In this document: in pieces, positions 1-64,000 of the stretch
Layout: every line of letters begins with the position of its first letter
Position numbering within the stretch: position 1 is the first letter of the stretch
Made by a program: the position numbers and the translations under genes
Origin: an uncultured delta proteobacterium
Lineage (GTDB): Bacteria; Desulfobacterota; BSN033; UBA1163
Direction of reading: 5' to 3'
Length of the DNA: 64,000 nucleotides
Assembly: GCA_963827685.1 (NCBI GenBank)
Contig: CAWHBU010000003.1
Coordinates: forward strand, 736,001-800,000
The notes under the pieces: generated by a model
Database searches by the model: none
Seen by the model: the letters and a program-made list of their open reading frames with translations, nothing else
Told to the model about the DNA's origin: nothing

Positions 1-2
1 AT

Positions 3-1892
3 GTCAACAGGGCGACGGAGCTTGCGACCGGTGTTCCCCGTGACCAACTCATCGGAAGCGATTTTTCCGATTACTTCACCGAACCCGAGAAAGCAAGAGA
101 GGGGTACCGGCAGGTGTTTGAGATAGGATCGGTGAAGGATTATCCTCTCTCCATCCGACATACATCAGGGAATATCATTGAGGTATTATACAATGCGGCA
201 GTATATCGGAATGAAGCTGGAGAGGTGCAAGGTGTCTTTGCGGCTGCACGGGATATCACCGAGCGAAAAAGAGCCGAAGAGGCTGCTCAGGCCCAATACG
301 CTCTCCGTGAGGCTATAGAAAACTCGCTTGTCGCCGGTATCATGGTTGTGGAAAAAGATGGAAAGCTCGCTCATGCAAATCCTGCCTTCTACAGGATGAC
401 GGGGTGGAAGGAAGAAGAATTGATAGGATCAATGCCGCCCTTTGCCTTTTGGCCACCCGAAACCTTGGGAATTCGCACCGAGTCTCTTCGCGCATTGCTA
501 AGCGGGAAGATACCGCTGAAAAGCTTTGAAGCCCGTCTCCGCCGAAAAAATGGAGAGAGTTTCGATGCCCTTGTAGTGGTCTCGTCTTTAAAAAACGCTC
601 AAGGAAAGGCGCTGGGATGGGTTGCTTCGATCGGAGATATTACCCAACGAAAGGAAACGGAAAGGCAAATCAACGCAACCAATGCCTTGCTCAGTCTATT
701 TTCGAAAAAATCTTTACGAAAGGAATACCTGAATTCAGTGGTCGATCTCATTCAAAGTTGGAGCGGATGCCGATGTGTAGGCATCCGAGTGTTGAATAAG
801 CAGGGGGGCATCCCTTATGAGTCCTATGTGGGGTTCAGCCGGGAATTCTGGGAATCGGAGAATTGGCTTTCGGTTCAAAGGGATCAGTGCGTTTGCATCC
901 GCATTGTCACTGGAAAATCGGATCCCCAGGATATCTCCGTCATAACGCCAGGGGGGTCATTTCGTTGTGGCAACACAATAGAATTTGTAAACCATCTTTC
1001 AGAGGAGGAAAAATCGAGATATCGAGGCGTCTGTATACAAAATGGATTCCTTTCTGTGACGATCATCCCGATTCGCTACCTTGACAAAATAGTGGGGGCA
1101 ATTCATCTGGCCGATGAAAGAGAGGCATTCATGCCGTTAAGTATCGTGGAATTCCTTGAGTCCATGGCACCTCTCATCGGAGAAGCGGTCAACAGGCTTA
1201 ATTTGGAAGAGGAATTACGGGAATCGGAGAATCGGCTCCGCTCCCTCTCTTCACACCTTTTAACCGTTCAGGAAAATGAGAGGAAAAGGATTGCTATGGA
1301 ACTCCATGATAGCATTGGACAAATGTTGACTGCTATCAAATTCAAAGTAGAGAATACCCTCCAAGAAAAGGGTAAGGGCAAGGCGAGAGCAAGAGAAAAA
1401 TCATTAGAGGCTATCGTTCCAATGGTTAGAGAAAGCGTTCAAGAAGTCAGAAGAATTCAGATGGATTTGCGCCCTTCCACTCTGGATGACCTGGGGATCT
1501 TAGCCACCCTGGGGTGGTTCTGCCGGGAATATCAAAGAATCTATTCTCGCATTCGCATCGAAAAAGAGATTGGCCTCCAGGAAAACGAAGTCTCTCCCAT
1601 TCTTAAGACCGTGATCTACCGATTGACGCAGGAGGCCCTGAACAATATCGCCAAGCACAGCAAGGCAGAGCTCGTTCATCTCTCACTGAGAAAAAAAGGC
1701 GACAGGATAGAATTGGTCATTAAAGATAACGGGACGGGATTCGACTTAGCAGAAACCCTTTCCTCGGAAAGATCTAAGAGAGGATTGGGGCTTAATAGCA
1801 TGAGAGAACGGGCCGAACTCTCGGGAGGGACTTTTGAGATCGAAACGACCATGGGAAAAGGAACGGTGATCAAAGCCAGTTGGCCAATTTGA
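3..1892 (+). CDS. PAS/GAF sensor histidine kinase, HisKA_3 (NarX/UhpB-type); 5' end lies outside the window
   Basis: Frame is open from position 3 (VNRATELATG...PAS). Contains PAS/PAC repeats, a GAF region, H-box ERKRIAMELHDSIGQ, N-box EALNNIAKHS and G-boxes DNGTGF/GLGL. Confidence 0.9.
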   Translation, partial: VNRATELATGVPRDQLIGSDFSDYFTEPEKAREGYRQVFEIGSVKDYPLSIRHTSGNIIEVLYNAAVYRNEAGEVQGVFAAARDITERKRAEEAAQAQYALREAIENSLVAGIMVVEKDGKLAHANPAFYRMTGWKEEELIGSMPPFAFWPPETLGIRTESLRALLSGKIPLKSFEARLRRKNGESFDALVVVSSLKNAQGKALGWVASIGDITQRKETERQINATNALLSLFSKKSLRKEYLNSVVDLIQSWSGCRCVGIRVLNKQGGIPYESYVGFSREFWESENWLSVQRDQCVCIRIVTGKSDPQDISVITPGGSFRCGNTIEFVNHLSEEEKSRYRGVCIQNGFLSVTIIPIRYLDKIVGAIHLADEREAFMPLSIVEFLESMAPLIGEAVNRLNLEEELRESENRLRSLSSHLLTVQENERKRIAMELHDSIGQMLTAIKFKVENTLQEKGKGKARAREKSLEAIVPMVRESVQEVRRIQMDLRPSTLDDLGILATLGWFCREYQRIYSRIRIEKEIGLQENEVSPILKTVIYRLTQEALNNIAKHSKAELVHLSLRKKGDRIELVIKDNGTGFDLAETLSSERSKRGLGLNSMRERAELSGGTFEIETTMGKGTVIKASWPI

Positions 1893-1893
1893 T

Positions 1894-1921
1894 TGCGGAA
1901 TGCGGAGTGCGGATTGCTGAG
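1894..1921. repeat. Heptamer tandem array (TGCGGAN)x4, left arm
   Basis: tgcggaa tgcggag tgcggat tgctgag, directly after the kinase stop codon. Confidence 0.9.
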
Positions 1922-1924
1922 TAA

Positions 1925-2344
1925 ATGAACTACTCCCTTGATATAGAACACGGAATGAAAATGAATGAATACAAGAACATGACAGGTGAAAAACAGAATT
2001 ATCTTAAAGAACGGACAAAGATGTTTGCTTTGCAGATAATTAAATTGGTTGAACAATTGCCAAAAGGGCGAACGGCAGATGTCATTGGAAGGCAGTTATT
2101 AGAGTCGGGTACCTCTGTCGGAGCCAATTACCGTGCTGCAAGCAGGGCAAGATCGCCTGCTGACTTCATCTCGAAGATGGGAATTGTTGAGGAAGAGGCC
2201 GACGAAACAATATATTGGATGGAGCTTCTTGTTCTTTCAGGATTAATTCATAAATCCGATATAACAAACCTACTAGATGAAGCAAACCAAATTTTAGCCA
2301 TGACCGTTTCTTCAATCAAGACGGCAAAAACAAGAAAAAAATGA
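1925..2344 (+). CDS. Four-helix bundle protein (23S rRNA IVP / bAvd-like family); start may be 1955-1979
   Basis: LKERTKMFALQII, QLLESGTSVGANYRAA, DFISKMGIVEEEADETIYWMELL. Confidence 0.9.
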   Translation: MNYSLDIEHGMKMNEYKNMTGEKQNYLKERTKMFALQIIKLVEQLPKGRTADVIGRQLLESGTSVGANYRAASRARSPADFISKMGIVEEEADETIYWMELLVLSGLIHKSDITNLLDEANQILAMTVSSIKTAKTRKK

Positions 2345-2379
2345 CTCCATGTTCCGCGATCCGCACTCCGCATTCTGCA
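2345..2379. repeat. Heptamer tandem array (NTCCGCA), right arm, inverted relative to 1894-1921
   Basis: ctccatg ttccgcg atccgca ctccgca ttctgca. Confidence 0.9.
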
Positions 2380-2388
2380 TTGCGGTTA

Positions 2389-3048
2389 TCATTCACGCGA
2401 GACCAATCCCCTCTCAATGGCGAAGGTGGTCAGGGCCTGGATGTTGTGAAGATCCAATTTTTCCATGAGATTGGCCCGGTGTTTCTCAACCGTCTTGACG
2501 CTGATACAGAGATCATCTGCAATCTCTTTATTCTTGTATCCTTCGGCAATCAGCTTCAGGATCTCTCTCTCTCGCTGGGTCAGGGTTTCCCAGGATGTGC
2601 GGGATTTTAGACTCTTTTTCCCCTCTAAGTACCCTACGATCACCTTTTCTGAGATTTCAGGACTGATATAATGTTTACCGTTTAAGACTTTTTTAACTGC
2701 CATCACTAACTCGGAATGGGTAGAATCCTTTAAGATATACCCATCGGCTCCGGCCCGGAAGGTGGCCAGGATGTATTCCTCCGCCTTGTGAACGGTTAAG
2801 ACCAGGACCTTGGTCGCCGGTGATTCCCTCTTGATCTCCTTAATGGCCTCCATACCGTTCATCCTTGGCATGGAGAGGTCCGTCAGGATGAGGTCGGGTT
2901 TGAATTTCTCAGCACAGCGGATGGCCTCCCGGCCGTCTTCTGCCTCCCCCACGATCTCGAAGTTTGGATTTGAGGAAAGGAGTGACCGCAATCCCTCCCT
3001 GAGGATGGTATGATCTTCAGCGATGACAATTCGAACTTTTTGGCTCAT
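2389..3048 (-). CDS. NarL/FixJ-family response regulator (receiver + LuxR HTH)
   Basis: IVIAEDH...DLSMP receiver; LTQREREILKLIAEG...TVEKHRANLMEKL. Confidence 0.95.
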   Translation of the reverse strand: MSQKVRIVIAEDHTILREGLRSLLSSNPNFEIVGEAEDGREAIRCAEKFKPDLILTDLSMPRMNGMEAIKEIKRESPATKVLVLTVHKAEEYILATFRAGADGYILKDSTHSELVMAVKKVLNGKHYISPEISEKVIVGYLEGKKSLKSRTSWETLTQREREILKLIAEGYKNKEIADDLCISVKTVEKHRANLMEKLDLHNIQALTTFAIERGLVSRE

Positions 3049-3195
3049 GAGTTAGATTCCTCCTCTCCCGATCTACCCACCTTATGGTAGATATCCTTCT
3101 TACTTAGTTTTACCCCCAAAAATACTGTATAACCCTCGTCCAATTACAGTGTATACCCTATTTACCATTTTTGTAACTATTAGTAAAGTAGATGC

Positions 3196-3627
3196 ATGAT
3201 GGGTAGAGAAGGAAAGTCGATGAGAGTAGATATGGAACGCGTATTAATTGTTGAGGATAACCCTTTCTTCCTGCAATTTCTCAAGGAGACCCTCCATTCC
3301 CGATTCCCTTCAATAGATATTCTTGAAGCAGCCAACGGAGAGGAGGCGATGCAGAAGATAAAGACGCTCAAGCCCGAAGCCATCTTTATGGACCTCAGAT
3401 TGCCCGGGGAAAACGGCCTCGAATTAACAAAAAAGATAAAGGCCGAACATCCGGACATCATCGTCGTCATTATTACAAATTATGATTTACCGGAATATCG
3501 AGAGGCTGCATACCAGTGTAAGGCAGATCATTTCCTTTCAAAGGATTCCTTTCTGAATATGATAAATTCTATTTTACCAAATCGAAATACTGGTCAGGAT
3601 GATTCACATCGCAAGCAACCATCTTAA
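3196..3627 (+). CDS. Single-domain response regulator; start may be 3220 or 3232
   Basis: VLIVEDN, FMDLRLPGENG. Confidence 0.85.
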   Translation: MMGREGKSMRVDMERVLIVEDNPFFLQFLKETLHSRFPSIDILEAANGEEAMQKIKTLKPEAIFMDLRLPGENGLELTKKIKAEHPDIIVVIITNYDLPEYREAAYQCKADHFLSKDSFLNMINSILPNRNTGQDDSHRKQPS

Positions 3628-3643
3628 AGGGGGTCAATTTACC

Positions 3644-4045
3644 GTGCCCAAAGCATTGCTCGTTGAGGATAGCACCATTTTCCGAAAATTACTTAAAGAG
3701 ACCCTGCATTCTGGATTTCCGTCCCTGGAGATTTCTGAGGCGACAGATGGGGAGGAAGCGATGCAAGAAATTGACGCCCGACCACCTGACCTCATCTTCA
3801 TGGACATCAAATTACGCGGAGAAAACGGCCTTGAGCTAACTGCAAAGATAAAAGACAAATATCCTGACGTAATCGTCATCATTCTGACGAGTTACGATAC
3901 CCCGGAATATCGAGAGGCAGCGGTTCGAGCCAAAGCTGACCATTTTCTTTCAAAAGGTTCATCAAGCAAAGAGGGTATTTTGGCATTAGTTGAGTCTATT
4001 TGGGCTGGCCGGTGGAGGCCTACGGGCAAAGCCCGTGGTTCCTAA
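3644..4045 (+). CDS. Single-domain response regulator, tandem paralogue of the upstream gene
   Basis: GTG start after AAGGGGG; ALLVEDS, FMDIKLRGENG; the last ~10 codons come from the element at 4013. Confidence 0.85.
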   Translation: MPKALLVEDSTIFRKLLKETLHSGFPSLEISEATDGEEAMQEIDARPPDLIFMDIKLRGENGLELTAKIKDKYPDVIVIILTSYDTPEYREAAVRAKADHFLSKGSSSKEGILALVESIWAGRWRPTGKARGS

Positions 4046-4133
4046 TCAACGCCCCTGAGGGGCGACATCTCGGCCAAGAGATGGTTGCATTCATTCACGG
4101 CCGAAGGCCGTGGTTTTCTGCTGCCGGGGTAAA
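4013..4133. mobile_element. Non-autonomous hairpin-ended element (IS200/IS605-like MITE), family A
   Basis: Left end TGGAGGCCTACGGGCAAAGCCCGTGG, right end GCATTCATTCACGGCCGAAGGCCGTGGTTTTCTGC; related copy at 59028-59361. Confidence 0.65.
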
Positions 4134-4287
4134 CCCGACCTATTCCCCTCTGGCAAAGGAGATCTAAGGGGATTTTAAAAAGGAAATACCGTATTTTCCC
4201 ACATAAAATAATGGGTTTATTTAATTCACTTTTTACACCATTTTACGTAACAATACTTCTAAACCCCTAGCCCTGAGGAGGCAGCTA

Positions 4288-4665
4288 ATGAGAGATTACA
4301 AAATTCTGTTAGTGGACAGAAATCCCAAGAGCCTCCAGGAAATGAGTCTGTTCCCGGATTCAACATCCGAAGCACTAAAATGCGGACCGGACGAGAACAT
4401 TCTGAACCTGCTGAAGATCATATCGCACGATATCCGAGGGCCTCTCGTCTCAATGGTGGCAACCCTGAAGCTGCTGAATCGGGGATATTACGGGAAAATG
4501 GACGAGGACGTGGCCAATAAGATCAAGGAGCTCCTCTCAAATGCCACCCGCCTCACTGAGATATATGCGCAGAGTGGTTTAGATGAGGACAAACAAAATT
4601 GGCAAATGGCAAACCAAAAGAAAGGGGGTGGCGAAAGTGCTCCACGGTTACGGTCCGATCACTAA
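4288..4665 (+). pseudogene. Truncated histidine kinase (HisKA H-box only, no ATPase domain)
   Basis: RBS GAGGAGG; KILLVD start, then SHDIRGPLVSM; ORF ends with no N or G boxes. Confidence 0.55.
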
Positions 4666-4888
4666 AAAGATATCAAAAAAGACCTTGACCAAACATCACC
4701 CTGGAGATCGTTTTGAGGATCTCATGAGGGGGGAATTTTTCAACGGGGCATTTAAGAAAATCCTTCTGCTTTCTCACGAGTCCCCGACCCAAAGACAACT
4801 ATTCCCCTCGATCACGGGTTGAGTCGCTTATGGAATAGCTGTCATTTGGGGTAGCCCATAAAGCAGATTGAAAAGGAGGACCAAAGGA

Positions 4889-6319
4889 ATGCATTACCCG
4901 CGAATGCGCTGGCATCAATGGTTTGTTTCTTTCCCTTATATTCTTCTCATCACCTTTTTGCTTTTTCCGTCCTCTCCCGTTCAGGGAGCAGAAAAAAGGG
5001 TTGATTTAAGCACTGCCATCGTGCAGGTGGCAAGACAAACGATTCCTGCTGTCGTGCATATCGAAGTGACAGAGCGTCAAGAAGTGGCGAATCCATTCTT
5101 CCCTTTCGAAAACGATCCGTTCTTTCGCCATTTTTTTGATGTTCCCAAGATACCAAAGAAGTTCAAACGGGAGTTGAAAGGGTTGGGGACAGGGATGATC
5201 ATCGATCCCCAGGGCCACATTCTCACGAACTATCATGTGGCCGGAGGAGCGACCAAGATCGAGGTGCTTCTTTCAAACGGACAGCGATACCCGGCGAAAC
5301 TGGTGGGAGCCGATCCAAAAACAGATTTGGCGGTGATTCACATTTCGGCCAAGGAACACCTTCCCCACGTCACTTTTGGTGATTCTGACAAAGTGGAGGT
5401 GGGAGAGTGGGTGGTCGCCATTGGCCATCCCCGTGGTTTGGATCAGACGGTGACTCAAGGCATCATCAGCGCCAAGCATCGTCGCGGTATCACAGACCCC
5501 AGTAGTTATCAGGATTTTCTGCAAACGGACACAGCGATTAATCCGGGCAACAGTGGCGGTCCCCTCTTGAACCTCCAGGGCGAGGTGATCGGGGTCAACG
5601 CCGTGATCATGTCTGAGTCCGGTGGTTTTGAAGGGATTGGATTCGCTATCCCGGGCAATATGGCCCTCCATATTGCCAAGACATTGATTGTCCATGGCAA
5701 AGTGGAACGGGGCTGGCTGGGCGTTACCGTTCAGGATCTGACACCGGAATTGGCTAAAACGGTTCATGTGGAGACGCTCAAGGGCGCCTTGGTTGCTGAG
5801 GTGGTTAAAGAAGGGCCAGCGGAAAAGGCCGGACTGAAGAAAAATGACGTGATTATTGCTTACCGCGGTAAAGAGGTTCCGGATTCCGGTAGCCTCCGGA
5901 ATGAAGTGGCCGCTACACCCATCGGTCAGGAGGCAAAGTTGACCATTTTGCGCAGCGGCAAAAAAGAAGAGCTTACCATTAAGATCGGGAGTCTTGAAAC
6001 GGCCACGAAGCTATTGGCCTCCTCGATCAAAGAAAGACTTGGGGCAGAGGTAAGGCCTGTCACTTCTAAAGAGGCTGAAAAGTATGGTCTGGAGCCCAAA
6101 CAGGGTGTGGCGATCGCCTGGCTGGATTCTAAAGGGCCTCTTAAAGGGGCGGGGTTTGAGGTGGGAGATATTATTCTCGGCGTTGAGAATCAGGAGGTCG
6201 ATAGCCTTGAGACTTTTGTTAATCTGGTCGGTCCATTAAAACCAAACCAACGAATCACTCTGCTTGCCTTGGATTATCGTACCGGTAGTACAGGCGAGGT
6301 TCAGGTGGGGGTACGGTAG
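4889..6319 (+). CDS. HtrA/DegQ-family serine protease with two PDZ domains
   Basis: Signal peptide, TNYHV, DLAV, INPGNSGGPL, two PDZ regions. Confidence 0.95.
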   Translation: MHYPRMRWHQWFVSFPYILLITFLLFPSSPVQGAEKRVDLSTAIVQVARQTIPAVVHIEVTERQEVANPFFPFENDPFFRHFFDVPKIPKKFKRELKGLGTGMIIDPQGHILTNYHVAGGATKIEVLLSNGQRYPAKLVGADPKTDLAVIHISAKEHLPHVTFGDSDKVEVGEWVVAIGHPRGLDQTVTQGIISAKHRRGITDPSSYQDFLQTDTAINPGNSGGPLLNLQGEVIGVNAVIMSESGGFEGIGFAIPGNMALHIAKTLIVHGKVERGWLGVTVQDLTPELAKTVHVETLKGALVAEVVKEGPAEKAGLKKNDVIIAYRGKEVPDSGSLRNEVAATPIGQEAKLTILRSGKKEELTIKIGSLETATKLLASSIKERLGAEVRPVTSKEAEKYGLEPKQGVAIAWLDSKGPLKGAGFEVGDIILGVENQEVDSLETFVNLVGPLKPNQRITLLALDYRTGSTGEVQVGVR

Positions 6320-6554
6320 GATGAGATGAAAAAGAAGTGAGCAGAAAAAGGGTTAAGCCGATTCTTTCAAAAGTCATCCTCACATGACCGTATTATAGGG
6401 AGGTAAGGAAGACACTCATTCATGTTGAGCAGGCTCAAAAGGAAGGAGATGTGACGACGGCGTTCATGGTCAAAAAGATCCTTGAAGATGAAGGAGGCCG
6501 TCGCGACCTCTTTACCACGATGCCAAAGAGGTTTGAAGGAAATAGGAGGTGCCT

Positions 6555-6731
6555 ATGAAGTGCTATCGCTGCAGAGGTGACATGGTTTACGAAAAATTTT
6601 ATGGCCCCCACGAACACTTTTGGGGATGGCGATGCATCTTTTGTGGAGAGATTATTGATCAGGTGATTTTAGAAAATCGCGGTTCTCCAACGGGACGAGC
6701 TGTCGTCAATGGACGCACTCGGAGAAGGTGA
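6555..6731 (+). CDS. Small zinc-ribbon protein (CxxC...CxxC)
   Basis: RBS AGGAGGT; MKCYRCRG...WRCIFCGEIID. Confidence 0.75.
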   Translation: MKCYRCRGDMVYEKFYGPHEHFWGWRCIFCGEIIDQVILENRGSPTGRAVVNGRTRRR

Positions 6732-6913
6732 TACCAGATGATCATCAAAGGAGGGTATAAGGAGAACAAAAGTTCATCGGTCTCAGTGAGGAAAGCACGG
6801 TGAACCTTTTGAAACCAGGGCTTCCTTCACGGTGGGAGAAAGGAGGCCCTGCATATAAATCTTGAAACTTCGCATAAGACAATATATGATTCTATCAAAA
6901 GAGAGGTTTAAAA

Positions 6914-7276
6914 ATGACGAATATCTTCTTTTATTTGCTTTTGGGTTTGGCTGCTGGAGTGATCAGCGGTCTGATCGGCATTGGGGGAGGAACGATTATT
7001 GTCCCGGTGCTGGTCTTTTTATTTGGACTGTCTCAACACGAAGCTCAAGGGACGACATTGGCACTGTTGGTCCCCCCCATCGGTTTCCTGGCCGCGTGGA
7101 CCTACTATAAAGAAGGATATGTGGACCTGAAAATTGCCTCCCTCATCTGTCTGGGTTTCTTTTTCGGCGGTCTCATAGGGGCCAAGCTGGCCACGAGATT
7201 GTCCAGCATTGTTTTGGAGAGAGTGTTTGGAATTGCTTTGCTTTTCATCTCGTTAAAGATGATCTTTGCAAAATAA
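6914..7276 (+). CDS. TauE/SafE (TSUP) family permease, half-size
   Basis: GVISGLIGIGGGTIIVP, AQGTTLA, four hydrophobic helices. Confidence 0.85.
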   Translation: MTNIFFYLLLGLAAGVISGLIGIGGGTIIVPVLVFLFGLSQHEAQGTTLALLVPPIGFLAAWTYYKEGYVDLKIASLICLGFFFGGLIGAKLATRLSSIVLERVFGIALLFISLKMIFAK

Positions 7277-7317
7277 GAAAGAAAATATCTGTGTCATCCT
7301 CTTTGAAATCTGAGTAA

Positions 7318-8496
7318 TCAATCTTTAGCCAATTTCAGATATCCTACCAAAATAGCACCTCCAAGAAGGATCCCCCCTAAAATGATAAACCCGGTCGAGA
7401 AGGAGCTTGTCTGCCCAAGAAGTCCGATCATGGCTGGGATCACCCCACCTCCGAGAAGGAAACTCACTGGCATGATCAAAGAAACGGAAGTACTCTTGAA
7501 CTTAGCCCCTCCTATTCGCGAGAGCGCGGCAAAACCTGGCGGGAAGAAGGAAGAAGCCAACATGGGTTGAAGGAAAATGAGAAGGACCATCCATAATCCG
7601 GATGCCACACCGAGCAACGTGACAGCAATCCCATTAGCGAGAAAGATCACTTTCAAGGCTCGCTTTGGCCCCAGACGATCTGTCACCCACCCGGAAAGAA
7701 TGGCCACTCCTGCAGGAGAGATCCTGGAAAGTCCTACCAATGTATTAGCCCAGACCTGATCCATCCCTTTCTCTGAAACCAGATAAAGAGGAAACATGGC
7801 AAACATTCCGAGAGTGCCGCCAATGCCCAGGCTGAAAAGGGACATCATGACCCAGAAAGAAGGCTCCTTCAGGATGATCCGCAGAGTGCTGACATTGAGA
7901 GGCTCCCCACAGAATTTTCCTCCCCTGCCGAAAATGGAAAAAAGAATGCCGACGAGAACCGAAAAAATTCCAAATAATATGTAAATACCTTGCCAGGAAA
8001 ACCATCTTAAAGACATTTCCGCGATCAGTGGAGCCACGACAAAACTTAAGTTCGGTGCTAATTCATGAATGGAAATAGCCTTCCCCCAATCTCTCGGCTT
8101 CACCAATTCAGTGACCGTGGCAATTCCCGAAGGGAGATAGAGTCCTGCTGCCATTCCCAGCATGAAGAGTCCTAAACGAACCATCCAAAGCTGATGGCTA
8201 AGACCGACAAATAGAAGACCCCCGCCCAAGGTGACGGTGGAAAGGATGATCGTTCTCCGATGATTGATGCGAGAAGAGACAAAACTCGACCCGAGAAGCA
8301 TGATGCAATACCCAAGAGATATCAGAAAAAAGAAGGATCCTGCTTCCTCATGCCCTATTTTCAGATCCTTCTCAACGGTGGGCAACAAGGGTGACAAGAC
8401 AATCCGAGAAACGAAGTTCAAGAAGAAGATCCCTACAAGAAAGAGAAGGGGGGGCATCTGAGAACGAAACGAGGATTCTGTTTTTGGTGCGACCAC
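7318..8496 (-). CDS. MFS transporter
   Basis: About 12 TM segments; SGWVTDRLGPK motif. Confidence 0.9.
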   Translation of the reverse strand: MVAPKTESSFRSQMPPLLFLVGIFFLNFVSRIVLSPLLPTVEKDLKIGHEEAGSFFFLISLGYCIMLLGSSFVSSRINHRRTIILSTVTLGGGLLFVGLSHQLWMVRLGLFMLGMAAGLYLPSGIATVTELVKPRDWGKAISIHELAPNLSFVVAPLIAEMSLRWFSWQGIYILFGIFSVLVGILFSIFGRGGKFCGEPLNVSTLRIILKEPSFWVMMSLFSLGIGGTLGMFAMFPLYLVSEKGMDQVWANTLVGLSRISPAGVAILSGWVTDRLGPKRALKVIFLANGIAVTLLGVASGLWMVLLIFLQPMLASSFFPPGFAALSRIGGAKFKSTSVSLIMPVSFLLGGGVIPAMIGLLGQTSSFSTGFIILGGILLGGAILVGYLKLAKD

Positions 8497-8511
8497 TCCT
8501 CAACCTCGTTA

Positions 8512-9098
8512 TCAATGAAGGAAAGGAATTCGGAAGATCAGAAAGAAGCCATTGAGTGATGAGAGAGCCCCAAGCAGGCACTGACAATGGCAAAATAGAA
8601 AACTGGGCGGGATCCTGAAAGAATGGAGACGGAGGCCATCACGATGGCGATCTGAAGCAAAACTTCCCCATAGTCGAAGTAAGGATCTTTGTCTCGATTA
8701 ACATCCCTTTCGTGTTCGAGTTTTTTCGCCTCTTGCTCGATTTCTCTCTTTTCAGCATTATACCGGGCTTCCTCTTCGCCCATCTTTTTGAGCACCGCCT
8801 CAACCCGTCCTTTCACCTCTGGCTTCATCGCACTGCCTCGCTCGATCAGGTCTATCTCCAAGCGCACCTTCTGGCCCCGGTAAAGATGCTCACGTAAAAC
8901 TTTGGCCTGGTAGAAAGACCATTGGTCAGAGGACTGCTGCTGGGCGAGCAGCATCTCCTTCATCGCATTATTCCCCCCTAACGAAGTGATCGCGAGCATG
9001 ACCGCGAAGATTGCCGTGGTGAGGGCCACACGCTTCGTAAAGGCCTTCCCCTTCATCTCCTCAAGCTCTTCTGCATTTGGAAGTTCAACCTCTGTCAT
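8512..9098 (-). CDS. DUF4337-like membrane protein, with a probable frameshift near the C-terminus
   Basis: VALTTAIFAVMLAI, SDQWSFYQAK, LLQIAIVMAS; see finding for the frameshift. Confidence 0.7.
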
Positions 9099-9169
9099 AT
9101 CGATTTCCTCCCTATTATCTCTTTTAGTCCTTACTTCAGATTTAGTTAACCTCAGAGAGCGAAGCGGCA

Positions 9170-9285
9170 AAATCCCAAATTACAAACTCCAAATTCCGAT
9201 GGATAGTGACCAAAACAATCTGGTTACCATTTCAAATTTCGATCATCGGAATCTATTTGGAATTTGGTGTTTGGGATTCGGCGCT
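9170..9285. repeat. Inverted heptamer arrays (AAATYCC / GGRATTT)
   Basis: aaatccc aaattac aaactcc aaattcc ... ttggaat ttggtgt ttgggat. Confidence 0.8.
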
Positions 9286-9465
9286 TCTGATGTATATCTT
9301 CATCCCTTCCGACAGTGCTCCGTCCAAGCCTAACTGATTTCCCCATTCATCGTAGGCTTTCTTCGAAACTTCTATTTCCTTAAGAAGTCCTGCGCTCATC
9401 AGGGCATGTTTCACCGTCATCCCAGGTAAAACATCAACAGATCTCTGATTGACATGAACTTTCAT
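9253..9465 (-). CDS. Small ThiS/ubiquitin-like (beta-grasp) protein coupled to the nucleotidase
   Basis: MKVHVNQRSVDV...LSEGMKIYI pattern; start overlaps the nucleotidase stop; no C-terminal GG. Confidence 0.6.
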   Translation of the reverse strand: MKVHVNQRSVDVLPGMTVKHALMSAGLLKEIEVSKKAYDEWGNQLGLDGALSEGMKIYIRSAESQTPNSK

Positions 9466-10998
9466 CAGCGAATCTCTATGATCCTACCTTCAATCAACGG
9501 AGCAATCCTTTTCTTTTCTCTTATGTATTCCACCACCACATCTCTCAGCCATTTGCCTGACTCGCTGTAGACCACTTTTTCCCCTTTCATCATACCCCCG
9601 ATGACTGAGAAATCTCTGGATGATTTGATGGCTTCTCCAAAGGCCTTATATCCATCTCCTCCAACAGCCAGAAAATCATTCGTAGCCACAATATACTCTC
9701 TGTCGAAGTCGATTGGATGACCTGTCACAGAAATTTCCTCTATTCTTGAACCTCTTTCTTCCGATGGGGAATATTTAAAAGAGAGACCCGATACCTGCGG
9801 GAACCGACCTTCCTCATCCTCGACAGCGGATACCCCGTGCTCTAATGCTTCTTTAATCTGTCTCCCCGCCACTTTGATGGCAACGATGTAGTTGTCAAAA
9901 GGCAATACGGAGTAGATATCTCTTACTCTCATTTCCCCTTTTTTGATGCTTGTCCTGATCCCTCCTCCATTAATCAAGGTGACGTCAGCCCCCGATGTAC
10001 GTCTCATAATATCTGCAATAAAATTACCGAGGTTTGTCTCCATTTTTCTTACGTTTTCTCCATCCAGGTCTACCTCCGTCTCTCCAATTCTTTCATTGAG
10101 GACTGCTTCCACCCTTTTCCCATATCTTTCCATTATGGCCAAGGTTGCCTTATCCCCTTTACCCTTTTCGGGCCTGATTTCCTCGAGATGACCTTCGAAT
10201 CCGATGATCTTTCCATCTTTTACAATGAGGTCCAAAACACCGAGTGCTTTCCCATGTTCCCAGGCTTGAACGATAAGTGTGTTCCCAACCGTTATCGGTT
10301 TTACAATCTTCGTATGGGAATGTCCGCCCACGATCACGTCAATCCCCTTCACTTTCTCTGCGAGGTCCCTATCCGAAGGGTATCCTATATGCGATAGGAC
10401 GACAATGACATCAGCCTTTTCCTTCAATCCTTTAATGTATTTCTCCACGGTTTCTATCGGAGAGATAAATTTTAGACCCACCACATTCCGGGGATGGGTT
10501 GATAAGGGAACATCTTCTGTGACGATACCAATGACCCCTACTCTGATCCCTTTCAGTTCCTTGATGACATAAGGTCTGAGAGGGTCCAGACCCTCCACAT
10601 TGGCCCCAAGAATAGGAAACCTTGCCTCTGAAATTCTTTTCTTAAGCACCTCCTGTCCAAAATCAAATTCATGGTTTCCCAAGACCATCGCATCAAATCT
10701 CATCTCATTCATCCACTCCATCACGGATTCACCCTGAAAGAGATTTGCCCAGTTATTGCCCTGGATCATATCTCCCGCAGAAAGCAACAGAGATGGTTTT
10801 CCTTTACGAAGCCCGTTGACCTTAGCGGCAAGATAAGGAATGCCTCCTAACGGTTCATCTGATCCCAATGGTTTATACGGTTCAGCAAATCCATGGAAAT
10901 CATTGACATGAAGAATCCTGATTTCGACCTGCTGACCATAGGCGAAAGTCGTAAATAGGAAAAATACAAGAACAGAAGACAGCTTGCCATTTTTTCAT
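9465..10998 (-). CDS. UshA-like 5'-nucleotidase/metallophosphoesterase; the ATG is out of frame by one base
   Basis: ILHVNDFHG lies upstream of the track start; GDMIQG, GNHEFD, GGHSH and the C-terminal substrate domain are present. Confidence 0.85.
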
Positions 10999-11260
10999 AT
11001 AGGCTTTCTCTTAATAAACCATTCCGCTTTTCAATAAATTATTCATGACAAGAGTATGACGTGAAGAGTCGGTTTGTGCAGGAGTTTATAAGATATGCAT
11101 AGGGAAGTCAAGGTGCAAAGAAGCAGTTCCGAATTGAGGCTCAGCAAGTCGATTAGGAGTCAAAGTCAAAACGATTGATATAACCCAAGCGGTTTTTCTC
11201 GTATCCATCCTCCTCCAAAATAGAATTTGCTGATGAGCTAATATCTATATCAAAACATCT

Positions 11261-11298
11261 AAAAAAAGAAAAGGCCGGAAAGGAATCTACCGGCCTTT
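11261..11298 (-). terminator. Intrinsic terminator
   Basis: AAAGGCCGG-loop-CCGGCCTTT followed by a T-rich tract on the minus strand. Confidence 0.8.
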
Positions 11299-11305
11299 GA
11301 AATCT

Positions 11306-11422
11306 TTAAGAAGTTTTGATTGTCTTTCTTACCTTCTGATGAGCCGTTTCACGTCTTGCTCAGGACCAACGCAACGAACCACAGGTCGAACAATGAGTTG
11401 CATGGGGGAACATCCATCTCAT
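11306..11422 (-). CDS. Small CxxC peptide: 20 aa, or 38 aa if the in-frame UGA is read as selenocysteine
   Basis: AGGAGGTG RBS; MRWMFPHATHCSTCGSLRWS(UGA)ARRETAHQKVRKTIKTS-TAA; has its own promoter and terminator. Confidence 0.65.
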
Positions 11423-11448
11423 GGACCTCACCTCCTTCTTACACTATT

Positions 11449-11478
11449 ATTTTAAAGTCACTCTCCCTCACCTGTCAA
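11449..11478 (-). promoter_or_regulatory. Sigma70-type promoter of the small peptide gene
   Basis: TTGACA-N18-TAAAAT. Confidence 0.6.
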
Positions 11479-11570
11479 GGGAAAATTAAATTGGCAAGAC
11501 GAAGGAGAAAAAGGAGGAATACTTTCAATTCTTAAAGGCCTCGCTGATCGCGTTATAAAAAGGGAATCGC

Positions 11571-11969
11571 CTAATCTTTTCCTTTTTTCTTCAGAAAACC
11601 GAGGAGGTCGGATTCCTTGGAAGATTTTGTATTAGGCTTCTCCTTTTCAATGCCGGGCTTCAATTCTTCTCTTTTCAACTCCTTCTCCCGGATCATATGT
11701 CTCTCAATCCAGTGGTCGAGAGCTTTCACATCGAAAAGAACCCGGTCCCCAATTTTGAGGTAAGGAAGTTTTTTCAGGGAGGCCATCCGGTAGACGGTGT
11801 CTGTCGAAAGGCTTAAGTACTGGCTCGCTTCTTTGGCAGTAATCAATCTTCGGAGTTCGGGAATCTTTTTCATCCGGTCATCGATCCGTTCAAAATACTT
11901 CTCGAGCAGCAGCTCTGCCAGCATGTCTAAGAATTCTTTGACCGGAGGCCGGTATTCTTCTTGTGCCAT
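11571..11969 (-). CDS. Excisionase-like HTH_17 DNA-binding protein
   Basis: LITAKEASQYLSLSTDTVYRM...LPYLKIG...LDHWIE. Confidence 0.8.
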   Translation of the reverse strand: MAQEEYRPPVKEFLDMLAELLLEKYFERIDDRMKKIPELRRLITAKEASQYLSLSTDTVYRMASLKKLPYLKIGDRVLFDVKALDHWIERHMIREKELKREELKPGIEKEKPNTKSSKESDLLGFLKKKGKD

Positions 11970-11997
11970 TTGTCCCTCCAGAGAACAGGGTGATTTC

Positions 11998-13365
11998 TCA
12001 CCGTTCTTTTTCTCTTGCCACTTTCTGAATCTTCTTGAGGAGAGCGATGTTTTCTGTATGACCGGTCAGATGGGCAGTCACTTTTCCTCGAATCGGACGG
12101 TTGAGAAGATAGAAATCGCCAATCAAGTCAAGAATCTTATGCCGGACAAATTCGTCAGGAAATCGAAGTTCGGTGTTGACGACCTTCTCGTCATCAACCA
12201 GGATGACGTTGCTGAGTCGCCCACCCCCTCCCATCCCCATCCGTTCGAGCATCTTATAATCCTTGACAAAGCTAAAGGTTCTCGCTGGAGCGATCTCATC
12301 CTTGAAGGCCTCCTCGCTCCCTAAGATAAAGGCCAGGGTCTGCTGCCCGATGGGAGGGGGATAATCCAAAAAATAGTGAACAGAAAAGGTTTCAGCAGGT
12401 TCAATGACCAGAGACTTATCCCGATGGACGACCTGCAGTCGACGATCGATGATCAATTCGTCCACCCTCTCCTCTTGTTCCTCCACACCCGCCTCTTCGA
12501 CAATCTTACAAAACTCCAAAGCCGAGCCGTCCATCACCGGAATCTCTTCAATCATCTTCACCATCAAGTTGGTGATACGATAGGCGTGCAGCACTGCCAT
12601 GAGGTGCTCGACCGTCCTCGCAACGGCTCTCCCCTTTTTCAGAGAAGTGGCAGACTCTGTCGTTTCGACATAGTCGACATGGGCAGGAACCACTTCGTCC
12701 GCCGAGATGTTTCCGAACAGGATCCCGCTATGAGGGGGCAGGGGTTGAAGAAGGAGTCCTGTTTTTTTCCCAGAAAAAAGTCCTGTTCCGTAAAGCACCA
12801 TGCTCTGCTTCAGAGTACGCTGAGGCAATAAGGAGGTCCCTTTCTTGTTCGCAACCTCCTTGGCTAAGGGAATCGCTTCCCGGACGGAGGAAACGGGAGG
12901 TCCGGTGACTTCTCCGGCAATCTCTTTTGGAAAGATCTTCGTGGCCTGGAAGGGTTCTTCGGTGACAATTTCCCCCGATCGCTGGACGGTCAGCAACTCC
13001 TTCTGATGATTAAGGGCTCGATGGATGGTCATAAGAAGAACATCAAGAGAAAGAGGTTTTTCAATGAAGTCAAAAGCCCCTAATTTCACAGCGGTCATGG
13101 CAGTCGAGATCGTTGCATGACCGGAGATCATAATCACTTGACACTCTGGGGCAATCCATTTGAGCCGTTTCAATACCTCGATGCCATCCATCCCCGGCAT
13201 CCAGATATCGAGAAGCGTAACATCCGGCCCTTCTTCCTGAAAAACTTTTATTGCCTCTTCTCCACTCTTCGCCTGGGCGACTCGGAAACCTTCATCCTCC
13301 AGAACCCCCGCGATCGATTGGATCACTCTTTCCTCATCATCCACGATGAGGACTTTTCTCTCCAT
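11998..13365 (-). CDS. lpxC: Receiver domain fused to UDP-3-O-acyl-GlcNAc deacetylase
   Basis: N-terminal VLIVDDE/LLDIWMP/FIEKP receiver; C-terminal QRTL, TVEHLMA, DGSA, IAPARTF, RHKILDLIGD, GH. Confidence 0.9.
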   Translation of the reverse strand: MERKVLIVDDEERVIQSIAGVLEDEGFRVAQAKSGEEAIKVFQEEGPDVTLLDIWMPGMDGIEVLKRLKWIAPECQVIMISGHATISTAMTAVKLGAFDFIEKPLSLDVLLMTIHRALNHQKELLTVQRSGEIVTEEPFQATKIFPKEIAGEVTGPPVSSVREAIPLAKEVANKKGTSLLPQRTLKQSMVLYGTGLFSGKKTGLLLQPLPPHSGILFGNISADEVVPAHVDYVETTESATSLKKGRAVARTVEHLMAVLHAYRITNLMVKMIEEIPVMDGSALEFCKIVEEAGVEEQEERVDELIIDRRLQVVHRDKSLVIEPAETFSVHYFLDYPPPIGQQTLAFILGSEEAFKDEIAPARTFSFVKDYKMLERMGMGGGGRLSNVILVDDEKVVNTELRFPDEFVRHKILDLIGDFYLLNRPIRGKVTAHLTGHTENIALLKKIQKVAREKER

Positions 13366-13432
13366 AACGTCTCCCGCAAAGAGGATTTTGACTTTCCAAT
13401 ATCACAACCTCGTCAAAGAATCAACATCTTAT

Positions 13433-13552
13433 TGGAATACTGGAATAGTGGAATACTGGAACATTAGAAAAAGATCTTAAATTTAGGTATTTAGGAATTT
13501 AGGGATTCGCAATTCCTCAATTCCTTAATTCCTCAATTCACATTATTCCATT
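13433..13552. repeat. Two nested inverted octamer arrays
   Basis: Outer (TGGAATAS)x4 ... cattattcca; inner (TTAGGAAT)x3 facing (ATTCCTYA)x3. Confidence 0.85.
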
Positions 13553-15039
13553 TATTTATCGATCTGGGCCTTCTGAAGCCGACCACTGAAATCCCGATAG
13601 ATTACCTTCCATCGACTGTAGGTATCCAGAGCGCCCCCTCGACCTCCTGCCTCCTTCCTTCCATAACCCGAACTTTTGATCCCGCCAAAAGGCAGTTGTA
13701 TCTCCGCACCAATTGTGGACGCATTGATATACACAATTCCGGTCTCAAGATCCCTCTCTGCGACAGCCGATGCATTGACATCCTGGGTGTAAATGGCGGA
13801 GGAAAGTCCATACGGGGTGCGATTGACAATCTGAATGGCGACCTGAAGGTCTTCTGCCTTGATCACGGAAACCACGGGCCCAAAAATTTCCTCTTGGGCG
13901 ATCCGCATCTCAGGAGTTACCTCAATAAAGATGGTCGGTTCGATGAAATACCCTTTCGAACAGTCCCCTTTTTGATAGGCCTTCCCTCCCAAAATGAGTT
14001 TTGCCCCCTCTTTCTTTCCGATCTCGATATATTTGAGAATTTTGTTGAACTGGGATTCATTGATCACCGGCCCCACGTCTGTCTCTTTTTGAAGGCCATC
14101 TCCCAGTTTAAGACGGGAGGCGGCAGTCTTGAACTTTTCGATGAATTTCTGGTAGACTTTTTTGTGCACGACGATTCGACTGGCGGCAGTGCATCGTTGG
14201 CCGGTCGTTCCAAAACCGCCCCAGATGGCCCCTTCAACAGCCAAATCGAGGTTCGCATCATCCATGACAATGATCGCATTCTTCCCGCCCATCTCAGTCA
14301 CAATGATCCGATGAATGGCTCCACAAATTCCTTCGAGACGTTTCCCAGTATCAAAGGAACCCGTAAAGGAGATGGCATCCACCTCTGGATGGTTCACCAA
14401 ATATTCCCCCACCTCCCCTCCTGGCCCATGGATTAGATTCAGAACCCCTTTAGGCAAACCCGCCTCCGCCAGAGCCCCTACAAATTTTGCGGCACAGACG
14501 GTGGTATCGCTGGAGGGCTTCAAGACAACCGTATTGCCACAGATGAGGGCTGGAAAGACCTTCCATCCGGGAATAGCGATAGGAAAATTCCAGGGAGTGA
14601 TCAAGCCGAAAACACCAATGGGAACACGAATCGATTTCATATCCTTATTGCAAAGTTCGGAGGGAACGGTTTCTCCAGAAAGTCTTCTGCCCTCGCCGGC
14701 CATGTAATAACCCATGTCAACGGCCTCCTGGACATCGCCTAAACCTTCAGAAAGGATTTTACCCATTTCCCTGGTTTCGAGCTTTCCCAAAGATTCTTTA
14801 TTTCTCAAAAGAATTTCTGCAGCTCTGAACAGAATTTCACCCCGACGTGGGGCCGGGGTGAGTCGCCACTCTTCATAGGCTCCTCGGGCTGCCTTGACGG
14901 CCTGATCCACATCTTCCCGGCCTGACTTCGAGACAATTCCAATCACTTCATCTTTGTTGGCGGGATTGATCGACCGAAAAGTCTCTCCGGATTTGGAATC
15001 AACCCATTTCCCATCAATATAATTCTTAATACGTTCCAT
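13552..15039 (-). CDS. NAD(P)-dependent aldehyde dehydrogenase
   Basis: ITPWNFP, FTGS, EMGGKN, GQRCTA, EEIFGP. Confidence 0.95.
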
Positions 15040-15054
15040 CTTCGCCCCTCACTC

Positions 15055-15084
15055 ACTCCGCAATCCGTATTCTACAATCTGCAA
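15055..15084. repeat. Single-arm heptamer array (NTCCGCA family)
   Basis: ctccgca atccgta ttctaca atctgca. Confidence 0.7.
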
Positions 15085-15086
15085 TT

Positions 15087-16115
15087 TTAATAGTTCCCTA
15101 CCCCAACCTTCTTTTTCAGGAGATCATAATCCTGCTCCGACGAAGCAAAAACTCCGGTGTTTCCCAACCTCACATTCCTCAGCCCGACGGCCTTGGCTTC
15201 CAGGTAGGCTTCAATCATCTCAGAAACCTTTGGATGTTTATACCGTTTCATTTGGTACTCTGGGAAAAAAGCCAAAATGGTAAAAGGGATTTCTGGATCG
15301 ACATCAAAAATCAATTGAGCGATCTTCTTCAACTGGGGCGTCTCCACGAGGTTTGGAATATAGAGAGAAAGGATTTCCAGAACAAAACCCCTTGTAACAA
15401 TCTCTTCGGGAAGTTTGAGGATGTTCCGGTTGAAACAGCCGGTCAACCACTTATGGTCGGTCCCGTCATAGGCCTTGATATCGAGCCAGAAAGAGTCAAC
15501 CCCTGCCTTCTTTAACGCATCGAGGTTCTGAGGGGTAAGGCCATAACCATTGGTTTCGATCAGCACCCATAACTCGGTCTCTGCCTTAATGAGGCGAGTA
15601 CAGTCGACATAGTACTCCGGACAACAGGTCAGATCTCCCCCTGTGAAGGCAACGATATTGCGGGCAGGCCCCCATCCCTGGGGACTTAAAACGATCTCTT
15701 TTTTCTGGATCACCTTGGGACAGAGAGAAGACCGTTTTCCATACATGACACAAGCCCCGCAACCACGACAGGAATCATGGGCATGAAAGGCAGTAGCTCT
15801 GTTTCGAGGCTCCCGGACGGTCACTTCTTTTTCATATTCTTTGCATGCCTTTAACACATCGGCAGGAGACCACCAATCGCCCTTGGCAATTCTTGTGAAA
15901 TTCCAGGAATGACATTTTCGGCAGGAGAAGTTACAACCTGATTGGTAGATGGAGAGGTAATTCTCTGGGCGCGAGAGATGGACAGCGGAGATGAGTCTGA
16001 GGAGACCATTGTCCGTCCTTTTGAGGGTGGCTTCACAGGCAGGAGACTTCCCCCGCTCGATCTCAATCAGACAGCTTCCCTGAGGATATCCTTGCTTAAT
16101 TAAATTACATTTCAT
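15087..16115 (-). CDS. Radical SAM protein, PFL-activase-like
   Basis: GCNFSCRKCH, FTGGD, IETNG, DIKA; extra CxxCxxC. Confidence 0.85.
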   Translation of the reverse strand: MKCNLIKQGYPQGSCLIEIERGKSPACEATLKRTDNGLLRLISAVHLSRPENYLSIYQSGCNFSCRKCHSWNFTRIAKGDWWSPADVLKACKEYEKEVTVREPRNRATAFHAHDSCRGCGACVMYGKRSSLCPKVIQKKEIVLSPQGWGPARNIVAFTGGDLTCCPEYYVDCTRLIKAETELWVLIETNGYGLTPQNLDALKKAGVDSFWLDIKAYDGTDHKWLTGCFNRNILKLPEEIVTRGFVLEILSLYIPNLVETPQLKKIAQLIFDVDPEIPFTILAFFPEYQMKRYKHPKVSEMIEAYLEAKAVGLRNVRLGNTGVFASSEQDYDLLKKKVGVGNY

Positions 16116-16218
16116 CCTAGAATTTTATCACATGGCGTCTTCCTCTTGCAAGTCACGTTAACCGTGTGCTATAGGGAATGGAAAACGGGAAATAACAAAT
16201 AGCAATGTGGAGGTAAGA

Positions 16219-16998
16219 ATGGAAGAACAAGTTAAAAAGATTGCACAATGGATTACCACTTCCAAAAAGGTGATCGTTTTTTCGGGGGCAGGTCTCAGCA
16301 CAGAATCCGGAATCCCGGACTTCCGTACCCCTGGTGGAGTATGGGACCGATATAATCCCGAGGACTTCTACTTCCAGAATTTCCTTGCCAGTGAAGCCTC
16401 CCGGGAGAAATACTGGCAGTTGGCAACGGAAATGTGGGGACCGATAAAAATGGCCCAACCTAATCAGGCTCATCTCGCCGTTGCAGAATTGGAGAAGCTG
16501 GGCAAACTTGAATGCATCATCACTCAAAACATCGATGGTCTGCACTTCAAGGCTGGAAATTCAGAAGAAAAGGTAATACAGCTTCATGGGACATCCATCA
16601 TTGTCTCCTGTTTGAGCTGCAATAAGAGATATGATCGCAATGAGATTCAAGAACGAATAAAGGAAGGACAGAAGGCCCCCCGTTGTGACGATTGTGGGGG
16701 AATTCTCAAACCTGCGACCATCTCATTCGGCCAATCGATGCCGGAGAGAGAAACACAAGAGGCTTACCATCGATCCTCACTCTGTGATCTCTTCATTGTC
16801 GTCGGTTCCTCATTGGTTGTCCAACCGGCTGCTTCAATGCCTCTGGTGGCAAAGAGAAGTGGAGCGAGACTGGTGATTATCAACCGAGACCCAACTCCTT
16901 ACGATGACATGGCGGATGTTGTCATTCATGGTGAGGCTGGCGCTACCATGGCCAGTGTTTTGCAACATGTAAAACGGGCGTTAGGAGTTGGGATTTAG
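16219..16998 (+). CDS. cobB: Sir2-family NAD-dependent deacylase
   Basis: GAGLSTESGIPDFR, TQNIDGLH, HG, two CxxC, GSSLVV. Confidence 0.92.
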   Translation: MEEQVKKIAQWITTSKKVIVFSGAGLSTESGIPDFRTPGGVWDRYNPEDFYFQNFLASEASREKYWQLATEMWGPIKMAQPNQAHLAVAELEKLGKLECIITQNIDGLHFKAGNSEEKVIQLHGTSIIVSCLSCNKRYDRNEIQERIKEGQKAPRCDDCGGILKPATISFGQSMPERETQEAYHRSSLCDLFIVVGSSLVVQPAASMPLVAKRSGARLVIINRDPTPYDDMADVVIHGEAGATMASVLQHVKRALGVGI

Positions 16999-17217
16999 GG
17001 GATGGAAACGTCTCTTCTCGAATGGATTGCTTTTAGTCGAATGAAATCCCCCTCTTATATCCATTCTTATTTTCTTATTAGTTCATTCCCAATAATCGAC
17101 TAAAAAACTGGACATTTTGTGTAACCATTATACAATAATTTGGCACTTTTGCAGGGTCAAATCAAATTACTTTGTAGAAAAATTCTGTAAATTCAAATAA
17201 TTATGATATCCAAAATT

Positions 17218-17233
17218 TGGCACTTATTTTGCT
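17218..17233 (+). promoter_or_regulatory. Sigma54 -24/-12 promoter
   Basis: TGGCAC-TTATT-TTGCT, canonical spacing, 42 nt before the ATG. Confidence 0.75.
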
Positions 17234-17275
17234 AAACTCTAATATGTTTAATGCTTTCCGTAAAGCAAAAGGTTT

Positions 17276-18235
17276 ATGAAGAACATATTCTTGATAATAA
17301 TAACACTTCTTTTCCTATTAGGTTGCGCCATTGTCGAGCCTACTACAAAATCTACTTCCTCAACACGGCCAACATACGGACAGATATTGAAAGAAAAGTA
17401 CAAAGGACCTAAGGCAAGAGTGGTTGTAATCAAGTTCGTCGATAAATCGGCCGGGTCAAGAGAGATGAGCCAGGTTGGGGAAGGAATGGCCGAGATGTTA
17501 CGTAATGCCTTGTTGCCCACAAATCGATATATTGTTCAAGTGCGGAAATCCTTAGATGACGTGGTCAGAGGCCAGGATATTGGAAACGGCGGTCGGGCGA
17601 AGAAAGGGAATGAGATTGATCTTCTGATTGATGGGGAGATTAGGGAATTCAAAGCCGGCATCCCAGGGGCCGGAGATGAAACAGGGGGGGCATCCCATGT
17701 TACCATTGTCGTAACGGTGACCGATCCAAGGACCAAACAGATTCTTGCCACCGAAAAAGTGAGAGCAAAGGCGACGGAATTTGGAGGACCTACCGGAAGA
17801 GTCGGCGGTGTCCTGCCAGAAGTATTCAGAGGTTTTTCAAAAACACTGATGGAGAAGGCAATACGTATGGCTATTGAGGAATCGGCGAGTTTAGTAGTCG
17901 CTAAGACACCCCCTGAGTGTTACCGGGTTGTGCCTGTTATGACAGCCTCTAAAACTCCTCCCGTATCTTCAAAAGCCACCCCACCTTCACCACCTTCTCT
18001 TCGTACCGCCGAAGTTTTATGGGACTCTGTGAATCTGCGTGAAGGGCCGGGAAAGGGCTATAAAGTCATAGGCAATGCAAAGAAAGGGACATCTCTGAAA
18101 ATCCTTGAGGTGGATGGAAATTGGTTGCGTGTTCGACTCGAGGACGGGAGTTCGGCATGGGTGAGTAAACTGGCCACTTCCGAGGCGCCCAAACCTTCAC
18201 CTTCTACGACTTCTGTTACACCCACGCCCATGTGA
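17276..18235 (+). CDS. Lipoprotein with CsgG/HfaB-like domain and C-terminal SH3b domain
   Basis: Lipobox LLGC; GMAEMLRNAL, DLLIDGEIREF; VNLREGPG...GNWLRV...AWV. Confidence 0.75.
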   Translation: MKNIFLIIITLLFLLGCAIVEPTTKSTSSTRPTYGQILKEKYKGPKARVVVIKFVDKSAGSREMSQVGEGMAEMLRNALLPTNRYIVQVRKSLDDVVRGQDIGNGGRAKKGNEIDLLIDGEIREFKAGIPGAGDETGGASHVTIVVTVTDPRTKQILATEKVRAKATEFGGPTGRVGGVLPEVFRGFSKTLMEKAIRMAIEESASLVVAKTPPECYRVVPVMTASKTPPVSSKATPPSPPSLRTAEVLWDSVNLREGPGKGYKVIGNAKKGTSLKILEVDGNWLRVRLEDGSSAWVSKLATSEAPKPSPSTTSVTPTPM

Positions 18236-18265
18236 TATCAAAAGGCTAATTTCAAAGAGGCATCC

Positions 18266-19807
18266 ATGCTGGTCTGCAAGAGTTGTAACATTGAATATGA
18301 GGAAGGTAAAAAGTTTTGTAAACATTGTGGCGATCCCCTCGTCCCGAAAGTGGAATCCATTTCAACTCAAAAGAAAGTGAATCGGGCTGAGGAGGAGAAT
18401 GCAGATGGAAAACTGATCTGCCCAAATTGTAACATCATTTATGAATTTGGAAGTTCCTGCATCCAATGCGGGTCCCCTCTGGGACGTCAAATCCCCCCTG
18501 AGGCAAAGGAAGAACCTGAGACAGCGTCCGAAGAAAAACCCGCTCCAGTACAAACATCCCGAGAACAAAAGATGGGGGCACCCCGTGCAAAACTCATTTG
18601 TCCTAACTGTAAAATAATCTATGAAAGCGGAAGTTCTTGCATCAAATGTGAGTCAGCCCTGGTTCCTCAAACTCCCTCTCAGGCAAATGAAGAACCTAAA
18701 ATGTCTCCTATCTCTGAAGGTGAGGGAAAACCCTTAAAAATACAAACGATCCAAGAGCAATTAGTCGAGGCACCCCGTAAGAAACTCATCTGCCCCGCTT
18801 GTAAGATTATCTATGAACGCGGAAATTCTTGCGTAAGATGTGGATCAAGTCTTGTTCCGCAAACGCCATCCCAAGAAAAGGAAAAACCTAAGTCATCCGA
18901 TACCGAAGTGAGTCTTTCGGCTCTTGATCTGGACGTTGGAACTGGCCCGGCCCAGGAAGGGGTTGACTTTGAGTGGCCCTCTCTTACCAGTCCGAAGAGG
19001 CGGGACTCGGGTGCCGTCGAAAAGGGGAAAAAGAAAGAGCTCGAGGTGTTCCCAACAATGGAGGTTGAAGAAGACTTCTTCAAAACCCAGACCTCAAAAC
19101 AACAACCCCCTAAAACATCGGCTGATGATTCGGGGAGGAAGTTAAGCCTTTCGACCAAACCCAAGAAAGACTATCGCCGCTTGTTTTTGGAAGTAGGTGG
19201 CATCACGATCATGGCTCTGGCGGGAGGGTATTTCCTATGGTCAGTCTATTCCCATTTAATAAGGAAAGAGCCCGATCCGAAAACACTCATTTCTAAAGAT
19301 GCAGTCACCCAGATCCTTCCCGCTTCTTCTGCCAATCCTGCTACCACTGGGACGGAGTCAGGAGGATTCAGAAGCGGGGAGGAAAGTTCGACAATTTCTA
19401 AAGAGGCGCCCCCTTCTCCCCTTCCTTTCCCGGATGCTTCCAAAACACCTTCTATAGAGATCCGAGAGATACAAAATATTAAAACCCTCCTCGAGAATAT
19501 CCGGCAGGCAAATTTACAGAAGGATATTGACCTTTTCATATCCTGCTATGCTGCTGATTTCAAAGACCGAGAAGGGAAAAGGAGGGCAACACTTGCCTAT
19601 TGGAAAAGATTTGATTACGTCGACCTGTCGTATGATTTGAAGAATTCTTCAATATCAGGGGATACGGCCAAGATAAAAGTTGAATGGGTGATCAAAGTTT
19701 CTCAAAAGACTGGTAAGCAGCCACAGAAAAGTAAAACCAATCTGGATGTCAAACTGAAGAAAGAAGAAGGCGGGTGGAAGATAGAAGAAGTGAAACAGGC
19801 AGGTTAA
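18266..19807 (+). CDS. Membrane protein with four double zinc-ribbon repeats and a C-terminal NTF2-like domain
   Basis: Four CxxC-x9/10-CxxC units, one TM helix, DIDLFISCYAADF...GGWKIEE. Confidence 0.75.
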   Translation: MLVCKSCNIEYEEGKKFCKHCGDPLVPKVESISTQKKVNRAEEENADGKLICPNCNIIYEFGSSCIQCGSPLGRQIPPEAKEEPETASEEKPAPVQTSREQKMGAPRAKLICPNCKIIYESGSSCIKCESALVPQTPSQANEEPKMSPISEGEGKPLKIQTIQEQLVEAPRKKLICPACKIIYERGNSCVRCGSSLVPQTPSQEKEKPKSSDTEVSLSALDLDVGTGPAQEGVDFEWPSLTSPKRRDSGAVEKGKKKELEVFPTMEVEEDFFKTQTSKQQPPKTSADDSGRKLSLSTKPKKDYRRLFLEVGGITIMALAGGYFLWSVYSHLIRKEPDPKTLISKDAVTQILPASSANPATTGTESGGFRSGEESSTISKEAPPSPLPFPDASKTPSIEIREIQNIKTLLENIRQANLQKDIDLFISCYAADFKDREGKRRATLAYWKRFDYVDLSYDLKNSSISGDTAKIKVEWVIKVSQKTGKQPQKSKTNLDVKLKKEEGGWKIEEVKQAG

Positions 19808-19993
19808 GTTTCCAGCTATTGATTGCCCCCTTTTCCCCGATCCTCCGCAAACCCTTCAGATTGAATCTTTCCTGAATCATCGAACTCTGCATTATACCGT
19901 TACGACAAAGAAATGCACGGTGGTATATCAACGTGTAAAAGGTTCTTCAGGCAAATTGGAAATAGCCATTGGATGGGTTAGAATTTATTCAAT

Positions 19994-20070
19994 GGATTCA
20001 AGGAGTCCAGGGTTCATGTGGCCAAGTGAAGTTTCACCGAACCCTTGAACCCCTGAACCTTCGAAATCCT
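19994..20070. repeat. Inverted octamer arrays (GGGTTCAA / TTGAACCC)
   Basis: ggattcaa ggagtcca gggttcat...gtgaa g tttcac cgaaccct tgaacccc tgaacctt. Confidence 0.75.
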
Positions 20071-20087
20071 ATCAGTGAGGTCTCAAT

Positions 20088-21706
20088 GGGCTGTTGCTCA
20101 AAAGCCCAATTCAAAAATATCTGACAGTTTGAGTTTCCATGAATGATAGCCGAGGGTAAGTAAAACCAAATAGCACCATTCGGCCAATTTTTGAGTTCAT
20201 TAGCTCCTTAAAATCTGAAAAGGACCTTATCTCCCTTGTCACAGCCCCTTTGATCTGCTCCATCATCACCGATGGACTTCTCTTTAGGTAAGATCCGTAC
20301 CTAAGCAAAACCTCAATGTTCTGGACAGCAGAGATCAGGTATTCCTGTATCTGCACCCGCCAAAGCCCTCTCCATCGTGCCCGGTCATATCCATACCGCG
20401 TCCCTCTGGCATAGGAACGCTCCATCAAATGCTGCCTCACTTTGATATCCCGCTTCGCTTTGGCCGATCGACTCGCTTCTCGCATCCTGTCTAGATCTTC
20501 CTGCCTCAGATGTCGCTTAATTGTCCGACCTGATCTGTTTCTAGTACACTGCTCTCTTAAGTCACATGCTGCACAAATCTTCTTGGGTGCAGCGTAATCT
20601 CTACTTTGCCGACTCATATGTAATGATCTAGGCTTCAACCGATGCCCAGCTGGACAACGATAGGTGTCACTCTCCCGATCATACTCAAACCGCTCTTCCC
20701 CAAAGATATTCTGCTTTTCTGTACGCTTCAATGAAATTTCCCTCAAGTCCGGCATGTGGGCCTCTACTCCTCTATCATGACAGGCCAAAAAGTTCTCGAT
20801 CGTCCCGTATTTGCTGTCGGCCACCACCGTATCCGCATTGATCCCTGTATTTAAACGGTGGCTCTCTATCAGAGGAATCATCTCATGCGCTTCATTGACA
20901 TCTCCTGTTGTCGTCTCGATCGCCGTGATCACTTCACTCCGCTCATCCACGGCCCGATGTACCTGATAGGAGAGTTTGGGCTTGCCACGATTCACAATCG
21001 ATGCATCCGGATCGGTCGTTGAAATGTATCGGCTGTTCTCTTTAACGTATCTCCTGGAGGAATCCGTGCTCTCGCTCTTTTCCTCTAATCGTGCTTCCAG
21101 CTTCTTGTAGCCCTCCTGGAGTTGAACCTTCAACGATCGCGTGTCGATCACGGAGTTGTTCGATGCATCCGCATCCACCAGGCTCGAATCCACAAAGATC
21201 TTTCTGCCGTCCACTAACCCCGCCTCCACACATTGCCACACCATTCGCTCAAAGAACCCCCTAAACGCTTCCACTCCCCACCGCGCCCTGGCTTTACTCA
21301 AAACACTGTGATCCGGCACCTCACTGTCTATGTCGTACCCTAAAAACCATAGCCAGTCTAAACGCATGGGGATCGTTTCCATTAACTCTCGTTCCGATCG
21401 AACATTGTAAAGAACTAACAGCAACATCATCTTCAGGATTACAGGAGGGGGAATGGACACATTCCCGTTGCCCCCATAGGTGTCTCTGACCTCTGCATAG
21501 ATGAAGTTAAAGTCAATCTGCTCTTGAATCCTTCTCAGAAGGTGTGTCCGGGGAATCCTTTATTCCAGGTTCATATGATGATAGAAGATCTTCGGCTGAA
21601 TTCCTGTCTGTTGTCCCATCATGGCAATATCTCCATTCCAGATTTGTGCTGCCATGCTTATAGCTCGAATGTATAATCGTTGCAAGTATCATTTGGGCAA
21701 CAGCCC
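20088..21706 (-). mobile_element. IS1182-family insertion sequence
   Basis: TIRs GGGCTGTTGCTCAAA / TTTGGGCAACAGCCC (14 of 15 match); TCAAT on both flanks. Confidence 0.88.
20111..21622 (-). pseudogene. IS1182 transposase with a premature TAA at codon 21
   Basis: MMGQQTGIQPKIFYHHMNLE*RIPRTHLL is in frame with PDHSVLSKAR, VDSSLVDADA, ADSKYG and CPAG. Confidence 0.85.
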
Positions 21707-21740
21707 GTCAATGGGCCACCTCATAAGAAGATGGATTAAA

Positions 21741-22361
21741 ATGCCCCTTACCCGTAGGGGTTTTTTCGGAGCAATCGGTTTAGGTTTATACCACGTTACA
21801 TCCAAAACGGCGGGCTGGGCGAAGGTTACATATCTTCAGGTCAAAGAATTTCTCATCCGTTCCGTTGAAGGAACTCAGCGCGTCGATCTCAAGACATGGC
21901 GCCTCAAGATCGAGGGATTAGTTGAAAAGCCCATCGCTCTCAGTTTCGGCGAAATCCAGGCTCTTCCCAGGAAAATTCAAGTGAAACATTTCATCTGTGT
22001 CGAAGGCTGGAGACTGGATAACCAAAAATGGGAAGGAGTTCACCTCAAGGAGATTTTCTCAAAGGTAAAGATCAGCCCAAAAGCGAAATATGTCACTTTC
22101 CATGCAACGGGGGGGAAATATCAAGACAGCCTATCCCTGCAAGAGGCTCTTGAACCCGAGACGATGCTTGCCTATAGAGTGAACGACAAAAACTTACTTC
22201 CAGAAAATGGTTTCCCTCTTCGACTGATCATCCCACGTATGTACGCTTACAAAGGTGTCAAATGGGTGGAGCGAATCGTCTTGACCGAAAAAGAAGAGAC
22301 GGGATATTGGGAAAAGTTTGGTTATCCCGCAGACGGCTCCGTCCCGGGTCTGAAAGCTTAG
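21741..22361 (+). CDS. Molybdopterin-dependent oxidoreductase (sulfite oxidase/MsrP-like) with Tat signal
   Basis: TRRGFFG; FICVEGW, GFPLRLIIP, YKGVKW, GYWE. Confidence 0.88.
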   Translation: MPLTRRGFFGAIGLGLYHVTSKTAGWAKVTYLQVKEFLIRSVEGTQRVDLKTWRLKIEGLVEKPIALSFGEIQALPRKIQVKHFICVEGWRLDNQKWEGVHLKEIFSKVKISPKAKYVTFHATGGKYQDSLSLQEALEPETMLAYRVNDKNLLPENGFPLRLIIPRMYAYKGVKWVERIVLTEKEETGYWEKFGYPADGSVPGLKA

Positions 22362-23065
22362 AGATATTTTTTAAACCAACCCACACTGAGTTCCATGGCT
22401 CGTTGACGATGAACCGGATCTGTCAATCGATGATCTGCACCTCCGATTATATGAATCTCTTTGGGGACACTCAAATTGTAAAAGATTCCCAGGGCTTGAT
22501 CCAAAGGAACAAACTCATCTTCCTCTCCATGAATAACGAGACATTGAGAGACCTTATTCAATAAAGGGACTAACCGGTGTTTTGGAAGATCCTCAAAAAA
22601 GGCCTCTGGAGGGAGAGGATGATCTTCCTCCTGCTTTTTCGATCCGAGATCATCTAAGTGAAGGGGCGTCGCCCAGATCACGACAGGTCTAATCTCTTTA
22701 TCCTCCGAGGCTTTGATCAAGGAAAGAAAGCCTCCAAGGCTCGAACCGATTAACCCAATCCGATTTCCCAGACCGGGATAAGATCTCATAAAATCAACCC
22801 CCGCATTCAGGTCGGAGAGCTTTTTGCTGATCGTATTGTCTTCCTCACTCCCTTCGCTTTCTCCGATTCCCCTAAAATCGAACCGAAGCATGGCCATTCC
22901 CTCCTCTGACATCCGCTCCCCAAGAGCAATATACTTTTCACTATCCTTACTGGAGAGGAGGCCGTGAGAGGCAATCACGCAAGGTGGGTTCTTTTCGTCA
23001 GGAAGATGAAGAATTCCTGAAATCTTCATACCCTCACTCATAAAAGAAACTCTCTCCATTTTCAT
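22358..23065 (-). CDS. Alpha/beta hydrolase
   Basis: FDFRGIGES, GSSLG, HGEED, ADH. Confidence 0.88.
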   Translation of the reverse strand: MKMERVSFMSEGMKISGILHLPDEKNPPCVIASHGLLSSKDSEKYIALGERMSEEGMAMLRFDFRGIGESEGSEEDNTISKKLSDLNAGVDFMRSYPGLGNRIGLIGSSLGGFLSLIKASEDKEIRPVVIWATPLHLDDLGSKKQEEDHPLPPEAFFEDLPKHRLVPLLNKVSQCLVIHGEEDEFVPLDQALGIFYNLSVPKEIHIIGGADHRLTDPVHRQRAMELSVGWFKKYL

Positions 23066-23093
23066 TCTGGAATTTCCCTCTTATCGTGACCGT

Positions 23094-23131
23094 GCCTGCA
23101 CGCCGAAGTGCCTGCGTTACGGCACGCAGGC
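23094..23131. mobile_element. GCCTGC-ended palindromic micro-element (family I), GT on both flanks
   Basis: gt[gcctgcacgccgaagtg...tacggcacgcaggc]gt; related copies at 35674, 55042, 56446, 59051. Confidence 0.7.
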
Positions 23132-23190
23132 GTGTCCCTGCCACGTGTCCGTTAAAAATCTCGTGATCAAAAACATTATCGTATCTTTGA

Positions 23191-23225
23191 GCTTTCAGCC
23201 TTCTGCTGACTGCCTACTGCTTTCT
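23191..23225. repeat. Single-arm heptamer array
   Basis: gctttca gccttct gctgact gcctact gctttct. Confidence 0.65.
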
Positions 23226-23232
23226 TATCACT

Positions 23233-24942
23233 TTATGTTTTAATTCCTGCTTCTTTCATTGCTTTCAAATACTCTCCCTTCAATTGTTCTTTCGAGATAC
23301 CATGGTCAATGAAATCCCAAGGAAAGATTTCATCCAAATCCCTTTTTCGATAGACGTAGAAGTCAGCGTTGATGCTGGTCTCTCGAACGGCCTGCCTCCA
23401 ATTTCCCTGATACCGATGGGTTGCCATCAATATCTTCCCCACCCTCCGATCTCCTTTTGAGAGCAGAGCCTGAACATAAGCCCATTTGGGAAGGTCGTGG
23501 ATCATCTCCATTCCTTTTTCACCTTGAACTCCCCTTTGAATCATCTTTAACTTCTTCTTTAAGTCCCCGACTTCTTCCAAGGGCACCCACTGAAAGGGCG
23601 TAGCTGGTTTTGGAATAAAGGGGTTGACGCTCAGAATTAACCTCCATCTTTTCTCCCGGTGCTTTTGATTCGAGAGAATCTGATGCCGAATCCGTTTGGC
23701 GAGGAGGAGAATTTCTCTAATATCCTCATCGGTCTCAGAGGGAAGGCCAATTAAAAAATAGCACTTGATGCGGGAGAGACCGTTCTCAACCAACGTATCA
23801 ATGGATCTTAAAATCTCATCTTCACGATAACCCTTCTTCAACATCTTTCGGAGTCTTTCTGAACCTGCCTCAGGGGCAATGGCTACGGTGCGATCCTCTC
23901 CCTCTCTCAGACACTGAATCAGGGGTGGCGTGACGGCATCTACTCTCAAGGAGGATAAAGAAATCCCTCCTTGCTGAGAGAGGATACTCTGGCACAATGG
24001 GAGGAGTTTGGGATGGTCGGAGACCGCAGTCCCGGTCAAACCAATCCGATGCTCTTTTAAAAGGGCTTCCTTTGAAATCGATTCCAGAAAGGAAAGGCTT
24101 CGGTTTCGAAAAGGATGGTAAACAAAACAAGCTGCACAGAAACGACAACCCCTGGGGCAACCCCGGTTTACCTCTACCAAAGCCATCTCTTTAAACTCCG
24201 TGTCCGGAGTGAAAAGAGTAGATTGCGTTGGGAATTGATCGAGCTTAGGGACCCATCTCCGTTTGATCTTTCTGGGAAATCCCGGCTCGGGATCCATCGC
24301 CTCTATCTTTCCATTTTCAGCATAACTCACTCGATAAAACTTTGGAATGTAAACCCCTTCCAGCCCAGCCAGATTCTTCAAAAGATCGTCCTTCTCTCTT
24401 TTCCTTTTATCTGAAAGGGTTTGACGACAAACCTCTAAGAATTCTCCCATCACCTCTTCCGCCTCTCCGAGAATAAAGAGGTCAAAGAATTCACTGATGG
24501 ATTCCGGATTTAAAAAAACGGCGACCCCTCCAGCTATCACCCACGGATATCTTCCATTACGAAGACGGCTCTCTAAGGGAATATGCGCTAGTTCCAGAAG
24601 CGTGAGGACATTGAGAAAATCGTTCTCGAAAGAGATAGAGAAGGCTAAGATATCGAAGCTGGAGAGAGGTTTTTGGGATTCTAACGAGAAAAGAGGGGTT
24701 TGGGTATTGCGATATTCTTGGAGATCTTCTGAGTCAGGAAGGAAGGCTCTTTCACAGACCACATCGTCATCAGCGTTTAAAATCTGATAAAGGGTCTGAA
24801 ATCCAAGGTTGGACATCCCCACATGGTAAGCGTTGGGATAGAGAAGACAAATCGTAATTTTCCCGCCCCATGGTTTTCGGACAGTTCCTTTCTCTTTTTC
24901 AAGCACACCCTTAGCCTTCTGAACAAGTTTCCAGGAAGTCAT
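23233..24942 (-). CDS. B12-binding-domain radical SAM protein
   Basis: YHVGMSNLGFQ, RGCPRGCRFC, APEAGSERLR, PFIPKPATPFQW. Confidence 0.88.
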   Translation of the reverse strand: MTSWKLVQKAKGVLEKEKGTVRKPWGGKITICLLYPNAYHVGMSNLGFQTLYQILNADDDVVCERAFLPDSEDLQEYRNTQTPLFSLESQKPLSSFDILAFSISFENDFLNVLTLLELAHIPLESRLRNGRYPWVIAGGVAVFLNPESISEFFDLFILGEAEEVMGEFLEVCRQTLSDKRKREKDDLLKNLAGLEGVYIPKFYRVSYAENGKIEAMDPEPGFPRKIKRRWVPKLDQFPTQSTLFTPDTEFKEMALVEVNRGCPRGCRFCAACFVYHPFRNRSLSFLESISKEALLKEHRIGLTGTAVSDHPKLLPLCQSILSQQGGISLSSLRVDAVTPPLIQCLREGEDRTVAIAPEAGSERLRKMLKKGYREDEILRSIDTLVENGLSRIKCYFLIGLPSETDEDIREILLLAKRIRHQILSNQKHREKRWRLILSVNPFIPKPATPFQWVPLEEVGDLKKKLKMIQRGVQGEKGMEMIHDLPKWAYVQALLSKGDRRVGKILMATHRYQGNWRQAVRETSINADFYVYRKRDLDEIFPWDFIDHGISKEQLKGEYLKAMKEAGIKT

Positions 24943-24945
24943 TTG

Positions 24946-25063
24946 TTAGTGATTCGTGTTTCGTGCTCGTGATTCGTTAAAAAACATTTTACCACAAAGA
25001 AGAAAACTTAACCAATCATTGGTTTTCCATCACGAATCACGAGTCATCCTTCACTGTCACTGA
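24946..25063. repeat. Inverted heptamer arrays (TTCGTGA / TCACGAA)
   Basis: ttagtga ttcgtgt ttcgtgc tcgtga ttcg ... tcacgaa tcacgag tca. Confidence 0.8.
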
Positions 25064-26269
25064 TCAGTCGGCCTGTTTTCTTAAAAAAGTTGGGATATCA
25101 AAACGATCCTCATCCTCAACAGAGAAATCCGACGGTGGATCCAATTTTAGTTCATCGAACCGCTCGCTCGTCTTCCCCCTTCTCATAAAAGCAGGGATGT
25201 CCCTGTTATTCTCTTTGTTGCCAAAAGAGAAGTGTGGAAAATCTTTATTCTGCTCTCGGAGGCCAAATGAGATAGGAGCCATTTTCTTAAACTGAGATGT
25301 TCTCTTATCCTCTTTCTTTCCGAAACCGGTAGCAATCACGGTTACCCGAATCTCTTCCTTCATGGTTTTGTCGACCACCATCCCCCAGATCACATTGGCA
25401 TCTTCATGGGCTTCCTTCTGAATCAGAGTGGTTGCCTCATTGATTTCGCTGAGGGTCATATTCTCGCCCCCGGTGATGTTGATGAGAAGCCCCCGGGCTC
25501 CTTCAATCGTAATATCTTCCAAGAGAGGGCTGGAAATCGCTCTTTGGGCAGCTTCCACGGATCGATTCTCACCCATAGCAATTCCTGTTCCCATCAATGC
25601 CATTCCCGTCTCAGACATGACGGTGCGGACATCGGCAAAGTCCAGATTGATGATTCCATGGCCAACGATGATATCTGAGATCCCTTTGGCAGCATGATAG
25701 AGAACTTCGTCTGCTTTCTTGAAGGCCTCCAGCAGAGTCATGCTCTTCCCGCTGACACTAAGGAGACGCTGGTTCGGGATCGTGATGAGGGCATCCGCTG
25801 TCATCTTGAGATTGGCCAACCCTTCCTCTGCCTGTTTCATCCTCTTCTTTCCTTCGAAGTAGAAGGGTTTGGTCACAATCGCTACGGTCAGGGCACCTAT
25901 TTCACGGGCCACTTCTGCAATCACCGGCGCCCCGCCCGTACCCGTCCCGCCGCCTAACCCGGCTGTGATGAAGACCATGTCTGACCCTTTTAGAGCTTCG
26001 CGAATCTTCTCGATATCCTCGAGGGCAGCCTTCCTCCCTATCTCTGGATTGGCTCCGGCTCCCAAGCCCTTGGTCAAATTTTCGCCCAATTGCAATTTGA
26101 TGGGAGCCATATTTGCCGCCATCGCCTGGGCATCGGTATTGGCGGCGATGAACTCGACCCCGGAGAGTTGATAAGAAATCATGGTATTCAGGGCATTATT
26201 TCCTCCTCCTCCAATTCCGATGATCTTGACCTTGGCAGCCAAATTCTTATTTTCGTCGAATTCGATCAT
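25064..26269 (-). CDS. ftsZ: Cell division protein FtsZ
   Basis: GGGTGTG, NLDFADV, C-terminal DIPTFLRK. Confidence 0.98.
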   Translation of the reverse strand: MIEFDENKNLAAKVKIIGIGGGGNNALNTMISYQLSGVEFIAANTDAQAMAANMAPIKLQLGENLTKGLGAGANPEIGRKAALEDIEKIREALKGSDMVFITAGLGGGTGTGGAPVIAEVAREIGALTVAIVTKPFYFEGKKRMKQAEEGLANLKMTADALITIPNQRLLSVSGKSMTLLEAFKKADEVLYHAAKGISDIIVGHGIINLDFADVRTVMSETGMALMGTGIAMGENRSVEAAQRAISSPLLEDITIEGARGLLINITGGENMTLSEINEATTLIQKEAHEDANVIWGMVVDKTMKEEIRVTVIATGFGKKEDKRTSQFKKMAPISFGLREQNKDFPHFSFGNKENNRDIPAFMRRGKTSERFDELKLDPPSDFSVEDEDRFDIPTFLRKQAD

Positions 26270-26291
26270 ATCCTCCCTCCTCTCATAAAAT

Positions 26292-26393
26292 TGGAATGAT
26301 GGAAGAATGAAATGATGGAATATTGGGTTTCAGTCACACGGGAGTAATAATATTTTACCCATTATTCCATTTTTCCAATATTCCAGTCTTCCA
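26292..26393. repeat. Inverted octamer arrays (TGGAATRA / TATTCCA)
   Basis: tggaatga tggaagaa tgaaatga tggaatat tggg ... ccca ttattcca tttttcca atattcca gtcttcca. Confidence 0.88.
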
Positions 26394-27620
26394 TTAAAAG
26401 AATTCTTCAATCCATTCCCTCATCCGGTGGGTGACCTTGCTGAAGATGTTCCCCTCACCCACCTTAAACCGACTCTGTCCTTTTTTTCGACTTCCATAGA
26501 GAACCAGACCCACCCCGGTCGCATACATTGGACTCGCGACCAGATCCACTAATCCTCCGATACCGATGGGGGCCCCTCTGCGAACGGGCAGATTAAAGAT
26601 CTGTTCAGTCAACTCAGGAACGCCCTCCAGAATGGCGCTCCCGCCCGTCAGGACAATCCCGGAGGCAAGCAGATTAGCAAAGCCTGTCTTCACCAGTTCA
26701 TTATGAACTAAGGAGAGAATCTCCTCGACCCTAGGTTCGATGATCTCTGCCAGAGTCTGCCTGGAAAGGACGCGAGGTTTCCTGCCCCCGACGCTGGGGA
26801 CTTCAATGGTTTCGTCCTTCCGAACCAAAGAAGTCAGGGCGCATCCATATTTAATTTTGATCTTTTCCGCTTCCTCCACCGGCGTCCGTAGTCCCATCGA
26901 GATATCGCTCGTGATATGGCTTCCTGCTAATGAAAAAATCGATGTATGTTTGATCGCACCATTTGAAAAGATGACCAGATCAGTGGTTCCGCCTCCGATG
27001 TCGATGATGGCCACTCCCAGGTCTTTCTCCTCAGGTGTCAGGACCGCTTCGCTCGAGCCCAACTGTTCTAAAACAATGTCGTCCACATCCAGCCCTGCCT
27101 TGTTGGCGCATTTAATGATGTTTTGGGCAGAGGTAATGGCGCCGGTGACAATATGAACCCTTCCCTCCAGTCTCACCCCCGACATCCCGACAGGGTCTTT
27201 GATCCCGTCCTGATCATCCACGATGAATTCCTGGGGAATGATGTGAATCACCTCTCGATCCATCGGCATGGCGACGGCGCTTGCAGCATTGATCACCCGT
27301 TTCACATCATTCGGACCGATCTCTCTGTTTTTGACAGCGATCACACCATGACTGTTAATGCCTCTGATATGCCCTCCTGCGATTCCGGCATAGACAGAGG
27401 TGAGGTGATAGCCTGCCATTAACTCCGCTTCTTCAACCGCCTTCTTGATCGAATGAACGGTGCTCTCGATATTGATGACCACCCCTTTTCGTAATCCCTT
27501 CGATGAAAAAGTTCCAAGGCCGATGATGTTGACCTGACCCTCAGAAATTTCTCCGACCACGGTGCAGATCTTTGTCGTCCCGATGTCCAACCCGACTACC
27601 AACGAATCCTTCTTCCCCAC
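26394..27620 (-). CDS. ftsA: Cell division protein FtsA
   Basis: GLDIGTTK, IDIGGGTTD, LTGG, C-terminal amphipathic helix. Confidence 0.97.
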   Translation of the reverse strand: MGKKDSLVVGLDIGTTKICTVVGEISEGQVNIIGLGTFSSKGLRKGVVINIESTVHSIKKAVEEAELMAGYHLTSVYAGIAGGHIRGINSHGVIAVKNREIGPNDVKRVINAASAVAMPMDREVIHIIPQEFIVDDQDGIKDPVGMSGVRLEGRVHIVTGAITSAQNIIKCANKAGLDVDDIVLEQLGSSEAVLTPEEKDLGVAIIDIGGGTTDLVIFSNGAIKHTSIFSLAGSHITSDISMGLRTPVEEAEKIKIKYGCALTSLVRKDETIEVPSVGGRKPRVLSRQTLAEIIEPRVEEILSLVHNELVKTGFANLLASGIVLTGGSAILEGVPELTEQIFNLPVRRGAPIGIGGLVDLVASPMYATGVGLVLYGSRKKGQSRFKVGEGNIFSKVTHRMREWIEEFF

Positions 27621-27637
27621 CTTTTCATCACCTCCTT

Positions 27638-28471
27638 TCAGTCCCCATAGGGAACCTTTTTGACCACCATTCTTTTCAAGTCACTGCAATCAATCGAGGC
27701 TGCTGAAAATCCTCTTTTCCGAAGGTCGGACCAGATGAGAGACAATCTTCTCAACTTCTCCCCAAAGTCCTCCCATCCCATCTTGACCTCCACCCCTTCT
27801 GTCTTGGTAAAACAATGGATTCCAAGAGCCTTCTCCATATGGATCTCAGATATTTCCTCCAGGGGAGGTAATTTTTCTTGACTGACGATCCTCAAGAGAT
27901 CCAGCGCCTTGGTAATCAGGCGTTTTGCCTCCGCAGGATCTATTTCTAAAACCCGACGGGTCAAGCCAGTGAGATAAGGGTAGTTGTATTCATCTCTCTC
28001 TCCTACAGGAGAAAAGATCTCCCCTTTGGTATCGATATAGTAAAGCTCTTCTAATTGAATGATGGCCATCGGCTTTCTCTCTTCAATCTGGATCAATATC
28101 TTGTTGGGAAAGACCTTCCTCACCCGAACCTGGTCAATCCAAGGATGGGACTCTAATCGTTTGACGACCTCCTTCAGCTTGACCGAGAAGAGATTGGGCA
28201 TTCCTTCCATCACCGTGAGGGAGAGAAGGGTCTCTTTTGGAATCTTTTGACCTCCTTCCACCTCGACTTCCCTCACTCGAAAATAGGGATCTCCAAAGAG
28301 ATGGACATAAATCCAATGGCTGATAAAAAGGAAAAAAGAGAAGAGAAGAAGTTGAAAAGCCACTCGGATCGTCTTTTTCAAGATCCTGAAAAACTTCTCT
28401 GCTCCTTTTTCTTCCCTTCTTACTTTCGGTCGGAGAAACTTTCCATCTCGGACTGTAAGGGTCTCTCCCAT
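27638..28471 (-). CDS. ftsQ: Cell division protein FtsQ
   Basis: TM + POTRA (HPWI...FPNKILIQIEER); position in the dcw cluster. Confidence 0.9.
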   Translation of the reverse strand: MGETLTVRDGKFLRPKVRREEKGAEKFFRILKKTIRVAFQLLLFSFFLFISHWIYVHLFGDPYFRVREVEVEGGQKIPKETLLSLTVMEGMPNLFSVKLKEVVKRLESHPWIDQVRVRKVFPNKILIQIEERKPMAIIQLEELYYIDTKGEIFSPVGERDEYNYPYLTGLTRRVLEIDPAEAKRLITKALDLLRIVSQEKLPPLEEISEIHMEKALGIHCFTKTEGVEVKMGWEDFGEKLRRLSLIWSDLRKRGFSAASIDCSDLKRMVVKKVPYGD

Positions 28472-28485
28472 CTCTCTTGACTCCG

Positions 28486-28550
28486 GTTTTTTGAGTTCAT
28501 TGAGTTGGTTAGGTTTTTTGAGCTAACCCAAAGAACTCCAGCAACGCGAT
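28486..28550. repeat. Inverted 9-mer arrays (TTCATTGAG / AACTCAATG-like)
   Basis: ttttttgag ttcattgag ttggttagg ttttttgag ct aacccaaag aactccagc. Confidence 0.7.
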
Positions 28551-28560
28551 CATCTAAAAA

Positions 28561-29505
28561 CTACTTTTCACTTTCTATCTTTAAAGATGCCCCCAACAAA
28601 ATCCGTTCCACTAAGTCTTCAAATGGAATGCCGGCATAATTGGCCGCCATGGGCAAGAGACTCGTCTCCGTCATTCCAGGCATGGTGTTGACGTCAATTA
28701 CAAACGGATTTTCATCTTCATCGGTCATCAGATCGACTCTCGCTACACCTGAACAATCCAGCTCTTGAAAGGCTCTGAGGCTGATCTCTTGCGCATAGAG
28801 ATATTTTTCCCTTGGAATTCGAGCAGGGAGGATGTATTGCGTCTCACCCTTTGTATATTTAGAATAGTAATCGTAAAAACCGCTCTTGGGAGCGATCTCA
28901 ATGACGGGTAATGGGATATTTTCAAGAATGCCAACGGTGATCTCCCTGCCTTTCATAAATTCCTCGACCAATATCTCCTCATCGTATTCTCCTGCCTTCT
29001 TTAAGGCAGGGCCCAATTCTTCATCCTTCCGAACAATGGAAACGCCGATCGTAGATCCCTCTCTGGCCGGTTTGACCACCACTGGCAAAGGAAGGGAAAT
29101 TCTTTTAGGCAGATCTTTTTTTATCTCTTCTCGATGAAAAACCTCAAAGGGAGGAGTCGGAATCTTTTCACAAAGGAAGAACTTCTTGGACATGATTTTA
29201 TGCATGGCCAAAGCGCTCGCCAGAACTCCTGAGCCGGTATAAGGAATTCTCATCAACTCCAACATCCCCTGAATGGTTCCATCTTCTCCAAATCTTCCGT
29301 GAAGAGCCAAAAAGGCACATTCAATCTTTTCTTTGACCAATTTTTCCGCAATGCCGTCCCCAACATCGATGGGGATCACCGTATATCCCTTCTCAGTGAG
29401 AGCTTTCAGGATAGCCTTCCCCGTCTTCAGGGAGATCTCTCTCTCCTGCGAAAGACCCCCCATCATCACAGCGGTTTTCTTCTTCTTGAGCGATGGCTCT
29501 TTCAT
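28561..29505 (-). CDS. ddl: D-Ala-D-Ala ligase
   Basis: LHGRFGEDGTIQG, GSTIG, YDYYSKY, NTMPGMT. Confidence 0.96.
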   Translation of the reverse strand: MKEPSLKKKKTAVMMGGLSQEREISLKTGKAILKALTEKGYTVIPIDVGDGIAEKLVKEKIECAFLALHGRFGEDGTIQGMLELMRIPYTGSGVLASALAMHKIMSKKFFLCEKIPTPPFEVFHREEIKKDLPKRISLPLPVVVKPAREGSTIGVSIVRKDEELGPALKKAGEYDEEILVEEFMKGREITVGILENIPLPVIEIAPKSGFYDYYSKYTKGETQYILPARIPREKYLYAQEISLRAFQELDCSGVARVDLMTDEDENPFVIDVNTMPGMTETSLLPMAANYAGIPFEDLVERILLGASLKIESEK

Positions 29506-29545
29506 TTACTTACCGCCAAATCCCCACAGTCTTTATTCCGCAATC

Positions 29546-29564
29546 CCTGCCCCGCATTGCGGGG
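29546..29564. mobile_element. 19-nt CCTG-hairpin micro-element (family II) inside a heptamer array
   Basis: Removing cctgccccgcattgcgggg restores ttccgca atccgaa attcgaa. Confidence 0.65.
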
Positions 29565-29575
29565 CGAAATTCGAA

Positions 29576-30481
29576 TTACTGTTCACCCACCACCTTCACC
29601 TCCCTTTCAAGGGAGATGCCCTTTTCTTCGTAGACTTTCTTTTCTACAAACTCCATCAAACGGACCACCTCTTCAGCCTTGGCCCTCCCCAGATTGATGA
29701 TGAAATTGGCATGGCGCTCTGAAATCATCGCCTGACCTATCCGAAACCCTTTCAGCCCAGCTTCTTCGATCCATTTTCCGGCTGGGCCTTCTTGGGGGTT
29801 TTTGAAAATGGACCCGGCACTGGGATAATCTAAAGGTTGCTTTCTCTTTCTCATCTCCGAATAAGATTTCACCCTTTCAAGAATTTCTTCTTTCTTTCCC
29901 TTCTTCAACTGAAACCTACCCTTGAGAATAATCCAAGAAGAAGGAATGACCAGTCCTCGATAAGAAAATCGAAGCCTCGAACGGGACCTCTCCACGATTT
30001 CTCCATCTTCCCTCATCAACGTCACGGAAAGTAGGACATCCTTCAATTCGGCACCCCAGGCTCCGGCATTCATCGCCACTCCCCCTCCTACGGTTCCAGG
30101 GATGCCGGAAAAGGGCTCGAGCCCTGTCAGCCCCTTCTGAATGGAGAATTGAACCAGTCGTTGAAGGGAGAGACCTGCCTCTGCTTCCACGATCTCTCCA
30201 TCGATCCCGATTTTTTTCATCCCTTGAGTCAGATTGATTACCCATCCCCGTACTCCTTTATCCCTCACAACAAGATTGGTTCCTTTTCCTAAAATCAAAA
30301 AAGGAATTCTTTTTCTCCTGGCACATCGAATCACCTTTCCTAATTCATTCACACCCTTCGGGAAGAAAAGACAATCTGCAGGCCCTCCCACTTTCATCGA
30401 CGTAAACTGCTTCATCGGTACATCGAAAAGAACCCTTCCCTTGATCAGACCCGACGCCCATTTTCTGTAGTCCCTTTGCAT
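29576..30481 (-). CDS. murB: UDP-N-acetylenolpyruvoylglucosamine reductase
   Basis: GIPGTVGG, MNAGAWG, SAGSIFKNP, HANFIIN. Confidence 0.96.
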   Translation of the reverse strand: MQRDYRKWASGLIKGRVLFDVPMKQFTSMKVGGPADCLFFPKGVNELGKVIRCARRKRIPFLILGKGTNLVVRDKGVRGWVINLTQGMKKIGIDGEIVEAEAGLSLQRLVQFSIQKGLTGLEPFSGIPGTVGGGVAMNAGAWGAELKDVLLSVTLMREDGEIVERSRSRLRFSYRGLVIPSSWIILKGRFQLKKGKKEEILERVKSYSEMRKRKQPLDYPSAGSIFKNPQEGPAGKWIEEAGLKGFRIGQAMISERHANFIINLGRAKAEEVVRLMEFVEKKVYEEKGISLEREVKVVGEQ

Positions 30482-30494
30482 CCGCTTCGCGTCT

Positions 30495-30569
30495 GAGTTC
30501 GGAGTTAGGAGTTTTGAGTTCGGAGTTTCTACACATTTCTCCGAACTCCGAACTAATTACTCCGAACTT
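30495..30569. repeat. Inverted heptamer arrays (GAGTTCG / CTCCGAA)
   Basis: gagttcg gagttag gagtttt gagttcg gagtt ... ctccgaa ctccgaa ctaatta ctccgaa. Confidence 0.9.
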
Positions 30570-31943
30570 TCAGTTCAGTCTGCTCACCAACTCCTCTGAA
30601 ACCTGCCAGACATCTCCTGCTCCCAGGGTGATGACCAAATCACCCGGAGAAACAATACGGAGGAGATGCTCAATGATCTCCTCTTTATCTGTTAAATAAG
30701 TGACATCCTTATGGCCATATTCCCGTATCCCCTCGAAAAGGGCTTTCGATTCCACGCCTTCTATGCGATCTTCTCCTGCCGGATAGATATCGGTAAGGAT
30801 GAGGACATCGGCGTCATAAAAAGCAGTGAGAAAATCTTTGAACAGGGCTTGCGTTCTCGTATAGCGATGAGGTTGAAATACCGCGATGATCCTTTTTCCC
30901 CAACCGGTCCGTGCCGCCTTGAGCGTGGCCATAATCTCCACAGGATGATGGCCATAATCATCCACAATGAGAATCCCTTTCTTCTCTCCTTTGATTTGAA
31001 ACCGTCTCTGAATCCCGCTGAAATCGCGCAGCGTTTCTTGGACGACCTGGAAGGGAATATCCAGTTCAAAAGCGGTGGCTAAAGTGGCTAAGGCATTGTA
31101 GACATTATGGAGTCCAGGCATCCGGAGGCTTAATTTGCCTATTTCCTGGCGTTGGTGGATGACATCAAAAGAGGTTGAGAGCCCTTCGAATACAATCTCT
31201 TTCGCTTGAAAGTCCGCTTGCGTGGTCAACCCGTAAGTGGTAAACCGCTTCTTCAATCTCGGAAGAAGACTCTGAATGTTCGGATGATCGAGGCAGAGTA
31301 CGGCCAAGCCGAAAAATGGAATCTTGTTCAAAAAACAGAGGAAGGTCTCTTTGATCTCGTCGATGTCTTTATAATAATCAAGATGTTCTGGGTCGATGTT
31401 GGTCACCACGGCAATGGTGGGCATCAGTTTGAGAAATGAGCCGTCGCTCTCGTCGGCTTCGGCCACCAAGAACTCACCCTGCCCAAGCCTCGCATTGCTT
31501 CCGATACTGTTGAGCCTCCCGCCGATCACCACCGTAGGATCAAGACCACCCGCCGCCAGGACGGTAGAAATGAGGGAGGTGGTCGTGGTCTTCCCATGAG
31601 TTCCCGCGATGGCAATCCCGACCTTCATTCGCATCAACTCTGCCAGCATCTCTGCCCTCGGGATGACAGGGATGAGCCTCTCTTCCGCAGCTTCGACTTC
31701 AGGGTTTCCTTGCCGAACGGCTGAGGAGATGACCACCACGTCCGCTTCTTTCAAATTCTCCTTTCGGTGACCGTAGGAGATTTCGCAGCCCAAAGACCGG
31801 AGTCTTCGGGTCACCTCTGTCTCCTTGACATCGGAACCGCTGATATGGTAGCCGAGGTTAAACAACACCTCGGCAATCCCGCTCATGCCAATCCCGCCGA
31901 TGCCTACAAAATGGATATGCTGGATCTTTCCTCTTCGATACAT
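30570..31943 (-). CDS. murC: UDP-MurNAc-L-Ala ligase
   Basis: [38 protein letters not shown]. Confidence 0.97.
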
Positions 31944-31946
31944 CTC

Positions 31947-32024
31947 AGTTTCTTGTGTTCTCAGTTCATTGAGTTCGTTGAATTAACCCAATAAACTCAA
32001 TAGACCCCATGAACTCAAAGAACC
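31947..32024. repeat. Inverted 9-mer arrays overlapping the murG 3' end
   Basis: agttcattg agttcgttg aatt aacccaata aactcaata gaccccatg aactcaaag. Confidence 0.78.
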
Positions 32025-33119
32025 ATTTTTTTCTTTTCCAACCAAAGCATAACAATGATCTACGATTTCTTCCGCTGCTCTGGGTTTGCCCAACCGTTGG
32101 ATCGCCTCCTCCATCTTGGCACACTCCTCCGGATGGTTGTAAAGGTGGAGGATGGTCCGGGCCATGATGTCTCCTTTTAATTCTTGATCCAAAACCATTC
32201 TTGCTGCACCCAGATCGACTAATTTCTTGGCATTGATCAATTGATGATCATGAGCTGCATAAGGATAAGGGATGAGGAGAGCAGCCTTTCCGCAAACCGC
32301 CAGCTCAGCCACGGTGCTTGCTCCTGACCTGCAGATGACCAGATCTGACATCTGGTAGTAGGTGGCAAGGTCTTCAATGAAAGGCTTGACCAATGCCTCA
32401 AACCCTTTTTCTCGATACTCTTTTGATACAAAATCGAGATCTTCTTTTCCTGTTTGATGAATGATCTTCAAGGTGGATCTTATTCCCCGAAGGTGGTCCA
32501 GAGCTTCCATCATCGCTTGATTGATCCGGTGAGACCCTGCACTTCCACCAAAGATGAGGAGGGTAAATCGATCCTTTTGCTTCAGCGTTCCGTTGCCTTT
32601 CTGCAGAGTAGCAAAGAATTCTTTCCTGATCGGGTTTCCGGTCACAACGGTCTTTTCTTCAGGGAAGTATTTCTTCGCCTCTCCGAAGGAGACGAAGATC
32701 CGTTGGCTGAACCACTTTAGCATGCGATTTGTCATTCCAGGCATCACGTTCTGCTCCTGGATAGCCCTTTTCATTCCGAGAAGAAATGCGGCCAGAAGAG
32801 TCGGTCCGGAGGCATATCCTCCCACGCCCAATACGAGTTGGGGTTGAAACTCTTTTAAGATCGAACAAGCTTCGGAAACGGCCATCGGTAAGCTCCAGAT
32901 GGCCTTACCCTTCTCCAGCAGGGATTTCCCCTGAATGGGTTTGGCTTTAATGGTTCTCAGAGGAAATTTTCCCCCTGGTAAAACCTTGGATTCGATCCCT
33001 CTTTCCGTTCCAATAAATAGAACTTCATTCTCTTTATCTCTTCCAACGAAGGCCTCCGCAATCGCTATGCCTGGAAAAAGATGACCTCCTGTGCCTCCTC
33101 CGGCAATCACACACCTCAT
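31983..33119 (-). CDS. murG: GlcNAc transferase MurG
   Basis: GGGTGGH, GGY, GNPIR, GGSAG, HQ; ATG overlaps the ftsW stop. Confidence 0.95.
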   Translation of the reverse strand: MRCVIAGGGTGGHLFPGIAIAEAFVGRDKENEVLFIGTERGIESKVLPGGKFPLRTIKAKPIQGKSLLEKGKAIWSLPMAVSEACSILKEFQPQLVLGVGGYASGPTLLAAFLLGMKRAIQEQNVMPGMTNRMLKWFSQRIFVSFGEAKKYFPEEKTVVTGNPIRKEFFATLQKGNGTLKQKDRFTLLIFGGSAGSHRINQAMMEALDHLRGIRSTLKIIHQTGKEDLDFVSKEYREKGFEALVKPFIEDLATYYQMSDLVICRSGASTVAELAVCGKAALLIPYPYAAHDHQLINAKKLVDLGAARMVLDQELKGDIMARTILHLYNHPEECAKMEEAIQRLGKPRAAEEIVDHCYALVGKEKNGSLSSWGLLSLLG

Positions 33120-34216
33120 CGTCGTTCCGCATGGGTCGAAAGGTGAAGGAGTATCCCCACCCCAATTAAATTGACGATCAATGATGTCCCCCCATAACTG
33201 ACGAAAGGGAGAGTCAGCCCTTTTGTGGGAAGAAGTCCTAAAACCACTCCCATATTGATCACGGCTTGAAGGGAGATCATCAGCGTGATCCCCAATGCCA
33301 AATAGGCACCAAACCGATCCTCGAGGGAAAGTCCGATCTGGATCCCTCTGAGGGTAAGAATGAAGAAGAGGAGCACGACGACCATCGCACCCACCAAGCC
33401 TAACTCCTCTCCGATGATAGAAAAGATGAAGTCCGTGTGGGGTGCCGGAAGGAAGAAGAGTTTCTGTCTTCCTTCCCCCAATCCTAATCCGAAGAAACCT
33501 CCGGAGCCAAAGGAGAGGAATGATTGAATAATTTGGAAGCTCGTGCCACTGGGATCTTCCCAAGGCCGGATGAAACTCATCAACCTTTTATGACGATATC
33601 CCACATTCATCAAAAAAGTGTAAGCCACTGGAATGGCAATCGAAAAAGCGCCCACAATATAAATCACCCTGGCGCCGCTGACGAAGAGAAGGAGAAAGAC
33701 CATCGCTGTGAGGAAGAAGGCTGCCCCAAAATCGGGTTCTTTCATCACCAAGGCGATGACGAGACCAGAGAGGAGAACCGGGGGGAGAAATCCAAACGAG
33801 AAACTCCGAATCTTCTCCTCCTTCTTAGCTAAAAGGTAGGCAAGAAAGATAACCAGACCCAGCTTGGCAAACTCCGAGGGTTGAAAGGAGAGAGACTGGA
33901 TTTTCAACCAGCGCATGGCTCCGCCGGACCGGTGCCCGATCCCCGGAATCAACACACCAATCAAGAAAAGAACGGAAAGGACGAGAATGGGATAGGCAAA
34001 CCGCTTCAGATTTTCGTAAGGGAACAACATCGCGAGGATCATCAGAACGAAACCGATGGCGGCATAGAGGGCCTGCCGTCTTAGAAAGTAGTAGGGGTCT
34101 CCAAAACGATCGCCGGCGATGATCGCACTGGTGCTGTAGACCATCACAATCCCAATCGCCACTAAGGCAAGGGCTGCACCCAACAGAATAATGTCAAGCC
34201 TTCTCTTACCCTTCAT
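33116..34216 (-). CDS. ftsW: SEDS peptidoglycan polymerase FtsW
   Basis: QPSEFAK, HTDFIF, GLTLPFVSYGG. Confidence 0.96.
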   Translation of the reverse strand: MKGKRRLDIILLGAALALVAIGIVMVYSTSAIIAGDRFGDPYYFLRRQALYAAIGFVLMILAMLFPYENLKRFAYPILVLSVLFLIGVLIPGIGHRSGGAMRWLKIQSLSFQPSEFAKLGLVIFLAYLLAKKEEKIRSFSFGFLPPVLLSGLVIALVMKEPDFGAAFFLTAMVFLLLFVSGARVIYIVGAFSIAIPVAYTFLMNVGYRHKRLMSFIRPWEDPSGTSFQIIQSFLSFGSGGFFGLGLGEGRQKLFFLPAPHTDFIFSIIGEELGLVGAMVVVLLFFILTLRGIQIGLSLEDRFGAYLALGITLMISLQAVINMGVVLGLLPTKGLTLPFVSYGGTSLIVNLIGVGILLHLSTHAERR

Positions 34217-34222
34217 ATTTTA

Positions 34223-34303
34223 AGTTCGGAGTTCGGAGTTAGAAGTTTGGAGTTTCGATCTATAACAAGGCTCCGAACTAATTACTCCGAACTATTCACT
34301 CCG
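34223..34303. repeat. Inverted heptamer arrays, same family as 30495-30569
   Basis: agttcgg agttcgg agttaga agtttgg ... ctccgaa ctaatta ctccgaa ctattca ctccg. Confidence 0.9.
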
Positions 34304-34307
34304 CCTT

Positions 34308-35651
34308 TCAAAGGCGGTGGACGGCTTCCTTAAATACCTTTCCTCTCTCCTTATAATCTTTGAACATATCGAAACTCGAACAGGCTGGCGAGAGGAGGAC
34401 CACCTCTCCTGCTTTTGCTTTCTGATGGGCGAGAAGCACCGCTTCTTCCATGGTCTTCGCCATGACCGTATCGGTCAGCCCTCCGAGCTTGCGGTTCATT
34501 CTTGCTTTCGCCTCTCCGATCAGGATCAGATGTTTGACCCGTTTCTGAATCAATTCTTCGAGGGGGCTTAAATCCCCGTTCTTGTCTTTCCCTCCTGCAA
34601 TTAAGGTCACGGGTTCTGAAAAACTTTGGAGAGATTTGACCACCGAGCCTACGTTCGTTCCCTTGGAGTCATTATAGAAACGAACCCCTCCAATCTCCCG
34701 GACAAATTCGACACGATGCTCAAGACCTTTAAACCGACTGAGGACGGCCTGGATCGCTTTCTTTGAGCAACCAAAGCTTCTTGCCGTGGCAAGGGCTGCC
34801 ATCATATTTTCCACATTGTGGACCCCTTTCAAGGGGGCCTTGGCTAAGGAATATTCTTCTCCCTTCCCTCCAAGTCTAAGGGAGATCGTCTGGCCATTGA
34901 AAAAAGCGCCTTCGTCAAGCTTTTCATTCAAACTGAAAAAAACTTTTTTCGCTTTCACCTTCTCGTCGAACTGCATCACGATGGGATCATCTCTGTTAAG
35001 AACAGCCAGATCCCCGGAATTCTGATTCGCAAAAATCCTTACCTTTGCCTCGATATACTCACCGTAACTGGGATACCGATCCAGATGATCCTCGGTAATA
35101 TTTAGCAGAACAGAGATTCGCGGCTGAAAATCTTCAATAGCCTCCAACTGGAAACTGGAAATCTCAACGACCAATACTTCCCATCGGCCTCTTCCATTTG
35201 CAAAAAGGATCAATGGCTCTCCGACATTCCCTCCCACCCCGACTTTTCTTCCATCCTCCTTCAGCATCTCACCAATGAGCAGGGTGGTGGTTGTCTTCCC
35301 ATTAGTTCCTGTTACCGCAATGATCGGGGCACGGATAAAATGCCAGGCTAACTCAATTTCACTGATCACCCGAACTCCATGCTGGATGGCTTTCTGGATG
35401 GGATCGATGCTCAGGTCCACACCAGGGCTCACCACAATGATATCCTGTCTGAGAAAGGTCTCTGTCTGATGACCACCCCATTCTGTCGAGAGTTCCATGC
35501 CTTTCAATTCCTGAACAGCCTCCTCCATCTCCCCTTCCGGCTTCACCTCCGTAGTGGTCACCAGAGAACCTTTTGCCTTAAGGAATTTTGCTGTGGCGAT
35601 TCCTGTTCGAGCCATGCCCACCACCAATATCTTCTTGCCGACAAGATCCAT
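34308..35651 (-). CDS. murD: UDP-MurNAc-Ala:D-Glu ligase
   Basis: TGTNGKTTT, GGNVG, EISSFQL, NDSKGTN, SPACSSFD. Confidence 0.96.
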   Translation of the reverse strand: MDLVGKKILVVGMARTGIATAKFLKAKGSLVTTTEVKPEGEMEEAVQELKGMELSTEWGGHQTETFLRQDIIVVSPGVDLSIDPIQKAIQHGVRVISEIELAWHFIRAPIIAVTGTNGKTTTTLLIGEMLKEDGRKVGVGGNVGEPLILFANGRGRWEVLVVEISSFQLEAIEDFQPRISVLLNITEDHLDRYPSYGEYIEAKVRIFANQNSGDLAVLNRDDPIVMQFDEKVKAKKVFFSLNEKLDEGAFFNGQTISLRLGGKGEEYSLAKAPLKGVHNVENMMAALATARSFGCSKKAIQAVLSRFKGLEHRVEFVREIGGVRFYNDSKGTNVGSVVKSLQSFSEPVTLIAGGKDKNGDLSPLEELIQKRVKHLILIGEAKARMNRKLGGLTDTVMAKTMEEAVLLAHQKAKAGEVVLLSPACSSFDMFKDYKERGKVFKEAVHRL

Positions 35652-35673
35652 AAATATCGTTTTCCGTGTCCGT

Positions 35674-35744
35674 GCCTGCACGCCGTAGTGCAGCGTTTCG
35701 CCTGCCTGCGCGAAGCAGCTTCGGCGAAGGCAGGGTACGCAGGC
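35674..35744. mobile_element. Family I micro-element carrying a 34-nt family II element (35701-35734)
   Basis: Removing cctgcctgcgcgaagcagcttcggcgaaggcagg gives a 37-nt element matching 23094-23131. Confidence 0.75.
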
Positions 35745-35761
35745 GTGTCTCGTGTCCGTAA

Positions 35762-35794
35762 ATTCTTAACTCAAAACTCAAAATTCTTAATTCG
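35762..35794. repeat. Single-arm heptamer array (AAYTCWW)
   Basis: aattctt aactcaa aactcaa aattctt aattc. Confidence 0.75.
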
Positions 35795-36871
35795 TTACCT
35801 TATCTTCAATGTGCTGATTGCGATCAGCCCAAGAATAATGCCAATGATCCAGAATCGGACAATGATCTTCGGTTCAGCCCAGCCCTTCAATTCAAAATGG
35901 TGGTGAATCGGCGCCATTCTGAAGACCCGTTTCTTGCGAACCTGATAAGAGACGACCTGGATGATAACGGAAAGTGTCTCGATCACAAAAATCCCGCCCA
36001 CAATGACTAAGAGAAACTCCTGTTTTGTGATCACAGCAATCGTTCCCAGGGCTGCCCCAAGGGATAGAGAACCCACATCACCCATAAAGACCTGAGCTGG
36101 ATAGGTGTTGAACCAGAGAAACCCCAGACCGGAACCGACCAGAGCCCCGCATAAGACAGTCAATTCTCCGCTTCCTTTGACAAAAGGAATCTGGAGATAG
36201 CTGGCGAATTTGAAATTTCCCGCAAGATAGCAGAAGAGCATAAAGGTGGCGCTGGCAATGAGAACGGGGCCGATGGCCAACCCATCCAACCCGTCGGTCA
36301 GGTTGACCGCATTGGCCGAACCCACGATGACGAACATACTAAAGAGAATGTACCATTCCCCAAGGTCCGGCGTCACCTTTTTAAAAAACGGAAAGATCAA
36401 CCTGGAATCGTGGTCAATCGTGTTGAACAGGACGAAGCTGACGACAAGTCCTATGGCTATCTGAATAGGAAACTTATATCGAGCCCGAATGCCGATGCCT
36501 TTCTTATCCCTGAGCTTCTTATAGTCATCCCAAAACCCGAGGAGGCCGAACGCCAAGATGGTCAACAGAACAATCCAGACATAGGGATTGGTCAGGTCGG
36601 ACCAGAAAAAGGTTGGGATGAGGATGCCAGCCAGGATGAGGCTTCCTCCCATTGTGGGAGTCCCGTTCTTGACCATGTGTCGGGAGGGAACATCCTTCCT
36701 CACCACCTGTTGGATCTGAAAGGCCCTCAACTTTTTGATCAACCAAGGCCCGATGATGAAACTGATGAGAAGAGCGGTCAGAATCGAATAGATGGTCCGA
36801 AAAGTGATATAACGGAAAACATTAAAGAAGGAAAACAACTCATGAAGAGGATAAAGGAGATGATATAACAT
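35795..36871 (-). CDS. mraY: Phospho-MurNAc-pentapeptide transferase
   Basis: [34 protein letters not shown]. Confidence 0.97.
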
Positions 36872-36874
36872 TCT

Positions 36875-38275
36875 TTAGGCCCTCCCTCCTGCCAAACCCT
36901 CTACAATCTTCTCCATGGCCATCCCCCTTGAACCCTTGACCAATATCCAGTCCCCGTTCTGGATCGTCTGCCTTAAGAGGGAGATCGTCTCTGAATGATT
37001 CTCCACGATCCTTGCCTTCTCCATCGGAAACCCATGACGAATCGCTGACTCAATGACCACGGGCGCTTTCTCTCCCATGGCGAGAAGGAAGTCGATCGAG
37101 AGTTCGCTCACCTTTTGTCCTATTCGTTGATGGGCTTCCTCTGTAAAATTTCCGAGTTCTAACATATCGCCCAGCACAGCGATGGCCCTTCCCTTTCCTT
37201 TCGCCTCGACCAGGGTCTCCAAGGCAAGCTCCATCGAGGAAGGGTTGGCGTTGTAGGCATCGTTGATCAGGGTTCCTCCTCCTTCGAGAGGAACGATTTC
37301 CATCCTCATGGGGAAGGGTTGGAAATTCTCCAACGCCTCCTTTGCCCGGTTCACCTCCACTCCAAAGAGACACGCTACCGCTATGGCAGAGAGAGCATTC
37401 GGAACGAAATGTCTTCCCAATAACCGAAGAGGAATCTCCATCGCTTCCCCTTCCAAGATCAACGTGAAAGAGGTTCCTCCGGCTCCATGAAGTCGGATCT
37501 CTTTGGCCATGATGTCTGCAGGATGTTTGATCCCAAAGGTAATCTTTTGGCCAGGGTATCGACTCGCCAGATCCACGACCCGGGGATCATCCTGATTCAC
37601 CAATATCGTTCCATCCCTCCTCATCCCCCGGAAGAGCTCTCCCTTCTCCTCTTTTAATCTCTCCAGACTTCCCATGCCTTCGAGATGGACCATTTGGATA
37701 TTGGTAATTAGTCCTACATCGGGCTCTGAAATCTCGGTCAGCCTTCGGATTTCACCCGGCACATTCATCCCCATCTCGAGAACCACCACTCTTTCTTTCT
37801 CGGTGAGCGTAAGGAGGGTAAGAGGAACCCCAATGAGGTTGTTTAAATTCCCTTTGGTCTTGAGAATGGGGAAGTTCGTCTCAAGGCACGCAGCGATCAT
37901 CTCTTTTGTCGTGGTCTTACCGTTGCTCCCGGTCAAGGCCACCATCGGAGTCCCGTATTTGCGCCTCCAATCCCGGGCAATGTCTCCTAAAGCGGAGAGC
38001 GTGTCCTTCACAGTGATCACCGCTCTGGATCGATAACCATTCCACCGAATGTCTCCGACCTTATCCTCTTCGATCAACACTCCTCCTGCCTTTTTCTTAA
38101 GTGCCTCTGCAGCATAATAATGGCCATCAAAGCGAGCCCCCTTCAGGGCGATAAAAAGCTCCCCTTCAGCTACCGTTCTTGAATCCGTGGAGATCCCCTG
38201 AAAGAAGGCATTGCCCTTCCCCTGGAGGAGTTTCCCTCCGGTGGCCTTCAGAACCTCTTCAAGAGTTAGGATCAC
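36875..38275 (-). CDS. murF: MurF ligase
   Basis: TGSNGKTTTKE, NNLIG, EMGM, DAYNANP, KGSRG. Confidence 0.96.
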   Translation of the reverse strand: MILTLEEVLKATGGKLLQGKGNAFFQGISTDSRTVAEGELFIALKGARFDGHYYAAEALKKKAGGVLIEEDKVGDIRWNGYRSRAVITVKDTLSALGDIARDWRRKYGTPMVALTGSNGKTTTKEMIAACLETNFPILKTKGNLNNLIGVPLTLLTLTEKERVVVLEMGMNVPGEIRRLTEISEPDVGLITNIQMVHLEGMGSLERLKEEKGELFRGMRRDGTILVNQDDPRVVDLASRYPGQKITFGIKHPADIMAKEIRLHGAGGTSFTLILEGEAMEIPLRLLGRHFVPNALSAIAVACLFGVEVNRAKEALENFQPFPMRMEIVPLEGGGTLINDAYNANPSSMELALETLVEAKGKGRAIAVLGDMLELGNFTEEAHQRIGQKVSELSIDFLLAMGEKAPVVIESAIRHGFPMEKARIVENHSETISLLRQTIQNGDWILVKGSRGMAMEKIVEGLAGGRA

Positions 38276-39801
38276 TTTTCCTCCAAGGCCTTTTGGGCCT
38301 CGATGCGATCATCGAAAGGAAGCCGCTTCTTTCCGATGATCTGATAATCCTCATGGCCTTTTCCGGCGATGAGAACAGTATCTGCAGATTGAGCCAATCG
38401 GATCGCCATCCGAATGGCCTCCCTTCGATCTGGAACTTTTAGATATCCCTTTCTCGATCTCCATAACTTGATTTCATTCGGATCCCACTCTTTCAACGGA
38501 AGCGATCTCAACCCTTTCTCCACCTCATCCAAGATGGCTAAAGGATCTTCTGTCCTTGGATTGTCCGAAGTGACAATAGCGAGATCGCTGTACTTTCCCG
38601 CCACTTCACCCATCAAAGGTCGCTTTGTCCGATCCCTGTCTCCACCACAACCGAAGACAGTGATCATCTTTCCATTGTTCTGCGCTCCGCTCTCTAAGAT
38701 GCTCTTCAATCCCAGCAGAACGTGTTCCAAGGCATCGTGGGTGTGCGCATAGTCAACAATAACGTGAATGCCTCTCTTATTCTCGACCTTCTCAAATCTT
38801 CCCGAAACCCCTTCCAACCCCTCCACCCCTTCTTTTAGGGCCCTTAAAGGAACATCCATGCCTATCCCTACAGCCACAGCCGCCAGGATATTATAGAGGT
38901 TGAAGTCTCCAATCAATTTCGATTGAATCGAAATATCGCCCTTTGGAGTTTTGATCTGACAGGAGAGACCTTCGAAGGAAGAGATCACCCGGTCCGCCGT
39001 GACATCACAGGAAGGGGTCAACCCATAACGGATGACAGGAAGGTCAATTCCCTCAGCCATCTTCTCCCCTCTGGGATCGTCGTGGTTCGTCACAGCAAAC
39101 CGTCTTTCCTTGCGGCTCTTCATCAAATAATCCGAAAAGAGTTTCCTTTTGCTCTCAAAATACTGGTCCAGGGTTTTATGGTAATCGAGATGCTCGGAGG
39201 TCAAATTGGTAAAGACCACGCCATCAAATTGGCACCCGAAAACGCGGTCGAGGTCGAGCCCGTGGGAGGAGACTTCCATGATTACATGAGAGGTTCCTTC
39301 TCTTAACATCTCCCAAAGGATTCTTTGCAGGTCCAAGGACTCCGGCGTGGTGTTGGGAGCGGGAATTGTCTTTTGCCCGAACCGATAATTGATCGTTCCG
39401 ATCACGCCTACGGTGCATCCGGCCTTTTTTAAAATAGACTCTAAGAGATAGGTGGTGGTGGTCTTCCCATTGGTTCCGGTAATGCCGATCAGTCTGACCC
39501 GAGACGATGGATCACCATAAAAGTTTGCGGAAATCTTTGCCAGAGCCTGGCGGCTATTGGGAACGACAATCATGGTCCGGCCGGAGACCTCTTGTTCTTC
39601 TTCCAAGACCACAGCCGCTGCTCCCCTCTCGATCGCCTCTTTAACAAATCGGTGTCCGTCCGCTTCCATCCCTCGAATGGCTGCAAAGAGGAAATCCTTT
39701 CCTGTCTGCTTTGAATGGTAAGCAATCCCCTTGATCTCTTTGCGAGTCTCGCCGGCAATTTTTCTGATCTCAACGCCTTCCAATAATTTCCTCAGTTCCA
39801 T
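38272..39801 (-). CDS. murE: MurE ligase (mDAP type)
   Basis: TGTNGKTT, MEVSSH, DYAHT, DNPR, AGKGHE. Confidence 0.96.
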   Translation of the reverse strand: MELRKLLEGVEIRKIAGETRKEIKGIAYHSKQTGKDFLFAAIRGMEADGHRFVKEAIERGAAAVVLEEEQEVSGRTMIVVPNSRQALAKISANFYGDPSSRVRLIGITGTNGKTTTTYLLESILKKAGCTVGVIGTINYRFGQKTIPAPNTTPESLDLQRILWEMLREGTSHVIMEVSSHGLDLDRVFGCQFDGVVFTNLTSEHLDYHKTLDQYFESKRKLFSDYLMKSRKERRFAVTNHDDPRGEKMAEGIDLPVIRYGLTPSCDVTADRVISSFEGLSCQIKTPKGDISIQSKLIGDFNLYNILAAVAVGIGMDVPLRALKEGVEGLEGVSGRFEKVENKRGIHVIVDYAHTHDALEHVLLGLKSILESGAQNNGKMITVFGCGGDRDRTKRPLMGEVAGKYSDLAIVTSDNPRTEDPLAILDEVEKGLRSLPLKEWDPNEIKLWRSRKGYLKVPDRREAIRMAIRLAQSADTVLIAGKGHEDYQIIGKKRLPFDDRIEAQKALEEK

Positions 39802-39808
39802 ATGGGCA

Positions 39809-41782
39809 CTATGATGCGGATCGAAACTTTATATAACAGATATCTCCTCTCTCAATTACTGTCCCTGGCCTAGGGGCCTGTTCCACTACTTTTCCATTCC
39901 CCGAAACCTTGATGATCAGTCCCCTCCCTTCCATGCGGGTCAAGGCATTCCGCATGGACAATCCGCTAAGGTCCGGCATCACAATCGTCGCGGCTCCCTT
40001 ACCCACCTTGATCCCATCGATCAAGGGTTGGGTTTCCGGCGCCTCTTTTCTGGGAGCGGAATCGAGTTCATTCTTCACAACCATTGTCCCCTTTGGGACC
40101 ACCTGGAGGTAGGGAAGAACATTTTCCATAATCGCCTTAAATATCGGAGCTGCCACCACTCCTCCGTAGTTGCCTCCCTGGGGCTCATCAATGACGACTA
40201 AGAGGACGAGCTTAGGTGCCTCGGCTGGGGCGAATCCCATAAAACCACTGATATAGCGATTTTCAGAGTACCCCCCCAATAAAGAATCTACCTTTTGTGC
40301 CGTTCCCGTTTTCCCGGCCACCTCATATCCTGCGGGCACTGCCCCTTCCCCTGTCCCTCCTTTTTCAGTAGTCGCCTTCAGTAGCATGGTCACCGTTTTA
40401 GCTGTCTCCCCTGAAACGACCTTCCTGATGGTCTCCGGTTGAAAAGATTGGACCGCCTCCCCTTTCTCATTCATGATCTTCTCTACGACATAAGGCTTCA
40501 TCAGGAATCCGCCATTCGCGATGGCTGACAGGGCAGTGATTAATTGAATGCCCGTCACTGAAATTCCCTGACCAAAGGAGATGGTGTCTAAGGCAACCGG
40601 AGGCCAATATCTCGGATGGCGGAGTATTCCTTTTCCCTCTCCCGGAAGATTGATCCCGGTCTTCTCACCAAATCCAAATGCAGAAATATATCGGTAGAAA
40701 CGCTCTTTCCCCATCTTCTCGCCCACCTTCGATGCTCCGATGTTACTCGAGAACTTGATGATCTGCTGAAAGGTGAGCCACCCGCGTTTGGAGGTATCGT
40801 GGATCGTTCGATCATAAACCGCATAGGAACCATTCTCGCAAAAAAAAGAATCGGAGGGCCGAACCACGTGCTCCTCCAAGGCTGCCGCGGCGAGAAAGAC
40901 TTTAAAAAGGGAGCCGGGTTCAAAGACATCCGAGACAGCTCCATTCCTCCAACTCTTGGAGCGGGACTGGATGAACTGGCTTGGATTAAAAGTCGGGTAG
41001 GACGCCATGGCAAGAATCTTTCCGGTCATGGGATCCATGGCAATGGCCATGCCTCCCTTCGCTCCCCACTTTTCAACCCCTCGATCTAACTCCGTCTCGG
41101 TGATATGTTGAATGGGTTTGTCGATGGTTAGGACGATATTCCGGTAATGATCCTCTTTCTCAAAGGGGACCTTGCCCATGGCAATCTCCCTGCCCAAGGC
41201 ATCTCTGGCAGCGGCCCATACCCGGTTGTCTCCGCTGAGCAAGGCATCGTATTGAAATTCGATTCCCTCCAGACCTTTCGAATCAAGGCCTACAAAACCG
41301 ATAAGATGAGCGGCCAGTTGGGAATTGGGATAGAAACGCCGGTTCTCTTTTAAGAAAAAGATCCCGGGGAGCTGAAGCGCTTTGATCTGCTCGGCTTCTT
41401 TCGAGGAGATTTTTCTTTGAACCCACTCAAAGGCTCGATGGCTCTTCAATCTTTGTTTCAATTCCTTCCGATCGATCTGAAGAATCGAGGCAAGCTCACT
41501 GGCTGTCTTTTCGACATCAACGACTTTCCGGGCATCGGCACAAACCGAATCGACTTCGATGCTGACCGCCAGTTCATTTCCGTTGCCATCGTAAACCGTC
41601 CCACGCTTGGGAACGAGGGGGATCTGAACATGTTGCTGTTGGGCGGCCAGCTTATAGAGCTGCTCCTTTTTCAGCACCTGAAGCTGAAACATCCTCCCCA
41701 GTATGAGCACAAAACAGAAGAAGAGGAGACATGAGAGAAAGATGATCCGGATCTTAAACCAATTGATAGGTTTCTGTTTCAT
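39809..41782 (-). CDS. ftsI: Class B PBP (PBP3) with PASTA domain
   Basis: EPGSLFK, SSN, KTG. Confidence 0.93.
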   Translation of the reverse strand: MKQKPINWFKIRIIFLSCLLFFCFVLILGRMFQLQVLKKEQLYKLAAQQQHVQIPLVPKRGTVYDGNGNELAVSIEVDSVCADARKVVDVEKTASELASILQIDRKELKQRLKSHRAFEWVQRKISSKEAEQIKALQLPGIFFLKENRRFYPNSQLAAHLIGFVGLDSKGLEGIEFQYDALLSGDNRVWAAARDALGREIAMGKVPFEKEDHYRNIVLTIDKPIQHITETELDRGVEKWGAKGGMAIAMDPMTGKILAMASYPTFNPSQFIQSRSKSWRNGAVSDVFEPGSLFKVFLAAAALEEHVVRPSDSFFCENGSYAVYDRTIHDTSKRGWLTFQQIIKFSSNIGASKVGEKMGKERFYRYISAFGFGEKTGINLPGEGKGILRHPRYWPPVALDTISFGQGISVTGIQLITALSAIANGGFLMKPYVVEKIMNEKGEAVQSFQPETIRKVVSGETAKTVTMLLKATTEKGGTGEGAVPAGYEVAGKTGTAQKVDSLLGGYSENRYISGFMGFAPAEAPKLVLLVVIDEPQGGNYGGVVAAPIFKAIMENVLPYLQVVPKGTMVVKNELDSAPRKEAPETQPLIDGIKVGKGAATIVMPDLSGLSMRNALTRMEGRGLIIKVSGNGKVVEQAPRPGTVIERGDICYIKFRSAS

Positions 41783-42123
41783 CGGATCACGATCACCTGC
41801 TCAGGTTTGGGCTTGGCCATTCTCAATTCCTCCACGGCAAATTTTTCAATCCGGGCATAGGATTTGAGCGTGGCAATCTCCAACCGCAACTTCTTGTTGG
41901 CTTCGGTGAGCGCCCTTTCCTCCTTCAGGGCATTCGAAATTTCATATCCGAGTTGAATCACCTGAATTCTTGACCAAACATAGAACAAGGACCCCCCGAT
42001 GGAAAAAAGCATAAGGAGGGTGAGAAGGATGAGGAGATTCAATTTTATTCTTTTGGGTCTGGCCTTTGAGTCTTCCCCTGTCCAGAGGATTCGATCTTCA
42101 TTCTTGTTGACAGTCTTTGCCAT
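41779..42123 (-). CDS. ftsL: Cell division protein FtsL
   Basis: TM + leucine zipper, RIEKFA; lies between rsmH and ftsI. Confidence 0.88.
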   Translation of the reverse strand: MAKTVNKNEDRILWTGEDSKARPKRIKLNLLILLTLLMLFSIGGSLFYVWSRIQVIQLGYEISNALKEERALTEANKKLRLEIATLKSYARIEKFAVEELRMAKPKPEQVIVIR

Positions 42124-42124
42124 G

Positions 42125-43006
42125 TTAAATTCTCTCTGCACACCTCAGCTTGGCGCTGCGAGATCGCGGGTTTCTCCTCTGCTCTTCTTCAGACGGCGTG
42201 ACAGGTTTCTTGGTCAGAACACGGATCTCTCCCCTCTTCTCCAGTGTTCGAAAGGTCTCCTTGACCATCCGATCTTCGAGGGAATGAAAAGAGATGATGC
42301 ACAGCCGGCCTCCTTTTTTCAAGACCTTCCATCCGGTTTCCAGCATTGTTTTTAAATTTTCCAATTCATCATTCACCCTGATACGCAGGGCTTGAAAGGT
42401 TCTGGTGGCAGGGTCAATCCTTCGAGCATGGAATCGTCTCGGAATCGCGCCGTAGACGATCCTTCTTAAGGTCTGGGTCGTCCCGATGGGTTCTCGCTCT
42501 CTCTCCTGAACGATGGCCCTGGCAATTCTCTTTGCCCATCTCTCTTCTCCGTAGTGATACAGAGTATATTCGAGGTCCTCCAATGAAAGGTAATTAACCA
42601 GGTCAGCTGCTGATTCGTTCGTCCGTTCATCCATCCTCATATCCAGAGGACCTTCTCCTCTAAAACTGAATCCCCTTTCTCCTTTATCTAATTGGATGGA
42701 AGAAAGTCCCAAATCGAGCAGAATCCCATCGGCGGACTCAGCCTTCACCAGGTTGGGGAGATGAATAAAATTTTCCCGAAATATTTTGACCCGATCACCA
42801 AAAGACATTAATGTATTTCTTGCTTCAGAGAGGGCGTCTTCATCCCATTCCATCGCGATGACCACGCCATCCGGCGCACTTCGTCTCAAGATTTCTGAAG
42901 CGTGCCCGCCCCCTCCCAAGGTAGCATCCACATAAGTACGACCCGGTTCACATCTCAAGAATGCCATCACCTCTTCAACCAAAACAGGGACGTGTCGAAG
43001 TTCCAT
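42125..43006 (-). CDS. rsmH: 16S rRNA C1402 methyltransferase
   Basis: HVPVL, DATLGGGGH, PLDMRMD, SFHSLEDR, NPRSRSAKLR. Confidence 0.96.
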   Translation of the reverse strand: MELRHVPVLVEEVMAFLRCEPGRTYVDATLGGGGHASEILRRSAPDGVVIAMEWDEDALSEARNTLMSFGDRVKIFRENFIHLPNLVKAESADGILLDLGLSSIQLDKGERGFSFRGEGPLDMRMDERTNESAADLVNYLSLEDLEYTLYHYGEERWAKRIARAIVQEREREPIGTTQTLRRIVYGAIPRRFHARRIDPATRTFQALRIRVNDELENLKTMLETGWKVLKKGGRLCIISFHSLEDRMVKETFRTLEKRGEIRVLTKKPVTPSEEEQRRNPRSRSAKLRCAERI

Positions 43007-43007
43007 A

Positions 43008-43082
43008 GTGACGTGATTCGTGGCTCGTGGCTCGTGATCCAATAAGTTCGAGATTCACCAATCACGATTCACGAGTGACGAT
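43008..43082. repeat. Inverted heptamer arrays, same family as 24946-25063
   Basis: cgtgatt cgtggct cgtggct cgtgat ... tcaccaa tcacgat tcacgag tgacgat. Confidence 0.85.
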
Positions 43083-43525
43083 TAGATTCCCAGATTAGCC
43101 AAGGTTTCTCTGACCTGGTCAAACCCTCCTTCAACTTGCTGTACGACTTCCTGCCAACGCTCCTTGGCAAATATCTCTATGAATCGTCCCTCGCCTACTA
43201 ATATGATATCTTTTTGGAGACTCGCATAGTCCCTTAAGGTCTGGGGGATGAGAAGCCTTCCATGCTTGTCGATGGCGCAATCGATGGCACTCGAATAGAA
43301 GAACCTTAAGAACGCACTCATCTCCTTTCTCATGATGGAAAAGGAACCAATCTTTTGCTCCACCAATAGGCTCCATTCTTCATTAGGGAAAGCGATAAGG
43401 CAGCCCTCGAAATTGGTGATGACTAATCGGTCGTCATATTTTTTGTTGAGAATCTCTCTGAATTTTGAAGGAATGCTGATTCGACCCTTAGTGTCTATGG
43501 CGTGCTCATACCTACCCCGAAACAT
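43082..43525 (-). CDS. mraZ: Transcriptional regulator MraZ
   Basis: IDTKGRISIP and IDKHGRLLIP repeats. Confidence 0.96.
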   Translation of the reverse strand: MFRGRYEHAIDTKGRISIPSKFREILNKKYDDRLVITNFEGCLIAFPNEEWSLLVEQKIGSFSIMRKEMSAFLRFFYSSAIDCAIDKHGRLLIPQTLRDYASLQKDIILVGEGRFIEIFAKERWQEVVQQVEGGFDQVRETLANLGI

Positions 43526-43551
43526 CGTTTTATCCCCCTCATCTTAAGAAA

Positions 43552-43580
43552 CCATACCACCTTTTCCCACTTTTTACCAC
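43552..43580 (-). promoter_or_regulatory. MraZ operator: three GTGG boxes at 10-nt spacing
   Basis: CCAC at 43557, 43567 and 43577. Confidence 0.85.
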
Positions 43581-43770
43581 TTGGGATGTAGAAATATCCT
43601 GAAAATTTAAATTTGTCAAGTAAAATTTTATACTTATTCCATTTTTTTATTTCCATTCGCATGACCCCAACATCTATTTAAACCAGGGTACGCTCACCCC
43701 ATATTTAGGCCCCCTATTTTCTATTCAATCTTTCATGACGGGTTCGTCACCCTCGAACAATGAAAATCAG

Positions 43771-46042
<2,272 letters not shown>

Positions 46043-46139
46043 GAGGCGGACAGCTCATCACTTCGTTAGACACCAAAATGGTCCTTGATTTTTACTACGG
46101 TTGGTAGTATCATTAATACTATTGTAGGAGGTATTACCA

Positions 46140-46421
46140 ATGGCGAAAATTCCTAATATCGTACCGATTACCGATCTTCGACAGGATGCCACAGCTATTG
46201 TAAAACGAGTGACTACTTCCAGGGAGCCTCTCGTCATCACCCAGAGAGGTCGGGCTGCTGCAGTCATGGTTAGCATGGAAGCCTATAAACATTCCCAGCA
46301 TGAGCTGGAGATTTTGCGCCTTCTCGCCTGTGGCGAAAAAGAGATCGAAGCGGGCAAGGGGTATGACCTTGAGCTTGTTTTCGCTGAAGCCGATTCCTTG
46401 TTAAAAGAGACGAAACCTTGA
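46140..46421 (+). CDS. Phd/YefM-family antitoxin
   Basis: IVPITDLR, EPLVITQRGRAAAVMVS; overlaps the toxin start. Confidence 0.88.
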   Translation: MAKIPNIVPITDLRQDATAIVKRVTTSREPLVITQRGRAAAVMVSMEAYKHSQHELEILRLLACGEKEIEAGKGYDLELVFAEADSLLKETKP

Positions 46422-46711
46422 AAGTTCTTTTCACTCCTTCGGGGCGCAAACAGTTCCTTGCAGCCATAGCTTATATCTACCACGAAAATCCACCAGCGGC
46501 GGCTGCTTTCCGGCGCAAGGCGGAAAAGGTCCTGTCCAGACTCAGAAAGTTCCCACAATCTGGCAGGGTACTGCCGGAGTTTCCCGATCTTCCTTTTCGT
46601 GAAATTATTGTAAGCCCTTACCGTTTCTTTTATCGTGTAAAAGGAAAAACTGTTTGGGTCGTAGCTGTCTGGCACGGTGCTCAGCTTCCGGAAGAACCAA
46701 ACGGAGCGTAA
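46418..46711 (+). CDS. RelE/ParE-family toxin
   Basis: FPQSGRVLPE, YRFFYR, VAVWHGAQ. Confidence 0.88.
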   Translation: MKVLFTPSGRKQFLAAIAYIYHENPPAAAAFRRKAEKVLSRLRKFPQSGRVLPEFPDLPFREIIVSPYRFFYRVKGKTVWVVAVWHGAQLPEEPNGA

Positions 46712-46909
46712 AGCTCCCAACAATATCCAGGGTAGGCAAAAGGGGACAGGCTCTTTGGAGGAATTGCGGATATCCATGATTTTTACCATAGAAACCCTTT
46801 AAATGTTAACAGGTTATCCAGAACTGAGGCATTGCATAATAGGTAGATTTATTATAATCGTAATATTATTTTTAGGCCTAATCGTTAGGCAGACAGGGAA
46901 GGATGAAGA

Positions 46910-47265
46910 TCAAACGCCGAGATCGTCCAAGGGACTCGGTACCCCCTGGCCGCCCTGCTGAAGGATGTGGGTGTAGATCATGGTCGTGGCCAGATCGCTG
47001 TGTCCGAGCAGTTGCTGAATGGTGCGAATGTCGGTGCCGCGTTGGAGCAAGTGGGTGGCGAAGGAATGGCGAAAGGTATGTGCGCTGATGTGCTTCGTGA
47101 GCCCGGCACGGCGAACGGCCACTTTGATGGCTTTGTTGATGACGCTGGGATCAACGTGATGGCGGCGGGTCACACCAGAACGAGGGTCTACGGACAGATC
47201 CCGGGCGGGGAACACATACTGCCAGCCCCATTCCTTGGCGGCGGCGGGATACTTCCGAGCCAGAG
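46910..47265 (-). pseudogene. intI: C-terminal remnant of an integron integrase
   Basis: [19 protein letters not shown] (IntI-specific insertion), [21 protein letters not shown]; N-terminal part absent. Confidence 0.88.
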
Positions 47266-47267
47266 TG

Positions 47268-47689
47268 TAATTAAGTCCCCTCTTTTTCCCTTGATATCTG
47301 AATGCTTGTCCAAAGACCCAATAAAGAGGTTTCCCTCATTTAGGCACCTGCGTGATGAGCTTGAAGGTATTCTACGAAAAATCGGAGGAGGAATTGTCCC
47401 GCCCCCCGAATTATCCGAACTCACATTGTCAGATCTCCTAATTCGTGTGGACTGCTTCGAGAAACTCGGGAGCCTGCATGATGTTTTTGCTTATCTTGAA
47501 AGAGCAATTATTTTGGATCCCTGTTGCGGTTATACTTGGATAAGGAAAGGTTATGTACTTTACAAACAAGGGCGATACGAGGAGGCAATATCGTGTTACG
47601 ATCAAGCACTTAAGATAAACCCTCAAGATAATCAAGCTCAGCAGTACCTTGCAATGGCGAAGGATACGATCGCTCGAATCAAGGCCTGA
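47268..47689 (+). pseudogene. 3' remnant of a Ser/Thr kinase-TPR gene
   Basis: [14 protein letters not shown] (kinase subdomain XI) then TPR WIRKGYVLYKQGRYEEAISCYDQALKINP; no own start. Confidence 0.65.
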
Positions 47690-47837
47690 GATTAGTTGGA
47701 AGAGCAGGGTCAGCCCTTGACAAGGAACAAGGCGTTGCTGAGATGCAGTAAATACTTATAAAAACAACCATGAAGAGCGACCTTGCCTAACACTTATAAG
47801 GTCTCCCGTTGTCGAGAAAAAAAGACGAACGGATCAA

Positions 47838-49184
47838 TCATTTTTTCTCGCTTTTCTTTCTCCTCCAGTATTCCAGTCTCTTTTTGATTTCCTTCTCAAA
47901 TCCCTGTTCGGTTGGGTGATAGTAAATCCTTCCTTTGAGGTTCTCAGGAAGATATTCCTCCTCAACGAAGTGGTCTTGATAGTCATGGGGGTATTTATAA
48001 TCCTTCCCGTACCCAAGATCCTTCATTAAAGAGGTGACAGGATTTCGAATATGAAGCGGAACAGGCATATTCTCGGTTTCGCGAACATCCTTCTGAACCC
48101 TCTGAAATGCTGTATAGAGAGCGTTCGATTTTGGAGCCGTGGCCAAGTAGACCGCTGCCTGGGCAAGGGCCAAGTTCCCTTCCGGCAGGCCGACAAAATG
48201 GAAAGCCTCCTGGGCGGCAACCGCCACCTGTAAAGCCTGAGGATCTGCCATCCCCACATCTTCAGAAGCAAACCGGATCATCCGGCGCGCAATGTAGAGC
48301 GGATCCTCACCAGCCTCCAGCATTCTTCCAAGCCAATAAAGGGCTGCATCAGGGTCACTGCCTCTCAGGCTCTTATGCAAAGCCGAGATGAGATTATAAT
48401 GCTCTTCCCCGGACTTGTCATAAAGATACGCTTTCCTCTGAAGAACCTCTTTCAAATCCTCTCTCTTGATCTGACGAATGCCCTCTTGGTCGGGGGAAGT
48501 TGTCAGGACAAGCATTTCCAACGTATTCAAGGCCGCCCTTGCATCTCCATTAGCCAGCTGGCAAATGCCTTTGATGACCTCTGGCTCGATCGCAGTCTGG
48601 TAATTGCCCAATCCCCTCTCTTTATCCGTCAAAGCCCGGCTTAAGATCACTTCAACCTCTTTCTCTGTCAACGGATTTAATGTGAAGACTTTGGAACGAG
48701 AAAGCAAAGGCGAGATGACTTCGAAAGACGGATTTTCCGTCGTAGCTCCAATGAGGATGATGGTCCCTTTCTCCACATGGGGAAGGAAAGCATCCTGCTG
48801 AGCTTTGTTGAATCGATGGATTTCATCCACAAAAAGGATTGTCCGCCGTTTATTATATTTCCATTCTTCTTCTGCCTCTTGGACGACCTCTTTGATCTCT
48901 TTCACCCCGGAGAGGACAGCACTGAAGGCGAGAAACTGAGCACCCGTAGTGGTGGCGACAATCATCGCCAAGGTTGTCTTGCCAGACCCCGGAGGTCCCC
49001 ATAAAATCATAGAAGGAAGATGATCGGATTCGATGGCCTGGCGGAGGACCTTTCCCCGACTCAAGAGGTGATCCTGGCCAAGAAATTCATCCAATGTCCG
49101 AGGCCTCATCCGATCGGCGAGGGGGGCCTCTCTCTTGAATAATTCTTTCCCCTTCTTCTCAAAAAGATCTGGATGCTTTTTCAT
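47838..49184 (-). CDS. rarA: Replication-associated recombination protein A
   Basis: PLADRMRP, GPPGSGKT, DEIHRFNKAQQD, ISALHKSLRGSDPDAA. Confidence 0.96.
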   Translation of the reverse strand: MKKHPDLFEKKGKELFKREAPLADRMRPRTLDEFLGQDHLLSRGKVLRQAIESDHLPSMILWGPPGSGKTTLAMIVATTTGAQFLAFSAVLSGVKEIKEVVQEAEEEWKYNKRRTILFVDEIHRFNKAQQDAFLPHVEKGTIILIGATTENPSFEVISPLLSRSKVFTLNPLTEKEVEVILSRALTDKERGLGNYQTAIEPEVIKGICQLANGDARAALNTLEMLVLTTSPDQEGIRQIKREDLKEVLQRKAYLYDKSGEEHYNLISALHKSLRGSDPDAALYWLGRMLEAGEDPLYIARRMIRFASEDVGMADPQALQVAVAAQEAFHFVGLPEGNLALAQAAVYLATAPKSNALYTAFQRVQKDVRETENMPVPLHIRNPVTSLMKDLGYGKDYKYPHDYQDHFVEEEYLPENLKGRIYYHPTEQGFEKEIKKRLEYWRRKKSEKK

Positions 49185-49204
49185 ATAAGTGGCTATGCGC
49201 TCTG

Positions 49205-49223
49205 CCTGCCTACCTCAGGCAGG
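49205..49223. mobile_element. 19-nt family II micro-element in a GCTATGC heptamer array
   Basis: Removing cctgcctacctcaggcagg restores gctatgc gctctgc gctatgc tctatgc. Confidence 0.75.
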
Positions 49224-49232
49224 CGCTATGCT

Positions 49233-50018
49233 CTATGCGTTATTAATTTCCTGAATCGCTTGAAGCATTTCTTGATGGATCAACCCATTGGAAGCCAGGA
49301 TCTCTTCAGAATAGATATTGTAGCGCCGGCCTTCAAGATCGGTCACCTTCCCCCCCGCTTCGGTAATCACTAAAGTAGCTGCCGCCACATCCCAAGCGTG
49401 GAGCTTAAATTCCCAGAATCCATCGAAACGGCCCGCTGCTAAGTAAGAAAGATCAATGGCCGCTGAACCAGGTCTCCGAATGGCAAAACTCTTGGTAAGA
49501 AACTGACGGAAATAGCGAAGATAGAAATCGGCGTGTTCATGGACATCATAAGGAAAACCGGTGCAGAGAAGACTTCTGTTTAACCTGTCATTCCGTGAGA
49601 CAACGATTCGTTTACCATTAAGAAAGGCACCCTTTCCTTTTTCCGCATGAAAGAGCTCATTGAGGGTCGGGATGTAAACCACTCCGAGCTTTACCTCTCC
49701 TTCCACTTCAAGCCCGATGGAGACGCAGAAACAAGGAAACCCATGAAAATAATTGGTCGTCCCGTCGAGGGGATCGATAATCCACTTCCATGGGGATCCT
49801 TTCCCCTCAAAGGGACTCTCTTCTGTCAAAATATCATGCTCCGGAAAAGCATCCGAAATCATTCTTACGATGGCTTGCTCACAGCGCCGGTCTACTTGCG
49901 TCACCGGGTTGAACTCTCCTTTGTACTCAACCGGATGGGAGTGACCTAAATGGAGCATCTGGATCCGGCCTGCCTCTTTGGCCGCCGCAACGGCTAATGG
50001 CAGATAGCGATCATCCAT
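49233..50018 (-). CDS. suhB: Inositol monophosphatase family protein
   Basis: WIIDPLDGTTNY, GSAAIDL, WDVAAA. Confidence 0.92.
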   Translation of the reverse strand: MDDRYLPLAVAAAKEAGRIQMLHLGHSHPVEYKGEFNPVTQVDRRCEQAIVRMISDAFPEHDILTEESPFEGKGSPWKWIIDPLDGTTNYFHGFPCFCVSIGLEVEGEVKLGVVYIPTLNELFHAEKGKGAFLNGKRIVVSRNDRLNRSLLCTGFPYDVHEHADFYLRYFRQFLTKSFAIRRPGSAAIDLSYLAAGRFDGFWEFKLHAWDVAAATLVITEAGGKVTDLEGRRYNIYSEEILASNGLIHQEMLQAIQEINNA

Positions 50019-50129
50019 CTTCAACGCTCTCCTGTTTTCCAAATCCCCCTCTGTTTACCCACCTCTATTCCCCCCTTTATAACTCCCCCTTCCCCCTCTT
50101 AATTTAAGAGGGGGAGAGTGGAGGGGGCG

Positions 50130-50387
50130 TTAGATTGGGGGATGAAGGGGGGTTACCTTCAGCGCCAGTTTTGACAAGACGCTCTGTATATCAAGCAGCA
50201 CTTCATTGTTCCAAAAACGCACCACGTCAATTCCCTGCGCTTTTAGATACTCTGAACGGGCTGCATCATATTCTGTGTTATCGCCCTGGTTATGTTGTCC
50301 GCCGTCCAACTCTACCGCAAGCTTCACCGTTGGACAATAAAAGTCCAAAATATAGGGGCCTATGCTGTACTGGCGGAAGAATTTCAT
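50130..50387 (-). pseudogene. N-terminally truncated DUF559 (Vsr-like) endonuclease-domain gene between C/G-rich palindromes
   Basis: KFFRQYSIGPYILDFYC, VELDGGQH, VRFWNNEV; palindromes at 50044-50155 and 50387-50459. Confidence 0.78.
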
Positions 50388-50584
50388 AACTCCCCTTAAC
50401 CCCCCTCTATTCCCCCCTTAACTTAAGGGGGGATGAAGGGGAGTTACACGAGGGGGATGCCACCCACACGAAAGCCGGAAGAACCCGAAATTCTTTAAAA
50501 GTTGACAACGCTTTCATCAAAACTATATGATACCCTACAATAACAAGTCAACCCTGCAATAGCCACATTAGTCATGGCAAGGGC

Positions 50585-50797
50585 GTCATTCCTGCGAAAG
50601 CAGGAATCCAGAAAAACACTGGATTCCGGATCAAGTCCGGAATGACAAACTAATACAAACGCGTTAAATAAATTGTCTTTGCGAGGAATGAAATGACGAA
50701 GCAATCTCGTATTTATGGAGCGAGATTGCCACGCTCTCCCGCCAAGGCGGGATCGCTCGCAATGACACTGTAAAAACATTCAATGCGTTTGCACTAG
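50585..50797. repeat. Two REP-like doublets (GTCATT...AATGAC), the second inside a TIR pair flanked by CTAA/CTAG
   Basis: 50585-50646 and 50675-50766; TACAAACGCGTTAAAT / ATTCAATGCGTTTGCA. Confidence 0.8.
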
Positions 50798-50855
50798 ATA
50801 AGACTTATGCAGTCATTTATAACGGAGGGATGGGTCATGAGGTCGGGAGCATGAG

Positions 50856-51275
50856 ATGAAGTTCGAAACTTACGGAAACTGTTTTGTCTGCGGAGAGAAC
50901 AACCCGAATGGGTTGCGATTGAGTTTTGAGATCGACAAGGAGAGGCAAACCCTCAAAACCACTTTTGTCGCAAATCCAACCTTCCAAGGTTGGGATGGCA
51001 TCGTCCACGGAGGAATTATCAGTACCCTTCTGGACGAAGCAACGGCAAAATTGGTTTACGAATTAGGGTACAAAGCAGTGACGGCATCTTTAGAAATCAG
51101 ATTCAAAAAGCCAGCTCCGATCCTCGAACCACTAAGGATCTACGGAGAGATTACAGAGGTAGGGAAAAGATTGATCAGGGCAAAGGCTCGCGTGGCAAAG
51201 GAGGATGGAACCATTTTGGCGACAGGGATGGCTACCTTCCTTAAGAACAGTTTAGCAAAGGCGGGTTCTCCTTAA
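50856..51275 (+). CDS. PaaI-family hotdog thioesterase
   Basis: CFVCG, HGGIISTLLDE. Confidence 0.9.
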   Translation: MKFETYGNCFVCGENNPNGLRLSFEIDKERQTLKTTFVANPTFQGWDGIVHGGIISTLLDEATAKLVYELGYKAVTASLEIRFKKPAPILEPLRIYGEITEVGKRLIRAKARVAKEDGTILATGMATFLKNSLAKAGSP

Positions 51276-51295
51276 CCCCTCAATCCCTTACGTCT

Positions 51296-52045
51296 TCAAC
51301 CTTTCCTTCGGCTGACCATCCATTGGGCATAATCCGCATCAAACCCAAATCTTTCTAATAAGGCTCGATCCCTAAGCAGTTCCCTCATCGAAAGATCTTC
51401 TATTTTTCTCCCTTCATAGAGCAAAACCGCTCTCTCGCAGAGATCTACCGCCACAGGCAGGTGATGGGTGACGAGGACTTTCGTTTGAGGGATGGATTGG
51501 ATGCGTTCGACCAACAGGCGGCTTCCAGCCGGATCGAGGTTATCCGTGGGCTCATCAAGGGCCAGGATCTCGGAGTCCATGGACAACACAGTGGCCAAAG
51601 CAACCCTTTTCTTTTCCCCTTCACTCAAATGGTGCGCCGACCTTCCTTCAAATCCTTTCAACCCCATCATTTCGAGTGCCTTCGCTACCCGATGCCGAAC
51701 ACTTTCCTCATCCAGTCCCATATTGAGAGGACCGAAAGCCACATCATCAAAGACCGTGGGACAGAAGAGTTGATCCTCCGGGCTTTGGAAGACAAGACCC
51801 ACCCTTCTCCGAATCTCTTTCAGGTTATTTTTCTCAACAGGAATGCCCAAGATAACCACCTTTCCTTCTCCCATCAGCGTTCCATTCAGATGATAGAGCA
51901 GAGTCGACTTGCCGGCTCCATTTGGACCAAGGATCGCGACGGATTCATGTTGATAAACCTCTAAATGGATATCCCTCAAAGCAGGTGTCCCGTCCGGATA
52001 ATGATAAGAGAGGTGGGTGATTTCGATAACTTTATTAGACGTCAT
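51296..52045 (-). CDS. ECF transporter ATPase (CbiO/EcfA-like)
   Basis: GPNGAGKS, FQSPEDQLF, LSEGEKKR, LDEP. Confidence 0.9.
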   Translation of the reverse strand: MTSNKVIEITHLSYHYPDGTPALRDIHLEVYQHESVAILGPNGAGKSTLLYHLNGTLMGEGKVVILGIPVEKNNLKEIRRRVGLVFQSPEDQLFCPTVFDDVAFGPLNMGLDEESVRHRVAKALEMMGLKGFEGRSAHHLSEGEKKRVALATVLSMDSEILALDEPTDNLDPAGSRLLVERIQSIPQTKVLVTHHLPVAVDLCERAVLLYEGRKIEDLSMRELLRDRALLERFGFDADYAQWMVSRRKG

Positions 52046-52809
52046 CCCAGATAGATCCTCATGACAAGGAGAAGTGGAACAAGGGAAAGGAATACGACTT
52101 CGCCCCATCCAAGCCTTTCTGCCGTGGTTTCGGGCATCGTTCCATGATAACCCCTGGAAAGCATCGCCAGATAGACTCTTTCCCCACGGTGAAAACTTCT
52201 CAAGAAAAGGGTTCCGATCATATGCCCGATGACCTGAGTCTGCCAGAGCCATCTCCCTCCAAAGCTTCTTGAATCCCTTGCCCGCTTCATCCGATGCATC
52301 TCATCGATGAGTATAAAAGAATAACGGTACATGAAGGAGGTGAGCATCGTGAAAATTTTGGGGGAGCCTAACTTCTCCATGCCTCTGATCAATTGGGGAA
52401 AGGAGGTGGTAGAAGAAAGCAGAATGATGGAAAAAACTCCTAAACATGATTTGATGACCACATTCCATAGAATCCATAAACCACTCTGGGATACGGAAAG
52501 GCCCCCCAACCCTAAATTGTATCCTCCCCCGACTCCATCTTTCTTCATGAATGGAATGGAAATTGTTACCATCAAGAGAAAAGGGAGGACGACCAGAATC
52601 TTCTTGAGCAAATGGCCTAAGGGAAGTCGCGCCAACAGGGCGATCCCAATGAGAGCCGTGGCCAAAAGACTGAAGAGAAGGAAGGAGGTGGGTTGAGAAC
52701 TCACGCCGATCAAAATAAAAGTGAAGAAGACAATGATCTTTGCCCTGGCGTCCAGATGGTGAATCGGGCTCTCGACATGGCTGTGGTGATCCAAAAAGGC
52801 ATGCCTCAT
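52042..52809 (-). CDS. ECF transporter T component (CbiQ-like)
   Basis: LDARAK, FMYRY, ARDSR, AMLSRG. Confidence 0.9.
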   Translation of the reverse strand: MRHAFLDHHSHVESPIHHLDARAKIIVFFTFILIGVSSQPTSFLLFSLLATALIGIALLARLPLGHLLKKILVVLPFLLMVTISIPFMKKDGVGGGYNLGLGGLSVSQSGLWILWNVVIKSCLGVFSIILLSSTTSFPQLIRGMEKLGSPKIFTMLTSFMYRYSFILIDEMHRMKRARDSRSFGGRWLWQTQVIGHMIGTLFLRSFHRGERVYLAMLSRGYHGTMPETTAERLGWGEVVFLSLVPLLLVMRIYLG

Positions 52810-53663
52810 CAGCTTGCCTTCCTGTCTGATCCGAACCGTCTTGAAAAGTTGAGACCGAGGATCTTTTCCTGATCCTGTTTTGAGAGGCTGGATTCTTCCA
52901 ATTCTTTGAAATATCGCCGAGGTGAAATCAGAGGGAAGTCTGTACCAAAAAAAATCTTTTCGATCCCCACCATCTCTCTGGCGATCGCATAAATTTTCTT
53001 CGAATAGAGAAATGGCGAGGCCGCCGTATCGTAATAGACATTGGTCATGCCCTTGGCCACCTCCGGCATCAACTCGTAGAAGGGAAGCCCACCTCCCCAG
53101 TGCCCTAAAATGATGGGAAGATTTGGAAAGGAGAGGATCAATTCATAAAAGCGTTCAAGAGGCGTCCTTCCCTTCCCGGGGTAGGAATGGCCGATCGTCT
53201 CATTGGTATGGAGAAGAAGAGGAATTCCCCGCTTCTCCATTTGGGAGAGGAGGGGTTTCATGGAATGAATATCCTGAGAAGTCATTTCATCACGGTAGAA
53301 AGCGATCTCCCCTACCCCTCTTGCCCCGCCCTTCACAGCCCGATCTAATTCCTTCCCTGACCAATCTGGATTCGAAAAAAGGAGCATGACAAAAACAATC
53401 AGTCGATTTGGATACCGTGAGGCGGACGCCATCAAATATTGGTTATGAAGGAAGCAGAGATCAGGTTGGCTCCAGGGAAATCCACAAACGACAGAGCGGT
53501 CGATCCCGGATTCGTCCATCGAGGCAATCAAATCCTCCACCCCGGCCATCTTCGACTTTGAATTTTTATAAATGGATGAAAACCCTTCATCCCTCTTGCA
53601 GAAGGCTTCTCGATCTCTTCTCACTTCCTCCGGAAAGATATGCGTATGGCAGTCAATGATCAT
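52809..53663 (-). CDS. Amidohydrolase_2 family protein
   Basis: IDCHTH, GHWGGG, FGTDFP. Confidence 0.88.
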   Translation of the reverse strand: MIIDCHTHIFPEEVRRDREAFCKRDEGFSSIYKNSKSKMAGVEDLIASMDESGIDRSVVCGFPWSQPDLCFLHNQYLMASASRYPNRLIVFVMLLFSNPDWSGKELDRAVKGGARGVGEIAFYRDEMTSQDIHSMKPLLSQMEKRGIPLLLHTNETIGHSYPGKGRTPLERFYELILSFPNLPIILGHWGGGLPFYELMPEVAKGMTNVYYDTAASPFLYSKKIYAIAREMVGIEKIFFGTDFPLISPRRYFKELEESSLSKQDQEKILGLNFSRRFGSDRKAS

Positions 53664-53675
53664 GCTTTTGTCACT

Positions 53676-54245
53676 TCAGGGTTTCCCTTTTGTGAAGCCA
53701 TAATGGCCGATGCATTTCCCGAGATTCCAATACTCATTGGCGCCCGGACAGAAGACCACTGGGAGGACCTTGGCGATATCGATCCGACCCTTCTCCTTTT
53801 GAACTTCTTCCTTGACATGGAGGGCAACGATTTCACCAAGAAAGAGATCATGGCTTCCTAAATAAAGTATTTCTTTAACTTTACATTCCATTTGAACAGG
53901 ACATTCATCGATCAGGGGAGGCTTCACCTTTTGAGCGGCGACCTGCTTCCATCCCATGGATGAAAACTTATCTGTCTCCTTCCCTGAAAGCACGCCACAG
54001 GCATCCACCTTTCTGAGCATCTCTTCAGAGGGAAGATTGACGACGAACTCTTTGGATCGCTTCACACAGGCATGGGAGTATCGTTCTGGCCGGATGGAGA
54101 TACTGATCATGGGAGGGTCTGAGTTGACCACTCCCACCCAAGCCAAGGTGATGATGTTGGGTTTTCCTGCCTCATCCACGCAGGTCACCAAAACGACTGG
54201 CGTAGGCAAAAGCAGGGGTGCGGGTGGCAGACTTTTTCGCCCCAT
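53676..54245 (-). CDS. Flavin reductase family protein
   Basis: PVVLVT, EFVVN, GSHDLFLGEI. Confidence 0.88.
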   Translation of the reverse strand: MGRKSLPPAPLLLPTPVVLVTCVDEAGKPNIITLAWVGVVNSDPPMISISIRPERYSHACVKRSKEFVVNLPSEEMLRKVDACGVLSGKETDKFSSMGWKQVAAQKVKPPLIDECPVQMECKVKEILYLGSHDLFLGEIVALHVKEEVQKEKGRIDIAKVLPVVFCPGANEYWNLGKCIGHYGFTKGKP

Positions 54246-54274
54246 TCTCTTCTCCTTTCTTGGGCCACGTGCCC

Positions 54275-54883
54275 TTATTGGAAAAGGGTTACATCCCCTT
54301 TCCCTTTTCGGATCACTTTCGGAAAATCGTTGGTGAGGTCAATGATGCTGGAATGCTCGGCGACGATCATCCCTCCGTCAATGACAAGGTCCAACTGTCT
54401 TCCGAAGCGCTCTTCGATCTCGACGGGGTCATTGTACAGCCCCTCATCGGGTTTATTAACGCTGGTGCTGATAATCGGGTGCCCCAACTCCTTGACGAGG
54501 GCCAAGCATATCTTGTTGTCAGGAATTCTTATCCCTACCGTATTCTGTTTGGTCATGGCTATCTTTGGAACCAGCTTCGTTGCCTTCAACACAAAAGTAT
54601 AAGCACCCGGAAGCAGACGTTTCATCATTTTATAAGCATAGTTGGCGACATGGGCATACCGACTGATATCCTTCAAATCACAACAGATGAAACTTAACGG
54701 CTTTTTCCCTCCTAATTTTTTCAGGCGATGAACCTTTCGAATTGCCTCGGGGTTGAAGAGGTCGCATCCTATCCCGTAGACCGTATCCGTAGGATATCCC
54801 ATCACACCCCCTCCTTCAAGAACCTCAACAACGTTTCGGATCAATCTTTGTTGCGGATTTTTAGGATTGATGGTGATGATCAT
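54275..54883 (-). CDS. Sua5/YciO/YrdC family protein
   Basis: YPTDTVYG, PGAYT, GIRIP, STSVN. Confidence 0.9.
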   Translation of the reverse strand: MIITINPKNPQQRLIRNVVEVLEGGGVMGYPTDTVYGIGCDLFNPEAIRKVHRLKKLGGKKPLSFICCDLKDISRYAHVANYAYKMMKRLLPGAYTFVLKATKLVPKIAMTKQNTVGIRIPDNKICLALVKELGHPIISTSVNKPDEGLYNDPVEIEERFGRQLDLVIDGGMIVAEHSSIIDLTNDFPKVIRKGKGDVTLFQ

Positions 54884-54962
54884 TACTCACTCTCCTTCGT
54901 CGAGATAAATATGATAACCAAATCACAAATTCCAAATTTCAATTACCATCGGTATTTGAATT

Positions 54963-55153
54963 TATAGTGAACGCCATAAATAAGTTGACATCCGCGTCGT
55001 GTCATTGCGAACGAAGTGAAGCAATTTCACGGGATTGCCACGCCTGCGTGCCGAAACTTCATACTACTAAGAATCCCTGTGTTCAAGCACTCCGGCGTGC
55101 AGGCACGTCGCTTCGCTCCTCGCAATGACCACTTTATTAAGGCGTTCACTATA
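54963..55153. mobile_element. TIR-bounded REP doublet with a family I insert (55042-55104)
   Basis: TATAGTGAACGCC / GGCGTTCACTATA around GTCATTGCGA...TCGCAATGAC. Confidence 0.75.
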
Positions 55154-55155
55154 GT

Positions 55156-56127
55156 TCAACTCTCCTTCTCCAACTCCTTCACCCGGACTCCTCTGAGAAA
55201 GCGTTGGCTGTAATAAGGGGCATCCAAATGATCTATTTTCACCTCTCTGCTGTAAGAAGAGGCGTGGACAAATTGATTATCACCAACGTAAATTCCCACA
55301 TGAGCACGATTCCCACGCCGTTTAAAAAAGACCAGATCCCCCTCCTCCAACTGGTCCTTTTCCACCTTCTTCCCTACCTTAAACTGTTCCCGGGTAGTTC
55401 TGGGAAGCTGAATATTAAAAATTTCATAGATCTTTTTCACAAACGCAGAACAGTCAATCCCCTTTAATGTAGATCCTCCTAATTTATACGGTGCTCCTAA
55501 AAAGGTCTTCGCAACCCTTACCAAGAGACTCCTCTCCTCTAAATTGCTCCATTTCCCAAGAGGGGTAGAGGCGACTGGCTCTCCTTTCTCCCCTTCTGCC
55601 TGTGAAGCTCCTGCAATTTCCTCCCCATCCCTTGCCTCTTTTGCCTCCTCCTCCAACATACCCTCATCTTCTGAAAGAAGAAGGATTTGACCAATCTTTA
55701 AGGCGGAGGTACGGAGGCCGTTCATCTTCTTAATTTCTTCTATCGGAATACCGACCTTCTTTGAAATACTGTAAAGGCTATCTCCCTTCTGTACGACATA
55801 AGAGTCCATTTCTCCAGAGGTTCTTTTTACGGTCGCAGCCAAAAGTTTTTTAGGTTGCGAGCTTGGAGACTTTTTCGCAGACTCCTCCACTTTCTTTTCT
55901 CTCAGGGATGGAATGATGAGAACCTGTTTGGGCCTAATCGAATCTCCACCCAATGCATTCCTTTTTTTCAACGCCTCAATGCCGACACCAAATGATTTTG
56001 AAATTTTATAGAGCGTATCTCCCGGTTTGACCGTGTATTTCTCCTCTGCCCATCCTTTCTGGTAAACGCCAAACAATAGTAATGAGACGATCAATCCCAT
56101 CCCAAGAATTTTCAATGGCCTGATCAT
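55156..56127 (-). CDS. LysM x2 + NlpC/P60 peptidoglycan endopeptidase
   Basis: YTVKPGDTL, YVVQKGDSL, GIDCSAF, HVGIY. Confidence 0.93.
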   Translation of the reverse strand: MIRPLKILGMGLIVSLLLFGVYQKGWAEEKYTVKPGDTLYKISKSFGVGIEALKKRNALGGDSIRPKQVLIIPSLREKKVEESAKKSPSSQPKKLLAATVKRTSGEMDSYVVQKGDSLYSISKKVGIPIEEIKKMNGLRTSALKIGQILLLSEDEGMLEEEAKEARDGEEIAGASQAEGEKGEPVASTPLGKWSNLEERSLLVRVAKTFLGAPYKLGGSTLKGIDCSAFVKKIYEIFNIQLPRTTREQFKVGKKVEKDQLEEGDLVFFKRRGNRAHVGIYVGDNQFVHASSYSREVKIDHLDAPYYSQRFLRGVRVKELEKES

Positions 56128-56371
56128 AAGATCCCTCCTCTCTTGATGAAGGACAGTCTTCCCTTTTTGAAACACCGGGTAAAGATGGAGAAGGATAAAA
56201 CCCCGTTCAAAATAATGTGATTTGAAACTCCACCCTTTCGGAAAGGTATTAAGCTCTCAAATGCCGCTCATCCCTTTATCAAAACAGGGTTTCCTATCGG
56301 GGTAAATTGGATGAATGATAGGCTTTATTTATACAAAACTTAGGATCAGAAGTCAAACCTGACCATCCGCC

Positions 56372-56545
56372 CCCAAATCCCGATTTAGGATACGGTCTTT
56401 GCGAGCGAAGCGAAGCAATCTCGCTTTTCGCGATGAGATTGCCACGCTTGCGCGCCGGAGCGCTTCAGCGCGCAGGCACGCACCTTTCAGGTGCTCGCAA
56501 TGACGGATTGAGAAAGGGCTTCCCTTTTCTAAATCGGAATTTGGG
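56372..56545. mobile_element. TIR-bounded REP doublet with a family I insert (56446-56477)
   Basis: CCCAAATCCCGATTTAG / CTAAATCGGAATTTGGG around GTCTTTGCGAG...CTCGCAATGAC. Confidence 0.72.
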
Positions 56546-56587
56546 TTCTCCCCTTTGCGAGGAGGGTGGGGAAACCGCTTAAGAGGA

Positions 56588-57661
56588 TCATTCCTGAATG
56601 AGGAGGATGCGGACGATCACTCGACGCTCTTCATCGGTCGCCAGTTTTGCCGGCTCTTTACTTTTTTTGTCGACCTCTTCTTTCTTCACTCCTTGCGCTA
56701 ACGTCAAATCTCCTGTGACGTGTTCTTTGGGGACCGCCTTACCTGCGTGGGGAGAAGCGCTCAATTCTGCCAATTCTTTTTCAAACTCTGAAAATGAACC
56801 CGTCGGAAGAGAAGCGAGGAACCTATCCCCTTCTGTCGTGACAATCTCTCCTCCGAATTGTTTGACCAGCTCGTGAACCTGGGAGATCGCCTTTTCCCGA
56901 TCGGAGATTCTCAGGACGATTTCTTGAGGAGGTTTCGAAGCCATAGCTAACTTGTCCTGGGCAGATAGTCCTTTCTCAACTTTCTCCAGTTCTGAGGATG
57001 GGACTTTTGCCCTCGCCGCCTCCTTCATCAAATCAAATGTGTGGTACCTCATGACTTCAGTGTTTGGAGAAGGTGTCTCCGCCTTTTTCGCCTCTGCCTT
57101 TACCTGTGGAGTGTAGGCTTCTGATTTTTCCTCTCCCGGGACAGCGGTCTTAGCCTGCTCAACATCCTTTGGACGGGGTGCCTCAGGAGGTGTTTTCAAA
57201 GTCCCTCGCGTTCTCTCCACCTCTTTTTGAGGCAATACCTGTTCAGGCTTTTCCTTTAAAGAAAGAGGTGAAGATGCTCGCTCGGTCTCCTTCGGGCGAT
57301 ATCCCTCCATGGGCATCATCTTTGTCAGATAGAGCACTAAGAATACGACGGCCACCATAGCTACTGCCTGGACCGGAAGTCTCAATGAGAGCGGGACGCT
57401 AAACCATCTTTCTGTGACCTTCTTGGCCGGAGCGATCCTTTTTCGTTCTTCCATTTTTTTATGAAGTTCGGGGAGAAATCCAGCCGGCACCTCCACCTCT
57501 CCGACAGAGTGAAGCCATCGCATCGTTTTCTCGAATTGTTCGAATTCCCTCTGGCACGCTGGGCACGAAGAAAGATGTTCTTTGACGATCTTCTCCTCAA
57601 CGGCCGTCAACTCCTTTTCCCACAAGGAGGAAAACCGATCCCGCATTGTTTCACAATTCAT
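56588..57661 (-). CDS. Zinc-binding anti-sigma factor (zf-HC2) with TM helix
   Basis: HLSSCPAC motif; directly downstream of the ECF sigma gene. Confidence 0.85.
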   Translation of the reverse strand: MNCETMRDRFSSLWEKELTAVEEKIVKEHLSSCPACQREFEQFEKTMRWLHSVGEVEVPAGFLPELHKKMEERKRIAPAKKVTERWFSVPLSLRLPVQAVAMVAVVFLVLYLTKMMPMEGYRPKETERASSPLSLKEKPEQVLPQKEVERTRGTLKTPPEAPRPKDVEQAKTAVPGEEKSEAYTPQVKAEAKKAETPSPNTEVMRYHTFDLMKEAARAKVPSSELEKVEKGLSAQDKLAMASKPPQEIVLRISDREKAISQVHELVKQFGGEIVTTEGDRFLASLPTGSFSEFEKELAELSASPHAGKAVPKEHVTGDLTLAQGVKKEEVDKKSKEPAKLATDEERRVIVRILLIQE

Positions 57662-57678
57662 AGACCCTCCTCCTTTCT

Positions 57679-58269
57679 CTAATGAGCGGACCTCTCTAAT
57701 ACCTGCTTCAGATCCATTCTTGCCCTGTGGAGTCTTGATTTGATGGTCCCCTCGGGAAGGCCGAGCAATTCACCCATCTCTTCATAAGAAAATCCCTGAA
57801 GGTCTCTCAGCACAAGTAACTCCCTCTGATCTTCTTTCAGTTTCTGAAGCCCCCCCTGAATCAACTGTTGAATCATCTTCTTTTCATAGAGCGTTTCCGG
57901 ATTACCAGAAGGATCATAGATGGCTTTCGGCACATCCCCGTCTTCTGTCTCGATCGGATCGTCCAGTGAATCGGAATTGAAATATTGCCTCCGTTTTAAA
58001 TATTTCCAGCGGTTCCGACAGTGGTTTAAAGTGATCTGCGTGAGCCAGGCATCAAATTTGACCTCCTCCTTCAGATCCTTGATCGCCTCGAAGACCGAGA
58101 TGAAAACCTCCTGAGCCAAATCCTTTGCCTCTTCCAAATTGCCCAACATCCGGTAAGCGATGTTGAATACCTTTTTCTGGCAGTGAAGCACAATCTCTGC
58201 AAAGGCCTTTTCGTCCCCAGCCTTGCAGTTCTCAATCACCTCTTTTTGAATCTTGGGAGAAGTCTTCAT
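57679..58269 (-). CDS. ECF RNA polymerase sigma factor
   Basis: AKDLAQEVF, FDAWL, SYEEM...GTIKSRLHRAR. Confidence 0.93.
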   Translation of the reverse strand: MKTSPKIQKEVIENCKAGDEKAFAEIVLHCQKKVFNIAYRMLGNLEEAKDLAQEVFISVFEAIKDLKEEVKFDAWLTQITLNHCRNRWKYLKRRQYFNSDSLDDPIETEDGDVPKAIYDPSGNPETLYEKKMIQQLIQGGLQKLKEDQRELLVLRDLQGFSYEEMGELLGLPEGTIKSRLHRARMDLKQVLERSAH

Positions 58270-58419
58270 CAAAGACCTATTCTTCCCCTTATTCTATAGA
58301 CACCGTGAGATCGGTTTTTGTTCCATTTTTTTAGGGATGAGCGTTGAACGTCAATCCCTTATCAAATCTCTCCTCCCGCTGCTTCACCGTAAGGAATGAA
58401 AACATCAGGAAGGAGTATG

Positions 58420-58567
58420 TGAAGCCTCCCGCCTACAAGGCGGGGCTTCCCGGTAAGGACTTATTGTTTTATATTTTCCCCTTCCTGCCTGCCCCGCCCT
58501 CGGTCGGGACCGGGGCCGATAGGCAGGGACCCCGCCTACAATGCGGGACAGGGTCTGTTCCGGTCAA
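58420..58567. mobile_element. Double-hairpin MITE, family B, with a family II insert at 58484-58527
   Basis: TGAAGCCTCCCGCCTACAAGGCGGGGCTTCCCGG...CCGGTCAA; second copy at 63637-63763. Confidence 0.75.
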
Positions 58568-58711
58568 GCTGAATCGATTTTTTAAGATATCACTAAAAAT
58601 GGCATGGGTTGTCAAGTTTAAAAATTATTTGATTTTTCTTAAGTAGGTACCTATAATTTGAAAAAGTGGAATAGACTTTTCAGGCTCCATTAAAAAGGAG
58701 GTGATGGGAAC

Positions 58712-59005
58712 ATGAAGAGAGTAATATCTACTGTCTTGTCGTTGCTCTTGATGGGTATGTTCATTTCAGCGGTGGTGGGATGTGGGGCAGATATCAAGGC
58801 AGAAAATGAGAAACTGAAAGCAGAAAACACCAGCCTCAAATCGGACAACGACAAATTGAAGCTGGATGTGCAGAAGTTGAAGGAGGATGTCCAGAAGGCA
58901 GCTGAGAAGGATGCGACCATCGGCACCCTCAAGGCAGAGAACGAGGCCTTGAAAAAGCAGGTCGAAGACCTGAAGGCCCAATTGGCGAAAAAAAAGAAAA
59001 AATAG
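58712..59005 (+). CDS. Small coiled-coil lipoprotein
   Basis: RBS AGGAGGTG; lipobox VVGC; heptad repeats LKAEN. Confidence 0.8.
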   Translation: MKRVISTVLSLLLMGMFISAVVGCGADIKAENEKLKAENTSLKSDNDKLKLDVQKLKEDVQKAAEKDATIGTLKAENEALKKQVEDLKAQLAKKKKK

Positions 59006-59027
59006 TCGTACGGTGATGAAATCATCA

Positions 59028-59361
59028 TGGAGCCCCACAGGTAAACACATGCTTGCGCGCCGACGTGGTTGCCTTCGCTGAAGTTTTAGCGCAAGCAGGC
59101 TTCGCGCACGCAGGTGCTACAGCACGCAGACGTGGTACCTCCATGAAATACCCGCCTACGCCAACCTGCCCGCCGAACCTGCCTCTGCCGAAGCGGCTAC
59201 GCGCAGGCAGGCAAGTTCTTTGGCAGGCGGGGGCTTCGGCGGGTTATCCGCCAGCAGCGAAATCCGCCGGAGCATCCAAACCTCGGCTAATGATGGATTT
59301 TGAAACAATTCACGCATTCATCCACGACCAAAGGCCGTGGTCTTCTGCGTAGGCGGATAAA
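59028..59361. mobile_element. Family A MITE with several nested micro-elements
   Basis: Ends match 4013-4133; inserts at 59051-59131 and 59151-59243. Confidence 0.7.
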
Positions 59362-59397
59362 AAGGGAAGACCCCGACCTAAGGGTTTTCCCTTTTTT
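59361..59397 (+). terminator. Intrinsic terminator
   Basis: AAAGGGAAGACCC-loop-GGGTTTTCCCTTTTTT. Confidence 0.7.
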
Positions 59398-59415
59398 GGT
59401 TCATTCTTTCTCCTT

Positions 59416-61878
59416 ATGGAAATGGAAGAACAAAATCATACCCAAGAAAGAGGAAAAAAGGGATGGCCGTTCTATGTCGTCTACGCCTTTATCCTCTCTA
59501 CCCTTTTATTTCTCATTTCTGGAGCCTTGCTCTTTTACTATTACTCCCATCATCTCCCTGATTTCACAACGCTGAAAGGGCAAAATCTCAATGCTTACTC
59601 CGTTGTTTATTCCGAAGAAGATGAGGTGATCGGAAAATTTTTGATGGACAACCGAATCCCCATCCCTTATGAGCGGATTCCAAAACTATTGGTAAAGGCA
59701 TTCATCGCTGCGGAGGATGCGGAATTCTTCCAGCATAAAGGAGTGGATTACAAGGGGATACTCCGCGCAATGTTCAAGAACCTCATCGCTGTGAGGATCG
59801 TCCAGGGAGGAAGCACCATCACTCAGCAGATGACCAAGACTTTTTTTCTTACGCCAAAGAGAAGTTTGCTTCGAAAGCTAAAGGAGGTCGCCTACGCCTT
59901 CGGTCTGGAGCGGGATTTAAGCAAAGAAGAGATCCTCACCCTTTACCTCAATAATATTTATTTAGGAAATGGAGCCTATGGGGTGGAGGCCGCTTCCGAA
60001 AGTTACTTCAATAAACCGGTGGATCAACTCAATTTGGCAGAGATGGCCATGATGGCTGGCCTGGTAAAGGCCCCCAGCCGTTATTCGCCGATCAACAATT
60101 TAAGAAGGGCCAGAGATCGGCAGGCCTACGTTCTCACCCGCATGACCGAATTGGACTTCATTTCCCAAGAGCAGAAAGAAAAAGCCCTTCGGATTTCTCT
60201 TAAAATTCAAACGAGGGAAAGCGCTTATTTCAGCAAGGCACCCTACTTCACCGAGCTCATTCGGCATCAGGTAGAAAGAAAGTATGGGAAGGAGAAGCTA
60301 TACCAGGAAGGCCTGAGGATTTACACCACGCTCGATCTATCCCTTCAGAGAACGGCTCAAAAATCAGTGGACATGGGGTTAAGGGAACTGGATAAGAGGG
60401 AGGGATTCCGAGGCCCCCTCCACACTGTTTCTCCGAAGGAGGTGAAGGAACTTCTCAATAAAAAGAAAGGATCACTCACCTCCCTCTCCCAAAAAGAGAG
60501 TTTCGAAGGGGTGATCCTCTCTAAGGATGACTCGAAAAAATTCTACACCGTCTGGGTAGAAGATCGAAAAGGAATTCTCCCTTTCTCCGAAATGGCCTGG
60601 GCCCTCAACATCAAACCCACACCGAGCTACAAACCCCAAAAAGTGAAAACCCCTGGAGATCTTCTCAATCCAGGAGATGTGGTTTATATTCGCGTAAAAG
60701 AACCTTATAAAAAAGACCCCTCCCCGATACTCACCTTAGAACAAGAACCTCTCGTTCAGGGTGCTTTGCTCTGTCTTGATCCGAAAACCGGATATATCCG
60801 AGCCATGGTCGGAGGCCGTGATTTCAGTGAGAGCCAATTTAACCGGGCGATCTTTTCCCGCAGACAACCCGGTTCGGCCTTCAAACCTATTATCTATGCA
60901 GCAGCCTTGGAGAAGGGCTATACCCCCTCCACCATTGTCATGGATTCCCCGGTGGAGTATTCAGATCCCGATGGAGGAACTTATTGGGCGCCAAAGAATT
61001 ATGATCAAGATTTTATGGGGCCCATCACCTTCCGGAATGCCTTGGCTCATTCCAGAAATGTCGTCACCGTCAAAATCCTTGATGACATCGGGGTGGGTTA
61101 CGCCCTCAAATTCATCAAAAGGATGGGGATTGAATCTCCGATTAAAAGGGATCTCTCCATTGCGCTCGGTACCTCAGCAATCTCCATGCCGGAATTGACT
61201 TCCGCCTTTGCCGTCTTTGCCAACGGAGGGGAACGGGTCAAACCCATCTTCATCAAAAAGATCGTCACCATGAAAGGCGAAGTCCTTGAGGAAAACACGC
61301 CTTATATTGAAATGGAGGAAAAAGAGGAAGAAGATGAAACACCCGAAACCCCTTCTTCCGTGTTAAAGGAACAGGTGATCTCGCCGCAAAATGCTTTTAT
61401 CATGACTCATCTCCTCCAGGGAGTTGTCCAGCACGGGACAGGCCAGAGGGCAAAAGTTCTCGGAAGGCCGGTCGCTGGGAAAACCGGAACCTCCAGCGAC
61501 TATTCCGATGCATGGTTCATTGGATACGCTCCCTCTCTTCTTGCCGGGGTCTGGGTGGGCTTTGATGACAAGACGTCTCTAGGGAGAGGTGAGTCCGGGG
61601 CTCGGGCAGCCCTCCCCATCTGGATTTCTTTTATGGATCAGGCTTTGAAAAATACTCCTATCGAAACCCCTAAGCCTCCTAAAGGCATTGCACTCATCAA
61701 AGTGAACCTCGAAACAGGACTACCCAGCGATGGGGATTCCCCAGAAACGATCGTGGAGGCATTTATTGACAGCTCGATCCCCTGGAAGAAAGAGGGGCAC
61801 GAAGAGGAAAGTTCTCCTTCGGGGACTCCGGTCCCAAGAGGGTCTCCTGATGATCCTTCTCCCCCGTTATCCCATTAA
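59416..61878 (+). CDS. mrcA: Class A penicillin-binding protein 1A
   Basis: AAEDAEF, QGGSTITQQ, RKLKE, QPGSAFKP, SRN, KTG. Confidence 0.93.
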   Translation: MEMEEQNHTQERGKKGWPFYVVYAFILSTLLFLISGALLFYYYSHHLPDFTTLKGQNLNAYSVVYSEEDEVIGKFLMDNRIPIPYERIPKLLVKAFIAAEDAEFFQHKGVDYKGILRAMFKNLIAVRIVQGGSTITQQMTKTFFLTPKRSLLRKLKEVAYAFGLERDLSKEEILTLYLNNIYLGNGAYGVEAASESYFNKPVDQLNLAEMAMMAGLVKAPSRYSPINNLRRARDRQAYVLTRMTELDFISQEQKEKALRISLKIQTRESAYFSKAPYFTELIRHQVERKYGKEKLYQEGLRIYTTLDLSLQRTAQKSVDMGLRELDKREGFRGPLHTVSPKEVKELLNKKKGSLTSLSQKESFEGVILSKDDSKKFYTVWVEDRKGILPFSEMAWALNIKPTPSYKPQKVKTPGDLLNPGDVVYIRVKEPYKKDPSPILTLEQEPLVQGALLCLDPKTGYIRAMVGGRDFSESQFNRAIFSRRQPGSAFKPIIYAAALEKGYTPSTIVMDSPVEYSDPDGGTYWAPKNYDQDFMGPITFRNALAHSRNVVTVKILDDIGVGYALKFIKRMGIESPIKRDLSIALGTSAISMPELTSAFAVFANGGERVKPIFIKKIVTMKGEVLEENTPYIEMEEKEEEDETPETPSSVLKEQVISPQNAFIMTHLLQGVVQHGTGQRAKVLGRPVAGKTGTSSDYSDAWFIGYAPSLLAGVWVGFDDKTSLGRGESGARAALPIWISFMDQALKNTPIETPKPPKGIALIKVNLETGLPSDGDSPETIVEAFIDSSIPWKKEGHEEESSPSGTPVPRGSPDDPSPPLSH

Positions 61879-61899
61879 ACGCCATGCGCATAGCGGTTG

Positions 61900-61927
61900 C
61901 CTGCCCTGTACCATGCTAGGTTCAGGG
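61900..61927. mobile_element. 28-nt CCTG-hairpin micro-element (family II)
   Basis: cctg-ccctg...caggg within a degenerate heptamer run. Confidence 0.5.
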
Positions 61928-62045
61928 CCTGCCAGCAGGCCGGCTAAGCGCTTAGCGTTTTTATCCGTTAACAATCGGAGGCAACATGAAAGACGAGGAA
62001 ATAAAGGATACATTGTGACCTTCCCCTGAAAAAGTGGACATATAG

Positions 62046-62903
62046 TTAAGTTTCATTAAGGAGCTTTTCATACTGCTCTGGGCTCCTGTACCCTAATGCC
62101 GAATGACTCCTCTGACGATTATAAAACACTTCCACGTACTCAAAAATACTAAGCCTCGCCTCCAGCCTTGAACGGTACCGCTCACCATGGACCAACTCCG
62201 TCTTGAGCGTGCCAAAGAAAGACTCCACATAGGCATTATCATAACAATTGCCACTTCTGCTCATACTAGGAGTCATGCCGTATTCTCTTAAAAGCTCCTG
62301 ATAGGCATAGCTTGCATACTGCCTGCCTCGATCAGAATGGTGGATCAACCCTTCAGAGGGGCTTTGCCTGCCCACCGCGTCCCTGAGCGCAGCAGAAGCT
62401 AGCTCCTGAGAGAGCTTATCGCTCATGGACAGCCCAATGATCTTTCTGCTTTTCACATTCATCACTGCTGCCACATAGAGCCATCCCTCAGAAGTGGGCA
62501 CAAACGTAATATCAGATGCCCATACCCCCTCTGTCTGCCTCTGGTCAATCAGTAAGTTTGCAGCCAAGGCATAATGATGCCGTGAATCGGTAGTCCGCCT
62601 GAATCTCTTTTTCTTCACTTCTGCCCATATGGAGTGCTCTTTCATGATCCTGGCTACCCGGTTCTTCCCACATCTAAGACCCTGCTTATTGAGCTCCGCT
62701 GCGATCCGCGGACTCCCATAGAGCCTTCTGCTTTGAGTGTGGATCTCCCGTATGTGCCCCAGCAACTCCTCATCGTCTTTCTGACGTGTGCTCGGTTGAC
62801 GCGTCTTCCACGCATAATAACCACTTCTGGATACCTTCAACACTTCACTCATACTCCTTATCTTGTAGGTCTCTCTGTGCTCTTCTATCAACCGATACTT
62901 CAT
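62046..62903 (-). CDS. IS3 OrfB (DDE integrase core)
   Basis: WASDITF, HSDRGRQY, DNAYVESFF. Confidence 0.93.
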   Translation of the reverse strand: MKYRLIEEHRETYKIRSMSEVLKVSRSGYYAWKTRQPSTRQKDDEELLGHIREIHTQSRRLYGSPRIAAELNKQGLRCGKNRVARIMKEHSIWAEVKKKRFRRTTDSRHHYALAANLLIDQRQTEGVWASDITFVPTSEGWLYVAAVMNVKSRKIIGLSMSDKLSQELASAALRDAVGRQSPSEGLIHHSDRGRQYASYAYQELLREYGMTPSMSRSGNCYDNAYVESFFGTLKTELVHGERYRSRLEARLSIFEYVEVFYNRQRSHSALGYRSPEQYEKLLNET

Positions 62904-63196
62904 CTGTTTCGTTTGGAGAATACGGCCAAGGCTTTTTTTAAAATGTCCCTCTCTTCCTTCACCTTTTCTAATTCCTTCCGGAGCCCCTTTATTTCCGCTT
63001 CCTCTGGCGTTACACGGCCCTTCCCTACGAAGGCTTTATCCCCTTTAGCTAAGAACCTCCTCCTCCATAGATGAAGAAGATTGGGATGGATATCAAGCTC
63101 TCGGGCCACCTTGCCTACCGGCATCCCTTTCTCTGTGACCAACTGCACTGCATCTCGTTTGAACTCACGGCTGAAATGACGATTCTTTTCCCCCAT
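62900..63196 (-). CDS. IS3 OrfA (HTH), with A7G -1 frameshift motif at 62932-62939
   Basis: FSREFKRDAV...ERDILKKA. Confidence 0.9.
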   Translation of the reverse strand: MGEKNRHFSREFKRDAVQLVTEKGMPVGKVARELDIHPNLLHLWRRRFLAKGDKAFVGKGRVTPEEAEIKGLRKELEKVKEERDILKKALAVFSKRNR

Positions 63197-63636
63197 ACGC
63201 ACCTCCTGTCCAATGATACAAATTCTCAGGTGTGTCCATCAACTCGGGGGAAGGTCATTGCGTAACTTTAAGACAGTCGCTGTGGTAGGAATTTCTCCAA
63301 AAGAGGATCGTCCCAGCTATATCGTGGCATCCTATCTTAAATCGAAGGGATATCGGATCATCCCGGTTCGCCCTAACGGGGATGAGATTCTGGGGGAAAA
63401 GGTATACCACAGCCTTTCAGAAATTCCCAAAGAGATCAGAGTGGATGTCGTTGATATTTTCCGAAGATCGGAAGATGTACCACCCGTTGTGGAAGAGGCG
63501 ATCCAGCAAGGAGCCAAAGTGGTCTGGATGCAGGAAGGCGTGATTCACAAAGAGGCGGGGGAAAAAGCAGAGAAGGCTGGGTTAAAGGTGGTCATGGATC
63601 GCTGCATGAAGAAAGAGCACCAGCGCCTCCTTTAAT

Positions 63637-63763
63637 TGAAGCTCCCCGCCCACAGGGCGGGGCTTCCCGGAAAGGAAATTTCATTCTGATTGTGCCCCTT
63701 GACCCCGCCTACCTGCCTACCGCAGGCAGGCAAGGCGGGGCTTGCAGGGCACTTGCCGGTCAA
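63637..63763. mobile_element. Family B MITE with a 19-nt family II insert (63712-63730)
   Basis: Removing cctgcctaccgcaggcagg restores the hairpin ccccgcctacaaggcgggg. Confidence 0.78.
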
Positions 63764-63778
63764 TGAACGGGACGTGAA

Positions 63779-64000
63779 ATGTTTCCAGTTTATACCCATG
63801 AGTTCATTGTTTCAGAAGGGACCCTCGATGAGAATGGTCATGCCAACAACGTGGCCTACGTCCAGTGGATGCAAGATATTGCCGTTCTTCATTCAAGTGA
63901 TGCGGGATGTACGCGAGCGACACAGGCAGCCGGGGCCACATGGGTCGTCCGCTCTCATCAGATTGAATACTTTCATCCGGCGTTTCTTGGAGATACTCTT
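63779..64000 (+). CDS. Acyl-CoA thioesterase (4HBT/YbgC-like), runs off the window
   Basis: MFPVYTHEF...LDENGHANNVAYVQWMQD. Confidence 0.8.
   Translation, partial: MFPVYTHEFIVSEGTLDENGHANNVAYVQWMQDIAVLHSSDAGCTRATQAAGATWVVRSHQIEYFHPAFLGDTL

Follow-up and report, generated by a model that had tools for sequence, protein, structure and literature searches.

The single LpxC of an uncultured sediment bacterium is fused to an NtrX-type receiver domain

The single LpxC enzyme of an uncultured sediment bacterium is fused to a response-regulator receiver domain (REC). The fusion gene lies within a 64,000-nucleotide stretch of DNA (hereafter the window) from an uncultured delta proteobacterium, whose 5.2-Mb assembly is designated G000. 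Because the receiver appears to be inherited from a regulator of lpxC in related organisms, the enzyme is probably under the direct control of a sensor kinase in the membrane. LpxC is the gate of flux into lipid A and a major antibiotic target, and a receiver on the sole LpxC suggests that a membrane sensor can quickly adjust outer-membrane synthesis by acting on the enzyme protein. We found no paper on a REC-LpxC fusion or on LpxC as a response-regulator output, and a passing mention in an output-domain census or in domain databases is possible. The family is common yet unstudied, and it is directly testable because the switch and its read-out reside in one purified protein. The source databases label these fusions as plain LpxC.

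The fusion gene (11998..13365, minus strand, as are all features of the window given with coordinates below) comprises 455 codons plus a stop codon and forms one 455-amino-acid ORF with an ATG start, in which Pfam and NCBIfam models match both domains. The receiver, encoded at 12979..13365, occupies residues 1-129. It matches the Pfam Response_reg model at residues 5-114 (110 bits, E 8.6e-32; cut-off 30.2), and the top receiver-type NCBIfam model is NtrX (NF051870), which matches the REC part alone. The LpxC catalytic domain, a zinc deacetylase, spans residues 179-455 (12001..12831). Here the Pfam LpxC model (PF03331) matches residues 182-447 with 274.8 bits (E 1e-81; cut-off 27) and is covered from position 1 to 267 of 268, and the NCBIfam lpxC equivalog model TIGR00325 scores 231.5 bits versus a cut-off of 187.25. 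An AF2 model of the protein (pTM 0.64) contains two confident domains with a disordered tether between them, which corresponds to residues 130-178 (12832..12978). In this model, REC exhibits the five strand-helix units of a (beta-alpha)5 fold with a pLDDT of ~90 and ends in a long alpha5 helix at residues 107-129. A complex prediction for REC residues 1-122 and LpxC residues 181-455, made from alignments and without controls, returned a score of 0.00 (mark 0.32) that says nothing either way.

An earlier note on this DNA, made from the sequence alone, had described a receiver fused to a full LpxC through a linker of about 60 amino acids, and this description was borne out. The receiver motifs it named are present as VDDE (D9 and D10), LLDIWMP (D53), SGH (S81-H83) and KP (K103-P104), and those of LpxC as TVEH (E253 and H254), HKILD (H409, K410 and D413) and GH (H436). 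Nearly the entire PF03331 model is represented, as noted above, and the linker, measured from about residue 122 or 130 to residue 180, is close to the estimated length.

An artefact of assembly or gene calling was tested as the source of the fusion and rejected, and we consider its probability negligible; the same note had named an assembly chimera as a way in which its reading could fail. The assembly is of the metagenome type with an estimated contamination of 8%, but the gene sits in a contig of ~1.24 Mb (C3), and the same full-length open frame is found in all 24 genomes of its family (f1) as well as in 7 of 8 genomes of a second family (f2). Moreover, a contig from an independent sequencing run spans REC, tether and LpxC with no joint reported. 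Both PF03331 and PF00072 are present in 120 of 120 independent database homologues among the matches listed. The fusion is conserved throughout the family and is also present in other phyla.

The fusion is also the only PF03331 locus in G000, although a second copy could be missed because the assembly is 94.5% complete. Genes for lpxA (360 bits), lpxB (337 bits) and lpxK (300 bits) are all located on another contig (C6). Together with the equivalog score and the active-site residues, these features predict that the LpxC part of the fusion acts as the deacetylase of a complete lipid A pathway. The observation that no lpxC follows ftsZ in the window is likewise correct. The dcw cluster here includes mraW, ftsI, murE, murF, mraY, murD, ftsW, murC, murB, ddl, ftsQ, ftsA and ftsZ (25064..26269), and the gene that follows ftsZ encodes a radical-SAM protein (23233..24942).

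Conservation is strong in both domains. The predicted phospho-acceptor D53 (codon at 13207..13209) is Asp in 143 of 144 short fusions, whereas D10, S81, K103 and P104 are kept in all 144 and D9 in 142. The LpxC domain aligns to the structures from Pseudomonas aeruginosa, Aquifex aeolicus and Escherichia coli, with phmmer matches of ~170 bits. We take H254, H409 and D413 to be the zinc ligands and E253, H436, T363, K410 and D417 to be the catalytic set. Residues E253, H254, H409, K410, D413, D417 and H436 are invariant in 50 of 50 sampled fused LpxC domains, and the catalytic-site Thr (T363 here) is kept in 49. Estimates of dN/dS from 55 pairs among 11 genes are 0.065 for REC, 0.068 for LpxC and 0.31 for the tether. 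By this measure, REC is under purifying selection as strong as that on the enzyme domain, and constraint on the tether is relaxed about fivefold relative to either. Tether residues 130-176 have pLDDT values below 50, the tether columns among 25 diverse short fusions have conservation of 0.13-0.20 with 36-56% gaps, other short forms have tethers of 23-113 amino acids, and one related contig carries an in-frame 3-nt deletion at 12991. Given a tether that is both disordered and poorly conserved, coupling through the linker is unlikely.

One conspicuous substitution was tried as a functional clue and rejected. As the earlier note had observed, the usual GLH motif of LpxC reads GLF in this protein, where F197 (codon at 12775..12777) aligns with His19 of the P. 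aeruginosa and E. coli enzymes. In the available part of a review of LpxC, His19 is described as a ligand-contacting residue and not as a zinc ligand. Among the 144 short fusions, this position is His in 118 and Phe in 21, and all 21 of the latter are at least 83% identical to the 455-aa protein. Among 56 rows assigned to the LpxC-only class, 5 likewise have a residue other than His. The change is a trait of a young sub-clade and not a property of the fusion.

Of 301 genomes sampled from the phylum, 77 contain a fusion-type match, and the family has members in other phyla as well. When a library of 1.84 billion proteins was reduced to representatives at 50% identity, 36 complete fusions were found among the best 150 of 1,733 representatives (E <= 1e-30), and REC is present in all 36. 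Some members are long forms that carry a degenerate AAA+/lid module of 256-339 amino acids. The GAFTGA loop and the Walker B Glu are absent in 15 of 15 long forms, which indicates that these proteins are no longer sigma54 activators. Short and long forms are interleaved in the tree. A branch with SH-aLRT support of 99 separates all 50 sampled fused LpxC domains from 41 canonical LpxCs, the canonical enzymes of the same class among them. Only five signature positions (G203, Y262, K270, C286 and L389) distinguish the fused domains from the canonical ones, which are too few to define a docking surface.

Comparisons of the receiver point consistently to NtrX, in agreement with the earlier description of an NtrC/NtrX-like receiver. 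REC is 54-59% identical to the operon NtrX receivers that are encoded beside lpxC in unfused relatives, and at most 43% identical to the other 51 receivers of G000. Its alpha1 helix has 6-8 of 15 positions in common with NtrX versus 2-4 of 15 with the paralogues, and the signature ISGH...FDFIEKPLSL is common to REC and NtrX. In a receiver tree, the fused receivers enclose those of the operon NtrX proteins and none of the 51 other receivers of G000. The tree is built on few columns, and its moderate SH-aLRT support is 85 for this group and 40 at the branch that separates off the organism's own receivers. By these measures, the receiver is NtrX-type by descent.

Gene order provides a candidate for the cognate kinase that the earlier note had proposed to seek. 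Three unfused relatives (G031, G032 and G039) have the order lpxC-DUF4390-NtrY-NtrX, which is followed by SmpB in G031. The corresponding locus in G000 reads DUF4390-NtrY-SmpB, with both lpxC and ntrX gone, and this leaves an orphan NtrY and its DUF4390 partner at G000:C6:206840-209573 as the putative sensor module. Across the two fusion-bearing families f1 and f2, NtrX or LpxC adjoins NtrY in 0 of 28 loci and SmpB follows NtrY in 24 of 28, and because these loci are kin and not independent, the counts may reflect only one or two events. The query used did not detect DUF4390 beside NtrY in seven of the 28, one of which is cut by a contig end. Both loci of a third family (f3) retain LpxC-DUF4390-NtrY-NtrX. 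In Nitrospinota, 4 of 4 loci have the order DUF4390-NtrY-[NtrX::LpxC]. The first DHp helix of NtrY beyond the phospho-His is near-identical across all three states, unlike that of eight paralogous kinases of G000.

A full NtrY match, or a fragment at a contig end or gap, is present in 41 of 41 genomes examined. One genome (G033) has two copies of the fusion and gave no NtrY match at E <= 1e-80; it was considered as a counter-example and rejected. Its scaffold record contains 100-N gaps, and the sequence of DUF4390 plus the NtrY N-terminus breaks off at one of these. In two others (G005 and G014), NtrY fragments lie at contig ends. Because kinase and fusion are unlinked in G000 (contigs C6 and C3, respectively), their pairing rests on ancestry, on adjacency in other organisms and on conserved contact surfaces.

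Published work ties regulators of this type to lpxC. In Desulfovibrio vulgaris, the NtrC-family protein DVU2934 is a sigma54-type activator. The available part of one study gives lpxC as the single mapped target of DVU2934 and places lpxC of Syntrophobacter fumaroxidans directly upstream of the orthologous operon (PMC3333781). Likewise, NtrYX is described as affecting lpxC transcript levels in Rhodobacter sphaeroides (PMC7240162; PMC12444477), where the portion of the alphaproteobacterial data available to us indicates a higher lpxC transcript level in an ntrYX mutant and no NtrX site found at lpxC (PMC7240162). The DUF4390 protein (PlrP) has been presented as a periplasmic modulator of NtrY-family kinases (PMC13001219). 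We also scanned for -24/-12 sigma54 promoters. Matches at 9 of 11 positions are present at 2 of 3 unfused lpxC genes (G032 lacks such a site), and none of 15 fused genes has as many as 8 of 11, against a background in which random 350-nt windows of G000 reach 9 in 1.85% of draws. The contrast between unfused and fused genes is weak and only suggestive.

These observations can be assembled into a model in which the family originated when NtrX, a sigma54-type response regulator that influences lpxC expression in relatives, became fused to LpxC. The AAA+ and DNA-binding parts would have been lost later in the present lineage, leaving the receiver alone, and the ancestral sensor module would survive as the orphan pair on C6, in which a DUF4390 protein of the periplasm accompanies NtrY, a histidine kinase of the membrane whose cytoplasmic part has the order HAMP-PAS-DHp-CA. 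NtrY most likely phosphorylates Asp53, and the phosphorylation state of this residue would then determine the amount of LpxC activity. Whether phosphorylation raises or lowers activity is left free by the model, and among the candidate physical mechanisms are the release of an inhibitory contact between REC and LpxC (as in CheB), dimerisation of the receiver and a change in stability. If phosphorylation does set LpxC activity, then lipid A synthesis would follow an envelope signal at the protein level in place of transcription. We hold with moderate confidence that an NtrY-phosphorylated receiver of NtrX type, tethered to the sole LpxC, sets the activity of the enzyme. The direct two-component control of LpxC that the earlier note proposed is thereby supported, in that all of the computed evidence fits it and the effect of phosphorylation is inferred.

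A broader reading is that fusion joined a transcription factor to the product of its own target gene, after which the factor repeatedly shed its ATPase and DNA-binding modules, with a third mode of LpxC control as the result. This proposal is a tentative one that we judge slightly less probable than its negation. If true, the family would be a well-resolved case of a regulator-target gene pair that collapsed into a single protein and then lost its now useless modules. According to the available text of a 2025 review, LpxC is known to be controlled by regulated proteolysis and also, in a few alphaproteobacteria, at the level of transcription (PMC12444477). A mode acting beside these two would operate in about a quarter of the phylum's sampled genomes and in other phyla.

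Several alternative explanations accept some of this evidence and diverge on the rest. The phosphorylated receiver might control the abundance or location of LpxC instead of its catalysis, by serving as a phosphorylation-dependent degradation tag or adaptor handle for an AAA+ protease, or as a means of recruitment to the membrane or to the kinase. A disordered and variable tether fits a tag or tether better than it fits rigid allosteric coupling, no large new docking surface is evident from five signature positions, and every characterised control of LpxC acts at the level of the protein (PMC12444477), in enterobacteria through FtsH/LapB. The computed results do not tell this reading apart from control of activity, our analysis identified no protease adaptor or degron, and we regard this explanation as unlikely while ranking it ahead of the other alternatives. 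A search for LapB with PF18073 was uninformative, in that a match in G000 (C4:381562) has counterparts in 10 of 14 control genomes, Gram-positives included. It is somewhat less likely still that the receiver is functional and obtains its phosphate from another histidine kinase of G000 or from acetyl phosphate. The unlinked genes, the lack of a kinase among the neighbours of the fusion, and the 47 or more kinase-like sequences that the NtrY query matches in G000 all leave room for a different donor. Against this stand the retention of NtrY with no adjacent regulator in the fusion-bearing families, its full or fragmentary presence in every genome examined, the NtrY/NtrX-like character that persists in both the DHp helix and the REC alpha1 helix, and the adjacency of kinase and fusion at all four Nitrospinota loci.

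The remaining two alternatives question the functional role of one domain. If the receiver were a passenger, either a remnant of the ancient fusion or a sink for phosphate from the NtrY pathway, LpxC would be unaffected by it. The decay and repeated loss of the AAA+ and HTH modules demonstrate that parts of the ancestral regulator are dispensable, but REC has been kept in every complete fusion among the best 150 of the 1,733 representatives, its phospho-residues are near-invariant, and its dN/dS equals that of LpxC. Furthermore, a phosphate sink does not require fusion to the sole LpxC across several phyla, and we find this explanation improbable. More improbable again, to the point of being very difficult to sustain, is the idea that the LpxC-like domain has another substrate or role. 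The fused domains do form their own group on a long, well-supported branch, they score ~260-280 bits with the Pfam model versus 345-372 for the unfused LpxCs of relatives, and the 455-aa protein has Phe at the His19 position. However, this is the sole LpxC homologue in a genome with lpxA, lpxB and lpxK, it scores above the TIGR00325 equivalog cut-off with all zinc and catalytic residues conserved, only five positions distinguish its clade, and most fusions retain His19.

The fusion can be compared with several known systems. It has the same receiver type as the NtrY/NtrX (PlrS/PlrR) and DVU2931-DVU2934 systems, and the DUF4390-NtrY sensor module of such systems is kept in G000. NtrX has AAA+ and DNA-binding domains and a promoter as its output, whereas the fusion lacks both domains and has an enzyme in that place. 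In the NtrX operon the regulator lies beside the kinase, and in G000 it is no longer encoded there. The 455-aa protein has no match to the Pfam models Sigma54_activat and HTH_8 and so does not have the architecture of a sigma54 activator, and the whole fusion scores 122 bits with NF051870, below the cut-off of 600 for an NtrX equivalog. The link to lpxC, as far as the available parts of the reports go, is another trait in common with NtrY/NtrX systems (PMC3333781, PMC7240162, PMC12444477).

The long-form REC-AAA+-LpxC proteins of Nitrospinota and of families in the same phylum have the same receiver type and belong to the same LpxC clade (LpxC domain 58% identical to P0121), and those of Nitrospinota are still located directly behind DUF4390-NtrY, unlike the fusion in G000. 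Response regulators with enzymatic outputs include CheB (a receiver plus a methylesterase), PleD/WspR and RpfG. The fusion has the CheB-like layout of receiver, flexible linker and hydrolytic enzyme, and by analogy its logic may also run from phosphorylation to enzyme output. However, CheB-like outputs are signalling enzymes, and the output here is a biosynthetic zinc deacetylase that serves lipid A synthesis, an essential pathway. In enterobacteria, canonical LpxC is controlled through proteolysis by FtsH/LapB. Stand-alone LpxCs such as those of E. coli, P. aeruginosa and A. aeolicus have the same full-length domain, zinc ligands and catalytic residues. They lack the N-terminal receiver and tether of the fusion, which belongs to a separate LpxC clade, is not beside ftsZ, carries Phe at the His19 position and, with ~8 residues between the end of its LpxC domain and the stop codon, lacks an extended C-terminal tail. 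LpxC/FabZ (NF009667) is also a natural LpxC fusion, and its model matches the LpxC part here at 203 bits versus a cut-off of 465. The partner in LpxC/FabZ is a C-terminal metabolic enzyme, whereas here it is an N-terminal signalling domain.

The local neighbours of the fusion gene encode an aldehyde dehydrogenase and an excisionase-family HTH_17 protein. Scans for sigma70 promoters and terminators around the fusion gene yielded nothing decisive, and no convincing terminator was found between it and the HTH_17 gene. The latter (11571..11969) encodes a protein of 132 amino acids, recognized by Pfam HTH_17 and TIGR01764, and is probably co-transcribed with the fusion. It is located directly after the fusion gene in 11 of 11 family loci.

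The gene at 11998..13365 on the complementary strand of the window is a single open frame with an ATG start, encoding a 455-aa protein (P0001) in which Pfam assigns residues 5-114 to a receiver (110 bits) and residues 182-447 to a complete LpxC (274.8 bits, spanning 1-267 of the 268 model positions). It is a response regulator with LpxC, the enzyme that commits the cell to making lipid A, as its output. Among NCBIfam models, the protein scores 231.5 bits against TIGR00325, the lpxC equivalog (cut-off 187.25), and NtrX is the top receiver-type model, matching the receiver part only. The motifs that an earlier note had read from the sequence are all in the protein, including D9/D10, D53 in LLDIWMP, S81-G-H and K103-P of the receiver, and TVEH (E253, H254), HKILD (H409, K410, D413) and GH (H436) of LpxC. 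In an alignment to P. aeruginosa LpxC, all zinc ligands and catalytic residues match, and GLF in place of GLH (F197) is the sole difference. An AlphaFold2 model based on 29 short fusions (receiver-tether-LpxC; mean pLDDT 83, pTM 0.64) has a confident receiver at residues 1-129, with a long alpha5 helix at 107-129, and a confident LpxC domain at 179-454, separated by a tether (130-176) with pLDDT below 50.

The same note had asked whether this is the only lpxC of the genome and whether the fusion is an assembly chimera. The LpxC model matches one locus in the 5.23-Mb, 14-contig assembly (94.5% complete, 8% contamination), and contig C6 carries lpxA, lpxB and lpxK. A chimera is excluded by the full-length fusion in all 24 other genomes of the family, which confirms a real gene and makes the probability of an artefact negligible. 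One of the 24, a member of the genus, is split into two overlapping frames by a frameshift or sequencing error (G008:C50:81088-82451), and one has an internal TAG (G011:C128:4272-5636). Full-length fusions also occur in a second family, in seven of eight genomes (completeness of the remaining one, 75%), and in one genome of a third, where the tether is shorter. Among the matches listed, all 120 database homologues (81-98% identical) have both Pfam domains; the source databases label them plain LpxC. Metagenomes from peat, wetland and sediment, sampled in several studies, contain nearly identical DNA. Among the contigs listed, one from sequencing run X2 (12537-13054) bridges LpxC, the entire tether and part of the receiver, and overlapping pieces tile the gene in three other runs; no joints are reported in the contigs of these four runs. 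Another genome (G033:C1) has two short-fusion copies, at about 1.533 and 1.663 Mb (L019, L020), that are 56-58% identical to that of the window. Behind the second lies a gene of the phage-integrase family (L020:6608-7243), a hint that the fusion gene may be mobile.

Both domains are under strong selection. Pairwise comparison of 11 close coding sequences (55 pairs, one TAG-containing locus excluded) gives dN/dS values of 0.065 in the receiver, 0.068 in LpxC and 0.31 in the tether. Across 144 short fusions, D10, S81, K103 and P104 are invariant, and Asp occupies the D53 position in 143 and the D9 position in 142. In a sample of 50 fused LpxC domains, 35 from short and 15 from long forms after thinning of 119 close relatives to 10, the residues for zinc binding and catalysis are kept in 50 of 50 and the Thr in 49. 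Position 197 is His in 118 of the 144 short fusions and Phe in 21, all at least 83% identical to P0001, so Phe197 is a trait of a young sub-clade; a review describes His19 of LpxC as contacting the ligand and not as a metal ligand. Five positions set fused apart from canonical LpxCs (G203, Y262, K270, C286 and L389 versus S, L, E, V and V), and Y262 and K270 sit just past the TVEH helix. Tether columns in 25 diverse short fusions have conservation of 0.13-0.20 and 36-56% gaps, and tether length among short fusions spans 23-113 aa. A related-strain contig from run X4 lacks three bases at window position 12991, close to the tether start; this in-frame deletion fits the variability of the tether.

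The receiver most closely resembles that of an NtrX regulator encoded near lpxC in unfused relatives, where the best match is 54-59% identical and lies about 3 kb from lpxC; in the source genome (G000), the next-best receiver is just 43% identical. Three such relatives (G031, G032, G039) share, by Pfam, the order lpxC, DUF4390 protein, NtrY-type kinase (NtrY_N, HAMP, PAS, HisKA, HATPase) and NtrX-type regulator (REC, sigma54 AAA+, lid, HTH_8), with smpB following NtrX in G031. When 96 receivers are placed in one tree, those of the three operon-encoded NtrX proteins nest among the fused receivers in a group of 37 rows, with moderate support (SH-aLRT 85; only 125 columns), and none of the 51 other G000 receivers falls within this group. 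Of 15 positions in the alpha1 helix, 6-8 are common with NtrX versus 2-4 with the closest paralogues, and the fused receiver and NtrX share the signature ISGH...KLGAFDFIEKPLSL, where paralogues have TAY/TAF...YDYITKPF. Sigma54-like -24/-12 elements with 9 of 11 consensus positions precede the unfused lpxC of G031 (L016:4699-4714) and of G039 (L015:5066-5081); none scoring at least 8 was found before 15 fused genes.

The ancestral kinase module of this receiver persists as an orphan. In G000, a DUF4390 gene (C6:209106-209573) and an NtrY orthologue (C6:206840-209047; full-length 47% identity to the G039 kinase) lie in the order dnaG-rpoD-...-DUF4390-NtrY-SmpB, with no adjoining sigma54 regulator found at the locus. 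By comparison with G031 (lpxC-DUF4390-NtrY-NtrX-SmpB), both lpxC and ntrX are missing. Neither NtrX nor LpxC was found beside NtrY at any of 28 loci of two fusion-bearing families, whereas an unfused family retains LpxC-DUF4390-NtrY-NtrX at both loci; because the loci are kin, these counts may represent only one or two events. SmpB is next in 24 of the 28, a contig end in two and other DNA in two. With the G000 protein as query (E ≤ 1e-8), DUF4390 was undetected upstream of NtrY in seven (L034, L036, L048, L050, L051, L052 and L054, one cut by a contig end), which could reflect divergence or loss. NtrY is matched in 38 of 41 genomes (E ≤ 1e-80) and is fragmentary in the remaining three, at contig ends or a scaffold gap. 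The DHp helix after the phospho-His (HEIKNPLTPIQLSAQRLRKRY) is nearly constant whether NtrX is separate, the long fusion adjacent or the short fusion unlinked, and is clearly unlike that of eight paralogous G000 kinases.

Judged from sequence, the sole LpxC, with intact catalytic residues, bears an intact NtrX-type receiver, and these features together with the orphan kinase module support the earlier proposal of direct two-component control. NtrY, modulated by DUF4390, would phosphorylate D53, and this would change LpxC output; we consider this joint reading reasonably probable. In a 2026 J Bacteriol report (PMC13001219), genetic evidence indicates that PlrP, a DUF4390 protein, works via the periplasmic domain of PlrS, a kinase of the NtrY family. 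A phosphodonor other than the orphan NtrY, which no longer adjoins its regulator, is rather unlikely beside the near-constant DHp helix. Given the disorder and variability of the tether, coupling would depend on direct contact between receiver and LpxC, as in CheB, on receiver dimerisation via the long alpha5 region, or on altered LpxC stability. The receiver might instead control the stability or location of LpxC and not its catalysis, an unlikely alternative, though the likeliest of those considered; proteolysis is among the controls listed in a 2025 review on the regulation of lipid A (JBC; PMC12444477). That the receiver is a passenger or sink seems improbable next to its dN/dS and residue conservation, and a changed enzyme function of the LpxC domain, to which the GLF variant might point, is very improbable given the conserved zinc and catalytic residues. 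Control by NtrY through the fused receiver is a directly testable hypothesis.

Two earlier studies connect such regulators with lpxC transcription. Rajeev et al. (2011; PMC3333781) mapped lpxC as the single target of the D. vulgaris NtrC-family regulator DVU2934, and in S. fumaroxidans lpxC is immediately upstream of the orthologous operon. Lemmer et al. (2020; PMC7240162) report that an ntrYX mutant of R. sphaeroides has 8.8-fold more transcript from lpxC and an increased amount of LPS, but found no NtrX site at lpxC. The JBC review also lists these transcriptional cases, and its text lacks the words 'response regulator' and 'fusion'. No description of the fusion was found in the main texts of the largely open-access literature searched.

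The fusion is widespread and apparently undescribed. In a homologue scan over 1.84 billion representatives, the top matches are proteins of 650-736 aa that read, by Pfam, receiver-sigma54 AAA+-lid-LpxC, with HTH_8 kept in one, and whose AAA+ scores drop from 141 to below 30 bits. The best 150 representatives include 21 complete short and 15 complete long fusions. None of the 15 long forms retains the GAFTGA loop or the Walker B Glu, which rules out a role as sigma54 activator; Walker A persists in about 12, and the degenerate module of the long-form proteins (P0121-P0148) may still be able to bind nucleotide or act as a scaffold for oligomerisation. At four Nitrospinota loci, DUF4390, NtrY and the NtrX::LpxC fusion follow one another on one strand, placing the kinase directly before the fusion, and one Acidobacteriota locus carries a short fusion. 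A phylogeny of 105 LpxC domains, with one short row left out, has a branch of length 0.55 (SH-aLRT 99) that separates 41 canonical unfused LpxCs, same-class ones included, from all 50 fused domains and 14 rows without a detected receiver, mostly fragments truncated at the N-terminus. Long and short forms interleave with strong support, which indicates repeated loss of the AAA+ module. A sample of 301 genomes from the phylum, each no less than 80% complete, yields a fusion-type match in 77 (E ≤ 2.7e-79; identity over the LpxC domain 48-100%), the N-terminal extension being read for most from frame length (401-1423 aa in 76 of 77) and not from a confirmed receiver. One match is borderline, all others are canonical (E ≥ 7.9e-56, identity ≤ 42%, frames of about 285-400 aa), and 65 genomes have no match at 1e-42.

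In the window, the dcw cluster is genuine, and a radical-SAM gene follows ftsZ, in keeping with the earlier observation that lpxC does not. A DDE transposase gene (DUF772/DDE_Tnp_1_6; 20111..21460, complementary strand) lies between this cluster and the fusion region. Beginning 28 bases after the fusion gene on the same strand (11571..11969), a 132-aa HTH_17 excisionase-family protein with a Lys-rich tail is encoded; its gene follows the fusion at each of 11 loci in the family and not in three other lineages, and may be co-transcribed with it.

Follow-up and report, generated by a model that had tools for sequence, protein, structure and literature searches.

Twenty-nucleotide hairpins inserted without target duplication in an uncultured delta proteobacterium, and their coupling to a clade of small GIY-YIG genes in other bacteria

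The 64-kb stretch of an uncultured delta proteobacterial genome analyzed here (the window, C3:736001-800000; site coordinates count from the window start) contains very small hairpins inside other repeats and raises the question of what these units are and what moves them. The original prediction grouped eight sites into one ultra-small mobile family. A search for CCTGCC..GGCAGG (gap 3-33) returned seven matches in the window, corresponding to six elements, compared with 0.08 in dinucleotide-preserving shuffles. An extra string match at 28991-29010 falls in a probable coding stretch and was not counted as an element.

At six of the eight sites (35701, 49205, 58484, 59165, 59178, and 63712), target duplication is absent, and exact excision restores a paralogous host repeat. 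The 19-nt family member CCTGCCTACCGCAGGCAGG (63712-63730; this and all following window features are given on the plus strand) lies in the loop of a hairpin of the "family I" host repeat, between CCCCGCCTA and CAAGGCGGGG. It folds into a blunt 7-bp hairpin, has nine exact copies genome-wide, and has 24 paralogous empty sites (best, 0 mismatches in 28 nt), which are found only if exactly 19 nt are removed. A 44-nt member with CCTGCCT...AGGCAGG ends (58484-58527) sits between CCCCTT and GACCCC of family I, and a near-identical 44-mer occurs at C3:809742 in a different host hairpin. Once both inserts are removed, the sister host copies at 58420-58580 (44-mer inside) and 63637-63790 (19-mer inside) are collinear through both junctions.

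The 19-nt variant CCTGCCTACCTCAGGCAGG (49205-49223) interrupts a CTATGCG-type heptamer array, and its excision yields uninterrupted arrays known from elsewhere in the genome, with four empty sites at shift (0,0) and 12 at (+1,+1). The orthologous spacers of five same-genus genomes are heptamer arrays without the insert, at a divergence too great for a clean allele comparison. A 34-nt member (35701-35734), a one-base variant of the 34-mer in opposite-strand reading, lies in a CGTGCCTGCACGCC...GGCACGCAGGCGTG host repeat, and the junction left by its excision is spanned by three paralogues (88% identity). The 67-nt composite at 59165-59231 consists of a 33-nt outer hairpin element (CCTGCCCGCCGAA...TTTGGCAGGCGGG) with a 34-mer nested in it (59178-59211). 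Its joined flanks have four empty genomic matches (best, 28/28), and the outer element without the nested 34-mer is found in four other places (best, 1 mismatch in 28). Short contigs from two public runs skip 59165-59231, although these contigs possibly originate from a paralogue.

The remaining two sites lie outside the CCTGCC...GGCAGG family. A small hairpin in an ATTCCGC-type heptamer array (29546-29564; CCTG plus CCCCGCATTGCGGGG) has a single genomic copy, and a CCCTG...CAGGG-type hairpin adjoining an IS3-family insertion (61900-61927) has two. Both start with CCTGCC but do not end with GGCAGG, and their folds combine CCTG with a hairpin of another kind. Genome-wide, no junction-spanning paralogue was found for either, nor a convincing empty site for the second; removal of the first keeps the heptamer phase, as read by eye only. 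The proposed family therefore holds for six of its eight sites, and, of the five precise removals considered testable, those at 35701, 49205, 58484, and 63712 are confirmed by empty paralogues or sister alignment, whereas that at 29546 is not. In two relatives, a different small GIY-YIG subfamily has hairpins of the form CCCTGAAC...GTTCAGGG, resembling 61900-61927, upstream of its genes.

In the whole genome, the head of the family is the 20-mer CCTGCCTACCGGCAGGCAGG, with 50 exact copies in 38 flank contexts. It is accompanied by the 19-mer and by a lineage-specific 34-mer (32 exact copies, about 55 within two mismatches), and these three families account for the most frequent 14-mers in the genome. 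A 20-nt near-palindrome, CCTGCCT(A/G)CCGG(C/T)AGGCAGG, forms the core. Instead of the anticipated CCTG foot plus hairpin, the 19-, 20-, 34-, and 44-mers form blunt hairpins in which the first seven bases (CCTGCCT) pair with the last seven (AGGCAGG), and there is no separate 4-nt foot. The 297 CCTGCC..GGCAGG pairs in the genome show discrete length peaks. A matrix of boundary shifts gave empty sites essentially only when exactly 20, 19, or 34 nt were removed (32/50, 5/9, and 25/32, respectively, at (0,0)) and supported no duplicated flank at any shift. Among pairs at most 6 kb apart, 86 have empty sites, all spanning 16 to 102 nt and none of gene size. Nine family I hosts have clearly diverged, yet the insert and its site are identical in all of them. 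The statement that the units sit only in other repeats was too strong: genome-wide, an empty paralogue exists for 32-33 of the 50 exact 20-mers and for none of the other 17-18. Nested self-insertions, with copies inside each other, are also present. The units are precise insertions without target duplication at junctions between C or A and C or T. From filled and empty paralogues, as opposed to alleles, we infer that they are probably mobile.

In 136 flanks collected across many phyla, C (75) and A (37) predominate at position -1, and C (96) and T (31) at position +1; homology at the junction is about 1 nt only. A perfect stem of at least 6 bp encloses the junction at 21 of 130 sites compared with 57 of 1040 control positions. 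Insertion sites are enriched for loops of single-stranded DNA structures, comprising REP and terminator hairpins, the D, anticodon, and T loops of tRNAs, and loops of the units' own kind. One genome shows insertion mostly into the loops of related hairpins, with the junction between CCTGTCTAC and CGACAGG. Heptamer arrays are also among the insertion sites.

The 20-mer occurs in genome records of many phyla (at least 123 loci), and five distant genomes contain 39, 169, 5, 26, and 33 copies (169 in G032, 26 in Olivibacter oleidegradans, and 33 in G035). It is present in all 14 same-genus genomes and absent from 15 genomes of seven other genera of the class. In a phylum-level sample, 12 of 401 genomes carry it, with 0 to 22 copies within one genus. 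Orthologous spacers across the genus are unrelated mosaics.

A mobiliser outside the window had been predicted and, indeed, the 64-kb window contains no match to a Y1 transposase or GIY-YIG domain. GIY-YIG genes flanked by the units were found in other genomes, not in the window's own. These genes form a clade of 80-90-aa single-domain GIY-YIG genes from many uncultured bacteria. The ORFs P0001 (84 aa) and L279 (92 aa) are 46% identical to each other and, like two metagenomic relatives, match Pfam GIY-YIG PF01541 over nearly their full length with 61-65 bits. In 80 metagenomic loci encoding P0001/L279 relatives, the 20-mer (at most three substitutions) lies within 150 nt upstream in 52, within 200 nt downstream in 13, and on either side in 59. 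The exact 20-mer consensus is found at 50 of these 80 loci, compared with none of 42 loci of other small GIY-YIG subfamilies. The clade gene is located between a truncated tRNA copy, which bears the hairpin in its D-loop, and an intact tRNA, which begins no more than 70 nt after the ORF in 48 of 60 loci (hand count). In unrelated metagenomes, 40 of 74 hairpins interrupt a tRNA sequence that has an intact copy at the same locus, with a boundary shift of (0,0) in 37 and (-1,-1) in three. The 20-mer is physically coupled to this GIY-YIG clade. The predicted ultra-small mobile class without target duplication is supported by these intact targets, by the 38 contexts, and by removals that succeed at exact lengths only.

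A comparable arrangement is known for Ssn, small GIY-YIG enzymes with hairpin repeats of their own, which flank the enzyme genes and next to which the enzymes cleave single-stranded DNA (Chenal et al. 2025, PMC11893778). For Ssn, cutting is sequence-specific on single-stranded DNA and leaves duplex DNA and RNA uncut, the proteins correspond to the cd10448 clade, and the cognate gene is present in 81% of repeat-rich genomes (PMC11893778). The units resemble the Ssn NTS/SRM system in the pairing of a very small single-domain GIY-YIG gene with a 20-50-nt hairpin repeat in many scattered copies, in a wide and patchy distribution, and in the lack of the gene in some repeat-rich genomes. Over 63 residues, P0001 shares 35% identity with an SsnA-like protein; ATTCC..GGAAT repeats flank the gene for the latter. 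The hairpins differ, however, in sequence (CCTGCCTGCCGGCAGGCAGG here, ATTCCC..GGGAAT for Ssn). Further differences are that the present repeat consists of nothing but a 20-nt blunt hairpin and is a precise insertion lacking any target duplication, that the gene occupies a tRNA duplication whose truncated copy carries the hairpin in its D-loop, and that no cognate gene was found in the window's genome; single-strand cutting by the clade is a prediction. The main text of PMC11893778 does not contain the terms "tRNA" and "target site duplication," and a search of 12 of its 14 supplement files found no CCTGCCTGCC-type strings.

Judged by this analogy, the 20-mer is more likely than not the cognate hairpin of an Ssn-like putative single-strand nuclease clade and has been orphaned in the window's genome. 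No cognate gene cassette was found in that genome (assembly 94.5% complete), and its four small GIY-YIG genes are neither flanked by units nor next to tRNAs. In the 14 same-genus genomes, the best homologues are at most 45% identical, and the 10 loci inspected lack the 20-mer. The isolate O. oleidegradans carries 26 exact copies yet lacks both a small GIY-YIG gene and any P0001 match; in G032 and G035, the homologues are flanked by other hairpins. No gene family recurs beside 20-mers across the window's genome (G000), G031, G034, and G035. This suggests that the 20-mer, its 19-, 34-, and 44-nt derivatives, and the nested composites of the window's genome either have been orphaned or depend on an enzyme supplied in trans.

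By analogy with Ssn, the clade protein would bind the folded hairpin on single-stranded DNA and nick at the hairpin foot. The hairpin would next be copied or ligated into another exposed loop, preferably near the gene, and could later spread among paralogous host repeats via gene conversion. To our knowledge, GIY-YIG nucleases form no covalent intermediate, so that the joining step is not explained by the nuclease alone.

The association with the clade could instead reflect that dead tRNA copies are good neutral targets. In that case, no dedicated mobiliser would be required: the replication and repair machinery of the host would generate or copy the units, through template switching at palindromes or duplication of arms, gene conversion among dispersed repeats would spread them, and the GIY-YIG neighborhood would arise because dead tRNA copies tolerate insertions. 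The absence of the cassette from most multi-copy genomes examined agrees with such an origin, nested self-insertions are readable as paired arm duplications, and gene conversion could explain why one host family has had the same site filled repeatedly. We nevertheless consider it unlikely, because a sequence-specific agent is needed to account for the same 20-mer across many phyla and, within one genome, in 38 contexts unrelated to each other. In addition, the difference between 50 of 80 and 0 of 42 loci is specific to one clade, although other small GIY-YIG genes likewise reside in tRNA duplications, and in G031 the host stems differ in sequence from the insert, so that arm duplication fails there.

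Y1 enzymes insert without target duplication into single-strand-prone sites, and IS200/IS605 elements, which insert in this manner, are recognized through hairpins on single-stranded DNA. The insertion mode of the units matches this behavior, and the window's genome has 25 Y1_Tnp matches (21 IS200 copies and four divergent genes), which would be compatible with REP-type elements moved on single-stranded DNA by an HUH/Y1 tyrosine transposase, either a RAYT or an IS200/IS605 TnpA. Such an origin is quite improbable, however, as the RAYT-like genes at C6:428228 in the window's genome and at L151 in G031 are flanked by their own GTAG-plus-hairpin REPs. A search for RAYT genes flanked by the units, suggested by the original prediction, was negative in both genomes, and Olivibacter combines its 26 copies with no Y1_Tnp match. 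Moreover, the flanks of the four divergent Y1 genes contain no CCTGCC units, the end hairpins of the resident IS200 are unrelated to the units, and 20-mer orientation is not linked to GC skew (22 co-oriented, 28 opposed). The units also lack a conserved 4-5-nt left target and a strand bias, and, at 20 nt, they differ from the miniature derivatives of IS200/IS605, which exceed 100 nt. REPs and REPINs associated with RAYTs are short palindromic extragenic repeats (Bertels and Rainey 2011, PMC3116915). They share with the units the tie to one small, typically repeat-flanked nuclease-type gene, whereas the units form a single hairpin rather than a doublet and have neither the conserved GTAG (CTAC) foot that accompanies the imperfect palindrome of a REP nor a flanked RAYT. 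The window's genome possesses a separate classical REP/RAYT pair, and its GTAG-REPs are a separate family used as hosts by the 20-mer. MITEs of DDE transposons have terminal inverted repeats together with a target site duplication and were rejected, because the shift matrix supports no such duplication.

Host-selected functional sites, e.g. protein-binding sites or terminator modules whose uniform sequence is maintained by selection rather than recent movement, would account for the very high uniformity (50 exact 20-mers versus 33 variant strings within three edits, which include reverse-strand readings of exact copies) and the mostly intergenic position (an open frame of at least 150 aa covers 15 of 50 copies versus 80% of random positions), but we give them very little credence in view of the copies located in the loops of other repeats, within one another, and in truncated tRNA copies, the range of 0 to 22 copies within one genus, the mosaic spacers, and the lack of any Rfam family matching the region.

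Two further systems invite comparison. Fungal mitochondrial GC clusters and double-hairpin elements are very small GC-rich palindromes that insert in GIY-YIG-rich genomes, and mobile GIY-YIG ORFs duplicate part of their target gene, which the carried copy restores. In contrast to the units described here, the fungal elements are organellar, and their sequences are unrelated; a literature search found no counterpart of this arrangement in bacteria. The small dispersed repeats (SDRs) of Nostocaceae, described by Elhai et al. in 2008 in Genome Res 18:1484, are reportedly hairpins of about 21-27 nt, compared with 19-20 nt plus 34- and 44-nt derivatives here. They are likewise hairpin repeats of ∼20 nt in heptamer arrays and other repeats, seemingly mobile and with no known mobiliser. 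SDRs are reported only in Nostocaceae (PMC5861425), whereas the present family occurs in a non-cyanobacterial anaerobe and many phyla and has a candidate partner gene.

The Ssn-like explanation can be extended, tentatively and with somewhat less confidence, to a two-part parasite, in which an 80-aa GIY-YIG putative single-strand nuclease, itself encoded by a separate selfish gene cassette that colonizes tRNA genes, acts in trans to move a bare 20-nt hairpin. If this holds true, the 20-nt hairpin would be the smallest known mobile DNA unit, recognized at its foot, and the nuclease cassette would colonize tRNA genes and yet restore them. Together, the two parts would have spread across many bacterial phyla without any change in sequence; the parasite would have seeded lineage-specific derivative families such as the 34-mer, and would survive loss of the nuclease. 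The unexplained SDRs of Nostoc would then be the same kind of thing.

The pattern CCTGCC(3-33 nt)GGCAGG matches the window seven times, giving six pattern-defined elements (28991, 35701, 49205, 58484, 59178, and 63712), whereas dinucleotide-preserving shuffles yield 0.08 matches. The match at 28991-29010 was subsequently excluded, because it falls within a probable coding stretch. As single-stranded DNA, the 19-, 20-, 34-, and 44-nt forms are predicted to fold into blunt hairpins, in which the initial CCTGCCT is paired with the terminal AGGCAGG. The core family therefore lacks the separate 4-nt "foot" of the CCTG-foot-plus-hairpin anatomy proposed in the original prediction. At 29546 and 61900, the predicted fold is CCTG plus another hairpin; neither unit ends in GGCAGG, and the genome contains one and two copies of them, respectively.

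To detect paralogous host repeats without a unit ("empties"), 14 nt from each side were joined and searched against the whole genome with up to 3 mismatches. The unit at 63712-63730 has 24 empties, the best of which is perfect, and the unit at 49205-49223 has four at shift (0,0) and 12 at shift (+1,+1). Four empties each were found for 59165-59231 (best match 28/28) and for 59178-59211 nested within it (best match with one mismatch). The junction of 35701-35734 is spanned by three paralogues (88% identity), and the host of 58484-58527 aligns collinearly to its sister copy once this unit and the 19-mer are removed. Among the eight sites originally listed, precise insertion is thus borne out for six (35701, 49205, 58484, 59165, 59178, and 63712) and is not upheld for 29546 and 61900, for which the joined-flank search of the whole genome returned no convincing empty paralogue. 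Logan contigs on 44001-64000 (four runs, four studies) are short and break at repeats. Some have joints that skip 59165-59231, some end loosely at 58484 and 63731, and in some the 19-mer is converted into the 20-mer by an inserted G; all of these features may stem from paralogues.

Clean single-indel comparisons of orthologous empty sites were precluded by the differing repeat mosaics of same-genus spacers. The spacers orthologous to 63636-63789 and 49150-49260 carry wholly different small-repeat mosaics in each species (6-7 same-genus genomes); such unrelated mosaics between conserved genes indicate a very fast turnover of small repeats. The window also contains an IS3-family insertion sequence (62011-63255; HTH_Tnp_1 plus rve ORFs) with at least 14 near-identical copies in the genome. 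Every same-genus genome compared lacks it at this position, as do contigs of two public runs, and it is therefore a recent insertion. Two 85-nt copies of a C-rich/G-rich hairpin repeat (43786-43870 and 50071-50155; 99% identical) show weak, chance-level matches to microRNA models.

Across the genome assembly (5.23 Mb, 14 contigs, 94.5% complete), the family is headed by the 20-mer CCTGCCTACCGGCAGGCAGG, which has 50 exact copies, none of them inside the window. The 19-mer has nine exact copies and the 34-mer CCTGCCTTCGCCGAAGCGGCTTCGCGCAGGCAGG has 32 (55 within 2 mismatches); ranked by 14-mers, the 20-mer and 34-mer families are the two commonest in the genome. In a boundary-shift matrix, empties appear almost only on the diagonal, i.e. 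upon removal of exactly 20, 19, or 34 nt, with the maximum at or next to shift 0 for 32/50 20-mers, 5/9 19-mers, and 25/32 34-mers. This pattern rules out a target duplication and defines the unit ends up to a single ambiguous C. Of the CCTGCC..GGCAGG pairs separated by no more than 6 kb, 86 have empties; they range from 16 to 102 nt, the larger ones being 34-mers that contain further nested hairpins. No long autonomous element with the same ends was found among these pairs with empties, none of which is gene-sized.

The 50 exact 20-mers occupy 38 different flank contexts. Their hosts include classical GTAG-REPs, which bear the insert in their loop, CCCTCTCCCC...GGGGAGAGGG hairpins, heptamer arrays, and the element itself; nine clearly diverged copies of the "family I" host repeat contain the same insert, identical in sequence, position, and orientation. 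Long open frames are depleted in 20-mers (a frame of at least 150 aa covers 15 of the 50 copies versus 80% of random positions). Of 136 flanks from many phyla, 75 have C and 37 have A at position -1, and 96 have C and 31 have T at position +1. The junction is enclosed by a perfect stem of at least 6 bp at 21/130 sites, compared with 57/1040 control positions, and unit orientation shows no relation to GC skew. A search of Rfam gave no family match, and the resemblance of the units to the 16S 341F region and to type I-F CRISPR repeats is presumably coincidental.

The exact 20-mer is found at at least 123 loci in species-representative genomes, cultured isolates included, and the record titles among the matches listed span Bacteroidota, Patescibacteria/CPR, Nitrospirota, Chloroflexota, Planctomycetota, Omnitrophota, Ignavibacteria, and others. 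Five distant genomes hold 39 (G031, Stahlbacteria, 1.3 Mb), 169 (G032, Bacteroidales), 5 (G033, Ignavibacteria), 26 (G034, Olivibacter oleidegradans CCM 7765), and 33 (G035, Bacteroidales) exact copies, and the 20-mers of other phyla likewise lie in hairpin loops and heptamer arrays. In Olivibacter, 20-mers are clustered and co-oriented (seven in 32 kb at C5:2603792-2635950 and four in 52 kb at C1:815936-867764), and most of them sit at one phase boundary in heptamer arrays of the CATCACT or CTTGATA type. Closer to the window's organism, the 20-mer is present in 14/14 same-genus genomes at 4-38 copies and in one sister genus at 18 copies, and it is absent from 15 genomes of seven other genera of the class. 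It occurs in 12/401 genomes of a phylum sample, in multiple copies only in the window's family, and one genus of this family has 0, 0, 0, 1, and 22 copies. The 34-mer is distributed identically to the 20-mer among relatives (16/31 genomes); it was not found in the five distant genomes and is therefore a local derivative.

A candidate partner of the 20-mer emerged from G031, where a small GIY-YIG ORF (P0001) lies inside a duplicated tRNA-Arg and is flanked by the 20-mer on both sides. G249, from the family of the window's organism, encodes an ORF 46% identical to P0001; a truncated tRNA-Asn copy just upstream contains two 20-mer-type hairpins, and an intact tRNA-Asn follows just downstream. Scanning metagenome contigs with an alignment of both proteins yielded 80 loci. 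A 20-mer (up to 3 substitutions from CCTGCCTGCCGGCAGGCAGG) lies within 150 nt upstream of the ORF in 52 of these, mostly 17-42 nt away, within 200 nt downstream in 13, and on either side in 59. Five of the 21 loci without a 20-mer carry a longer hairpin with the same ends, which is 36 nt long in four and 32 nt in one; it occupies the usual upstream place in four loci and lies further upstream and downstream of the ORF in the fifth. Where the hairpins are asymmetric, 10/12 upstream copies point the same way with respect to the gene.

An intact tRNA (Arg, Asn, Leu, Lys, Gln, or Met) follows the ORF within 70 nt on the same strand in 48/60 loci scanned, and the DNA upstream of the ORF is a truncated copy of this tRNA. 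The hairpin interrupts the truncated copy in the D-loop at TA|GAGC, at the 26/27 junction, or in the anticodon or T loop. For 40/74 hairpins, the intact tRNA of that locus contains the joined flanks (12+9 nt, up to 1 mismatch) without interruption, with a boundary shift of (0,0) in 37 and (-1,-1) in three. This recurrence independently confirms, across organisms, that the insertions are exact and duplicate no target.

The link between gene and hairpin could arise merely because dead tRNA copies are good targets. However, other GIY-YIG subfamilies in tRNA duplications bear other hairpins there instead of the 20-mer, and the exact four-variant consensus is found at 50/80 loci of the clade versus 0/42 loci fetched for other small GIY-YIG subfamilies. 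Such other subfamilies were observed within duplicated tRNA genes in G033 (L262, L264, and L267), in G032 (L261), and in relatives (L281, L291, and L295-L298), sometimes as tandem arrays, each with a different small hairpin in the truncated copy. A small GIY-YIG gene with a hairpin in a tRNA duplication looks like a general and apparently undescribed arrangement. In the window's genome, a tandem array of at least six ~65-nt units (C3:1158370-1158800) immediately precedes a small GIY-YIG gene adjoining the SRP RNA gene; the homologue of this GIY-YIG gene in the relatives G003 and G015 is preceded by CCCTGAAC...GTTCAGGG hairpins instead, which resemble the unit at window 61900.

Several observations speak against the GIY-YIG clade as mobilizer. 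The suggestion that GIY-YIG genes might be flanked by the units proved correct elsewhere (G031, G249, and the 59/80 metagenomic loci) and incorrect for the window's genome, in which we found no cassette and none of the four small GIY-YIG genes is flanked by CCTGCC units. Likewise, no cassette was found in the best hits fetched from the window's genus or in the relatives G359 and G158 (about 20 copies each), Olivibacter has no small GIY-YIG gene, and the clade was not found on viral contigs. Furthermore, a GIY-YIG nuclease accounts for cutting, not for joining. On balance, we lean slightly toward the full explanation, with the GIY-YIG clade as the partner of the 20-mer hairpins; we are much more confident that the cross-phylum 20-nt family represents real, exact insertions without target duplication.

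Y1 transposases of the RAYT or IS200 type provide a different candidate. The window's genome has 25 Y1 matches. An IS200-type element of ~545 bp is present at 21 loci (e.g. C4:636157 and C3:933286; 18 identical and three near-identical transposase copies), and its end hairpins, CCGCCCAGCTCTGCTGGGCGG and CCCCGCAGCTCTGCTGCGGGG, are unrelated to the CCTGCC units. The suggested check for RAYT genes flanked by the units was negative: a RAYT-like gene (C6:428228-428560) is flanked by GTAGCGTCGGCATTTAATGCCGAC-type and GTAGCGCCCCC-type GTAG-REPs of another family, which (about 39 copies) themselves host the 20-mer, and the RAYT of G031 is flanked, and also invaded, by its own REPs. Olivibacter gave zero Y1 matches. 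PF05635 (23S-rRNA-IVS four-helix-bundle) genes occur in every genome tested, including 15 relatives without the 20-mer, and thus leave its distribution unexplained. Eighteen lie in the window's genome; the one at window 2009-2305 (C3:738009-738305) and 15 other loci are flanked by inverted arrays, each of a different heptamer, so that the host heptamer arrays are arms of gene-bearing or gene-less palindromic elements. No protein family is common to the 20-mer flanks in G000 (the window's genome; 50/50 copies), G034 (26/26), G031 (30/39), and G035 (30/33). A phage vector is disfavored, as the 20-mer occurs in only 14 viral stretches and close nuclease relatives are absent from viral contigs. 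A sequencing or assembly artefact was rejected, since copies lie mid-contig in structured contexts in isolates and MAGs, and reversed-pattern controls gave 0.

The pairing of the 20-mer with the GIY-YIG clade follows the same gene-plus-repeat logic as Ssn/SRM (PMC11893778): Ssn enzymes, small GIY-YIG nucleases with a single domain, cleave single-stranded DNA next to their own hairpin repeats, which also flank their genes. 20-mer-type hairpin strings were not found in the 12 of 14 supplements of this paper that were searched, nor were "tRNA" and "target site duplication" in its main text. The window's genome has an Ssn-type pair of its own, an SsnA-like gene (C5:121252-121476) flanked by ATTCC(C/T)GC....GC(G/A)GGAAT hairpins of the published NTS/SRM type; the ATTCC..GGAAT repeat is identical at loci of different phyla. 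The 20-mer family behaves as is reported for the small dispersed repeats (SDRs) of Nostoc, which are said to be confined to Nostocaceae (PMC5861425). In the features tested, the 20-mer family differs from REP/RAYT systems, IS200 derivatives, and MITEs. A full-text literature search found neither the exact hairpin strings, nor anything relevant on nested hairpin insertions without target site duplication, nor a paper linking GIY-YIG, tRNA genes, and such hairpins.

With the GIY-YIG clade as partner, the long-unexplained "very small mobile repeats" would gain a candidate enzyme, and their range would widen from Nostocaceae to many phyla. The filled and empty sites with exact boundaries provide the first sequence-level evidence that hairpin repeats coupled to Ssn-type enzymes are inserted and not merely retained, and a GIY-YIG gene placed between a restored tRNA and a tRNA copy that a hairpin disrupts is an undescribed gene arrangement. 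For single-strand DNA tools, the pair would offer a new hairpin and nuclease specificity. Olivibacter oleidegradans CCM 7765, a cultured organism with 26 copies and neither candidate enzyme, makes the question of a host factor directly testable. For the genus of the window's organism, the insertion of small hairpin units explains why orthologous intergenic spacers are unrelated mosaics.
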